NCBI GenBank assembly: GCA_051294905.1
Contig: CM119371.1
Span: 6,698,001 to 6,762,000, forward strand
Source: Botryllus schlosseri
Lineage: Eukaryota
Direction: 5' to 3'
Length of the DNA: 64,000 nucleotides
In this document: piece by piece, positions 1 through 64,000 of the stretch
Position numbering within the stretch: position 1 is the stretch's first letter
Layout of the letters: each line of letters starts with the position of its first letter
Notes under the pieces: model-generated
The model's input: the letters and a program-made list of their open reading frames with translations, nothing else
What the model was told of the DNA's origin: nothing
Databases searched by the model: none
Made by a program: the position numbers and the translations under genes

Positions 1-397
1 TTATGCCACTATAGAGGATGTATAATGCCACCAAAAAGAACGTAATGCCTCTTATCCGTCACATTAAAGATACTTGGGTATTTTCTCGACCATATCGATT
101 TCATTGCACTTCTTGACAATGTTGTGGGATGATCATGACTTCGGAAATGTGTTATTTCCAGTAACGTTCGTAGCTTTGTACTGTGCCTGGTATGCTGAGA
201 CACGGCCAATCAAGGTTTCAAGGCTTCATCAGTGGAAAATAGTATCAAAACTATAATTCTCGTCAGTAAATTAACTTTCAGTTGCGAGGAGCGTATAATT
301 TCAGTACTCGAAAAATCGTCTTTTACTACTCGACTCGAATCATTAAAATTACTACTCGATTCAGATTCGAGTACTCGAATCATTGTGCCCAGCCCTA

Positions 398-1140
398 GTC
401 ACGAGTCAAGTCAGAATTCAAGTCAAATTGAATTTTCGAAGTATCAGTGACGATTCAAAGTCATTACATTTTGCTAGCTGTGTGAAAGACAGAATAATTT
501 GCCATTCATCTTGCATCAAATAACTAATATAAAGCTTAATATGCACACAAGAAGGCGTCTATCACACACACGTAGAACCGCAAATAAAATACGCGACTAA
601 CTGTATAGCCATGCTACAGTCTGTTATATATCAGCCAATAGGATCGAATATGAAGCCTCAAGAAGTTGTAACAAATTGATATGAATTTGAATCATTCAAG
701 AGGGTTGGTAAAAGTGATCACTGCGCAATGTTAGCACTGAGCCGTCCAAGAAACATTGATATGTTAATTGCTATTGTATTCTTATTCTTCTTCTACTACT
801 ACTATACTACTACGACAACGTAAGCTGTGATCATTTCGTCTGTGTTCAATATATTTGTGATGCAATAATGGAGGATCGTTCAAACGTACATTCAGTGAAT
901 GCCTGGTTACTCTCACAAGTGACACTGGCGTACCGCGAACAATACGAACTTACATGCACAAAATACACTGATTTGATTGATACCGTTTACTTGATGACTT
1001 GAAATTGACTCGTAAATTTTGGTCCGAGTCACGAGTCAATCCGCATTTTTGAAGCGCCGAGTCAAGTCAAGTCATTTTTGCAAAGTGACTCGAGTTAAAT
1101 CAAGTCATACGAAAAAGTGACTCGAGTCATCCCAACACTG
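398..1140 (+). mobile_element. gagtcaagtca-family MITE, 5' part interrupted by another element ending ...gcccagcccta (397)
   Basis: Aligns with 35280-36046; ends atcccaacactg. Confidence 0.7.
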
Positions 1141-1349
1141 CTAAATACTAGTCAATGCTTGTACATTGTCCAGTGTCCATTCTCAGTTATAGATCCTCAA
1201 CCTACTTGTCCCTTTTTGCACATAAGATACATTCCGATTTAGCTTACCTGGTTCGTAATCTCACTGGTTCTGGCCGACACGAAGACCGTCATGATCATAT
1301 CCGCGGTACCGGTATATACCGATAAATCACTGTTTGTTTGTTAAATATC

Positions 1350-2560
1350 GCACTAGTCGTGTCTAAAATTCAGTGTTGATATATTTATAGAAACCTGCTC
1401 TTCCAAAGCATCAGGTCCACCAAACAACAGCTCAATACCTTCAAACCACTGAGGCAAAGTGAAGATGTCAAACTAGCTGTTGTATCAAGAGCTATCATCA
1501 TCATCATCATTGGTTTATTAGCAATTTTATCAGTTCAATACACCACAAAAAAATGCGATACAATGAAAAGACAGGAAGGTGTCGAAGCGACAAGGAGCAG
1601 TCTATGGAATCTGACACCCACCTTGGCCTAGGCGATGTAAAGAGGAGGCATGCACACTGAATGAAAGTAAAGAAGATAGTATAGAAAAAGAAAGCGACAA
1701 TAAATAGGGCGGCATGTCATGGGAAGCGAGATCGATAGGTCAGTCGTGGTCCGGTTAAAGAATCAAAACTTCTGTACAATCATCTGTAGCCTACATAGTA
1801 AGTATTAGAATGCCCAATCTAAATCACTCTTATCCCTAAGTCAAGGAAGAGACCGTATTTGGTTTTGTGTATAGCCAGGGTTAACATGTCTGCAAAAAGC
1901 AGTGGTTCTTGTCCTTTTCATAGCCGTGGCCCAATTTCCATTATGCAATATGCCATTACCCACCACTCAGCCTCAATCTCCTTTTAAGCGACTGCAATAC
2001 GGTAGGTTTAGGCCGAGCAGTTCATATCATATCATAGTTCGTTCTCATGAGCACGAGAATGGCAAATGTATGTGTCGCAAGCTTGGCTCGTTTCAAACCA
2101 TACAGTTCTTCTGTAGCCTTTACAGGAAAACCGGAAATTAAAGTGGAACATTTCCCAAATTAGTTTAGAGTCAGATCACTGGCATTTTCCTCGAATTAGT
2201 TGAATAAGTCAACTAAAACTATCCAGTTGTCCAAGTCTATCTGTTACTTGGGGCCTGCAGTGCGCTTCGCCTGGTCACTAGATGTCGACAAAGTGAAGGA
2301 GGCACTTTTCATAATGAGTTCTCCCTCGTCCAATTTGACATTTTGTCGGTGCCGGATTCCGTCGTTGTGACAACCTGTGACCCAGGGAGGGAGTATGAGG
2401 TTTGAATTTTACGAATTCTTCGTTTGACTGAGCCACCAAATAATTACTCGCTTTGGAACGTCAAACAGGACTGGGCAGGTTCACGCCCTCCTCGAACTGC
2501 AAAAAATAGTAGGGGGTCAGTCAATACTAGTATTGGAATCACGGGATTTCAAGGTATATT
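1350..2560 (-). pseudogene. Decayed ORF remnant of unknown function (paralogs ~11160-12430, ~36945-37620, ~56728-57830)
   Basis: Cross-copy consensus EIEAEWWVMAYLQNGNWAxAMKRTRTTAFCRxVNPxYSQSQ and FDIFTLPQWFEGIELLFGGPDALEEQVSINISTLNFR. Confidence 0.35.
1494..1755 (-). mobile_element. 5'-truncated copy (3' UTR + tail) of the same LINE family
   Basis: Near-identical reverse complement of 32257-32516 including the (cat)n tail. Confidence 0.9.
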
Positions 2561-3409
2561 TCTGATCCCGATCCCGCGATTAACTCTATTGAAATCCCTG
2601 AATATCGAGAAAGCATCTATCAGAGCTCTAGTAGCGCTTACTTTATTCTTAAAACAGCGTTACAAGATACGCTGATTGCAACTATGGCACAACAATGAAC
2701 TACGCCAGTGGTCTTCAATCTTTTTCGTAATGGTACACCATTAGGTCACTCACAACTTGTCCATCACCGTTAACATAATACATAGAATCCATAGTAATCA
2801 TAATCAGAAGACGGATGGGTTCGGCTGAAATCTATCGGAAATTCTAATGCTAGAAACTAATCACAGCTCTGGATTACCAGATCACAATATAACAGTGTTT
2901 TTCACAAGGAAACCGCAAACCGATTGATAAATATAATTTGTGATATTGGAAACTAGGGTAGATTATCTGAAGCAGTTTTGCTTCATAACTTATGAAACTT
3001 TGTAGATTACATCAGCCGAATGGGCGTTGGAGACATGATATCTAACTCTGCCAGCTCATTTTAATTGACTGCAAGCCATGTAGTCAATGGGTCGACCTAT
3101 TGGTACGAACTTTTTGCTGTATCGGGCTGTTTCGTTGAGGTTTGCGGATTAACTGCAAATTTGGAATAGAAAGGTCAAAAAGAGTGATCATAATCAGAAA
3201 TCGCTCAAACGATGACATTCTCGCTGCTCTCACGATTATGTGTCGGTAAAGGAATGTAACTTCGCTAATCTCGGGGTTAAGGAGTAAAAATCCCAATCCT
3301 GAGATTCAAATTTTAATCCCAAAATCACCCCTAAAAACTCGCCGTGTTCTGTGGGTCCTGCGCATATTTTGGTATCCCATCTTGAAAGATACTTCTCAAA
3401 ACTCTTTAA

Positions 3410-4107
3410 GGGGACTAGCAAGTCAAAATTTGAAATATGAAAATTTTCATTTTTTTCCTTGGCTTGAAATATCGACATAGTACCTATACTCTTACCTCAT
3501 GGCCTTATCTTACCCAAAACATAACTAATAACTTCATAATTTCGATTTTCATCTGCACCGGTTAGTATCTGTTATTACTGGTATTTATTAACGTTTTTCT
3601 CCATTGTAAAATTTTGTTAAACAGCGTCACGGTAAATCAAAAATTGGTATGACATATATGTCGTATAGTTTTCACTGAGGTTTTTTTTTGAAAAGCTAAC
3701 ATAGAGACCTGTGTTATGCTAAGAGACGTTTGGCCTAGGTCTACCTTGCTCTGAATCACGGAGCTTCACAGCAAACTTTTTGAGAAAATGACCTGAAATT
3801 TGAAATTTCAAAATTTCAAAATGGAATTTCTCCTAGAGGGGTTGCACATATTCCTTCAAATTTTAGCATAACACAGCACTGTCCTAGTACTTCCTAAAGA
3901 AGGCGTTAGATTGAAAAAAGGGCTTCACAATATTGAGATTTAGCATTCCCCGTGTCGGTGCACTTTTTCTCCTTCAAATCCACAATCTGCAGGGTAGCAC
4001 TAAACTTTTTGTGTTTTTGTATATAGCATAGCGACATCTAGCGACTGAAAATTTCATGGTGATGGTGGCAGCCATCTGGGAGTTAGGTTTCTGACTTGCT
4101 AGTCCCC
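3410..4107. mobile_element. TTAA-target MITE, Kolobok-like (GG...CC termini)
   Basis: ttaa|ggggactagcaagtca ... tgacttgctagtcccc|ttaa. Confidence 0.75.
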
Positions 4108-4394
4108 TTAAGTAGGTTCGCTCTACTTCTACAACTACCACCAGTGGCTCGTTTTTCCACTCTTACACTTCTACTGAACAGATTTGTAGGACGAACTAGT
4201 TGCTTGTTACACTTTGGATCTCGTGGGAAGAAGTTTTGTGATACTTGCAATTCTTACTTAAGTGGTAACAATTTCAAACTACTTCCATTGCAGCTTTTTT
4301 TGCAAACTAGGCCTAGAATAATTTACTTCTTCACTAATTTGGAAATTTCTGCTTCTACTAGTAGCCTACTTCAGTAGAAATTTACAACACTGCT

Positions 4395-4650
4395 TAGCCT
4401 CTTATTTGAGTGGCAACGATGAATACCTTGATATCTGCTCACGAAACAGCAATCTCGATTCACCCCCAACCGCAACCTTCACCCACATTCGTCACTCACC
4501 TTCTTACATCGGGATCAACCGACTTTTCCCTGTGGGCACCAACACCAATGGTGGGACCTGGAGCACTTTCTGGTGGATAACCGCACGTTGCTGGGCCGAT
4601 CTTGACCAGTTCGGTGGTGGGCCATTCCGAATGATGGGGATTCTGGAATA
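4395..4650 (-). pseudogene. Short decayed ORF remnant of unknown function (paralog at ~58028-58290)
   Basis: SVDPDV(R/K)R(W)VTN(V/A)G..KVFIVAT(Q/E)I(R/E)G-stop in both copies, with several synonymous codon differences. Confidence 0.3.
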
Positions 4651-4959
4651 AAACGGATTCTGTTTTTAGGGAAACATGTAACAAATTGTGACTCGATTAT
4701 AATTGTAACTACAGTGTTTGACAAATTAGATTAGAATGATAGCTATATAGTTTTCTTTTTCGAATGAGATTAGAATTAGAATTACAACTACTTTGTGTTT
4801 TCCAAATGATATTAGAATAACAATCATAGGGAATTAGAATTACGGAATTTCTGAAAAACTTGGCATAGCATGAAGTTCAGTTGATAGCAAATTACAATTT
4901 GTTCTCGTAAGCACGAGAAATTCAAATGTCTATACAGCAAGCTTGGCTCGTTTCATTGT

Positions 4960-7398
4960 CATTGTCTTACTAACTACAGGCATTGCAATACGACTGAGGG
5001 CATCATACCATCACATTTTCTGAAAGGGGGCCCTTATGTAAAAGAGAGGTCAAGAGCCACTGTTATATATCAAGGGTATCAGTTGGAGGCTATTACATGA
5101 TACGTTCGAATCATGACGCTGTTAAAATAGATATCTCCTGGTTTCGAGGGTGTATTTACGACTGGTTTCAAATCTAGTTACCGTACATAATTCAGTAGTT
5201 TGAAAGACAGCAAATTCTACTGCTACCTGAAGTAGGCTACTTATGGGTTGCTTGGAACAGCAATACTATTACTAATACTTGAGTGAAATATGCACCTTCT
5301 TGACTACTTTGACAACTTCTGATCATGCATGCGGACTGGGCTTTTTTTTCGAATTTCGAGGATTCACTGATTATATTGCTATGTTACGTAAAAACGCCCG
5401 ACACCAATTTGGCTCGTTTCAACCAGTAAAAGCCGATGTAGAGCCAATTGAAATTTTAGAAATTATTATAATTTTTTATCTTCAAATTTCACTGTCAACG
5501 CCATAAAATTGTTAAGTTGCTTAAAAGAACAATGCATAACAATTTTTCTCAATTCAAACTGGTAGAAGCAAAGTTGCTGCAATTAAAAGTTTTAGATTTG
5601 CAAAAATAGCATTGATGGTGGGTAATCCCAGAATTATTAATGAAAAACTCAATTAACTTCTCTTTTACGGGTTGGAATTGCTTCAAATTTGTTTTGCAAC
5701 TTTCTGTAGACAACTCAACAATTTCATGAGGTTCACAGCAACAACAAAAAAAATTTGAATAAATACCGTAATAAATTTCAATTGACTCTGCCTCGACTTC
5801 TACTGGTAGGAATTAAGCCAAATTTTGTGTGCAGCATTTTAAGGCAACCTGACATTCTAATCAGTGAATCCCGGGGATATGGAAAATAAGTTATTTTTGA
5901 ACAATCCTAATGCATGCAATCGCTGATACCGGTAGTTTTTTTTTTGTGACTATTTCGCGACAACCAAAAGACTTTACCCCCTCCGAATTTGCTGGAAATC
6001 TGTGAGCCATATTTAATGCTTGATTTCTATGTCAGTTCGTAATGAGTAAATGCTGGATGTAGGAGTCTGTAGGCTATAAATATATGGTGTGATGATGTTA
6101 GGGAAGATAATATGTTGATATGAGAGTCCATGGGATTCCACTTGATTCATTTAAAACAGATATTGTCTACACTGTAGATGGAATGTTTGCTATATATTTC
6201 TATATTGTCACCCATTCAGGATATTACAAAATTACACATAAACTCACATGTCGCCATCATGATTCCTGGAAAGCTGGATGTCTAGATCTCTTCTTTTGAT
6301 CGATGAAAAAGCCTGAAAGAAAATCTCATAATTACACAACAGTAAAATGAAACAGTGGTTCCACCAGCCACCTGGAACTGCATAGAGAACAAAAGTATCA
6401 GAAAATACTTTCATTTGGTGTAGAAAATATATTGGTGTCCACAGTGAAGTGGTTCACTTTAGTTTATTCATTCCATCGTTACGGCATTACAGAGACGTCA
6501 CATTGCTAGGTTTGTACAATTTAGGAAGATTTGGTTGTTCATTAAACTCTGACATGTGCCCAATGTCACATCAAAGATGTAATCAAGTACCGGTATCTCA
6601 TATAAGAGACTTACTAAATGTGGCTTGAAAATATAGCCAGATAAAACTCATCTTGAATGACAATTGATGAACTTGCTCTAAATTTGCACCTTGCTTGACT
6701 CTGACCCACAGAAAATCCTTGCCTGTGATGATGAAGAAAGGATACATCTGGTTAGAAATGATTCAAATTCGATCTTTCCAGTACCCAATGTGTTGAGACT
6801 TGTTGTTACAGATAGATATAAGATCGTCACTAATGGTTGAATTGAATTTATTGGTAATAATTTTATCATTTCAAAACACACGACCATAGCATTGATTGCA
6901 AATAGTCGAATCCGAAATCATTGATTTTACGGAAAATGAATTCAGAATTACTCACTTTTATCTCGTCGACAGAATTGTCAGACATTGCTGCATGTCAGAT
7001 TCCAACTGATTGATATCGGTTGAGATTGTCATGCAAACTTCTTTTATCATCAAAGCCATTTCACATCCGACGACTAGACCATTAAATGATAAGTTATAAA
7101 TTATGATCGTCTGATTGCAATCCACTGTAACAAAATGAAGAGTGGTAATGAAAAGTAAAATCAATGAATCTATATACAGCACAGGTTGCTCAACCCCGGC
7201 AATCATACCATATTATGATGTGATATAGCGAGTGCGATAGCCCCGCATAAAAACATAATCGAAATGGTTTACGTTGAGTATGCATGCGTACAAATTTGAT
7301 ATCTTGATCATGGATGCAAAAAACGATGTCAATTTTTGATTCGGTGCCCCCAAATTTGTCAAACATAATAAAAATAACCAGATGAACAAAAATTTCAT
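4960..7398 (-). pseudogene. Decayed secreted/membrane glycoprotein-like ORF (env/fusion-protein-like hypothesis), unit 1
   Basis: Starts MKFLFIWLFLLCLTNLGA (signal-peptide-like); long low-stop frames 6958-7206 and 6678-6887; AGA TAA AAG TGA (R*K*) at 6952-6963; frameshifts, stops and an old MITE insertion. Confidence 0.45.
5335..5890. mobile_element. Old inverted-repeat MITE shared with unit 4 (~59575-60021)
   Basis: ggattcactga..tttggctc..ccagtaaaagcc versus its reverse complement near 5795-5875; same position in both units. Confidence 0.55.
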
Positions 7399-9035
7399 AT
7401 GATTTTATTTCGTACTTAATCATTGTTCATGCGCGATTATCATAAAGTAAGATAGGCATATAAACTTGTACCTTGTAACCGAAGCTCTATTTGGAAGCAC
7501 ATACTGTTGTGAGTATACCTTTTGAAGAGTGAATACCTTGAGCAAATATCGTATGCGGCTCAACAAGGAAGAGATCATCCACACTCATATGTAATTTTCA
7601 AGCATCGAGTCAATGAGTGTTGTGGGTTAGTTCATACGGGGGAGGGGGTGCAGACTAGAGGACCGTGCTATAAAGGTCTCATCACATCTCCGTCGTCAAA
7701 GCATCTCGATGGTGTAGGCGAAAAAAGAATACCATCTCTCTCTCTCTCTCTGAATCATGGGAAGGGTAAAACTTATACCGCTTACAGTAATCAGTAGCTT
7801 CCCCACTACCGATATTGGCAATATAATCATAGTGGAATCAACTGTCCAAGTCATCAAATTCATTGATCATATTTATATTGAGTAAGGAACTAAACACATG
7901 ATGGGCTGTATCGACTACAATAGGCGGTAGGATTAGGCACTGTGGTACAAGTCATGAAGTATATTTCCACAACATTACTGGTTACTAATTGCTGTTACGT
8001 TCATCAAATGATACCAATCTACCGAAAAGTAAATTACACTTTTAAAAACTAAACGATCGAAATTCTGCTGATTTCAAACAAAAATTACACGATCTTCCAA
8101 GGAAATTATGATTGATATAGCTTGATGAGTTGAAAATTGTAATTGTGAGCGACTAATTTTTATTCATGTCCCAGATATAGACTTGTACAAACTACTAAGC
8201 TAGTTATGTGATGGTCGAGGGTAGTTCTAATTACGGATTTTAAAATGTGAATAGTTTTAGTATCGTCGTTTGGCGTGAATAGCGATACTGGTGTTCTTTT
8301 GAGTGACGTTTTTGCAGCTTTTGCTAGCTCAGAGTTAATACTGCTAACAGTGGCGTAGCCAGTGTGGGTTTTGGGGGGTGGAAATACGTCAAATTTCGAA
8401 CTCCAAACCCTGTTCTTTTGAAACGCCGATTCTATCTCCATTACATATTTTTCTGCTCATTTCCAATTCAGTAATTCACATTACCAGTAATACAGTTGCT
8501 TCCGGATTGAATCGACTTAGTTGTGTTTTGGTTACCTAGTTACAGATTGTTAAAGCATGTTAATTCTAGTTCTAGTGGCAAGTTTTGAAAAGCGAGTAGT
8601 TCAGTAGTTCTAGTTTTAGTAGAATTTTTGAAAATCCAGTAGGCCTACCGTAATTTGTACAAGTCTGCTGAAGTGAGAGTCATTTTTATTTAATCACCCA
8701 GTCTATCCGAAACCGAGTAATTTTACGAGAAGGACGCACAAAACCAAATCACAATTTCAAGTCACGAATCATCAACGGGTCATGTTCTATCGTCATGAAC
8801 TAGAAATGCGACGTAATCGCTGATCTTCTACCACCTCGTTGCTTTTAAAAGTGATGTGATACTGAAGTTTGTTGAGATCCCAGTGATTTTTATAGTAGTT
8901 TTAGATTGAACTTTAAGCTCTTAAATCTAAAAAAACATATGGCACCTAAATATATTGTTGAATACTTGAAATTCCAAAATAGCGTCGCAGTCCGCACAAA
9001 ATGCTCCCGTGGGCCGCGTGTTTGAGACCTATGAT

Positions 9036-10646
9036 CTATCTCTTCACAAATACGGATCTGTAAATGTCCATTTGTCTTGTAAATGTCCATTTGTCTTGCG
9101 ATGTATCATACTTTTCAATTGCCTTAGACGTTCTGAAATCTGCTACTGCAATAATCCACTTGTCAATGTGATATGCAGAAACCCACCCATGACAAGCATT
9201 CATAGAAGATAATGAAGTCCACTGAGATGAAGTAACATCATAGCATTCAACTGTATTGATGACCTTTCCACTCCATCCACCGATCACAAATATCTTCTGA
9301 TCAACTGCAACAGCACCACTCTCATAAACAGGATATCTCATTGGGTCGAGATCAACCCACTCTGACGAGGATGGAGTGAATCTGCTGAATGAAGAAACTG
9401 GAATAAGATCTTGTCCTCTACCTCCGATACAATAGATGGAATCATTCAATGATACGAGACTTGCTGCACAAATCCCTGTAGGTTTGTCTTCTAGCTGAAT
9501 CCATTGATTCACGGGTGGTTTAAATATTTCCACATCACATGTTGCTTCAAGATAACTTCCTCCGACAACGAGTATTGATCCTGACAAAGAAACTGAGCAA
9601 GGATCGGTTCCATGATCACAAATCATATCTTTCGTCCTTTCCCATTTTGAATTTTTGCTCTGAAAATTGAGTCGATGAACTGATCTATTCTCACATAAAA
9701 CGTAGATATACGAGCCTAGAGAAATTGCCGAAAAATTTGTTAAATTCAGAAACTTCTCATCATGAAACTTCTCTACTTTCTCTGTTACTGGATTGAAGGA
9801 TCGGATACAATCTGCCTTAGGATCAAAAAGAATTATCAATTCATCTTTTCCAATTTTTTCGTTTGTTTTGTGTGATGCTTTATACGTTTTCAAAAGATGT
9901 CCATTGATCAACTTGTACAGTCCAAAGTCGTTACTGATAACTACGTTTGATTCCAAAAGACATTCTAAAAATGCCGGAGAGACTTTATGAAACTTGATTG
10001 CTTCGAGACAATCGCGCAAATGTTCTACATTATTGCGATTTTTCTCAACCCAATTGAACAATACCGTTAGTTTTTCTTCTTCGCATAACTTTGATTGTTC
10101 CAACATCACATATTTGAGGAAGTTAGTTTTTTCAATGCTTCCAAATTCCGATTGATTTGATATTTCCATGATATTTTCAAGAAAAAACGCTCTACATCGC
10201 GTAGACACGGCATCCAGTCCATACATATCGGCGACATTTCTTGTAGAAAAGTAATTCTTAACATTAATTGATTCCACCAAAACGTCAGATATTGCCTGTT
10301 TCACATCTTCCAACTGCAACATGATCGCGACATGAATAAGATTATTCATCTTTTCTTCAGGAATCTCAAATCTGCCGGAATATATGAAATCAATGCAGCT
10401 TTTCACACACCGAGAATCAACGTCTTTCAAAACAACTTTTCCTTCACGATTCTCTTTTGTGTCGTGTTTTAACATAGCTTTGAAATAAGCACAACCAGCC
10501 AACAATACATTTCTGTGAGTGTAGTAGACATCATCTCCCACTTGAATTATGAAATCACAATGATCGTTTTCTTGCTTCATTCGATGTAATTCTTCCATCA
10601 TCTTCACTGAATGTTTCTCTACATTTGGACACACAATCTGCACCAT
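9036..10646 (-). CDS. Kelch-like protein (BTB-BACK-Kelch, putative CUL3 substrate adaptor), intron-less, copy 1
   Basis: Uninterrupted ORF; BTB motif CDFIIQVG..HRNVL..YFKAML..IDFIYSG; Kelch repeats IYCIGG, IFVIGG..VECYD...QW. ATG at 10646 (ORF track starts at upstream TTG). Confidence 0.92.
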   Translation of the reverse strand: MVQIVCPNVEKHSVKMMEELHRMKQENDHCDFIIQVGDDVYYTHRNVLLAGCAYFKAMLKHDTKENREGKVVLKDVDSRCVKSCIDFIYSGRFEIPEEKMNNLIHVAIMLQLEDVKQAISDVLVESINVKNYFSTRNVADMYGLDAVSTRCRAFFLENIMEISNQSEFGSIEKTNFLKYVMLEQSKLCEEEKLTVLFNWVEKNRNNVEHLRDCLEAIKFHKVSPAFLECLLESNVVISNDFGLYKLINGHLLKTYKASHKTNEKIGKDELIILFDPKADCIRSFNPVTEKVEKFHDEKFLNLTNFSAISLGSYIYVLCENRSVHRLNFQSKNSKWERTKDMICDHGTDPCSVSLSGSILVVGGSYLEATCDVEIFKPPVNQWIQLEDKPTGICAASLVSLNDSIYCIGGRGQDLIPVSSFSRFTPSSSEWVDLDPMRYPVYESGAVAVDQKIFVIGGWSGKVINTVECYDVTSSQWTSLSSMNACHGWVSAYHIDKWIIAVADFRTSKAIEKYDTSQDKWTFTRQMDIYRSVFVKR

Positions 10647-11634
10647 GCTTGTCAATCATCCACAATTGGCTATAATTATAGAGTGATCCTACGATTATTA
10701 TGATATAGTCAAGCACTGTTATTGAAGGAAAGATGATGAGTAGGGCGATTTTCTTGAGATGTCAATATAAGTCTAAATTGAAGCGCTAGGTCAAAAATTG
10801 TTCACAAAGTCAAAATTTGTGTGACCTCTGCATTTCGTTTGTCCAGTAGATTTTGCACTGTCGGTGAACTTATCATTGTCCGCTCATTGTGAATCATAAA
10901 TGGTATCAAGCAGACACTACTAATAAGCATTGGTCAGAAACGAAATTTATGAAATAGTCAAATAGCATACGTGTAGTCTACATGCACTTAGTCAAGTATT
11001 CAAGGACTTGGACTTGCAGTCTTTCTTAATCATTTGTTCGACCCAAGCAGCTGAGCTACAGTACATGTATTTTCAATTTGGTCAAGTGGGAAGCAGCGTT
11101 CGGTTATACTTACATTAATTACACAATTTAACGAAACCAGATAAACAACAACCTGATATTATTCAAAACACTGAGGCGAAGTGTAGATGTCAAACAAGCA
11201 GTAGTAACTAAAGCGAAAGAATCAAAACTTCTGTACAATATCATCTATACATAGTGACCATTAGAATATGCAACCTAAATTGCATATTTTCCTTAAGTAA
11301 AAGAAACCGTTATTGGCTTTGGGAATAGTGAGGATTAACACATCTGCGAAATGCAGTGGTTCTTGACCTTTTCATGGATGCAGCCCAATTTTCATTTCGC
11401 AAATATGCCATGATCCACAACTCAGCCTCAATTTCTATCTAAGCGGTGGCAATATGGCAGGTTTAGAGAGGTGACCTATGTAATGGGTGTTACATCACAA
11501 TTCCCTTGTCATTGACATAAGTTATTGTTCAACTCAATAGCAGGTTGTAAATTGAGCATGGGGCGTCAATATCATTAACGAGCGGCACAGTGAAATTTTA
11601 CGATTCTTCAAGGGATATCTGGACCTCGACAACT

Positions 11635-11830
11635 AGAACTTTTCAGATTTTTCAAATTAGGGCAAAATCAGAATAATAGCTACACTGTTTTTTTTCAAAT
11701 TAAGGGTAAAATCAGAATTATAGCTGAACATTATTTTCCAAACTAGATAAAAATTAGAAATATAGTTACACTTTTTTCCAAATTATATTAGAATAGCCGA
11801 GTTCACGAAAACTTGGACATTAAATCAAGT
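11635..11830. repeat. Degenerate ~38-bp minisatellite
   Basis: ttttcaaattagggcaaaatcagaataatagctacac-like units; related tracts at 4720-4860 and 14210-14360. Confidence 0.55.
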
Positions 11831-14472
11831 TCAGTTCATATCAAATCATCGTTGCGAGCACGATAAAGTCAAATGTCTGTACCGCAAGCTTAGCTCGTTT
11901 TGAGCTATACAGTTCTTCTGTAGCATTTGCAGGAAAACCGGAAATTAGATTAGAATAAAAATTAGAGAATAAAAACATTTCCGAAATTTCCGAAAGGAAA
12001 TATTTCACGCATTCGATAACTTGCATTTCAACCTAATTAGTCAAATTGGACAACTAAAATTATGTAGTTGTTCAAGAAGGTCTGGACAGTCTCCGCCTTT
12101 TTGGGTCAACTGTTTGATTTGGAGTCCGACTCGAGTTGTTACTTGGTGACTGCAGTGCGCTTCGCCCGGTCACTAGATGTTGACAAATTGAAGGAGGCGC
12201 TTATTGTAAGGAGTTCACGACAAATGTGAAATTTTGTCGGTGTCTGCTTCTGTGACAACCTGCGATCCAGTGATGGGGCTGGGGTTTGAATTTTACGACC
12301 TCTTCGTTTGGCTGCTTTGAGCCACCACATTCTTACTCCCCTTGAAACTTCGCCAGGTTTGCACTGCTTCACGGCCTCCTTGTTCTGCAAAAAATAGTAG
12401 TGAGTCAGTCAATGCTAGCATTGGAATCGCAGGCTGATAAGGTATTTCGAGAAAGCATCTTCTAGAGCAGTGGTTCTCAACGGGGGGTCTCAAAATAGTT
12501 GATAAGCTAATTTGTATTTTTTCAAATTCGGAAAATCGCTTCATTACTAATAAAACTCCAGAGCTGACATCAACAGAATGGCAGTCAGAGGTGAAATATC
12601 GGACTGTGAAGACTCATATTAATTGCTAAATTGCCGATAACCTACGCATACATACATTTTACTGTTAGGAGATGTTTTGTTGGATGAATAAGGTCAAGCA
12701 TGGTGACTCCGAAATGTTTAAAAAAAAACATTTTCTCCTTTGATAACCATTTTTCAATAATAACTTCAAGATAAGCTGCTAGATAGAAATGATCACGATT
12801 GACGTTATATCAGGAGCGTGTAACTTCTCCTCCAGGTCAGATATGGAAAAATTAGGTACTAGGAGGGTCGGATTCTTGAATTGATACATGAACTGCGTAT
12901 TTATCCAATCCACCAATATATCTATTGTAACCTTCAAGTTCAAAGTAGAGACCAAAACGGTGATTATTGGATTATTCGTAATGTAATTCGATAGCTGTTG
13001 AAGTCAATGAGACATCTGTGGTAATCAAAGTTGTCAAAAAGTTCTTTAAACTCTGGCTGCGTAGAAACCCATGGGAGAGAATGCAAGTGAACGTCAGTTA
13101 TTAATGTTTGTGGTAGAAAATGTTTGCTCACAACTGTATGTAGACCCGCGCGGGTCACGTTATCATGGGAGACCGGAGACTGTTCGTCAATTTTAGTGTC
13201 ATATTTATTGCGTTCATACCCAAATGAGTCGTCGGAAGCGTTACGCTTTATTATTACATTCGCATTCACATAGGGTTAGCCTCTACGTCCTGTTTTTTCA
13301 GGTTTTTGAAAACGTCCTCCGAGGACGCCTAAATGTCCTGCATTTTGGCAATTCGTCCTCCTTTACAGCTTTTACAGGTAAGATAATGGATGAATTCGAG
13401 TGAAAACGTGCATAAATGATGCTAAATAAGGAATTCGTGGTTCGATCGAAAGTGATGACCTGTTTTTTCAAGTCAACACCACCAATTTTAAGTAAAAAGT
13501 GTGTAAAACGGGATTCGAACGAAAGTGATGACCTTTTATTTAGTCGAGCAACCCTCAAGTCAAGAAAAATTTTTGACGTTTCTTCCGAATGTTACTCCAG
13601 TACTGTAAGTCTGAAAATTTTGAAAAAGCTTCCTCTTTTCAGATTTCCAAAATATGGTAATGATAACCCTACTTGAAAAGCAATAATTTACTCATACTGG
13701 AGTGAACTTTGCATCGCTACTTTTACTTGGAGTAGCTTTTTCGATCATTTACGATCACGCATACGGGCTCATGCAATCGCAGATTGTTATTCTTATTCTT
13801 ACTAACTTTTCCGAAACAGCTAAGAGATTTTACTCCTGTGCAATATTTATTGCATGATTTCTTTGTCAGCTCGGAATGAGTAAATACTGGATTTAGACGT
13901 AGGTAGAATGCAAATATTGGTATGCTCATGTCACGAGAGATAGCATGGTCCTATGAATATCTGTGGGATTTCATACTGAAATCTACAACAACGCGGACAG
14001 AATGTTTTCTATATATTTGTTACACTGTTTCCAATTCTGGACATGTCACAATATTTCGGAGTAACTCACCTGAAGTCATAACGATTCCTGAAAATCTTGA
14101 TATTGAGATCTTGTCTTTTGGCTGGTGCTGACAAGGTCTGGAAGAAAATCTCACAATTACACAGCCGGAAAATGGACTTGAACTAGATTGGACAACTGGA
14201 AAATTCTCAGCTTATCCAAATTATATTAGAGTTGCAGCTACATAGATTTTCCGAATTTGCGTAGAATCAGAAGTCTAGCTATACAGTTATTTCCAAACTA
14301 GATTTGAATTATAATTATACTCAGCTTTGTCCCAATTAGATTAGATTAGAATGACTGAATTTGCTAAAACTTTGATATTGAATCAACTTCCGTTAATATC
14401 AAATCATGGTTCAATCTTAGGAGCATGACTTGAGTATAGCATGTTGCATGAGAATAGCAAATGTCTGTAGAG

Positions 14473-16873
14473 CAGTGGTTCTCACCCTTTATGTCTTCAT
14501 TCCCCACTTGAGATTATTTCTGAGCCTTTATTCCTCACTACCCAAAACTTTGGTCATTTTGGAGCAGCTATTTGCTTGTTTGAACACACAATACACACAA
14601 CCATACCAGTACGCAAGACAATCACCTGTAACTGCAACATAAAACCTTCTGTGAACGGATACCGGCAACCCTCAAAATTTGGGGAAAGCGTTATTTCAGG
14701 TCATGCTGGATGCGTTTGTGACACCATGTTTGGCTATCCAGAGTTAAAAATGAGTTTTTGTGAACAACACACAATATTATTTCCGCTACATACATTTCAG
14801 AGCAGTTAACTGGTATCGGTAATTGTGAATGTATCTCCGTAAATATGTAGACCAGTGATTCCCTCAGATAGCCTTATTGCGGCCCCCAAAATATATTAAG
14901 AAATTTATTTATGACAAAAAATAAAATTTATATTTATAAAATACTCTTGCTTGGTTTGGCCTCTGTAGTTTTTAATTATAGGATTGCAGGAAAGTTGTGA
15001 GTGAGACTGCTAACGTTACGTTACTGCTGTTTCAATGCAATGTGCCCTAACTTTTAAGTTGAACGGGCAGTAGCTATAGATATAAATAGGTATTGATAAC
15101 TTTCAAAACCGGAGCAAAATCCTGATAAAATGGTAAATTTTCCCCACTTTGTGGTCGCTTGACTAAAAAAGAAAAAGAGGCTCAACTCCCGGAAAACACA
15201 GTTTTTCTTTCACATTAACAGTTGGTTGACCGAAAAAAGTCAACTTTCCGGTCAAGCTTCCGAAATAGTCGCCGTAGCGTTCCCACAGTGCTGACTTAAT
15301 GTATATCAGTCGAATTTGGCCCTATATGTAACCGAAATCCCAAAAATAAGACAAAATCTCAAAAAAGAAGACATTTGGGCGACCTCCGAGGACAATTTAA
15401 AATTAAATCGAAAAAGAGGACAAATCATCTTAAAAGAGGGCGTATGGTAATTCTATGATAACTAGATGTGCAACACCTGACTCGCGGTTGAATACACCGA
15501 GAGGCATACTGCTTAGCCGGCTAAAATCAGCATAATTAGTAGTCCTATAGTCAGGGCCGTAGCTGTCGCACCCCAAACCCCCCAATTGAGCGGGGCCGAG
15601 CTCGAAGGGGGCCCAAAATTATTTCGTGAGTTAGCATAAATTAAAGAGTATTTTTTGAAAATTTATGCAACTTTTTCAAAAAAAATTCGCGCTTTGAGCG
15701 ATTTCAATTCGCTACATATCTTGATTATTGGGTACTCTCCCCCAACGTTTTAGGCAATGTAACATGTGACTCCAAGAAGTGCGTCAGAACGATCGGCAGC
15801 GAGAAAGTATTGGCCGTAAAGGACTGCTTCGAAATACCAAAAAAATCGTTATACATACAAAATACATATAGGTTTAATTGTCCATACAGGCACCTAAATT
15901 ACTGGTGCCGAATGTTCTTGTCTTGACGATCTGAACTTCACAAGACAAATACCATCCCGCAGGAAAGAAAATTATATGACAGTGAATAAATACCAATGTA
16001 AAATCGTGTGATCTTTCAGTTTAGTAGGTTTGGGCAATTCTACATTTTTTGATATAGCAGACAGGAAAACATCATGTAAAGAAGTCATGCCTAGAGGTTC
16101 TCCCGCCCGAAGATGTTTAATTTTAGGGGGTCTGCAGTTTCAAAGACACCTCTCACTCAGCTCTACCGGTAAATCTGATTACGTGGGCAAAGACGACAAC
16201 GATGCAATCTCCGATCTTATACACCGATTTTATCATGAATTATTGAAATATTTCCGCGTCGCGCTGTCTCACTAAACAGTACAACTTTAATTTCGTGGCA
16301 AAAGCGAACAACGTGATGCGGGGTCAGTTTATCACCCTATAGGAGCCTGGTATCCTGACGAAGTGCTGTTACGTTCCTGCCAACGGGTATACCCCCGGAG
16401 AGGTTTAATTACTATTGAGGGGGCCTATACCTTTTCAAACACACCTCACTTAGGTCAACCGGTAAATCAGTTTACGTGAACAGAGACAGGATGAAAATTG
16501 ATAGCAATACATGCAATTCCCGATCATATTGACCGATTCAGTCATGAAACGAAAGAAATTTCTCGCGCTTCGCACGTTTAGGCGGGAAAATCTGATTCAC
16601 TCAACGGACACCCAATGCAGCAGATAAGTAGCGGTAAACAGTGTACAGTTTTGAAATCTCGTCAGGGCAATAAAACTACTCCGAAATAGCCACGATGACT
16701 GTTTGGTATTCGCTATTCGTGCGGCCCCGACCGTACTCTTAAATTCTAAATTTGGCCCTCACACCGAAAAAGTTTGGGAACCACTGATGTAGACTGTCCT
16801 GTAGCCTATGCAGTCATTACCAAATGGGTCAATTCCACACCAGAAACCTTCCAATTCCCAACGGGAACTACTG
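14473..16873. mobile_element. hAT MITE containing a nested hAT element at 14853-16786
   Basis: Outer cagtggttctc / gggaactactg with TSD ctgtagag; inner cagtgattccc / gggaaccactg with TSD atgtagac. Confidence 0.8.
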
Positions 16874-17258
16874 CTGTAGAGCAAGCATGGCTCGTTTCGC
16901 ACTACTATACAGTTCTCCTGTAGCATTTACAGGAAAACCAGAAAGTGGATTAGAATTAAAATTAGACCATAGAAACGGTTCACAAATTAGATCAGAAGTA
17001 GATTACCGGTACCAGCATGTAGGAAGATTTCTTTGGTTATTAGACTCTGCCCTGTGCCCAATGTCACATCAACGATGTAATCAACTATCCCATAAAAGAG
17101 TTCAAGCATTAAAGTTACAACTTGGTTGAATCTGATGCATAGAAAATCCTTGCCCGTGATGATAAAGAAAGGATACACCGGGTTACAAACTATTCAAATC
17201 TGAACTTTACAGTCAGAGTCAACCAATGTGTTACCTGTTGTTACAGATAAAAATTAGG

Positions 17259-17692
17259 TTGGGTTACCATGCTTTGGAGTCGGGAAAGGAGGACACTTCT
17301 ACCAAATCATAAAACTTAGTTTCAGAACAAAACTGAAAGCAGCAGAATTTGCTATATTCACTGGAAATTATGTTGAGTTCATTACAAAAAAAGATCATCA
17401 CTTTTACTAGACTTCTGGTTTACCCAATTTTTAATTGAATTTTGTGGTATTCACTAAAAAAAGATCCCCACTTTCATGTAGCTTCCGAATGACTCTCTCG
17501 AACGTCCGTATTGCCTATTTCAGGTTATTTATGTCGATTTTCAGTTGAATATGTTTGTTCTTCTAGCTATAAAAGCTGTAAAGGAGGACCGATTGCTAAA
17601 AAGGACGACATATACTCGTCCTCGAAGGACATTTCTAAAAACCTGAAGAAGGACGAAAAATCCTTCCTAAAGGAGAACGTATGGTAACCCCA
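17259..17692. mobile_element. MITE with gggttaccat / atggtaaccc termini
   Basis: Imperfect 8-bp TSD aaattagg/aaatcagg; absent at the paralogous sites in units 1 and 4. Confidence 0.65.
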
Positions 17693-18300
17693 AAATCAGG
17701 TCGTTACTTGTGATTGAATTGAGTTTATTGAGAATAATTGTGTCATTTCAAAACACCCCACCGCACCTTAGCATTGATGGCAAATAATCGAATCCAAAAT
17801 CATTCATAAATTCAGAATTACTCACTTTCATCTCCCGAATTGAACTGTCAGACATTGATGCATGTCGGATTCCAACTGATTGAGATTGTCATGCAAACTT
17901 CTTTTATCACCAAAGCCACTTCCCATCGTTATAAGTTATGATATTGTGATTGCAATCCACTGTAAAAAATTGAAAAGAGTGGTTATGAAAAGTAACATCA
18001 ATGAATGTATTGTATATACACCACAGGTTGCTCAAACCAGGCTATCGTACAAGATGTGGTAGATAACGACTTGCCGATAGTCGCCTCATAATCAAAATGG
18101 TTTGTTAAGTAACATGGAAAAAATTCGGATTTCTTGATCATGGATAGCAAACAAATAATGACACACAATAAAGACAACAAGATAAATCAAAATTACATCC
18201 GATTTAATTTCGTACTAGGATATAAAGTTGTAACTTGGCTCAAAAAGTGGCTCAACAAGGAAGACATCCACAATTTTTTGAAATTTTCATGCATTGAATC

Positions 18301-19396
18301 CAGGGATATCTAGAACTTCTAGATCAGTGGTTCTCAACCTTTTTGTCTTCGCGGACCCCTTTTGAACCGTCACGGACCCCGCGGACCCCCCGAAGATTCA
18401 GGTCAAATTTAGCTCAATTATCATGCAATCGTCATCTGTCTTCTGAAAATGATAACTGTAGGGTAGTGATAAAAAGCAACAAAATGACCTTTCTTGGAAA
18501 TAAATCGTACTATTTTTGTAGAAATAGGGTTGACTTTATATTTCAAAGCGAACTCTGCAACCGCCCCAAAGATTCACTTCAAATTTACCTCTTTTATCGT
18601 GCGACCGTTTTCTGGCCCCTGCAAATAACAACTGTATAGGATAGCAATAAACAGCAACGAAGTGACCACTGACGATTCTTGAGAAAAACATGCTAGCCGT
18701 TTATTTATGTAGAAATTGGAAATACTTTTATTAATTTGAAGGAAATTCTGAAGAGAAATATTTTGAAATGCGTGAGCGTGTCTTGAAAATAAGCGCCTTC
18801 AATTCGGTATAAACGAGCGTTGAAAATCCGTTTTCACAAAGAGAGGTGGTGGCGAATGTAATAACGTAACATAACGTAACGCTTTCGACGATACATTTGG
18901 GTGTGATAGCAACAAATATGGCACCGAAATTGACAAACTAATTTTTTCATTGAACATATACCGTCCAGCCTTGTCATTTCTATGGTAGTAGCTCATCTTG
19001 AAGTTATTATGGAAAAATGGTTATGAATATCACAGGAGAAAAAGGATTTTTATAAACATTTCCAAGTCACTATGATTGACTAATCAAACTTTTTATTTTT
19101 ACACAATCTCCAACAAGACACCTCCATACAGCAAAATATTTGTATCAGTAAGCTATTGGCAATTTAGCAATTAAAATGAGTCTGCGCAGTAGGATATTTC
19201 TTATCAGACGGTCATTCTGTTTATGTGAGTTCTACTAGTAATGAAGCGAAACTGTGATTTTCCTAAATAAAAAAACTCAAAATGAGGTTATCAACTATTT
19301 CGTAAATTTAGAGGCTTCGCGGACCCCCTGAAAATGCTTCCAGGACCCCCGGTTGAGAAACGCTGTTCTAGATAGTTCTAGTTCTAGATATCCCTG
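18301..19396. mobile_element. Miniature P-like element (47 bp net) carrying a nested hAT MITE
   Basis: cagggatatctagaac / gttctagatatccctg termini, 8-bp TSD attgaatc; site is empty in unit 1 (~7605). Confidence 0.8.
18325..19365. mobile_element. hAT (Charlie/Buster-like) MITE
   Basis: cagtggttctcaacc / ggttgagaaacgctg; TSD ttctagat. Confidence 0.85.
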
Positions 19397-20211
19397 ATTG
19401 AATCATTGAATGCAGTGGGTTATTTCATACTGAATTATTGGAAGGGTAAAACTTATGTGACTTACTGTAAACAATAGATTCCCAACTCCTGATAAGGGCC
19501 ATATCACCCTAGAGGGATCAATTGTGCAAGTCGTCAAAACGAACAACCATATCTATATTGGGTAAGGTAGTAAATATATGATGGGCTGCTCGACTAGAAT
19601 TACTGGCATGATTATGAACTTTTGTACAAGTCTTGAAGAATATTTCCACAAAATTACTGGCTACTATTGCTATCACATTCATCAAATGATACGAATCTAC
19701 CGAAAAGTAGTTTATATGAAAAATTGAACATACGGATACAAAGTTCTGCCGATTTGAAACAAAAAAATGCACAATAGTTCTGCCGATTTGAAACAAAAAA
19801 AATGCACAATCTTGAACGCAATTGCCGTATGATGCATATAGCTTCATGAGGTGATATTTTTATTCATGTCTCGGCTGCAGATTTGTACAAACTACCAATC
19901 CAGTTGGTTTATGGCCAAAAGTAGTTACAGATGCAAATTTCAAAGCAAGCAGTTTAGCGTGAATAGAGATACTGGTGTTCTGTTGTGTGACGTTCTTGCA
20001 GCTATTGCTAGCTTGGCGTCAACACTACTAATAATAATGGCGTGGCCAGGGAATGGGTTTTGAGGGTCAAAAACTGTCCATTTCGAACTCCAAACCTTCA
20101 AACACAGATTCTGTCTCCAAGTCAGAGTAATTTGCATTAGAAGTACCCTAATGCACTCGCTTAAGAACTGAAAATCCAATAATTGCACAAGTTTGCTCAG
20201 TTGAGTGCAAT

Positions 20212-21840
20212 CTATATCTTAACAAATATGGATTTGTAAATTGGAAAACATTGATCTACTTTTGGCTTCACTATAGTCCATTTGTCTTGCGATATATCAT
20301 ACTTTTCAATTGCATCAGAAGTTTCTCCATCTGTTACTGCAAAAATGCACTTGTCAATGTGATGCGCAGAAACTCGATAATGACGATCATTCATAGAAGA
20401 CAATGAAGTCCACTGAGCTGAAGTAACATTGTAACATTCTACGCTGTTGAGTTCCTTGCCTCCATCCCATCCACCGATCACAAAAATCTTTTGATCAACT
20501 GCAACAACACCACTCGCACAAACAGGATATCTCATTGGGTCGAGATCAACCCACTCTGATGCGGATGAACTGCGTCTGCTGAATGAAGAAACTATGACAT
20601 GATCTTGTCGTGAACCTCCGATACAATAGATGGAATCATCCAATGATACGAGACTTGCATCACATATCGCTGTAGGTGTGTCTTTTAGTTGAATCCATTG
20701 ATTCACGAGGGAAGTAAATATTTCCACATGACTTGTTGCTTCAAAAACACTTCCTCCAACAACGAATATTGATCCCAACGAAGGAACTGCACGAGGAATG
20801 GGTCCATGGTCACAAATCATATCTTTCATCCTTTCCCATTTTGAATTTTTGCTCTGAAAATTGAGTCGATGAACTGATTTATTCCTACATAAAACGTAGA
20901 TATACGAGTCTAGAGAAATCACTGAGAACTGTTTTAAATTCGTGAACTTCTCATCATGGAACTTCTCTACTTTCTCAGTTACTGGATTGAAGGATTGGAT
21001 ACAATCTGTCTCATCATCAAAAAGAAGTATCAATTCATCATCGCCAATTTCTTCATACTTTTTGTGCGATTCTTTTGGAGCTTCTAAAAGATGTCTATTG
21101 ATCAACTTGTACAATCCAAAGTCGTTTCTGATAATTTGGTTTGATTTCAAAAGACACTCTAAAAATCCCGGAGAGACTTTATCAAACTTGACCGCTTCCA
21201 GACACTTGTGCAAATGTTCCTGATTTTTCCCATTTTTTTCAACCCAATTGAACAACAATGTTAGTTTGTCTTCTTCACATAACTTAGATTTTTCAGACTT
21301 CACATAATTGAGGATGTTAGTTTTTTCAGTATATCCAAAGTCAGGTTGGTTTGATATTTCCATGATATTTTCATGAAAAAATACTCTACATCGCGTAGAG
21401 ACGGCACCCAGTCCATACATATCGGCGACATTTCTTGTGGAAAAGTAATTTTCTACATCAACTGATTCCTCCAACACATCAGATACTGCCTGTTTCACAT
21501 CATCCAACTGCATCATTATTGCGACATGAAGAAGATCATTCATCTTTTCATCAGGAATCTCAAATTTACCCGAATATATGAAGTCGATGCAGCTTTTCAC
21601 ACACATAGAATCAACCTCTTTCAAAACAACTATTCCTTCGCGACTTTCTTTGGTATCGTGCTTTAACATCGCTTTGAAATAAGCACAACCAGCCGACAAT
21701 ACATTTCTGTGAGTGTAATAGACATCATCTCCTACTTGAATTGTGAAATCACAATGATCGTTCTCTTGCTTCATTCGATGTAATTCTTCCATCATCTTCA
21801 TTGAATGGTTCTCCACATTTGGACACACAATCTGCACCAT
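20212..21840 (-). CDS. Kelch-like protein (BTB-BACK-Kelch), intron-less, copy 2
   Basis: Uninterrupted ORF collinear with copy 1; same BTB and GG..Y..W Kelch motifs; ATG at 21840. Confidence 0.92.
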   Translation of the reverse strand: MVQIVCPNVENHSMKMMEELHRMKQENDHCDFTIQVGDDVYYTHRNVLSAGCAYFKAMLKHDTKESREGIVVLKEVDSMCVKSCIDFIYSGKFEIPDEKMNDLLHVAIMMQLDDVKQAVSDVLEESVDVENYFSTRNVADMYGLGAVSTRCRVFFHENIMEISNQPDFGYTEKTNILNYVKSEKSKLCEEDKLTLLFNWVEKNGKNQEHLHKCLEAVKFDKVSPGFLECLLKSNQIIRNDFGLYKLINRHLLEAPKESHKKYEEIGDDELILLFDDETDCIQSFNPVTEKVEKFHDEKFTNLKQFSVISLDSYIYVLCRNKSVHRLNFQSKNSKWERMKDMICDHGPIPRAVPSLGSIFVVGGSVFEATSHVEIFTSLVNQWIQLKDTPTAICDASLVSLDDSIYCIGGSRQDHVIVSSFSRRSSSASEWVDLDPMRYPVCASGVVAVDQKIFVIGGWDGGKELNSVECYNVTSAQWTSLSSMNDRHYRVSAHHIDKCIFAVTDGETSDAIEKYDISQDKWTIVKPKVDQCFPIYKSIFVKI

Positions 21841-22704
21841 GATTGTCAATCATACACAATAGTCTATATAGAATGATCCTATGATTATTATGAAATAGTG
21901 AAGCCCTGTTATTGAAGTAAAGATGATTAGTCAAAATTGAAGGGTTATGTCAAAAATTGTCAAAATTTTTTTGACGTCTTCATTTCGTTTGTATCGTAGA
22001 TTTTGCTATGTCGGTGAACGTACCATTTGATATTTTACAGCTTGTAGCCTATGTTATAGGCCTACCGTTGCAGACTGCACAATGTCTGCTCCTTGTGAAT
22101 CATAAACAGTTACAAGCACACACACTCTCACTACTAATAAGTACTACAGGGTTGGTTCGATTATGTTCACAATAAGAGCAATTCTGTTCACAATAAGAGC
22201 AGTCTCATGTTTACAATAAGAGCAGTCATGTTCACAATAAGAGCAGTCTCATGTTCACAATAAGCGCAGTCGTTGTATTCGCAATAACATCAGTCGCAGC
22301 ACCACCATATCCCCCGGACACGATGTCCGAGTGGCAACATAGTCCGAACACAGCCCAGACATGATGTCCGCACACCCCCAGACACGATGTCCGAGTGTCA
22401 ACGCAGTCCGAACACACCCCAGACACGATGTCCGAATGCCCCCCCCCCCCCCCCAGACATGATGTCCGACCACCGCCCATACATCCTCCATACACCATGT
22501 CCGAACTCACCACGCTCTTATTGTGAACATGAGACTGTTCTTATTGTGAACATGACTGCTCTTATTGTGAACATGAGACTGTTCTTATTGTGAACATGAC
22601 TGCTCTTATTGTGAACATGAGACTGTTCTTATTGTGAACATGGCTCTTCTTATTGTATTATCATGTCTGGGGTATCTTCGGACTGCATTGACACTCTGGA
22701 CATC

Positions 22705-23250
22705 ATGTCTTATTTTTCCAATAGTCTGCCTCCTGTGTTTGATGACTTTTTCATACCTGCTAAACATGTCCATTCCCATTACACGAGATCTTCGTCTAAA
22801 GGAAACGTCTACTTACCCCAACCCAATAGCAACCTAACTAAGAGATCTATCGACTACTCGGGACCTATCATCTGGAATGCATTACCATCACATATCCGTG
22901 AATTGCCTTATAATAGATTCAAAAAAGCCCTACTTGATCACCTCTTGTCGTTACACTAACACTATTGCCTACCTCGCCCAGACATTGCTTCATTGATCAT
23001 TTGCTACCATTGTTTAATTTTTTTTTCTATTTTCCTTTCCTAACTAAACATTTCTTACAGCCAGACTGTTCTGAGTCAAGTGTACCTGTTTGATGCTGGT
23101 GTGATCAGACTAGATGACCTTCATGGTCTTATCGATCATTCCTATCTAATACCGAATACTGTGCACGCATATTTTCTGTACCACCATCACTGCCGTTTGT
23201 TATGTATTTTGGTTCGATGAAAATAAAGACTCTCTCTCTCTCTCTCTCTC
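22705..23250 (+). mobile_element. 3' fragment of a second CR1/L2-group LINE family
   Basis: ORF2 C-terminus HSHYTRSSS..SIDYSGPIIWNALP..FKKAL, aataaa, (ct)n tail. Confidence 0.8.
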
Positions 23251-23682
23251 ATGACTGAGGTGTGTCCGCACTGCGTTGCCAATCGGAAATCGTGTTCGGA
23301 CATCATGCCCCGGCCTGTGTTCAAATATCAAGTCTAGGGTGTGTTCATAAAATTATGTTTGGGGTGTCTTCGGACTGCGTTGACACTCGGACATCATGTC
23401 TGGGGCGTGGCGAGTTCGGACATCGATCTGGAGGATGTCTGGGGGGGTATTCGGACATCATGTCTGGGGTGTGTCTGGGGAAGGGGCGTTCGGACATCGT
23501 GTCTGGGGTGTGTTCTGAGAATTCGGACTGCGTTGACACTCGGACATCGTGTCTGGGGGTGTTCGGGCATCATGTCAGGAGTGTGTTCGAACTGCGTTGA
23601 CACTCGGACATCGTGTCTGGGGGTGTTCGGACATCATGTCCGGGGGATATGGTGGTGCTGCGACTGATGTTATTGTGAATAC

Positions 23683-23931
23683 TGTTATGTTCGTGCATTT
23701 ACGTTCGGTGTCGTAGAACTCTTTCTTTCTATAGGATTAGTAATTTCAGCCAATCATTATTTCCTCGTGTGTCATGCTTGTATTTATACCCTGTGTTCTC
23801 GGGGTCTTTTCATTTAACTGAACTCTGGATCGTGTCGCCTGCCGTTAAGTTATACTGCTGATAATATACTGACTTCTTATTGCAACCTCGTCGCATTGAG
23901 TTATTGTTCAAACAAGATCAGGAACATAACA
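23683..23931 (+). repeat. 5' LTR (249 bp)
   Basis: tgttatgttc...gaacataaca; differs from the 3' LTR by one 7-bp indel and one substitution as read by eye. Confidence 0.93.
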
Positions 23932-23933
23932 AT

Positions 23934-23951
23934 TGGTGTCAGAAGTCGGAT
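23934..23951 (+). promoter_or_regulatory. Primer-binding site, tRNA-Leu-like
   Basis: tggtgtcagaagtcggat 2 nt after the LTR; complementary to a tRNA-Leu 3' end (...acttctgacacca). Confidence 0.75.
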
Positions 23952-23981
23952 TCAAAGTTATTTCTGCGACGAAGATAAAGC

Positions 23982-24740
23982 ATGGATTCAGGTATACTGA
24001 AGCTGCTCGAGAAGCAGCAGGCAATGATGGCGAGCCTACATGAAACAATGGCAAATCAAAAAGCACAGCGTAAAGAAGATATGGAGCAGCAAAATGCTCG
24101 GCACAGGGAAGATTTGGACCAACAACGCGCACAGCATAAAGAAGATATGGCACAGCAAAAGCTGCAGCATGAGCAAGCCATATCGCAATTAGCGCAGAGG
24201 TTGAGTCCCGGTGCGTCAACATCTGAAGCTACTGCTCCCAAGTTTGATTCTTTCATCAAATCAAAGGAGAAATGGGACCAGTATCTGCAGCGATTCAACC
24301 ATCACCTAGCAATTTACGGCATTTCCAACATGGAGAAGAAAAGAGCGTGTCTACTCTCATGGGTTGGACCTGAAACGTACTCGCTCCTACGTAATTATTG
24401 TTTGGTGCTGCTGATGTCAGTGCGCAAACCTTCGACGCGTTGACTGAGAAGTTATCTACACACTTCAAGGACTCAATTCATGTGCAAGCAGCCAGGTACG
24501 AATTTTACAACTGTAAAATGCAACCGGGACAATCGTACGCCGATTGGATCGCAACTCTACGCGGAATCTCCAAGGATTGCAACTTCATATGCTCAAGAGA
24601 TGGCTGTGATCAGAGCTACGTTGATGAGCTAATGCGCGATCTCATCATTAAAGAGACGCCGCACGCGGATGTGAGACGGCATTGTCTAACACAAACCAAA
24701 TCCATCCCTCGACGACGTTCTCAAAGTAGCCGCAACACAC
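23982..24740 (+). pseudogene. gag: gag, broken by two frameshifts
   Basis: Frame switches near 24396 (RN/LFGAAD) and near 24695 (LTQ/PNPSLDDVLKVAATHVR); Mag-type gag motifs W..YLQRF, R..FYNCKMQ.G.SYADW. Confidence 0.8.
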
Positions 24741-27700
24741 GTGAGAACGCTGGAAACCGATAGGGTTATCCAGGGCCAGAGTAGCGGTAAAGATACTTCC
24801 ATCGTCAACAAAATGACTGGAAGCTATCAGAAGGGGAAAAAACCTTCCAAATCCATTCAGGGCAACTTCCCGGAAAGACTGAAATCCTGCAGCCGCTGTT
24901 TCATCGATCACCAGAGAAAAGACTGTCAATATCGACATTCAGTATGTCAGAAATGTGGTCGTAAAGGTCATATCAAACCTGTGTGCATGTCTACCAAACC
25001 TAGCATCACGCAACAGGTCACATCCGTCAATTTCTGCTCAGTGCCGCTCCTCTCTTTCGACATCGATCAACTATATCGACGCGTAGGAAACCAGCTCTGG
25101 ATCAACTCCAGCATCAACGGCATTCCGTTGCCGACTCAGTGGGACACTGGTGCACCCTCCGCCATGGTGGGATTGACTGGGTACAAAACTTTGGGCTCTC
25201 CGAAACTCTCAGCATACCATTGCTCTTTCGTAGCGTATGGCGACAAGCCACTGAAAGTGAAAGGTATTTGCACTGTAACCGTGCAGGTGGGTTCTGAAGT
25301 TCGAGTTGGCTTAAAATTGGTGGTTCTCGACGAACACCGTGGGCAAAACATTTTTGGTCTTGATTGGAGCGATGCTTTCTCCATGACCACTAAGGGAACG
25401 TCTGCTTTGGATGCAATTTCCTCGCAGATGGTCAAATCGCAATCATGTAATACTATTGACATTTCTGATTCGAACGACAAATTGGTATCTTTTCAGTCCA
25501 AATTTCCCTCCGTTTTCTCTAATGTATTAGGACGATGCACCAAGACAAAGGTGACAATTCACTTGAAACCTAATGCCAAGCCCGTATTTAACAAGCCACG
25601 CCCTTTGCCTTTCGCAAGGCAAATCGCTGTTCAAACCGAATTGGATAGATTAGTCAATCAAGGTATCCTCGAACCAGTCAATTACAGTGATTGGGCAGCA
25701 CCAATTGTTGCCGTCACTAAATCAAATGGATCAGTACGCATTTGTGGTGACTTCAAAGCATTGAATCAACAAATTCAGATAGATCAACATCCCCTGCCCT
25801 CCTTGGATGAAATCCTTCACAAGTTACAGGGTGGTTGTATTTTCACGAAAATTGATCTTGCCGATGCTTATTTTCAGCTAGAATTAGATGATGATGCGAT
25901 GAATTTGTGTGTCATCAACACGCAATTCGGTCTATTCCGTTATCGACGCATGTGTTTCGGAGTCGCATCTAGTCCCGCAAATTTTCAACGTTGTATTGAT
26001 GCCATGATCGCCGGCTTACCAGGTGTTGCTAGTTTTATCGATGACATAATCGTTACTGGCATTGATGAACGCGATCATTTTCGCAACTTATCGCTACTCT
26101 TTGAGCGCCTCACCGAATACGGTTTCACCGTCAACTTCGCGAAGTGTGAATTTTTCAAAAGTAGTATCGAGTACCTTGGTCACATAATCGACAAGGACGG
26201 CAAACGCCCGTCTAACAAATCCGTTGAAGCAATCAAACAGTTGCCTAAACCTCAGGATGTTCGCCAGCTACAGGCATTCCTGGGCAAAGTCAATTATTAT
26301 CGCGCGTTTATTCCTAATTTCACGGATAAAGCCGCTGCCTTGTACCGCCTTCTTCAAAAAGACGCGAAATTCATTTGGAATACGGACTGTGACGCAGCTT
26401 TTCGCATTCTCAAAAACGACGTAATCGACGCTACGCAGTTAGCTCATTATGATGTAAACAAGCAGCTCATTTTGTCAACTGATGCTTCTCAATTCGGAAT
26501 TGGCGCTGTCCTCTCAATCGAGCACAATGGCGAAGAGAGACCGATCGCGCACGCATCCAAAACACTTTCCGATTCGCAAAAATCCTACTCCCAAATCGAG
26601 AAGGAAGCTCTGTCAATCATTTACGGAGTCACTAAATTTCGTCAATTCTTGTATGGTAGAAAATTTACGCTCGTAACGGACCACAAACCGCTTTTAGCTA
26701 TTTTCTCGCCGGACAAGAAAATTCCCGTGATTACAGCGCAACGCTTACAGCGATGGGCACTAACGCTCATGGCTTACCAATACGATATTCGCTTTAAACC
26801 AACTAATCAGCACGGAAACGCCGACGGTTTATCTCGCCTACCAAAAGGCCCAGACCCTGAGTTTGACGAACTGGAAACTCGTGAAAACGCGGAGATCGTT
26901 CACGCTATTAATATGGCATTCGATGGCTTGCCGTTAACTCGCAATGAAATTCGCGACGCGACGCTGAAGGACAAAACCATGAAACTAGTAAAATTATCTG
27001 TCACTCATGGTAATTGGAATCCAAAGACGCACATTGATGATTTTTCTTGGTTTTCGACTCGCAAACATTCGCTTTCTCTGCACGAAGACATAGTCATGCT
27101 CAATATTGATGGTTTTCAGCGCGTAGTAATTCCGCAGTCACTTCGCTCGCGAGTCTTATCATTGTTGTACGAAGGACATTGGGGTATCGCGAAAATGAAG
27201 CAGATGGCTCGACGTTACGTCGCATGGCCTTCCATTAATCGCGACATTGAAAATCTCGTGAAGAGTTGCGACGCTTGCCGCAAAGTAATGAAAGCGCCTG
27301 ATCGTCAGTATCGCGAATGGCCTAAAACGTCTGAAAGCTTTGATCGAATTCACTTGGACTTCGCAGGTCCAATAAACAATAAAATGTTTCTTGTCATCGT
27401 CGATGCGCATTCGAAATATCCTTTCGTTAGTGTAATGAATGTCGGTTCTACCACAACCTTGTGTGTGGTCAACGCTTTGAGGGAAGTCTTCTCTATCGAA
27501 GGCTTGCCCATAACAATTGTTACGGATGGCGGGCCGCAATTCACATCGAATGAATTCGATACGTTTTGCTCTAATTTGGCAATCAGCCATATCGTATCAC
27601 CGTTTTTTCACCCTGCCTCGAACGGGGAAGCGGAGCGTTTCGTCCAGACTTTGAAAGCAGGATTAATAAAAAATTGCGACGGGGGAAAAGATCTCAACTT

Positions 27701-28196
27701 CGCGCTCCAAACACTTCTCGCTACGTACCGATGTGCACCGCACCCGGGCATAGACTGGAAAACGCCTGCCGAGATTTTACATGGTCGGCAGCCGCGCAAT
27801 TTGTTAAGTTTGTGCTCGCCCTTCGACAAATCGAAACCCGTTACGCCTAGACAATCAGTCACTCATTTTGAGATTGGTTCCTCGGTTTACGCTCGCAGTT
27901 ACCGAAGCGGACCAAAGTGGGTTGCTGGCGTGGTGACGGAAATACTGGGGCGTGTTGTGTACATCATAAAAACAGATCATGGGTATTGGAGGAGGCACAA
28001 AAACCAACTCCAACAACGCTTGATTTCCACTGGTCATGATACAGCCACACAGGAAGTTGCTCAGCCTCAACAGTCCCAAGCTGAGCAACCATTGGTTAGG
28101 AATAGGGCACAACGTCCTGCAGCTAGTCCTGCTCGATCGTCGGGCAGACGTTATCCTCTTAGAAATAGGAAACCCACCGATTTCTATAGACCGTAA
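24741..28196 (+). CDS. pol: Gag zinc knuckles plus Pol polyprotein (protease, RT, RNase H, integrase); open frame but downstream of gag frameshifts
   Basis: CQKCGRKGHIKPVC knuckle, WDTGA protease, KIDLADAYFQ and FIDD RT, TDAS/TDHKPL RNase H, HLDFAGP..TDGGPQF..SNGEAER integrase. Confidence 0.9.
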   Translation: MRTLETDRVIQGQSSGKDTSIVNKMTGSYQKGKKPSKSIQGNFPERLKSCSRCFIDHQRKDCQYRHSVCQKCGRKGHIKPVCMSTKPSITQQVTSVNFCSVPLLSFDIDQLYRRVGNQLWINSSINGIPLPTQWDTGAPSAMVGLTGYKTLGSPKLSAYHCSFVAYGDKPLKVKGICTVTVQVGSEVRVGLKLVVLDEHRGQNIFGLDWSDAFSMTTKGTSALDAISSQMVKSQSCNTIDISDSNDKLVSFQSKFPSVFSNVLGRCTKTKVTIHLKPNAKPVFNKPRPLPFARQIAVQTELDRLVNQGILEPVNYSDWAAPIVAVTKSNGSVRICGDFKALNQQIQIDQHPLPSLDEILHKLQGGCIFTKIDLADAYFQLELDDDAMNLCVINTQFGLFRYRRMCFGVASSPANFQRCIDAMIAGLPGVASFIDDIIVTGIDERDHFRNLSLLFERLTEYGFTVNFAKCEFFKSSIEYLGHIIDKDGKRPSNKSVEAIKQLPKPQDVRQLQAFLGKVNYYRAFIPNFTDKAAALYRLLQKDAKFIWNTDCDAAFRILKNDVIDATQLAHYDVNKQLILSTDASQFGIGAVLSIEHNGEERPIAHASKTLSDSQKSYSQIEKEALSIIYGVTKFRQFLYGRKFTLVTDHKPLLAIFSPDKKIPVITAQRLQRWALTLMAYQYDIRFKPTNQHGNADGLSRLPKGPDPEFDELETRENAEIVHAINMAFDGLPLTRNEIRDATLKDKTMKLVKLSVTHGNWNPKTHIDDFSWFSTRKHSLSLHEDIVMLNIDGFQRVVIPQSLRSRVLSLLYEGHWGIAKMKQMARRYVAWPSINRDIENLVKSCDACRKVMKAPDRQYREWPKTSESFDRIHLDFAGPINNKMFLVIVDAHSKYPFVSVMNVGSTTTLCVVNALREVFSIEGLPITIVTDGGPQFTSNEFDTFCSNLAISHIVSPFFHPASNGEAERFVQTLKAGLIKNCDGGKDLNFALQTLLATYRCAPHPGIDWKTPAEILHGRQPRNLLSLCSPFDKSKPVTPRQSVTHFEIGSSVYARSYRSGPKWVAGVVTEILGRVVYIIKTDHGYWRRHKNQLQQRLISTGHDTATQEVAQPQQSQAEQPLVRNRAQRPAASPARSSGRRYPLRNRKPTDFYRP

Positions 28197-28229
28197 ATGT
28201 GGGCAACCCTCTAACTTACAGGGGAGGAC

Positions 28230-28485
28230 TGTTATGTTCGTGCATTTACGTTCGGTGTCGTAGAACTCTTTCTTTCTATAGGATTAGTAATTTCAGCCAA
28301 TCATTATTTCCTCGTGTGTCATGCTTGTATTTATACCCTGTGTTCTGTTGTCTCGGGGTCTTTTCATTTAACTGAACTCTGGATCGTGTCGCCTGCCGTT
28401 AAGTTATACTGCTGATAATATACTGATTTCTTATTGCAACCTCGTCGCATTGAGTTATTGTTCAAACAAGATCAGGAACATAACA
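28230..28485 (+). repeat. 3' LTR (256 bp)
   Basis: Direct repeat of 5' LTR, preceded by polypurine tract. Confidence 0.93.
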
Positions 28486-28755
28486 ACGACTGCTCTTATT
28501 GTGAACATGAGACTGCTCTTATTGTGAACATGACTGCTCTTATTGTGAACATGAGACTGCTCTTATTGTGAACAGAATTGCTCTTATTGTGAACATAATC
28601 GAACCAACCCTCCTCAATAAGTAGGGCGATTTTTTTTGACATGTCAAAATTGTTAATTGAGTCAAAAATTTTTTGACGTCTGCATTTCGTTTGTATCGTA
28701 GATTTTGCACTGTCGGTGAACGTATCCTTTGATATTTCACAGCTTTTAGCCTACT

Positions 28756-31700
28756 TTAGTGGCGTCGTGGTGAGCGGACGCGTTTCTAGCGCTCCCGTAA
28801 TGTAGCTATGATAATTGGCGAAAATCCAGGATTCTAGAAGACAAGAAGTCGATTTATCGAGTTAGATAGACAGAATTTTCACCAACCAAATTGATACACC
28901 AACGATACAGCAAGAAATCGGCTGAAGACGCAAAAAGTTTGATGAACTGGATATATCATTTGGAGATAGGATATCAAGACTGAACAGAACTGTGGTTGCT
29001 ACATCGGGAAATTTGCCATTGGCTGCAATACTTCACCAACCGTCAGACAATCAATACCGATTTGGACCCAGCTTCGCCAACCGTTGGACAAAATACATAG
29101 CAATTTTGAACCGAAACTCTATACTTGATATTATTCATCCAAAGGTTTGGTGCTAATATATTTCGATATATGCTACTGTAAAATCGCTATTTGTAGCGCT
29201 CTTCGCCCTCATAATTGGATTAAGCCAGCGTTGCGTGACGCGATTCGAACTGCGCGAACGCATAATGTCCATTCACTGACAAGCTAACATGGGAATTTGG
29301 GTCAACTCGGAATCATGACGAATAAGAATAGTTTCCCACTGATCAGAAAGTGTAACTCAATATCGATCAACGAGACGGCATCAATTCTGCAAGCCCCGAA
29401 GGGTAAACAAATTAGTTTGATTCATACAAATATCAGAGGATTGCAATCTAATTCCCACCATGATGAGTTAAAAGACCTTATCGTTGACCTGAAGTCACCT
29501 ACCTTCGTAGCAATTTCAGAAATAAACTTTTCAACCAAACCCACGCAAAACGTTGATATATCGGGCTACAACTTCGAGTATACTCCGGCACCGAAGTCAA
29601 AGAAATCTTACGGAGGTGTTGGTCTTTACATTGAAGAAAAAATTCCTTACGAAATTTGCACGGACTACGATCTGAATGTCAAAGATTGCGAAGAGCTATG
29701 GCTGGAAGTTGATCACCCAATTGGAATTCACAAATCTTTTCTTGTGGCCGTATTATACCGACATCCCACGAAAAACATGAACCAATTCGCAAAAGCGTTG
29801 GAGCGCTCACTGGACAAAATCAACAGCGACAAAAAGATGTGTTTCATTGCGGGAGATATTAACATAAACCTTCTAAAACACAAAAGCAACGCATACTCCA
29901 ACGCCGTCAAATCCGCCGGTCTCTACCCAATGATCACCGAGCCTACACGCATAACCGAAAAGTCAAGGACTTTGATCGACCACATATATACCAACTCGCG
30001 CGACATGGAAATCATTCCATTTGTCATTTCGGCAAAAATCAGTGACCACAACCATATTGGTTTTCTATCACAAGAACAACAAAGGACACCCCCCGAAACA
30101 TATCACCTTTGCAGACGACAAGAGTTAGTGGACGAAGAAGCGCTCGATGATGCCGCATTCAATCAATTTAAAACATCAGCCATCCCCCACCTCTCGGTAA
30201 ACAACTTTGACGAAAAATTTGTTGAGTTTATGTCTGCTATCAAATCACTGCTGGGACAATTTGCACCTCTACAGCGCCTTTCGAGAAGTCAAAGAAAATT
30301 GAAGCGAAATCCGTGGATGACCACAAAGCTGATTCAACTTATCCGTTAACGTAACCGGTGGCATAACCGAATAGACACCAAGAACTGCCCAGAACATGAA
30401 CGAGAAAGATTTCGACGTTTCAGGAATCGCACCGTGCATCTTATTTCCAAGGCAAAAGCAAAATACAATGAGAGATTTTTCAACAGACACATAAAGGACA
30501 CTCGAAAAACATGGTCAGGACTTAACTCTCTCCTACATCGAAAAAAAGGCCATAAGTCTGTTTCGGAAATTGTGAATTCGGATACCGGAAACAAACTTTC
30601 AGACCCGGCGGCGATCGCGAATCACTTCAATGAGTATTTTTGTAACGTAGGCCCAAATATTGCTTCTTCTATTACAAAACCTGTGTCGGCCAGGTCAGAG
30701 GTGAGATCGATATCCCAGTCAATTGTGCTTGAACCTACGACCAAATACGAAGTAGAAGTAGCCATCCACAAACTGAAATCGCACAAGGCCGACGGCTATG
30801 ACCAAATCCCATCATGGTTTTTAAAAATGATAAGCCTGCATATCGGTCAATATATGGCCCATTTTTTCAACTTCATGATAGAAAATGGAGTCTACCCAAG
30901 CTATCTAAAAAAAGCCAGAGTAGTCCCTGTACACAAAGCTGGGGATAGAACTAATGTCACCAACTACCGTCCGATATCCGTTCTCCCATGCATCGGGATT
31001 GTATTTGAAAAGTTGCTCCTCTCCCGCCTGTCCTCATTCCTCGCCAAAATGTCTGTCATTTCCCCTCAACAATTTGGCTTCCGAAACAAACACCAAACCG
31101 CTCATGCCCTCCTAACAGTGGCCGAACAGTACTATGATATCTCAGAGAAGCGAAATGTGGGATGTAGCATTTTTCTAGACCTAAAAAAAGCGTTTGACTG
31201 CGTAGATCATAAAATTCTCATCTCGAAATTGGCGCGTTACGGACTTCGGGGCCCACAACTTGAGCTCATGAAAAGTTACCTCACTGGACGCTAACAAATG
31301 GTTGCGATCTCAGACACCTTGTCTTCTCCTCACCCGGTGACCTGTGGTGTGCCCCAGGGCTCAGTACTTGGACCGGTCCTTTTCACCTTATATGTCAACG
31401 ACATTTTTGAAATCTCCTCATTGAACACCACACTGTTCGCTGATGATACTCACCTCCTCTCTTCCGCATCTTCGACGGCAGAGCTGGATGCCCTGACTGG
31501 TGACCAAATGCCCAAAGTCCATGAGTGGACGGCCCAGAACAACCTTTGCATAAACGCCTCGAAATCGCAATTGCTGACAATAAATTCAAAAAATAACCTA
31601 ACCGTTAATATCGCTGGTCAGCCCGTTTCCAACACAGATAATGCCAAATATCTCGGAGTTTTACTGGACTCGAACATGTCCTGGAAGAGTCATATTCAGT

Positions 31701-32516
31701 CCCTAGAAACTAAATTATCACCGAAGTGCGGCCTGTTCTACAGCCTTAAGCGCTTCATGCCAGCATGGGTTCTTCTGATACTCTTTAAATCCTTAATCCA
31801 ATCGAAGTTACATTATGGCATCCTCTGTTGGGGGGCTGCCAGTAAAACTGCACTCAAGCCACTGCAGAAACTACAGCACAAAGTACTCCGAATCATAGCT
31901 AGGGCCCCAAAGGGACCTGGCTGCCCATCCAATAAGTCACTGCTGAAGAGATTCGGCGTCCTAAACATAGAAGATATGCGGAAACTAGAAATCGCCAAGT
32001 TCATGTATCAGTTTCACTGCGGTCGTTGCCCCGAATATTTCAATGACTTCTTTACCTGTGAATCAAAAGCGCACAAGTACAATACACGCGCGTCCACGTC
32101 GTCCAAATATCATATGATCGACCGAAAAGATCATCGCTCCATCAAATATGCCGGACCTGATGTGTGGAACAGTATCCCGCCGGCCATCCGACAGTCGACG
32201 AGCATGTCCACATTCAAGCAATTACTACTAAATAAATACAGTCCATCCTCAAGATTACCGGACCACGACTGACCTATCGATCTCGCTTCCCATGACATGC
32301 CGCCCTATTTCTTGTCGCATTCTTTTTCTATACTATCTTCTTTACTTTCATTCAGTGTGCATGCCTCCTCTTTACATCGCCTAGGCCAAGGTGGGTGTCA
32401 GATTCCATAGACTACTCTTTGTCGCTTCGACATCTTCCTGTCTTTTCATTGTATCGCATTTTTGTGGTGTATTGAACTGATAAAATTGCTAATAAACCAA
32501 TGATGATGATGATGAT
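28756..32516 (+). mobile_element. CR1/L2-group non-LTR retrotransposon (LINE), near full length
   Basis: APE+RT ORF2, 3' UTR, aataaa and (atg)n tail; interrupts the Kelch-upstream block tagcctac/tataggcctacc. Confidence 0.9.
29297..32272 (+). pseudogene. LINE ORF2 (APE endonuclease + reverse transcriptase) with two in-frame TAA stops
   Basis: HTNIRGL, GGVGLYI, GDININL, LIDHIY, SDH; NYRPISVL, FLDLKKAFD, GVPQGSVLGP, FADD; single frame, stops at 30347-30349 and 31292-31294. Confidence 0.9.
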
Positions 32517-32701
32517 TATAGGCCTACCGTTGTAAACGGTTAATTGTCTGCTCATTGTGAATCATAAATGGTCAAATAAAACAAATATGTAGAAATGGTA
32601 TTACGGTCAACGCACCGCAATATCCTAACTGAAGAAAGACTTCTTTGGCATTGCATCATCCTTATATTGAGAAGCGCATGATGAAAAATTGTGATGTAGA
32701 C

Positions 32702-33890
32702 CAGTGTTTCTCAACCGCCGGTCCGCGGACCGGTGCCGGTCCGCGACGACATTCCTGCCGGTCCGCCAGGTATATTACAATTTTATACCTTAATTTCAAG
32801 ATGTAGTGTTGGAGGCGACAAGTACAGAAAAGATACGAGCTGACTCATCGCTAAACAGTCAGCTTGCGCGAACATTCGTTTTTGATTCATTCATATTGTG
32901 CGGGAACGTAACTGAGGCACCGCAAACCGCCCAATTGGAGAGGGACCGAGCTTGAAAAGGGCCCAAAATTATTCGGCAAACGAACATAAATCACAGCGTA
33001 CTTTTTTGAAACTTATTCCAGCACTTTTCAATTTCTTTTCGCGCGATTTGATGTCACCAAAAGCCTTCCTTCTAGGTGCCCTATTATACGCATGCCATTA
33101 CCGCGCCACGACGTACCAACACATAATGAAGTTCAGGCAAACATGGGACTCCAAAAGTTGTACCAAAAATTCGGCCGCAAGAATACCGATTCAGTCATTA
33201 ATGACAGAAAATTTTCGCTACTGGCGCGATTAAGCTATATAAACTCTCTGCTTACAGTGAGTAGAATGAATGTAGTCACAGGTACAGGTGAACACATCCA
33301 CCGAACTGACGGGTCTGGGGGCAAAGCCCCAGGACGTTTGGCTTATCGCCCTATGGGGACCCCAAGACCAGCGTTTTTTGGGTGAACTGACGAAGTAATA
33401 TTTCGGTCCGATTTGCGCGTGGTCGGTGTAGCTGCTGCATTGTATTCGTAGTTTCCAGAGTAGCCTACATATGGTGGCAGTGGGCAATGAGCAAGGTAGC
33501 CTGGCAAGGTGCTTCGTTCTACTCCGAAACGCCCCTTCTCTCGATTTTGTCAAAGAGAAGAATATTATTCGTGTTGGCGTGGTCGGTTATACGCACGGCT
33601 TTCGGCGCGAAAGACTGTAAACAACTCTCGGCGGTAGCACGTTCATCTGGACAAGGCAATTTTATTTCGACTCAGCAGACTCACTACCATAAAAACACAT
33701 GGATGCAATCATGAAGATAATTAATTACGATCAAAACTCTCTAAATGTCACACTCTAGCACCATATAAATGCAAGAAACGGTTGCATACTTGACATTTTG
33801 GTTTCATTTCAATTTTGAAAATTAACCGGTCCGCCAGGCATTTTTTGAAATTTTACCGGTCCGCGAGGTGAAAAAGGTTGAGAACCACTG
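32702..33890 (+). mobile_element. hAT MITE (ggtccgcgg subterminal family)
   Basis: cagtgtttctcaacc / ggttgagaaccactg; flanked by atgtagac on both sides. Confidence 0.85.
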
Positions 33891-33898
33891 ATGTAGAC

Positions 33899-36159
33899 CA
33901 GTGGTTCTCAACCTTTTTCGCCTCGCGGACCGGTGAAATTTCAAAAAATGTCTGGCGGACCGGTGAACAGTCAAAATTGAAATGAAGCCAAAATGTAAAG
34001 CATGCAACCGTTTTTGGCAATTATATGATGCTAGACAGTGACAATTGGAGGGTTTTGATCGTATTTAATAATATTCATGATGGCATCCATGTGATTTTAT
34101 GGTAGTGAATCTGCCAAGTCGAGGTAAAATTGCCTTGTCCAGATAAACGTGCTACCGCTGAGAGTCGTTTACAGTCTTTCGCGCCAAAGGCCGTGGGTTT
34201 AAACGGCCACGCCAACTCAATACCGACCGACAATATCAAGAGAAGAAGCGTATCGGGGTCGAACCAAGCACCTTGTCGTGCTACCTTGCTCATTGCCCAC
34301 TGCCACCAGACGCAGGCTACTCCGATAACTGCGAATACAGTGCGTGCCGCAAGAAAACACATTACAGCAGCTATACCGGCCATCCGCAAATCCGGGACGA
34401 AAAAGCACTTCGTCAGCCCACCCCCAAAAACGTTGATCTTGGGGCCCACACAGGGCGATAAGCCAAACTTCCGGGGGCTTCGCCTCAAGACCCTACACTT
34501 GATTGGATGTTTTCACCTGTACTTGTGATCAAATCCATTCTACTCAGCGTAAGCAGAGAGTTTACGTAGCTTATCTCGACAATGGCGACAATTTTCGATC
34601 ATTCACGACTGAAGCGCTTTTCTCGCGGGCGAATTTTAGGCCGAAATTTCGGAGTCCCATATGTTAACCTAAACTTCATTATATGTGGATACGTCGTGGT
34701 GCGACAATGGCTGACGCCGACATGCCTATAAATCATCAATTTCTCGGAGAAGGGCACCTAATAAGCAAGACATTTAGGTACACTAAATCGTGCAAAGCCC
34801 GAAAAGAAATTGAAAAATGTTGGAAAAAGTTTCAAATAAAACGCTATGATTTTTATTCATTTGCGAAATAATTTTGGGCCCTTTTCAAGCACGGCCCCTC
34901 TCCAATTGGGCGGTTTGGGGGGCCTCAGTTACGGTCCTGCACAAAATAAATGAGTCAAAAACCAATGATCAAACTGCGCTGCTTAGCGATGAGTGAGGTC
35001 GTATCTGTTCTGTATTTGTCGCTCGCATGTCGTCAAATGAAACGTCTTGTACTTTAAGTCAAATCGAACATGTTTCTAGCCCTAATGTTACCTCACGAAG
35101 TTTTAAATCAGTTTAAAATTAGATGTTTTATTTATTTTATCAAAGAACAAGCCTTCAACACAGTGTTGGGATCAAGTCACTACCTTCGAGTCACGAGTCA
35201 TTACGAGTAATTGCACATTTTGACTCGAGTCAAGTCAAGTCAATCGGTTTTCGAAGATGACTCGAGTAAAGTCAAGTCAAGTCACCAGTCAAGTCAAAAT
35301 TCAAATCTAGTTGCCTTTTCGTAGTATGAGGCATGATTACGTCATTACATTTTGCTAGCTTTCTGAAATACAGATTAAGTGGTCATTGATTTCGAACCGA
35401 TGAACGAATATAGAGTTAAATATACACCCAAGAAGGCGCTGTATCGCTCACATATACGTAGCCTCAGTTTATAGTTACCAACCAAAATGGGGAATATATA
35501 AACGAATTGATAAGATGCAATACATTACCCTTTACCCATTTATACACATTGATATGATACAATTCGAGCCTGCGCCAATGGTTGAGGTGTATATAAACCA
35601 CATTCGAATTCAAAATCAATAAAACAAGAGGTTTTGTTAAGGTAGATAATTTTCTATTATATTACTGTACTACTAGTTTACGACAACGTAAGCTGTAAGC
35701 TTCGATCGCTTCGTTTGTGGTCAATTTATTTGTGAGAGAACAATGGAGGCTCAGTAAAACGCACGATCATTGAATGATTGGTCGCTCTCACGGGTTACAC
35801 CAGCGTTTCGCGAACAATCTGAACATATGCAAGATACAGTGATTTTTATCGACACCGATTAATTTATGACTTGAAATTGACTCGTGAATTTTGCTCCGAG
35901 TCACGAGTCAATCCACATTTTTGATACGCCGAGTCAAGTCAAGTCAAGTCATTTTAGCAAAGTGACTCAAGTCAAGTCAAGTCATGCGAAAAAGGTGACT
36001 CGAGTCTGACTCGAGTCAAGTCATGACTCGAGTCATCCCAACACTGCTTCAACTTTGCATCTTGAAATTAAAGTATAAAATTGTAATATTCCTCGCGGAC
36101 CGGCAGGAATGTCGTCGCGGACCGGCACCGGTCCGCGGACCGGCGGTTGAGAACCACTG
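33899..36159 (-). mobile_element. Inverted diverged copy of the same hAT MITE, with nested 35161-36046 element
   Basis: Same TIRs in opposite internal orientation; flanked by atgtagac on both sides. Confidence 0.85.
35161..36046 (+). mobile_element. hAT-like MITE with gagtcaagtca subterminal repeats
   Basis: cagtgttgggat / atcccaacactg; TSD cttcaaca/cttcaact. Confidence 0.8.
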
Positions 36160-37761
36160 ATGTAGACAACATTGTCAGAATGAAGCAACACGATGTGTCA
36201 CCAGCAGTGTACACACAACTGCAGTCTTGTCAGCCAAAACTGCTGCTGTTGAACGTCCTTGGTAAATTTCTTAGTAAGGACATGCACTATCTACCCAAGA
36301 ATATAGGAAAGTATCTCTCGTTGTACTACAAAGAATTTTAATTATTTCTACCATAATACATATTGTAACCACTGAAATTCTTCTTAGGGCCAGATTTCGT
36401 TAAAATATTGTTTTTTTTCAAGTAAAAAGTTGCCTGTTTCTAAGCCAAAAACGTTTTTTCAGCCCAAAATACCTCGTTAGGACAGCCAGTTCCAACCAGA
36501 AATGAAGATAAGTGGTACAATTTTAACATTTTGTGGGAAAACGCCCTACTAATAAGCATTGGTCAGAAATGAAATTTATGAAGTAGTCAAATAGCATACG
36601 TCTAGTCTACATGCACTTAGTCAAGTATTCAAGGACTAGGACTTGCAGTCTTTCTTAATCATTTGTTTGACCCAAGCAGCTGAGCTACACTACAAATCTT
36701 TATAATTTGGTCAAGTGGGAAGCAGCATTTGGTTATATTTACATCAATTTTACAATTTCACTAAACCAGACGATGTATTTACTCAGCCCCAGTATCATAG
36801 CATAATTACAAAAATTGCAACAATTTGTGACTGCATCACAAAGATGAATATTGCGATTTTCATCCTCTGTGCAAGTGAATTGAATTTAAAAATGATGTCC
36901 AATTTTATCTATATCATTACTATCATTGGCTGCAGCCTAATTTCCATCTAAGCGGCAGTAATATGGCAGGTTTAGGCCAAGCAGCTCATATCAAATCGGT
37001 TTATACTCAAGAGCATGAGAATGGCAAATGTCCTTACCACAAGCTTAGCTCGTTTCGAGATATACAGTTCCTCTGCAGCATTCACGCGAAAACCGGAAAT
37101 TAGATTAGAATTAAAATTAGAGCATAGAAACATTTCCCAAACTAAATCAGAATTAGAGCAAGGAAACAATACACGAATTAGATTTCTGGCATTTCAATCT
37201 AATCAGTATAATTATACAACTAAAATTATGTAGTTGCCCAAGTCTGTCTGGACGGTCTCTGCCTTTTTGGGTCAACTGTATAATTTGGGAGTCCGACTTG
37301 GATTGTTACTTGACACCCGCAGTGTGCTTCGCCTGGTCACTAGGTGTCGACAAAGTGAAGTGAAGGAGGCGCTTTTCGTAATCAGCTCTCCTTTGACAAA
37401 TTTGAAATTTTGTCGGAGTCTGATTCCGTCGTCGTGACAGCCTGCAACCCAAGCAGGGGTCTGGGGTTTGAATTGTACTAATTCTTCGTTTGATTGGATG
37501 CTTCGAGCTGTCAGTCTTACTCCCCTTGAAACGTCGCCCGGGATAGGGCCAGTTCAGGTTCATCTCAATCTGCGAAAAATATGTAAGGGGTCAGTCAATA
37601 CTAGCATTGGAGTCACAGGATTTCGAGATGGCATCTACCAGAGCGAAACTAGCGCATACTTAGCTTTTAGAGCAGTGTTACAATATCAGCTGACTGACTT
37701 GAACACTCTACATTAGCAATAGCATGATGATAACACCAACTATGGCACAACAATGAACTAG

Positions 37762-38215
37762 TAGGATGGAGTGGAAAATGGAAAATCTTGTATTTCAAAA
37801 TGGACACTTGATATGTGGTGCCAAATATCAAAAAAATAATTTCTATAATAATTATATGCTCATGCACACTCTAGTGGTAGTGCAATTTCACCGAACGTGC
37901 CAAAAATAGCTAATTTCGCTATATATTAATGACCGCTTCCGCTATAAAGCTGATTTTGCGTTTAAAAGACGCGGAAGCAGCAAGTTTCTGTCTCACTTCC
38001 ACAGAACTTCGTCTTAAAAATGAACAGAAAAAAGTTGCAAGCAAATTATTGATTTTCAGGCCGTTTTTCGGTAAAATTAGGCACTGAAGCAGTGGGTATG
38101 ATGCCAAAAGCATGTAGTGATTGATCTTATGACTGACAACTCCATATTGAGAGCACATGAATTGCAAATCCATATTGAAAACACAAAAGCATCAATTTTA
38201 TATTGAAAAAAGATA
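37762..38215. mobile_element. Truncated terminal fragment of the same hATm-like family
   Basis: Aligns with 41183-41640. Confidence 0.7.
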
Positions 38216-38219
38216 AAGT

Positions 38220-39927
38220 CATTGCACATTTTGACTCGAGTCAAGTCAAGTCACTCAATTTTTGAAGGTGACTCGAGTCAAGTCAAGTCACGAGTCAAGT
38301 CACAATTCAAGTCATGTTGTCTTTTCGAAGTATGAGGCATGATTGCGTCATTGCTGTCTGAAATACAGATTGAATGGTTATTGATTCTGAACCGATGAAC
38401 GAATATAGAGTTAACTATACGCAAGAAGGCGCTGTATCGCTCACATACACGTAGATGTTTGGTCAAGGTAAGAACAGAGAACAGAAATATATCTTTTGCT
38501 ATTAAATTACTTTACTACCAGTTTAGGACAGAACGTAAGCTGTAAGCTTTCATCACTTCGTCTGTGATCAATTTATTTGTGAGAGAACAATGACGGCTCA
38601 GTAAAACGCACAATCATTGACTGAATGGTCACTCTCACGGGTTACACCAGCGTTTTGAGAACAATTCGAACATATGCATGATACAGTGATTTTTATCGAC
38701 ACCGATTACTTGATGACTTGAAATTGACTCGTGAATTTTGCTCCGAGTCACGAGTCAATCCACAGTTCTGATGCGCCGAGTCAAGTCAATTCAAGTCATT
38801 TTAGCAAAGTGACTCGAGCATACGGGCCGGACTCTAATTTTCCTTAGGTATACGGGTTCGGTGATGTCACAAAGGGATGACGTCATAATGTGAGAGAATT
38901 GATAATTAGGGTTAAGTACGCCGCAAACTCCGATTATATAATCTCCTCGTGTTGACGAGTCCAGAAGTGCTGTCAATTAGCGAGGCCCTGATCTCTCGCG
39001 AACAATTCAATATGTGCGCTTATCAACACGTATTACGTAACCTCGGCGACAATTTGCGTAAGTCAAAATGCCCGAGTTTTTATGGAATCTGTTCTATATT
39101 GGCACCGATTTCAGGTTGTTCAAACCTTGAATCTTTGATAACTCAAACCTTGACACCCATCTTCTGATGGTTATGTTCAAGTATTAGCGGAAATCAATAA
39201 CGAATGCGCACACGCACATATTTGCGGAAATTCTGATGTCATTCAGTTTTGCGATGTCACACTTTAATCACAATCGCTAATCAGCATACACTTAACGGCA
39301 TTGTCTCAAATCCATCGAAAGATAGGAGCCAACGCATGCTAGGCCCATGACGCGATAGTTAGGTCATCGATGATATCTTTCGTACCAGGCCTATTGCAGA
39401 TGCGATTCTGTGGGCCAGCGATGATATCGTGCGCAACAAGCCAATGCAAATGTGATTGCGCAGGCCAGCGATAGTATACTATAGTGCACACAGGGCCCAT
39501 TGCAGATGCGATTCTTCAGCGGAACTAGGCTTGTTGGAGACGCGATAAATCGGGCCAGCGACGAATGCCGAGCGCGCGGCAATCAATGACCCAATTTCGT
39601 GATCATCTCAGCGGGAGATCGCATCACGTTACATAGTGCATGTGCTTTGCACAGACGAATCTCGCTAATTGGCAATACGCTTCTCGCTAATTGGCCGCGC
39701 GATCACATAAGCGGCAACACATAATGTTGTAAACAGAAATGCATTGCGATTTGTTCTAAATAGCACAATTTACGTTTATGCCGTTACATGTTAAACAAAA
39801 TTCTAGAACAAAGTCTAGGTATGCGCGGCATACCTTGCATACCCAGGTTCGGCGCCTATGGACTCAATTAAAGTCATACGAAAAAAGTGACTCGAGTCAA
39901 GTCATGACTTGAGTCATCCCAACACTG
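38220..39927 (+). mobile_element. gagtcaagtca-family MITE interrupted by a cata...tatg element (38819-39860)
   Basis: Aligns with the 35161 copy; insert flanked by gactcgag/gactcaat. Confidence 0.65.
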
Positions 39928-40039
39928 GCAGACACGCACGGTTTAATCTGTTTATACAAACTGGGATAGTAAATTAAAAACTGGTATCACTATGTTAACT
40001 TCAGTAATCAATTCTTAAATAGCTCTAGGTTGGTGCGAA

Positions 40040-40567
40040 TAGAATGTACTTGTCCGGGGCCCTAATTGTAGCTTGAACGCAGCCGGATAAAACTCACCGT
40101 GAATGAGAATTGGTGAACTTGCTTGAAAAGTTGCAACTCGCTAATTGAATCTTATTGAAAGAAAATCTTTGCTTGTGATGATATGTCAGATTCCGACTGA
40201 TTGACAATGGTAGAGATTGTCATGCAAACTTCTTTTATCACCAAAGCCATTTCACATCCGACAAATAGACCATTAAATGATATGTTATCCTATATCATGA
40301 TATTCTGATTGCAATTCACTGTAACAAAATCAAGAGTGGTTATGAAAAGCAAATAAATGAATCTATATACACCATCGTATCAGAAGATGTGGTAGATATC
40401 GAGTTGCCGATAGTCGCCTCATAGAAACAAAATCGAAATGGTTGGTTTTAAGTATGCGTAAAAATCCGGTATCTTGATCATGGATAGCGAAAAAATTAAA
40501 CCTTTTTATTCGCCGCACTCAAATTCATCAAAAACAATAAAAATAACAAGATAAACAAAAATTTCAT
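40040..40567 (-). pseudogene. 5' fragment of glycoprotein-like ORF, unit 3
   Basis: MKFLFILLFLLFLMNLSAANKK from ATG at 40567; aligns with 6650-7398 with an internal deletion. Confidence 0.4.
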
Positions 40568-41182
40568 CCGATTTTATTTCATGCTTAATCATTGTTAACG
40601 CACGATTCTCAAAAAATAAGATAGACATCTATATATAAACTTGTAACTTAAGCTCTGGTTTTTTCATATTGAATTATGTGATGTGTACAGCTTATGAGGC
40701 CTACAATAGGTTCCCAACTCCTGATATTAGCCATATAACCCTTGTGGACTGAGTTTTCCAAGTTATTAAAATCATCGATCATATTTAGCCTATATTGAGA
40801 AAAATATGTGATGGGCTGTATCAACAGAAAATGCCGACAGTAATCACGGTATTATGCACTTTTGTATATTTCCACAAAATTACAAGTTACTATTGCTAAG
40901 ACATTCATCAAAAGGCACAAATCTACCAAAAGTAGGTTCCACATGCCAAACTTTGAAAAACTGGACCTACAAAGTTCTGTCGCTTTGAAACATAAAATGC
41001 ACAATCTTCAAGGCAATTATGATGGATTGGGAATGAAATGAATCAAAAATTGCAATCGTGAGCGACTTTATTTTTTATTCATGTATCAGCTGCAAACTTG
41101 CAGAAACTGCTGATCTAGTTGTTTGACTTTCAAGAGTAGTCCTGGTTGCAAATTTTGAAAGTGAGTAGTTTGACATGAATAG

Positions 41183-43730
41183 TAGGGTGGAGTGAAAAAT
41201 GGAAAATTTTGAATTTCAAAACGGACACTTGATACGTGGTGCCAAATTTAAAAAAAAATAAAAATTCTGGGCCCGTTTTTGGGCCCTTGCACCCTCTAGT
41301 GGTCGTGCAATTGCACCGAACGAGCCAAAAATAGCTAATTTCGCTATATATTGATGACCGCTTCCGCTAGAAAGCTGATTTTGGGCTGAAAAGATGCGAA
41401 AGCAACAAGTTTCTATCTCACTTCCACAGAACTTCGTCTTAAAAATGAACAGAAAAAAAGTTACGTGCAAATTTTTGATTTTCAGACCATTTTTCGGTAA
41501 AATTACACACTGAAGCAGGGTACGAGGTCAAAAGCGTGTAGTGATTGATCTTATGACTGCCAACTCTATATTAAAAGCAGATAAATTGCAAATCCATATT
41601 GAAAACATAAAAACATCAATTCTATATAGAAAAAAGATATATTTCGAATATGGTTTCACTACCAGAGTATTAGTATGCACAAACTTTAAAATCTTGTTTC
41701 GTAATAAAGGATTTCATCTATTTTGAGACTTCAGTTTTTCGCTGATTAAGACATCTCTACGGTTAAATCCCGACACATGGGCAGATGATTCGATCACCAC
41801 TTTAACGTCTCTTTCCACTGCCTGGTTGTGCCAGGGATGTATGAGGAGATGACCTTAGATTTTCCATCTCGAGATATGGCGAGTTTTTGATTGCTGGTGG
41901 CTGTTCCATATCTTTTAGATTCAAGTTGACAATTCAGTGGTATGATTTGGCCTTGATGTATATAATTGGGATTTTAAACAATCTGATTCTAGTGTCAACG
42001 TTGTTTTTAGGTTTCGTTTCATTAACATATCCTCCTTCAGTCGCTAATTGGAATCTGGTATTCTGTTTGATCTGCTCATAGTTGTAATCTTGCAAGTCTT
42101 CCGAGGCCTTCATCATCATCACCGAGCATTCCCAAAAAACATTATCCGGATGTGCTAAATATGCTTTTCGTTGTAGCAAAGGTAGTGCAAGGTTGTGAAT
42201 TTGTGTATCAGAAAGCTTTGTAATATGGGAAACTATATTGCACAAGTTTTAGCACCAGCAACAATTGTGACTTTTTATTTCAAACCATGACGGAAAATAA
42301 AACTCCATGCAGAATTAAGCAAGATAGTTCAGATTGCTTGATGGATGACTCTGTTGCACATGTATGCTATGTATAGAACGTCAAAATTTGGCATGTTCTA
42401 TGTGAGACAGAGTCATCCATCAGGTAATCTGAACTATCTTACTCAATTCTGCATGGAGGTTTATTTTCCGTCATGGTTTGAAATAAAAAGGCACAATTAT
42501 GGGTGATTCAGTCCCACATAGAACATGCCGAATATTGAGTTGCTATGTGCGACAGAGTCATCCATCAAGCAATCTGAACTATCTTGCTCAATTCTGCATT
42601 GAGGTTCATTTTCCATCATGGTTTGAAATAAAAAGGAACAATTCCATTGTTGATGGTACTAAAAACTTCTGCAACATAGTTCCCCATGTTACAAAAGCTT
42701 TCTAATACACAATTCGCAACCTTGCACTATCTTTGCTACAACAAAAGGCATGTTTTGCCCATCTGGGAATGCTCGGTGATGATGATGAAGGCCTCAGAAG
42801 ACTTGCAAGACTACACCTATGAGGAGATCAAACAGAATGTTAGATTTCAATTGACGACTTAGAAGGAGGATATGTTAATGAACCGAAACCTAAAAACAAC
42901 GTTGACACTAGAATCAGATTATTAAAAATCCCAATTATAAACATCAAGGCCAAATCATACCACCAAATTTTCAACTTGTATCTAAAAGATGCGGAACAGC
43001 CACCAGCAATCAAAAACTTTTCATATCTCGAGCTGGAAAATCTAAGGTCATCACCATTAAGGATCAATCATCCTTTGCACAACCAGGCAGTGGAAAGAGA
43101 CCTTAAAGTGGTGACCGAAGCATATGCTGATTGCCCATGTGTCGGGATTTGAACGTAGAGATGGCCTGATCACACAAAAACTGAAATCTCGAAAGCAGAT
43201 GAAATCCTTTATTACGAAACAAGATTTTAAAGTTTGTGCATACTAATACTCTGGTAGTGAAACCATATTCGAAATATATCTTTTTTCAATATAGAATTGA
43301 TATTTTTGTGTTTTCAATATGGATTTGCAATTTATGTGCTTTTAATACAGAGTTGTCAGTCATAAGATCAATCACTACAAGCTTGTGGCATAATAGCGCC
43401 TGCTTCAGTGCCTGATTTTACCTAAAAACAGCCTAAAAATCAATAATTTGCTTGTAACTTTTTTTCTGTTCATTTTTAAGACAAAGTTATGTGGAAGTGA
43501 GATAGAGACTTGTTGCTTCTGCATCTTTTAAGCCCAAAACCAGCTTCCTAGCATAAGCGGTAATCAATATTTTGCAAAATTAGCTATTTTTGGCTCGTTC
43601 GGTGCAATTGCACGACCACTAGAGGGTGCACGGGTCCAAAATTATTATAGAAGTTATTTTTTTTTAATTTGGCACCACATATCAAGTGACCGTTTTGAAA
43701 TTCAAAATTTCCATTTTTCACTCCACCCTA
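41183..43730. mobile_element. Palindromic hAT (hATm-like, TAGGGTG termini) derivative made of two diverged 3' ends
   Basis: tagggtggagtgaaaaatggaaa / tttccatttttcactccacccta; 8-bp TSD atgaatag; both arms carry transposase C-terminal remnants (SWFEIK, HNQAVERD.KVV.E, RRDGLI.QKLKSRKQMKSFITKQDF). Confidence 0.82.
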
Positions 43731-43959
43731 ATGAATAGTGATAAGTGGTGTTCTGTTGTTCGACATTCTTGCAGCTATTGCTAGCTTGGAGTCAACACTA
43801 CCAACAATGGCATACCAGGGAATGGGTTTTGAGGGTCGAAAGCCGTCCATTTCGAACTCTAAACTATACTTTTGAAACACAGATTTCCAACTCAGTAATT
43901 CGCATTAGAAGTACTGCAGTTGCTTCAGAACTTAAAAACCAGTAAATTGTACAGTCTGC

Positions 43960-45594
43960 TCAGGTGAGTGCAATCTCTCTCTTCACAAATACAGATCTGT
44001 AAATCTGAAAACATCTATCTACTTTTGGCGTCACTATAGTCCATTTGTCTTGTGATATATCATACTTTTCAAGTACATCAGAGGTTCCGGTTCCTCCATA
44101 TGGTACTGCAAAAATACACTTGTCCATGCGATACGCAGAAACTAGACCATAACAAGCATTCATAGAAGATAATGAATTCCACTGAGCTGAAGTAACATCG
44201 TAACATTCTACGTTGTCGACATTATTTACTTCATTTATTCTTCTGCTCATCCCACCGATTACAAATATCTTTTGATCAACTGCAACAACACCACTCCCAC
44301 GTACAGGATATCTAATTGGTTCGAGATCCTCCCACTTTGATGAGGATGGAGTGAATCTGCAGAATGAAGAAACTATGACACCATCTGGTCCTCTACCACC
44401 GATACAATAGATTGAATCATGCAACGCTACGAGACTTGGTGAGCGAATTGCTGTAGGTTTGTCTTTTAGTCGAATCCATTTATTCACAGGTGAAGTAAAT
44501 ATTTCCATGTCACTTGTTGCGTTAGTATAACTTCCCCCAATAACGAATATTAATCCCGACAATGAAACTGAGGGAGGAGTCCTTCCATGGTCACAAATCA
44601 TATCTTTCATCTTTTCCCATTTTGGATTTTTGCTCTGAAAATTGAGTCGATGAACTGATTTATTCCCACATAAAATGTAGATATGAGAGTCTAGAGAAAT
44701 CGCCGAGAACTGTTTTAAATTCTTATACTTCTCATCATGAAGATTCTCTACTTTCTCAGTTACTGGATTGAAGCATCGAACACAATCTGCGTCATCATCA
44801 AAAAAAATAATATCTTCGTAGGTTTTATGTGATGCTTTCAAAGCTTTCAAAAGATGTCCATTGATCAACTTGTACACTCCGAAATCGTTTGGGTTTGATT
44901 CCAAAAGATATTCTAAAAATGCCGGAGAGACTTTATCAAACTTGATTGCTTCGAGACATTCGCACAAATGCTCCTGATTTTTCAGATTTTTCTCGACCCA
45001 ATTGAACAATAACGTTAATTTGTCTTCTTCGCATAACTTTGATTTTTCTGGGGTCACAAATTCGAGAATGTTGGTTTTTTCAATACCTCCAAATTCAGGT
45101 TGGTTTGATATCTTCATGACATTTTCAATAAAAAATGCTCTACATTGCGTAGAGAGCGCATCCAATCCATACATATCGGCGACATTTCTTGTGGAAAAGT
45201 AATTCTCTACGTTAATTGATTCCTCCAAAATGTCGGATACTGCCTGTTTCACATCTTCTAACTGCATCATGATCGCAACGTGAAGAAGATCATTGATCTT
45301 TTCATCAGGAATCTCAAATTTGCCCGAATATATGAAATCGATGCAGTTTTTCACACACTGAGAATCGACCTCTTTCAAAACGACTTTTCCTTCGCGATTC
45401 TCTTTAGTGTCGTTTTTCAACATAGCTTTGAAATAAGCACAACCCGCCGACAATACATTTCTGTGAGTGTAATAGACATCATCTCCCACTTGAATTATGA
45501 AATCACAATGATCGTTTTCTTGCTTCATTCGATGTAATTCTTCCATCATCTTCACTGAATGTTTCTCTACATTTGGACACACTATCTGTACCAT
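43960..45594 (-). CDS. Kelch-like protein (BTB-BACK-Kelch), intron-less, copy 3
   Basis: Uninterrupted ORF collinear with copies 1 and 2; ATG at 45594. Confidence 0.92.
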   Translation of the reverse strand: MVQIVCPNVEKHSVKMMEELHRMKQENDHCDFIIQVGDDVYYTHRNVLSAGCAYFKAMLKNDTKENREGKVVLKEVDSQCVKNCIDFIYSGKFEIPDEKINDLLHVAIMMQLEDVKQAVSDILEESINVENYFSTRNVADMYGLDALSTQCRAFFIENVMKISNQPEFGGIEKTNILEFVTPEKSKLCEEDKLTLLFNWVEKNLKNQEHLCECLEAIKFDKVSPAFLEYLLESNPNDFGVYKLINGHLLKALKASHKTYEDIIFFDDDADCVRCFNPVTEKVENLHDEKYKNLKQFSAISLDSHIYILCGNKSVHRLNFQSKNPKWEKMKDMICDHGRTPPSVSLSGLIFVIGGSYTNATSDMEIFTSPVNKWIRLKDKPTAIRSPSLVALHDSIYCIGGRGPDGVIVSSFCRFTPSSSKWEDLEPIRYPVRGSGVVAVDQKIFVIGGMSRRINEVNNVDNVECYDVTSAQWNSLSSMNACYGLVSAYRMDKCIFAVPYGGTGTSDVLEKYDISQDKWTIVTPKVDRCFQIYRSVFVKREIALT

Positions 45595-46826
45595 GATTGT
45601 CAATAATCCACAATAGGCTATATAGAATAATCCTATGATTACTATGATACAGACAAGTAACTGTAAAGTAAAGATGATTAGTAGGTCGATTTATTTGACA
45701 TGTCAGGAAAAGTCAAAATTGAAGCGTTAGGTCAAAAATTATCAAAATTGTTTAAAAAGTCAACATTTTTTTGATCTCTGCATTTCGTTTGCATCGTAGA
45801 TTTTGCACTGTCGGTGAATTTATCATTTGATATTTTACAGCTTGAAGCCGATTTTATAGGCCTATAGTTGCAGACGGCACATTGTCTGCTCATTGTGAAT
45901 CATAAACGGTTACAAGCACACACACTCTCACTACTAATGAGCATTGGTCAGAAACGAAATTTATGAAGTGGTCAGACAGCATATGTGTAGTCTGCATGCA
46001 CTCAGTCAAGTATTCAGGGACTAAGACTTGCACTCTTCTTAATCATTCGTTCGACACAAGCAGCTGAGCTACATTACAAATGTTTTTCATTTGGTGAAGT
46101 GGGAAGGAGCGTTTGGTTATATTTACATCAATTTAACGAAACCAGACCGTGTATCATGGCATAATTTCAAGAATTGTATCAATTTGTTACTGCACCGCAA
46201 AGATGCATATTGCAATCTTCATCCTCTATGCAACTGAATTTAAATTTACAAATTATGCACAATTTTATCAATATCTTTCAATACAACATCCATGGTAGCA
46301 GAACATTTAATAAACTCGACGACTTTTAGGGTGCCTCTTTTCAAGAGTTAATGGCACACTAAAGGGAGATAAACAGATTTAAAAGCAAAAACAAAAAGGC
46401 TAAGTATGATGCAACAATCAAAATCACAGACCATGAAATTCGCATTTTACCAATGGCAAACTACGAAGTATACTGACATACGGTACTATAGTAGCAACGC
46501 AATTTGTAAATAAACAATTACACACACAAAACAACACACACTAATGAGAAATTCGTAGGTTATAGAGGAAATCTTTTTGTCTGCATAAAATAGGTTTGTT
46601 CAACAATGGATGCTGTATTGAAAGCTATAATCAAGTTCTGTACCATGAACCAGCTATTTATCAATATTGTTACAATGCAAAACAAATTTGCGGTCAATTT
46701 ATTTGTGAGAGAGCAATGGAAGGTCAGTAAAACGCACAATCATTGAATGATCGGTCGCTCTCACCCCACGGGTTACACCAGGGTTTCACGAACAATCCGA
46801 CCGTCCTTATGCAAGATTTTATCGAC

Positions 46827-49800
46827 GGGCATCCCTAAAAGACGGAGAAGCGTAGTCAGCGGAGGCAGCGGAGGCAGCGGAGAATGGACCCTAAAACGCG
46901 GAAGCAACGGAGACGGCGGAGAGAGCCAAAAATGCCGATTCCTAAAAGACGGAGATAGCGGAGGAAGCGGAGAGCGGAGCTTTCGGTCATTAACCTTTAC
47001 AGACACACGCGACATAGCGGACGGATACTGAAAGCGGAGTTCGGGACCCCGCGAAATGGACATAGCGGACGGTTATATAATATAGAAAGCGGAGATCAGG
47101 GCGTATCGGAAGATGTTTCGAAGCAGTGGAGAATAACGGAGAAGTCAGCCATGCAAGTTCAAGGCCAATTTGGCGACTGATTGCCCGTCGATGAGATGAC
47201 ATAGCGGACGGATACTGAAAGCGGAGTTCGGGGCCCCGCGAAATAGACATAGCGGACGGTTATATAATATAGAATGCGGAGATCAGGGCGTATCGGAAGA
47301 TGTTTCGAAGCAGTGGAGAATAACGGAGAAGTCAGCCATGCGAGTTCAAGGCCAATTTGGCGACTGATTGCCCGTCGATGAGATGACATAGCGGGCGGTT
47401 ATATAATACAAGGAAAGCGGAGATCGGGACGTATCGGAAAATGTTTCGAAGCAGTGGAGAATAACGGAGAAGTCAGCCGTGCAAGTTCAAGGCCAATTTG
47501 GCGACTGATTGCCCGTCGATGAGATGACATAGCGGACGGATACTGAAAGCGGAGTTCGAGGCTCCGCGAAATAGACATAGCGGACGGTTATATAATATAG
47601 AATGCGGAGATCAGGGCGTATCGGAAGATGTTTCGAAGCAGTGGAGAATAACGGAGAAGTCAGCCATGCGAGTTCAAGGCCAATTTGGCGACTGACTGCC
47701 CGTCGATGAGATGACACAGCGGACGGATACTGAAAGCGGAGTTCGGAGCCCCGCGAAATAGACATAGCGGACGGATACTGAAAGCGGAGATCAGGGCGTA
47801 TCGGAAGATGTTTCGAAGCAGTGGAGAATAACGGAGAAGTCAGCCTTGCGAGTTCAAGGCTAATTTGGCGACTGATTGCCCGTCGATGAGATGACGTAGC
47901 GGACGGATGCTGAAAGCGGAGTTCGGGGCGTAGCGAAATATATTTCGAAACAGCAGAGAATAACGGAGAAGTCAGCCATGCGAGTTTCAGGCCAATTCGG
48001 TGATTGCTTGCCCATCGATGAGATGACAGCGGACGCGTTTCGTATGACAATTTAACTGATGATAGTTGTGGAATATTATACTGAACTACTTTCTACTTTA
48101 CAAAAACCGAATTGCAAATGTAATTAGTTCATCCAGAATACTGTTCAGGTAGATTTTGAAGTAATTGCGAAACATTACCACTTCAGTAAGTACGGGAAAT
48201 AGCCCAAATCTACTTGATTACCCCGAAAAAGTAAAAATATTCAACATATATAATATCTGAACAACGTGATGTGATAAAGCAAAAATAACGTCAGATTCGT
48301 ATTCAGCGCCCCCAGATTAGGTATAATTGACCCGAAGAAGTCCTGGCGCAAAAATCCTGTAGATCAGCGTTATTGGTGCTGCGGCGTGCGACGCCATCAA
48401 ACCAGGAAATTGGCCCGTGAGCACATTCTAGTTTGAGACCTCTGCACTAGTGACTATAATGCGAACTCCGTAACAACTTGCTATGAATCTAATATCGGTG
48501 CATTTTGCCTGGCCTTAACAATCCACCTATGCTCGACTCGATCTTCTCCTTATTTGCTAACACATGTCACTTCATTAACGAAATATCTTTTACAAATTAT
48601 ATACAGATGTTACCAAAATGAAACGAAGAAAATATATACAGTCATGAATAAAAGGTTAAATAAAAGTTCACGGCTGAATTTTAGCAGCTAAGCAGTTTCT
48701 CCACTGCTTCGAAATATCTTCCGACACGTCCCGATCTCCGCTTTCCTTGTATTATATAACCGCCCGCCATGTCATCTCATCGACGGGCAATCAGTCGCCA
48801 AATTGGCCTTGAACTTGCATGGCTGACTTCTCCGTTATTCTCCACTGCTTCGAAACATCTTCCGATACGCCCTGATCTCCGCATTCTATATTATATAACC
48901 GTCCGCTATGTCTATTTCGCGGGGCCCCGAACTCCACTTTCAGTATCCGTCCGCTATGTCATCTCATCGACGGGCAATCAGTCGCCAAATCGGCCTTGAA
49001 CTCGCATGGCTGACTTCTCCGTTATTCTCCACTGCTTCGAAACATCTTCCGATACGCCCTGATCTCCGCATTCTATATTACATAACCGTCCGCTATGTCT
49101 ATTTCGCGGGGCCCCGAACTCCACTTTCAGTATCCGTCCGCTATGTCATCTCATCGACGGGCAATCAGTCGCCAAATCGGCCTTGAACTCGCATGGCTGA
49201 CTTCTCCGTTATTCTCCACTGCTTCGAAACATCTTCCGATACGCCCTGATCTCCGCATTCTATATTATATAACCGTCCGCTTAGTCTATTTCGCGGGCCC
49301 CCGAACTCCACTTTCAGTATCCGTCCGCTATGTCATCTCATCGACGGGCAATCAGTCGACAAATCGGCCTTGAACTCGCATGGCTGACTTCTCCGTTATT
49401 CTCCACTGCTTCGAAACATCTTCCGATAGCGGAGCCGCTATGCCTATTTCGCGGGGCCCCGAACTCCGCTTTCAGTATCCGTCCGCTATGTCATCTCATC
49501 GACGGGCAATCAGTCGCCAAATCGGCCTTGAACTCGCATGGCTGACTTCTCCGTTATTCTCCACTGCTTCGAAACATCTTCCGATACGCCCTGATCTCCG
49601 CATTCTATATTATATAACCGTCCGCTTAGTCTATTTCGCGGGGCCCCGAACTCCGCTTTCAGTATCCGTCCGCTATGTCATCTCATCGACGGGCAATCAG
49701 TCGCCTTGAACTCGCATGGCTGACTTCTCCGTTATTCTCCACTGCTTCGAAACATCTTCCGATACGTCCCGATCTCCGCTTTCCTTGTATTATATATCCG

Positions 49801-50688
49801 CCCGCTATGTCATCTCATCGACGGGCAATCAGTCGCCAAATTAGCCTTGAACTCGCATGGCTGACTTCTCCGTTATTCTCCACTGCTTCGAAACATCTTC
49901 CGATACGCCCTGATCTCCGCATTCTATATTATATAACCGTCCGCTATGCCTATTTCGCGGGGCCCCGAACTCCGCTTTCAGTATCCGTCCGCTATGTCAT
50001 CTCATCGACGGGCAATCAGTCGCCTTGAACTCGCATGGCTGACTTCTCCGTTATTCTCCACTGCTTCGAAACATCTTCCGATACGTCCCGATCTCCGCTT
50101 TCCTTGTATTATATATCCGCCCGCTATGTCATCTCATCGACGGGCAATCAGTCGCCAAATTAGCCTTGAACTCGCATGGCTGACTTCTCCGTTATTCTCC
50201 ACTGCTTCGAAACATCTTCCGATACGCCCTGATCTCCGCATTCTATATTATATAACCGTCCGCTATGTCTATTTCGCGGGGCCCCGAACTCCGCTTTCAG
50301 TATCCGTCCGCTATGTCATCTCATCGACGGGCAATCAGTCGCCAAATTGGCCTTGAACTTGCATGGCTGACTTCTCCGTTATTCTCCACTGCTTCGAAAT
50401 ATCTTCCGATACGCCCTGATCTCCGCTTTCTATATTATATAACCGTCCGCTATGTCCATTTCGCGGGGTCCCGAACTCCGCTTTCAGTATCCGTCCGCTA
50501 TGTCGCGCGTGTCTGTAAAGGTTAATGACCGAAAGCTCCGCTCTCCGCTTCCTCCGCTATCTCCGTCTTTTAGGAATCGGCATTTTTGGCTCTCTCCGCC
50601 GTCTCCGTTGCTTCCGCGTTTTAGGGTCCGTTCTCCGCTGCCTCCGCTGTCTCCGCTGCCTCCGCTTCTCCGTCTTTTAGGGATGCCC
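46827..50688. mobile_element. MULE/Foldback-like element: long inverted arms made of ~187-bp tandem units around a non-coding spacer
   Basis: Termini gggcatccctaaaagacggagaagcg / cgcttctccgtcttttagggatgccc; perfect 9-bp TSD tttatcgac (46818-46826, 50689-50697). Confidence 0.88.
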
Positions 50689-52706
50689 TTTATCGACACC
50701 GATTACCTGACAGTGTTGGGATGACTCGAGTCATGACTTGACTCGAGTCATCTTTTCGTATGACGACTCGAGTCACTTTGGAATAATGACTTGACTTGAC
50801 TTCACTCGGAGCTTCAAAAATGTGTATTGTGCATTGACTCGTGACTTGGAGCAAAATTTACGAGTCACTTCAAGCCACCAAGTAAACGGTGTCGAATAAA
50901 TCACTGTATCTAGTGTATGTTCGGATTGTACAAGATACGCCGGTGTCCCTTGTGAGAGCAACCAGTCATTCACTGATTGTACGTTACACTGATCCTCCGT
51001 TGTTATATCACAAAAAAATTGACCGCAAACTAAACGATCAAAGCTTAAGCTGTCAAAGTAGTAGTAGAAGATTAAACTAAATAGCAATGTGTCTCTGTTT
51101 CTTAGACGGCTCAACGCCTAGGCCTACGTTGCGCAGTGCTCACATTTACCAACCCTCTTGTATGATTTAAATCGAACAAATATAGTTTGTGCGTTTATAT
51201 CCTCACGGATGTGCAGATGGGTAGTGTAGGCTATTGCACCATATCAATTTGTTTAAACTTCTCAAAGCTTCGTATTAGGTCCTATATTTTGGCTGATAAC
51301 ACTGGTCAAACCTATTTTGTTGACTTTGATCAGACAATTGATTTTGACTAACTTTTGAGTGTTGAATTTAAAAATGACTTGACTTCCGTTTTTCTCTATT
51401 ACGTCAATTTTTAGGGTTAGGCACCCACCACATTGTCTCATAACCCACATAATAGCACTATTTTTATTGCTTTATGTTTATTTTATAAAACGTTTCAAAA
51501 ATCACAAGCAGTCGAAAGTCAATCAATAGACTCCAAATACACATTTACACTGCTTTACTTGGTTTATTTAAATTAAAGCACGATTTTCAGGGTCCAAATT
51601 TACGCTAATAACCTATAATTATACAGGTTGTCTAGTATGATACTCGAGAACAATGATCAAAGTTCCAATCTACTCTGGTATCTTACCCCAATCATCTTCA
51701 GATGTCGAGGGACATTTTCTCCTTGCCCATCTCTTGCTATGTCAAGGTTTTTAGGGAAATTATTTATATATTTTAGCTTCTAGAATGTCTGCTGTCAGAC
51801 ATAAAGATATGGCAGTGACACATATGTACCAGGGTTACATGTGCAACGCATTCTTATTGTCTGACCAATGGAAAACACAATATTTCAAAGCTTACACATA
51901 TGATCCAATCGTGCAATAATTCAATGCTTCTGTATTATTCACAAAGACCAACTGAGTGTACAATTGTTAGCCTGCTGCACTCAAGTCCTTGCCATTTTGG
52001 AGAATGACACACTTTAGGATCCTTTTTGAGCTACCTATTGGCATTTTCCATTGACTGACATGTAAATCGGGATTCCTAACTCATCCAGCATTCAATGGTA
52101 ACAGTATCATGCCAATGCCAATATCACGGCAATACACAAAGCTACCGAAAGTAGGCGTACGAAGAAAAGGCTGTTTCTCCTGATCGAAATTCAGATACCT
52201 TCTCTACCTTGCCAAGTAATCTTATATCACTTCATAAAGATGTTAAAAGTTCCGGAGGTTCTATTGCAAGTCCCAAAGCCTATGTCAGATCAATAACTCG
52301 TATTGATGGACTACTCTACGTTCTGAATCTACGTTCTGGCCTGCTATCCGTAATATCTTCATCTTGATCCAAATTATCGCACGTAAAAGAGTTTGAGGTT
52401 ACGCTGGATAAGCTGAATGGGGCATTGGACCTATAGCTGATAGTAGCCTAGATGTCATGTTTATTTTTCTTGCAATATCCTACAGTTTGCATCAAATATG
52501 TATGTGATATATCATCGGATGATTGCATCCTCTAACCAAAAATGGGTGAAAGCATCGGCCTTGATCGATACCAGTACCTTTTACTTACATAATTCAATCA
52601 AGCCCTTGACTGCATAACTTATTATGGTAAAAGTGTGGATTTTTATGTATGGAAAAGTAATATGGCTAAATTCGTGAAAATTTACATATTTTGGGCATAT
52701 GTCGTA

Positions 52707-55263
52707 CAGGGATATCTAGACTACGGGATTGATAACTAGTCTCGTGACCGAGTACTGAGTTGACGGAATGAGGGCATTCTTGTCAAACAGGAGTTGAGGC
52801 GGAGCAGTGTCGTTGCGCTCGCAGTTCAGTTTGTGTTCGTTGTTATTCGTTAATACGGGGATATATACTCTTCGCCAGTCATCTACGAGATAAGTTAGGG
52901 ACATTGTACGTACATCGTAGTCAGCTGGCAACCTTCGCCTGTCTCAAAACCTTGTGCGAAGCGTCGATGGCGGGCGCGATTGGGCAGTACCGGTATTACT
53001 AATTAAAATTCTGGTTGCGGGTGTGCGTTCATCGTTAACAGCGTCGTTATTGGTGATATAAGATATGGAGTGAGCTAAGGATAAGTTTTTATAGTTTCAA
53101 TGTTGGAGCGGTACCGGTATTGGCTACTCAGGTCGTTCAGTAATCATGCGTGAGCAGTACCGGTAATAACTACTCGAGTCGTTCAGTTTTTCCATGCTGG
53201 ACAGTCATCGGTAATGGCTAGTGGCTACACATGTCATTACGTTTTACCATGCTGGTTCAGTACTGGTAGTGACTGGCGGATTTGTACTTGTTTGTTTTTT
53301 GTCTTGACATACGTAGCCTATATCTACTGACGCTATACCATATATAGACAGACAGACCTATAGGCGTACAGGGCTTTAGGCCTATAGGCCTACAGGATCA
53401 TAGGCCTACACGCCTATATCATGTAATTTCCATTTTAACACCATAAATTTCTAGAACTAACTATCCTAGGCTTGACTATATCTGACGCTGTGTGCCAAAT
53501 TACCGTACTTGATACAAACACAGAAAAAGTGCCACAGATGAAGGTTCAGTTTTACATAAGCGCCTGTTTGTTTTTCCAACAGAGTAAAATTTATGCGAAA
53601 AATGGATTAGAGTGATTCCACGCAAAGATTGGATAGTCACTATATACACCAGGGTGTGTGCAAAGCATTTCTCTCTTCATGGAAGATACCCGTGATACAA
53701 ACTGCACCCGCCGAAACAAGCATCAATTTCAGAAATTATCAAGATCGCGTTTGAAACCGGGTGTTGTTCCTCATATTTTCCCCGAATCTGTCGGAGTATT
53801 TGAGTGCATCGAACCCCAAATCTCGGAGTACCAAATCAAGTGCTTCTGCGAGACGTGATATGCAAAATTCTCTGATTGAGGGCCGTAACAAGCAAATATT
53901 TCTGCATGAAAAATTTGAAACATTAGCTTCTCTGAAGGAGATGATTCAGATTGAGACACTGCCATCCGGATATAGTTCTGTGTGCACCAATGATTCGCTG
54001 CAATTTCACTGGATAGAGCCATCAGAGAATGAATCGGATGAATCCTCCCACTGCTGGTCTTGAGGATATTTAGGAGTGTCGTGCGATGCCAAGACCAGCC
54101 ACATACGGATATAATATGAACTTCAAGAAGGCCTTCCCGTGTAAGCTGCTTGCAAATTGACAAAAGTATCTTTAAATCCTAGCGGTATTGCTCGGATGTC
54201 GCCTATACATTTTCCTGCATGAAGGAGCCTCTTGCAAATTCTCTGGATTCTTACAAACTGCGCATTATCTGGAATTCATTAAAAGTATATCGATTATCAT
54301 GTCAGTGAAAAGTCCTAATAAAGCTACCGGGAAGAGAAATCCATTCTACATGCCTTTACAAGAAATGGAAGGATGTGTCCACAACCTGCAGAAGATTATA
54401 AATGGATGGTGAGCTTTTTTGCCTATCTCCGCACCGCTGAATTTTATCACAATTGAAGAGGCCGGTGTCATATATTTTGTCGGTGGATACATTGGCCGAT
54501 CAATTTCTGCGTGACGAAAGTGCATGGATTGCAAAAAAATTGCTGATAACCAACCGTGATGTTCCGGATTTGGATTTATGCAACCCAGAAGAATACAAAA
54601 AATATTCAAAATGGCTGATTGAGTTGGACTTGCTGAGCCTACCGGGCTATGCTTTGTAATAACGGCGCTTGCTGTCAAATATTTCACCATCATAAGTGAT
54701 TCCATTCATCTTGCTGTCAAAACCAAAGATTTGTTTTCACGGAGGCAACTCACGAGGTGGTTCATTTGTTCAACCAAATGCGCCCTCTTTTGAATAACTG
54801 CTGTCAATCAGGTCATGCACACTGCAACTCCATGGTCCAGGCAGCTTTCAATTGCTTTGCAAAGAACGAACTCACGCGATTCAACAGCAAACCATCTCTA
54901 ATTGAGCCGCCAGCAAAGAAACTACGTTAAATGAGGACGCTTACGTCAAAGGTTTCCAAGGATTGACATGATCAGAATTGGTTGCATGTCCTGTAACAGT
55001 TTATCTTGTATTTCTAATCAATTAATTGCATGCCATTTCACGAGAATATTATAATAAAGAAAAGTATTTGTGACGTCATAGTCGTTATGACGTCATGGTC
55101 ATATGATGTCATCAACAATTTGCTATCTAACTTGAAGGAGTAATAGTGGGCAACAATAGGTAGTGGTAGTAGGTGTAAACAGCAGACCTCGGATAATTTG
55201 AGTTTTGCCCTCATCACGTAACAGGCAAAAAAGAGTTATCAATCCCTAGTCTAGATATCCCTG
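52707..55263 (+). mobile_element. P-element-superfamily transposon, internally deleted
   Basis: ~30-bp TIR cagggatatctagacta(c)gggattgataact; perfect 8-bp TSD atgtcgta; THAP transposase remnant inside. Confidence 0.88.
53489..54966 (+). pseudogene. THAP-domain P-element/THAP9-like transposase remnant
   Basis: CVPN..KWIRVIPRKDW..VCAKHF..LKPGVVPHIFP (THAP); C-terminal IYFVGGYIGR..CMDC; frameshifted, and most of the catalytic region appears absent. Confidence 0.8.
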
Positions 55264-56080
55264 ATGTCGTAGAGCAAAAAGTTCGTGTGATAAAAAAAAA
55301 CAGTGGCATTTTGGGAATAAGCAAGCCAAAATTAGCCTACATCAAGTGCAAAATCAAAGTCGACAAATTTTTCATTCAAAATTATTGCCAAGTGTAATCA
55401 AAATCAACATATTTTTCGTTCAAAATTATTGCCCAGTGTAATAACTGACTGTATCCTGGAGCTGTACAGTTACTCACGTATTTCATTAGCAGTTCCACGT
55501 TGACGTGAGGGATACAACGTCTTTTTGCACTATAGATATTTGTTATTTGATTCAAGATAAATGATCAATTTCTCACAGCTAGCAAAATGCAATGACTTTG
55601 AATCATCAATTATACTTTGAGAATTAAATTTGACACGAATTGAGACTTGACTTAATTCGAGTGACCTCCAAAAAATGAACGTCTTGGCTCGAGTCACCTT
55701 CGAAAATCGATTGACTTGACTCGAGTCAACATCTGCAATGACGTGAGGTGTCTTGATCCCAACACTGTTACTTCTTACTTGATGACTTGAAATTGACAAG
55801 TCTTTTACCAAAGTGACTTGAGTCAAGTCACGTAATACGAAAAACTTGAGTCATCCCAACAGTGGTCTGCACTAAATCTAGTATAAAAACACCTGAAGTG
55901 TCACCTCTGAATCTGACTAATCTCAACTTTCAACTGTTGCTAAGGCAACTGCTTATGTTTACATGTCTCGCGGACAGTAGGTGTCGCTATAACAAAAATT
56001 TCGATTATATTCAGATGGAACGCTCCAATCTCCATGCCAGGGCCAGCGAGGAGCGACGCTGTAAATTGCTATGGTTTGGC

Positions 56081-56647
56081 CATAGTGTCCTATATGGTGT
56101 GGACACATCGAGAGTGAATGACTCGCTGCATTTTGGTTACGTCATACTTTTTATTTGACCAAAGACAACTTACGGCCATTTTTGACCGGCTTTCCGAGCG
56201 TCAAATTCAATAAAACGGGTACAATTGAAAGCTGCTTCTATACAGATTACGAAAATATAAATATGATTCTGTTCAGGGTCCTGGAACCCCTGAAATGAGC
56301 CTAGAAATTTGCATTGCTATCGAGTTTTGTCATTGTCACGCAACAGGACTATCTGGCTCTTCACTCTCGTTTTGCGAGACAGGATTGTGCGTCACGATGC
56401 CAAAACTCGATCAGAATGCAAATTACTTCGCTGATTTTGAGGGGTTCGTGGACCATGAACAGAATAATATTTATATTTTCGTAATCAGTACAGCAGCAGC
56501 TTTCCGTTTTACCGAATTTAGCGCTCGGCAAGCCGGTCATAAATGGCCGTAAAGTTGCCTTTGGTCAAATGCAAAGTACGACGTAACCCAAATGCAGAGA
56601 GCAGTTCACTCTCGCTGTGTCGACTCTACACCATATAGGACACTATG
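56081..56647. mobile_element. Fully palindromic MITE with catag...ctatg termini
   Basis: catagtgtcctatatggtgt / acaccatataggacactatg; arms stay complementary for ~240 bp; imperfect 7-bp flank repeat gtttggc/gtttgat. Confidence 0.7.
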
Positions 56648-59600
56648 GTTTGATTGTTGCGGTCGCTGAAATGCCTTCACGAATCTATGCAAGCTGTCTT
56701 CCCGTCAACTGACAGCGCCGCAAAGTCCTATAAGTTCCCCGATGCAAATATACGCGATCTTGAAGCACGGTAGGAACAGTTTATTGCTTGAAGTTCCAAT
56801 AGATCGAATTTCCTTATATCCATATTATAATACGACACAGCACTAGCACGAATAAGCCCAATTATGTCTGATTCATTCCGTAGAAAATGATAAGAATTTA
56901 CTCTCACGCAGCTGTAAGCAACAGATAGGACAGGAGCAGAGAGACATTGAATTTCAAGCCTAACCTGAACACAGTCACGTCTTAAATTTAGTGTTGATAT
57001 ATTTACAGAAACCTGCTCCTCCAAAGCCTCAGGTCCAGCAAACAACAACTCAATATTATTCAAAACACTGAGGCAAAGTGAAGATGTCAAACTAACCGTA
57101 GTAACTAGAAAGCGAAAGAGTCAAAACTTCTGTACATGGTAAATATTAGAATGTGCAACCTAAATGACATATTTTTCTAAGTCAAGAGAGTGTATTTTGG
57201 CTTTGGCAATATTCAAGGTTAACATATCTGCAAAAAGCAGTGGTTGTTGTCCTTTTCATAGCCCGGGCCCAATCTCCATTTTGCAAATATGCCATGACCC
57301 ATTACTTGGTCTCGGTCTTCTCTTAAGCGGCGGTAATACGGCAGGTTTAGGCCTAGCAGTTCATATCCAATCATAGTTCGTTCTCATGAGCACGAGAATG
57401 GTAAATGTATGTATCGCAGGCTTGGCTCGTATTGAACTACACTGTTCTTCTATAACGAAATCCAACCAGTTGTCCATGTCCAAGCCTGTCTGGACCGTAT
57501 CTGTCTTTTTGGGAGAATTGTTTGATTTGGGGGTCCGACTTGGACTTGGGCCTGCAGTGCGCTTCACCCGCTCACTAGGTGTCGACAAAGTGATGAGTTC
57601 TCCCTCGACAGATTTAAAATTTTGTCGGTGTCTGATTCCGTCGACGTCACAACCTGCGACCAAAGGAGGGGGTTGTGCGTTTGAATTTTACAAATTCTTC
57701 GTTTGATTGAGCCGCCGCATCCTTACTCGCTTTGGAACTTCGCGCAGGACTGGGCCGGTTCACGTCCTACTCGCTCTGCAAAAATAGTAGGGGGTCAGTC
57801 AATAGTCAATACTAGCATTGGAATCCCGGAATTTTAAGGTATATATCTGATAGCGATTCTGGGATCAACTCTATTGAAATCCCGGGATTTAAAAAAAGCA
57901 TCTACGAGACCTGACACTACTTCCACTTACAGTTTTTTCCGGCAAAACTAGGCCTAAAATACCTTACTTTTACTTACTCGGAAATTTCTACTTCTATTTG
58001 TACTTGAGTAGAAATTTACGACCTTAGTTATCCTTCAATTTCAGTAGCAACAATGAATACTTTGTTCTTATCCTGAAACAGCGATATGCAATGACCTCCC
58101 ACCCCAACCATCACCTGCATTTGTCACCCACCTTTTTACATCGGGATCAACTGACTTATCCTGTAGGCATCCGAACCAACGGTGGGTCTTGGGAAACTTT
58201 CTTGCGGTTCACTCCCAGCTAGTGGGCCGACCTTTTATCAATTGGGTGCCGTACTGGAAATCCTTCCCGAGCAAGGGTGACACTGGAATCAAAGAGCGGC
58301 AAAGCTAAGCAAATTGCGACACTGACTCGATTACAATCATAATTGTAAATGCACAGCGTTTCCTAAATTACATTATAAGTAGAAGTTTATAAAAATTAGC
58401 CTGTTTCGTGGTTCCATTCAAGCGATACAGTTCTCCTAGATTCTTTTCAGGAAAGCCAGAAAATAGATATGTTATAAAATCGGAGCATAGACATATTTCA
58501 CAAATCAGATAAGCATTTCACAACTAGAATTATCTAGTCGTCCAAGTCTGCACAGTGGTGGTCACCAACAATGTACTTGTACTTTTTCCAAGTAATCGAG
58601 TAGTTCCTCACTACTGGTAGCACCTACTAGAGTAAGTAAAAGTTGTTACTTTTACTTGTACTCTGTCATATTTCGTAACTTGACTACTTTCCACTACTAT
58701 TTCCAGTTTGTCAAGCCGAAGTGTTATGTTCTTCTGATAAGAGAGATAGAGCGACCAAGGCGGAGAAACTCATGGGCTGCTTTTGCAAAGAGTCCAGACT
58801 TTTTGTAGTGCTTTGCGCGAATATGTAGAGTGACCAATATCTTTCCACTAAACCAGGGGTGGCAAACAGTTTCGGCCAGAGGGCCACAAACGATCTACGA
58901 GCCTTTGTGCGGGCCACTTGAATATTGGTGACCTTTTTAGTCGTCCGATAAGAGTGAACCGGACTAGGTAACGGTGAAAACAAGACTTATCTTACTATGC
59001 ATCAAAATCGATAACTTCATGAAAGCTCCTAGCCGCGGTTTGGAATCATACAACCTGCCGCACAGTTCAGTTTCCTTCCTAATAGCGCAAAACATCAAGG
59101 TAGTGTCCGGGCAGAACTTATCCACATCGGTCATTGTTTTGTTACCTACAGGCATTGCAATATGACTTAGGGCATCATACCATCACATTTTCTGAAAGTA
59201 GGCACTGGGGTAAAAAAGAGGTCAAGAGCCACTGTTCTTATGCGATGGCGTCATTTGTAGGCTATCACATGATACATTTGAATCCTGACGCAGTCAAAAT
59301 AGATGTATCTCCTGGGATGTAGCAACACAAATCCAGCTCTCTGCACAGTCCGCATATGTCAGTTTCCAGGTTACGAGAGTGTATTTATGACTGATTTTCA
59401 AATCTACGTACATAATTCTGTAGTTTTCAAATACAGCAAATTCTACTTCTACCTTAAATTAGCTACTTTTGGAACAGCAACATTATTACTCATACTTGAA
59501 TGAAATATGCATCTTTACTTCTACTTGAGTAGCCTTCTTGACTACTTTGGCAGCTTCTGATCCTGCATGCGGGATAGGCTTGTTCAGAAATAACTCTAAA

Positions 59601-61232
59601 ATTCCGGGGATTCACTGGTCAAATTGTAAGGTTGCCTAAAAAAGAGGCTGCACAACAAATTCGGCTCAATTCTAACAAGCCAAAGCCGCTAAAGAGCGAA
59701 TAGAAGTTTTTGAATTGATTTAAAAAAAATTCTACTGTCAACCCAAGGAAATTGATTTGCCTAAAAGAATGATGCATAACATTTTTGATCACTTCCAGCC
59801 GGTAGAAGCGAATTCATTGCAATTGAAAGTTTTGGAATTGCATAAATAGCATTGATGTTGGGTAATCTCAGAATTATTGATAAACAACTTAAATAACTTA
59901 GCTTCTACTGGTAGGAATTGCGCCAAATTTTGTGTGCAGCATTTTTTTACGCAGCCTAACATTTCAATCAGTGAATCCCCTTCCCCGGGATACGGAAAAA
60001 GATTATTTTTGGATAACCCTAAAGCATGCAATCGCGTATAGGTATTTTTTGTGACTATTTCGCGACAACTTAACAGATTTTATCCCCTCCGAATTTACTG
60101 AAAATCAGAGAGCCATATTTAGTGCATGAATTCTTTGTCCGCTCAGAATGAGCTGGATGTAGGAGTCTGCAGGGTGTAAATTGTAAATATATGGTGCGCT
60201 GATGTTAAGGAAAATAACATGTCGATAAGAAAATCTATGGGATTCCACTTGATTCAATTACAATGAAATTGTCTACATTGTGGACAGAATGTTTGGTATA
60301 TACTTCCACATTGTCACCAATTCTGGACATGTCACAAAATTACAGAGAAACTCACCTGTTGCCATCATTCCTGGAAATCTTAATGTCGTGATCTTGCCTT
60401 TTAGCCGGTGACAAAGCCTGAAAGAAAATGTCATAATTACACAGCCGAAAAATAGACTTGAACAGTAAATTAAACAGTGGTTTCAGCAGCCACCTTGAAC
60501 TGCATAGAGCACAAAAATGCTTTCATTTAGTGCAGAAAATATGTAAGCGTCCACAGGGAAATGGTTCACTTTGGTTTATCCATTCCATCTTTACGACATT
60601 ACAGAAACGTAGCAGTACATGTTTTTACAATTTAGGTAGATTTGGTTGTTCATTAAACTCTGGCCTGTGCCCAATGTCACATCAAAGGTATAATCAAGTA
60701 CCCGGTATCTCATAAAAGAGTTTAAAGACGATTGCCTCTAATGAACATAGAGGCATGCATGGATGCTTGCTTCTCAACGGGATTTCAAGAACATGCAGCA
60801 CAGTTGTTAGCCATACCTCGATTGTTCTACTAGCAGTCATGCGTGGTTCAATCACTTCCTGTAAAACGGATTGGTAGCTTCAGCGTGGTAGCAAATGGAA
60901 AACTGATAACCTCCGGCTATGAGCTGGTAGCTGCAATGCGAATAGAATGTCGATGTACTTACTAAATGTGGCTTGAAAATATAGCCAGATAAAACTCACC
61001 TTGAATGACAATTGGTAAATTGCTTGAAACACGCAACTTGGTTACTTCTGATCGAAAGAAAATCCTTGCCTGTGATGATAAAGAAAGGATACATCGTGTT
61101 GGAAACGATTCAAATTCGACCTTTACGGTCACCCAATGTGTTGAGGCTTGTTGTCACAGATAGATATAAGATCGTTACTTGTGGTTGCGTTGAGTTTATT
61201 GGTAATAATTTAATCATTTCAAAATTCTATAG

Positions 61233-62549
61233 CAGGGGTGGGCAATTATTTTCCTCCGTGGGCCAAATGAGAAGTAGAAAACACGTTGGCGGGCCGAGTG
61301 AAAAATTTGAGCTAAATTCTCGAGCGTATTTTAATTTTATTTCTAAATTGCATTGTTAGAAAATGCTGCTCAGTGAATGTGTTGGTAATGAGAAATTGAC
61401 GGTTAATTAAAAAATATCTATTCGCCGTCATAATCGGTAACAATGTTAAACATGATACTTAGTTAACTCTCATTAAACCCCTATCCACGTTCTGCTATTA
61501 AAACTCTAAAACCGTGGTTCTCAAGCTTTTTTAGGCACGCTTTCCTTTATGATAGTGAAAAATTTCCCGCCCGCCTTATCATGATATTTCAAAATTATAA
61601 AGAGAGTAACCAGAATGCTAGCAATCCCAATGGATAGTTTGATGGCATGGAAGGTACTAGCTGTTGGTGAGAGAATTCTGAAATATAAAAGTCAGAGAAT
61701 ACACAGAGCATAAACGATATGCTGGGGTGCTGCGGGTGAATCACGCCAAGCGCGAAATTTTTTTTCGGTGAACTTTGGCGTCGAGCCACCATTCAGATGC
61801 TTTAACGCCCCCCAGTTTGAGAACCACTGCACTGAAATGTATATAACAAAGCTTGTTTTCTTGTTCGCTACCTTTTGAGCAGTGTGCAGCTTAAAAGCCT
61901 CTACGTTGCGCGAAGCTTGCAGTTTTTCTGAACTGTGCCCTCCCTTGACCACACGTTTCGTGTTTTTGTCATAAGACCAACTCTAATTAATATCCTTATC
62001 TCGGCAACATGCTCCGCAAAAACTAAAAGGACGAGTTTACCCCTGAATCCAGTATACAAATATTTAGTGCTCTAGTCTAAACCTAAACCTTTTTTGTTTT
62101 TTTTTGGCATGCACATTAATAATTGATGGGTGATAAATATGATGAATCACATAGTAATCGCAAGCACTGATTGACTTATTTTACAAAACGTATCAATCCG
62201 AAACACATGCCGTATAATGCGTAATGTGACATTGTCACAGTGACAATGGCAACAAAGAAGGTTTGAACTAAACTATATGGAAAGTGTAACTTCTTGCGAC
62301 TTCAACTGCTAGTCATAGGCTACTTTGCCACTTTGCCTTTATTTTGAATATGGATAACGCATGTGAGGCGCGTAGGCAATGTAATCGTGGCATATTAATG
62401 AACAGGCTCCAAAGTAAACCAATTTCCTGTTCATTTGATACATCCTACGATTTTAGTCCTTCAAAAAGCAAGTTTTATATTTCGAATTCCAAGCAACCTG
62501 TCGCGGGACGCACAGAATAGCTTTGCGGGCCGCACTTTGACCAGATCTG
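61233..62549. mobile_element. hAT MITE with nested small hAT MITE (61512-61829)
   Basis: caggggtgggcaa / ttgaccagatctg; TSD ttctatag. Confidence 0.75.
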
Positions 62550-62851
62550 TTCTATAGCATTGATGGCAAATAATCAAATGCTAAATTATTGATTTTGTAA
62601 ATGAATAAATTCAGAATTACTCACTTTTATCTCCTGGACGGAATTGTCAGACATTGATGCATGTCAGATTCCAACTGATTGATATCGGCTGAGATTACCA
62701 TGCAAACTTATTTTATCACCAAAGCCATTTCCCATCCGACAACCAGACTATTAAACGATATGTTATCCGATATGATGATATTCTGATTGCAATCCACTAT
62801 AACAAAATGAAGAGTGGTTATGAAAAGTAAAATCAATGAATCTATATACAC

Positions 62852-63903
62852 CAGTGGTTCTCAACCGACGGTCCGCCAGGTATATAATAACTTTATAAAG
62901 TATTTTTTAAATTTCGTTCAATGCGATTTGGCGTCACTAATTGTCTTGATTATTGGGTGCCCTTCCTCCAAGAAATACCCATGACATATTGCAATAGGCA
63001 TTCTGGTTTCAATCATTTCCGCGCCACGACGCACCATCCCATAATGAAGTTTAGGCTAACATAGGACTCTGAAAAGAGTGCCGAAAATTCGGCAGCGAGA
63101 AAACCTTGGCTGAAAAGGATTAGCCTTTGTTGACCGAAAACATCGATACATATATATTGTCCATATGTGCTTAAACGGCTGTCACCGAATCTCACTGTCC
63201 TGGCCATCTGTACCTCACAGGACAAATGCCATCCCACAGAGAATAAAATTGTTTGCCAGCGAGCAAATACCACTTTGGAATGATAATTCTGAGATAATAA
63301 AAAATTGATATCAATATGTATGCAATTACCAATACCTACACTGAGTAGAATGAATGCGCTCGCAAGTACTTGGGAAAACATCCATCCAACTGTGGGGAGG
63401 CCGTTTTTGGGGTGTGGGCTGACAAAGTGCTTTTTATGCGCTGATTTTGTGGATGATAAGGTACGGTATAGCTGTTATCATGAAGGTGTTTTCATGCCGC
63501 ATTTTTTATTCGTAGTAGCCAGAATATCCTACGTTTTGTCGCAGAGAGCAATCGCCAAGGTGGCACGACACGGTGCTTAGTTCTATTCCAAAACGCTTCA
63601 TCTCTCGATATTGTCGAAGAGAAGAATATTATTCGTGTTGGCGTAGTCAGTTAAATTTGCGGCCTTCGGCACGAAAGACTGTAAAGGACTCTCGCCAGTG
63701 GACTCAGCAGACTCACTGCGGTAAATATGCATGGATACCATCATGAACATAGTTAATTATGATTAAAAACCTCATAATGTCACTCTCTAGCACCAGGTAT
63801 TTGCAAAAAACGGTTGCACACTTTACATTTTTAGTCCACCGGTCCGCCAAATATTTTTTGAAATTATACCAGTCCGCGAGGTGAAAAAGGTTGAGAACCA
63901 CTG
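62852..63903 (+). mobile_element. Third copy of the ggtccgc hAT MITE
   Basis: cagtggttctcaacc / ggttgagaaccactg; TSD atatacac. Confidence 0.85.
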
Positions 63904-64000
63904 ATATACACCACAGGTTGCCCAAGCCTGACCATCGCACCGGAAGATGTGGTAGATAACGAGATGCCGATAGTCGTCTCTCGTCGCCTAATTGAAATAG

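What the first reader, a model, noticed from the sequence alone, without database searches (positions are those of the whole stretch)
9036..45594. Intron-less KLHL paralog array with conserved BTB and hypervariable propeller loops
Seen: the N-terminal BTB regions are nearly invariant, while Kelch loop positions differ radically and carry indels: HGTDPCS/HGPIPRA/HGRTPPS; GGRGQDLIPV/GGSRQDHVIV/GGRGPDGVIV; YES/CAS/RGS; GGWSGKVIN/GGWDGGKELN/GGMSRRINEVNNVD; ACHGWV/DRHYRV/ACYGLV; ADFRTS/TDGETS/PYGGTGTS. All three ORFs remain intact amid decayed surroundings. Known: BTB binds CUL3 and propeller loops bind substrate; a similar pattern is described for nematode F-box and MATH-BTB families. Inference: a diversifying substrate-recognition repertoire, possibly immune or anti-transposon.
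Basis: partly seen in the sequence, partly recalled or inferred. Interest (0 to 1): 0.7.

Follow-up and report, generated by a model that had tools for sequence, protein, structure and literature searches.

The report
Diversifying Kelch adaptor array in sea-squirt
Three intact, tandemly duplicated genes of a sea-squirt-specific family of BTB-Kelch proteins keep their scaffold end conserved while the few residues lining the target-binding pocket change faster than neutral, a pattern known from nematode and plant ubiquitin-ligase adaptors; what these proteins bind is unknown.

Summary
Three open BTB-BACK-Kelch genes (9036-10646, 20212-21840, 43960-45594, minus strand, 76-77% identical) sit in repeated ~10-kb units, so they arose by tandem duplication, and the array probably runs past both window ends. 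The named close relatives are all Styela clava proteins (24-30%), and public reads point to tens of family variants, some transcribed. On an AlphaFold model dN/dS is 0.18 in BTB, 0.35 in bottom-face loops and 1.04 in binding-face loops. As a class those loops are no faster than neutral. The 12 codons equivalent to Keap1's pocket-rim contacts give dN/dS 2.7-3.3 (p 0.0002-0.003; picked after I had seen the alignment) and are invariant in conserved KLHL controls. Whole-gene selection tests weaken when multi-base mutations are allowed. Best reading: a birth-and-death family of CUL3-type substrate adaptors whose pocket is under diversifying selection (0.6). Relaxed drift is the main rival (0.25). 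CUL3 binding is untested, and the phi-x-E motif has a polar Thr at phi. An immune or anti-transposon role was neither shown nor testable. It is a new ascidian example of a known evolutionary pattern.

The parts
9036..10646 (-). Gene A, single-ORF BTB-BACK-Kelch protein, 536 aa
20212..21840 (-). Gene B, single-ORF BTB-BACK-Kelch protein, 542 aa (the modelled copy)
43960..45594 (-). Gene C, single-ORF BTB-BACK-Kelch protein, 544 aa; GAG where A and B have the stop codon, so five extra residues
21466..21777 (-). BTB domain of B (residues 22-125); dN/dS 0.18 for residues 1-128
21646..21654 (-). phi-x-E position of B: Thr63-Lys64-Glu65, invariant in A, B, C; Glu canonical, phi polar
21157..21441 (-). 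BACK domain of B (residues 134-228) with the two 3-box helices at its start; dN/dS 0.41
20218..21036 (-). Six-blade Kelch propeller of B (residues 269-541), closed by the C-terminal strand
   Evidence: (23 propeller strands of 3 or more residues listed plus a short one, pLDDT 89-98 by block)
20797..20802 (-). Pocket-rim codons 347-348 (TD / PI / RT in A / B / C; LS in an expressed paralog)
20659..20664 (-). Pocket-rim codons 393-394 (CA / CD / RS)
20515..20520 (-). Pocket-rim codons 441-442 (YE / CA / RG); repeat-equivalents of Keap1 Ser363/Ser508 and Arg415
20374..20379 (-). Pocket-rim codons 488-489 (GW / YR / GL)
20929..20934 (-). Pocket-rim codons 303-304 (TN / KQ / KQ)
1355..8440 (.). Copy of the inter-gene spacer (blocks X, Y, Z) left of A; block X lies next to the 5' side of each gene, implying a further gene left of the window
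   Evidence: 70-87% identity to the other spacer copies; the further gene is inference
10647..20211 (.). Spacer copy between A and B
21841..43959 (.). Spacer copy between B and C, swollen by insertions (about 22148-36545 and 41183-43730)
56973..62866 (.). Spacer copy (blocks X, Y) right of C, implying a further gene right of the window
   Evidence: the further gene is inference
9059..9098 (-). Exact 19-bp tandem duplication near the 3' end of A; the loop is 15 bases shorter than in B and C and the frame is kept

Best explanation
A tandem array of an ascidian-specific, multi-copy family of BTB-BACK-Kelch proteins that work like CUL3 substrate adaptors. SHOWN: three intact genes made by duplication of a ~10-kb unit; purifying selection on BTB, BACK, propeller strands and bottom loops; fast change confined, within the propeller, to the face that binds substrate in solved KLHL structures; dN/dS above 1 at the pocket-rim codons (set chosen post hoc); many more variants in the species; transcription of family members. 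INFERRED: the BTB dimerises and docks on CUL3 through BTB and 3-box; each paralog's propeller binds a different or a changing ligand and hands it to ubiquitylation; new copies are kept when their pocket gains a new specificity. The ligand class is unknown. Fast-evolving foreign or selfish proteins (pathogen, transposon) are the classic guess; I give that about even odds against fast-evolving host partners such as germline or allorecognition proteins.
For: Architecture and fold: (mean pLDDT 94.4); top Foldseek matches are KBTBD2-CUL3 and KLHL22-CUL3 complexes. Frame kept: homologous flanks carry 49 frameshift-length gaps in 3920 aligned bases (12.5 per kb), about 20 expected per gene pair, none seen. 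dN/dS by class: BTB 0.18, BACK 0.41, strands 0.41, bottom loops 0.35, top loops 1.04; top differs from bottom p 9e-5, p 0.001 with multi-base mutations. Twelve pocket-rim codons: dN/dS 3.3, 3.2 and 2.7 with none, flank-calibrated and free multi-base rates, p 0.0002, 0.0005, 0.003; with six GG+1 codons added 2.7, 2.4, 2.0, p 0.0002-0.014. Those 12 positions are 3-4 of 12 identical among A, B, C but 11 of 11 in all 6 pairs of a conserved KLHL group and in a frog KLHL36 pair at the same 76% overall identity. Whole-gene M2a p 0.0007, 0.005-0.03 at flank-calibrated multi-base rates. 16-51 and 18-70 contigs per listed coding position in two contig sets; RNA reads across the ORF in both RNA runs laid, one strand only in the single-cell run; 17 reads show a fourth loop variant.
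Against: Top loops as a class are not above 1 (p 0.8; outgroup-variable top positions 1.46, p 0.02, falling to 1.1-1.25, p 0.23-0.66, with multi-base mutations or without the gapped loops). M2a p 0.17 for the whole gene and 0.79 for the propeller with free multi-base rates; propeller alone p 0.09-0.28 at calibrated rates. The pocket set was chosen after seeing the alignment and is the best of 24 offsets scanned; multiplied by 24 the p values are 0.006, 0.011 and 0.07. Only three sequences; differences cluster along the gene (runs test p 0.004), which gene conversion would give and which biases site models. The site-model signal outside the propeller survives the multi-base correction (p 0.004), so fast sites are not confined to the pocket. 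phi is Thr, not hydrophobic. Only 12 of 616 and 6 of 1767 RNA reads are 99% or more alike to the B stretch, so B itself is not shown to be expressed.
Confidence: 0.6

Rival explanations
1. Genomic drift with relaxed constraint: copies multiply in a duplication-prone genome, selection keeps a folded, dimer-competent protein, and the pocket loops drift because redundant copies have no essential substrate.
For: Top-loop dN/dS 1.04, and three-way-different columns match full neutrality (16 seen, 15.2 expected). Site-model significance is lost with free multi-base rates. Hua et al. 2011 (PMC3030570; abstract and passages) argue this for lineage-specific plant F-box genes. Unchecked earlier notes describe other amplified, decaying families in this genome.
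Against: Pocket-rim codons exceed 1 under all three mutation models. Bottom loops, also surface loops, stay at 0.35. BTB at 0.18 and no frameshift in three genes show continued selection. A second, unrelated KLHL group shows the same pocket-focused divergence.
Confidence: 0.25
2. CUL3-independent scaffolds or decoys: the proteins dimerise through BTB and bind diverse partners (cytoskeletal, germline) through the propeller, without acting as ubiquitin-ligase adaptors.
For: The phi position is polar (Thr, Asn, Val at most) across the ascidian clade while Glu is kept; a charged residue at phi abolished CUL3 binding in SPOP (PMC6484134 passages). The pea aphid's ~200 kelch paralogs are described as actin-binding-type genes (PMC2826372 passage).
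Against: Glu65, Ala57 (equal to KLHL3 Ala77 and SPOP Ala227 by spacing), the alpha-5 segment matching Keap1's and the two 3-box helices are kept. In vaccinia A55 the phi residue was not critical.
Confidence: 0.12
3. Processed retrocopies or young pseudogenes that happen to be still open.
For: No coding introns; transposon-rich surroundings.
Against: Several kb of flank are duplicated with each gene in the same order; synonymous divergence is 0.22-0.30 yet no stop or frameshift; BTB dN/dS 0.18. An ancient retroposition that founded the family is not excluded.
Confidence: 0.03

Closest known systems
KLHL/KBTBD BTB-BACK-Kelch CUL3 adaptors (Keap1, KLHL12, KLHL22, KBTBD2)
   Same: Domain order, six-blade propeller with C-terminal closing strand, 3-box helices, Glu of phi-x-E; best sequence and fold matches among solved structures.
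   Different: Only about 15-26% identical to the solved ones; no one-to-one ortholog in the tree; multi-copy, no coding introns; pocket residues vary where conserved KLHL groups are invariant; phi is Thr; the GG motif is present in three blades only.
Styela clava 'kelch-like protein 3/12/20/24/28/30' (automatic names; e.g. XP_039264566.1, XP_077971152.1)
   Same: Same divergent clade (35 of 83 rows, SH-like support 98), similar length, same polar-phi motif.
   Different: 24-30% identical to B; the window's genes form their own recent sub-expansion, nearest relatives unnamed Logan proteins at 41-51%.
Nematode F-box and MATH-BTB expansions (Thomas 2006, recalled; not held) and monocot MATH-BTB
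   Same: Conserved cullin-binding end, diversifying substrate-binding end, birth and death in clusters; proposed pathogen role (PMC4063957 passages; PMC3030570 passages).
   Different: Different domains (Kelch propeller rather than FBA/FTH or MATH), a chordate host, tens rather than hundreds of copies on present evidence, no functional link to infection.
Pea aphid kelch expansion (~200 lineage-specific paralogs)
   Same: Lineage-specific multiplication of kelch genes in an animal (PMC2826372 passage).
   Different: Independent expansion; the passage read gives no selection analysis.

Membership tests
KLHL/KBTBD BTB-BACK-Kelch family | BTB + BACK + Kelch repeats in that order | tested here: met
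   Pfam BTB 75-81 bits, BACK 46-48, Kelch_1 88-98, all above cut-off in 3 of 3 proteins
KLHL/KBTBD BTB-BACK-Kelch family | Six-bladed propeller closed by the C-terminal strand | tested here: met
   AlphaFold model of B, pLDDT 94.4; KLHL12 Kelch domain matched at target-normalised TM 0.83
CUL3 substrate adaptors | phi-x-(D/E) motif in the alpha3-beta4 loop, phi hydrophobic | tested here: inconclusive
   Thr63-Lys64-Glu65 aligns to Keap1's Leu-Arg-Glu: Glu met, phi polar; the motif's weight differs between adaptors (PMC6484134)
CUL3 substrate adaptors | 3-box: two helices after BTB | tested here: met
   Helices 132-142 and 145-157 in the model; definition from PMC3597819 passages
CUL3 substrate adaptors | Physical binding to CUL3 and substrate ubiquitylation | not testable with these tools
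Birth-and-death cullin-adaptor repertoires (F-box / MATH-BTB type) | Lineage-specific multi-copy family in clusters | tested here: met
   Tandem units; tens of contig variants per site; ascidian-only named clade. Genome-wide count not possible (no genome held)
Birth-and-death cullin-adaptor repertoires (F-box / MATH-BTB type) | Purifying selection on the cullin-binding domain | tested here: met
   BTB dN/dS 0.18
Birth-and-death cullin-adaptor repertoires (F-box / MATH-BTB type) | Positive selection on the substrate-binding surface | tested here: inconclusive
   Pocket-rim 2.7-3.3, post hoc; loops as a class 1.04; site models depend on the mutation model
Birth-and-death cullin-adaptor repertoires (F-box / MATH-BTB type) | Role against pathogens or foreign proteins | not testable with these tools
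   No infection or cell-type data could be read

The most novel reading that the evidence does not exclude
Ascidians, the closest invertebrate relatives of vertebrates, carry a polymorphic repertoire of tens of CUL3-Kelch adaptors whose pockets are in an arms race with intracellular pathogen, transposon or non-self proteins: a ubiquitin-based recognition system of the nematode F-box type, built on the KLHL scaffold in a chordate, with a clade-specific CUL3 interface.
Probability: 0.25. Interest if true: 0.72.

Novelty: new member of a known kind. Interest (0 to 1): 0.42.

Why it matters
KLHL proteins are mostly treated as conserved, one-substrate adaptors. A chordate family whose pocket rim changes faster than neutral would extend the 'ubiquitin adaptors as innate recognition repertoire' idea from nematodes and plants to the vertebrates' sister group, and its single-exon genes and defined 12-residue pocket make it easy to test. 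If drift explains it, it is one more amplified family in a duplication-prone genome. The evolutionary pattern itself is known, so a specialist would find it interesting rather than startling.

Tried and rejected
No whole genome is held, so no genome-wide paralog set. The metagenome scan found no relative (260 pattern matches, none confirmed). The search for shorter proteins gave 2 hits among 460 candidates. No RNA holder was listed by the run index; raw reads were laid instead. No splice joint in an RNA run was among the 15 joints shown; 57 were not shown. The full maximum-likelihood tree did not finish; FastTree was used, midpoint-rooted, with long branches, so it shows clustering and not an origin. 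Thomas 2006 is not held. Paper searches that found no description of an ascidian Kelch expansion: kelch+ascidian+expansion+Botryllus, 0 papers; kelch+tunicate+'gene family expansion', 0; kelch+Ciona+expanded+BTB, 4 listed, none on this by title and abstract start; kelch-like+Botryllus, 4, one read in passages and naming only a 'Kelch-like protein 10' transcript up in fertile colonies, whose relation to this family I could not test; Styela clava+genome+kelch, 2, off topic; two general searches. These cover open-licence main texts only; supplementary gene-family tables of ascidian genome papers were not seen and may list the expansion. Botryllus was a guess for the search; the species is not determined. 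Earlier-finding look-ups by sequence, place and words found no note on this family. Rejected: recent retrocopy or pseudogene reading; 'all loops are positively selected'; 'BTB invariant'. Summed contig depth was not used as copy number.
Full report
What is there. The window holds three uninterrupted ORFs on the minus strand: A 9036-10646, B 20212-21840 and C 43960-45594. They are 76-77% identical as proteins and each has BTB, BACK and Kelch domains above Pfam's cut-offs. There is no fourth copy or remnant in the window. The BTB region is 86-90% identical pairwise, BACK 77-80%, the propeller 69-74%; synonymous divergence is 0.22-0.30 depending on the transition weighting.

How the array arose. 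Self-comparison shows a repeated non-coding unit: blocks at about 1355-2627, 11143-12468, 36982-37644 and 56973-57912 match each other, as do blocks at 4278-7488, 13837-18156, 40034-40656 and 57916-62866, and blocks just 3' of each gene. Four spacer copies flank three genes, so these copies come from tandem segmental duplication and not from fresh retroposition, and further genes probably lie beyond both window ends (inference). The uneven spacing comes from later insertions: an element with terminal inverted repeats at 22148-28611 holding an LTR retrotransposon, a LINE at about 29315-32272, and large inverted repeats. In 11 homologous flank pairs, 3920 aligned bases carry 60 gaps, 49 of frameshifting length. 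At that rate about 20 frameshifts are expected per gene pair; the ORFs have none. The genes are under selection.

Whose genes. No genome is held. The best database relatives are unnamed Logan proteins at 51, 44 and 41%. Of 28 proteins looked up, 8 carry a name and all 8 are Styela clava 'kelch-like' proteins, 24-30% identical to B. In a FastTree tree of 83 full-length rows, A, B and C form one group (support 100) inside a clade of 35 rows (SH-like support 98) that holds all 9 Styela rows and none of the named non-ascidian KLHLs (midpoint root, long branches). The host is most likely a stolidobranch ascidian (inference); unchecked earlier notes on this genome say the same. The species is not determined.

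Family size and expression. Laid on B at 80% likeness, two contig sets show 16-51 and 18-70 contigs carrying a different letter at each of the 28 coding positions listed, against 2-8 at the two flank positions 20069 and 20151 (40 rows shown, 709 not shown, best-supported kept, so these counts run high, and alleles, pooled animals and errors add to them). That points to tens of variants, not a firm copy number. Both RNA runs laid have reads along the ORF. In the single-cell run depth is 2-103 in one orientation and 0-2 in the other; 1766 of 1767 laid reads are second mates, which lie on the gene's strand, the sense read in the usual droplet libraries (recalled). Seventeen bulk reads leave B exactly after His345-Gly346 and continue with a fourth loop variant, LSPR in place of TDPC, PIPR or RTPP (translated by hand).

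Structure. AlphaFold with 82 sequences gives a confident model of B (mean pLDDT 94.4): BTB, BACK with two 3-box helices, a disordered linker and a six-blade propeller closed by the C-terminal strand. Best fold matches are KBTBD2-CUL3 and KLHL22-CUL3 complexes and the KLHL12 and Keap1 propellers. In solved KLHL proteins the substrate pocket is formed by the DA and BC loops on the narrow face (PMC3597819, passages). I classed residues by the model's secondary structure, not by their variation.

Selection. Fixed-class codon models give dN/dS 0.18 for BTB, 0.41 BACK, 0.41 strands, 0.35 bottom loops and 1.04 top loops; top differs from bottom (p 9e-5; p 0.001 with multi-base mutations). Top loops as a class do not exceed 1 (p 0.8), and their 16 three-way-different columns match the 15.2 expected under neutrality. 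Site models M2a and M8 are significant without multi-base mutations (p 0.0007), not with freely fitted ones (p 0.17). The free fit implies about 13% multi-base events, while the flanks show 95 adjacent mismatches against 78 expected among 547, about 3%. At rates near that the whole-gene p is 0.005-0.03 and the propeller-only p 0.09-0.28. A sharper test uses the two positions per blade that are repeat-equivalents of Keap1 Ser363/Ser508 and Arg415, which contact Nrf2 (PMC4668279, one passage; register). Ten of these 12 vary and 6 differ in all three genes; dN/dS is 3.3, 3.2 and 2.7 under the three mutation models, p 0.0002, 0.0005 and 0.003. I chose this set by the Keap1 rule but after seeing the alignment, and it is the best of 24 offsets; corrected for 24 the values are 0.006, 0.011 and 0.07. 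Differences are clustered along the gene (p 0.004), so gene conversion may bias these tests. Fast sites also occur in BACK and the linker, where the site-model signal survives the free multi-base fit (p 0.004); I have no explanation for that.

Controls. I examined 20 of the 63 rows of the control alignment at the pocket positions. A, B and C share 3-4 of 12. A conserved KLHL group (83-92% overall) shares 11 of 11 in 6 of 6 pairs; a frog KLHL36 pair at 76% overall shares 11 of 11; an unnamed pair at 70% shares 8 of 10. So pocket divergence is not what KLHL proteins generally do at this distance. A second unnamed group (P0008, P0011, P0012, P0020, P0023; 72-80% overall) shares only 1-3 of 12 in 9 of 10 pairs: the same pattern has arisen elsewhere, which supports its reality and lowers its uniqueness.

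CUL3 docking. The phi-x-(D/E) motif reads Thr63-Lys64-Glu65. Glu is invariant in A, B, C and kept in most of the clade; phi is polar nearly throughout it. A charged residue at phi abolished binding in SPOP but only weakened it in vaccinia A55 (PMC6484134, passages). Ala57, the alpha-5 segment and the 3-box are kept. CUL3 binding is likely but untested.

Comparison with what is known. By architecture and fold these are KLHL/KBTBD-family proteins with no conserved ortholog. They work like the nematode F-box and MATH-BTB repertoires proposed to target foreign proteins (PMC4063957, passages; Thomas 2006 recalled only). The drift reading of such families is argued by Hua et al. 2011 (PMC3030570, abstract and passages). 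A ~200-copy kelch expansion is reported in the pea aphid (PMC2826372, one passage). Five searches naming ascidians found no description of this family; supplements of ascidian genome papers were not seen.

Verdict. A real, intact, ascidian-specific tandem family with pocket-focused divergence. Diversifying CUL3-type adaptors 0.6, relaxed drift 0.25, CUL3-independent scaffolds 0.12, pseudogenes 0.03. The immune or anti-transposon role remains a guess. New member of a known kind; interest 0.42.

Noticed in passing
window 23681-28486: Young Ty3/Gypsy-type LTR retrotransposon: LTRs of about 250 bases, 96.9% identical, open 1127-aa pol (RT, RNase H, integrase), gag region interrupted by a frame break; nested in an element with 98% identical terminal inverted repeats (22148-22276 / 28483-28611) about 300 bases upstream of gene B's start, which may have cut B off from its promoter.
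   Followed up: partly
window 29315-32272: LINE with endonuclease and reverse transcriptase in three separate ORFs.
   Followed up: no
window 32815-35022, 41183-43730, 46827-50688, 56080-56648, 5360-5871: Several long, near-palindromic foldback-like stretches (67-92% arm identity); the one at 46827-50688 is built of 187/141/328-base tandem units; 41183-43730 interrupts the 3' flank of gene C.
   Followed up: no
window 21931-22140 (and the matching flanks of A and C): The sequence 90-300 bases upstream of the start codon is a very high-copy repeat (summed contig depth 10 to 50 times that of the ORF) shared by all three genes.
   Followed up: partly
B residues 79, 170, 181-182, 204, 211-212, 238, 255 (window about 21076-21606): Fast-changing sites in BTB, BACK and linker; the site-model signal outside the propeller survives the multi-base correction. 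A second binding surface is possible.
   Followed up: partly
B codons 1-60 and 311-350 (window 21661-21840 and 20791-20910): Low synonymous divergence (0.03-0.16 against 0.2-0.3 elsewhere), possibly gene-conversion tracts.
   Followed up: partly
proteins P0008, P0011, P0012, P0020, P0023, P0033 (unnamed ENA/JGI records): An unrelated KLHL group with the same conserved-BTB, divergent-pocket pattern; organism unknown.
   Followed up: partly
window 21347-21565: Peak of single-cell reads in mid-gene, probably internal priming at an A-rich stretch, or BTB-BACK-only transcripts of some paralog; a 266-aa relative lacking the propeller (P0073) exists.
   Followed up: no
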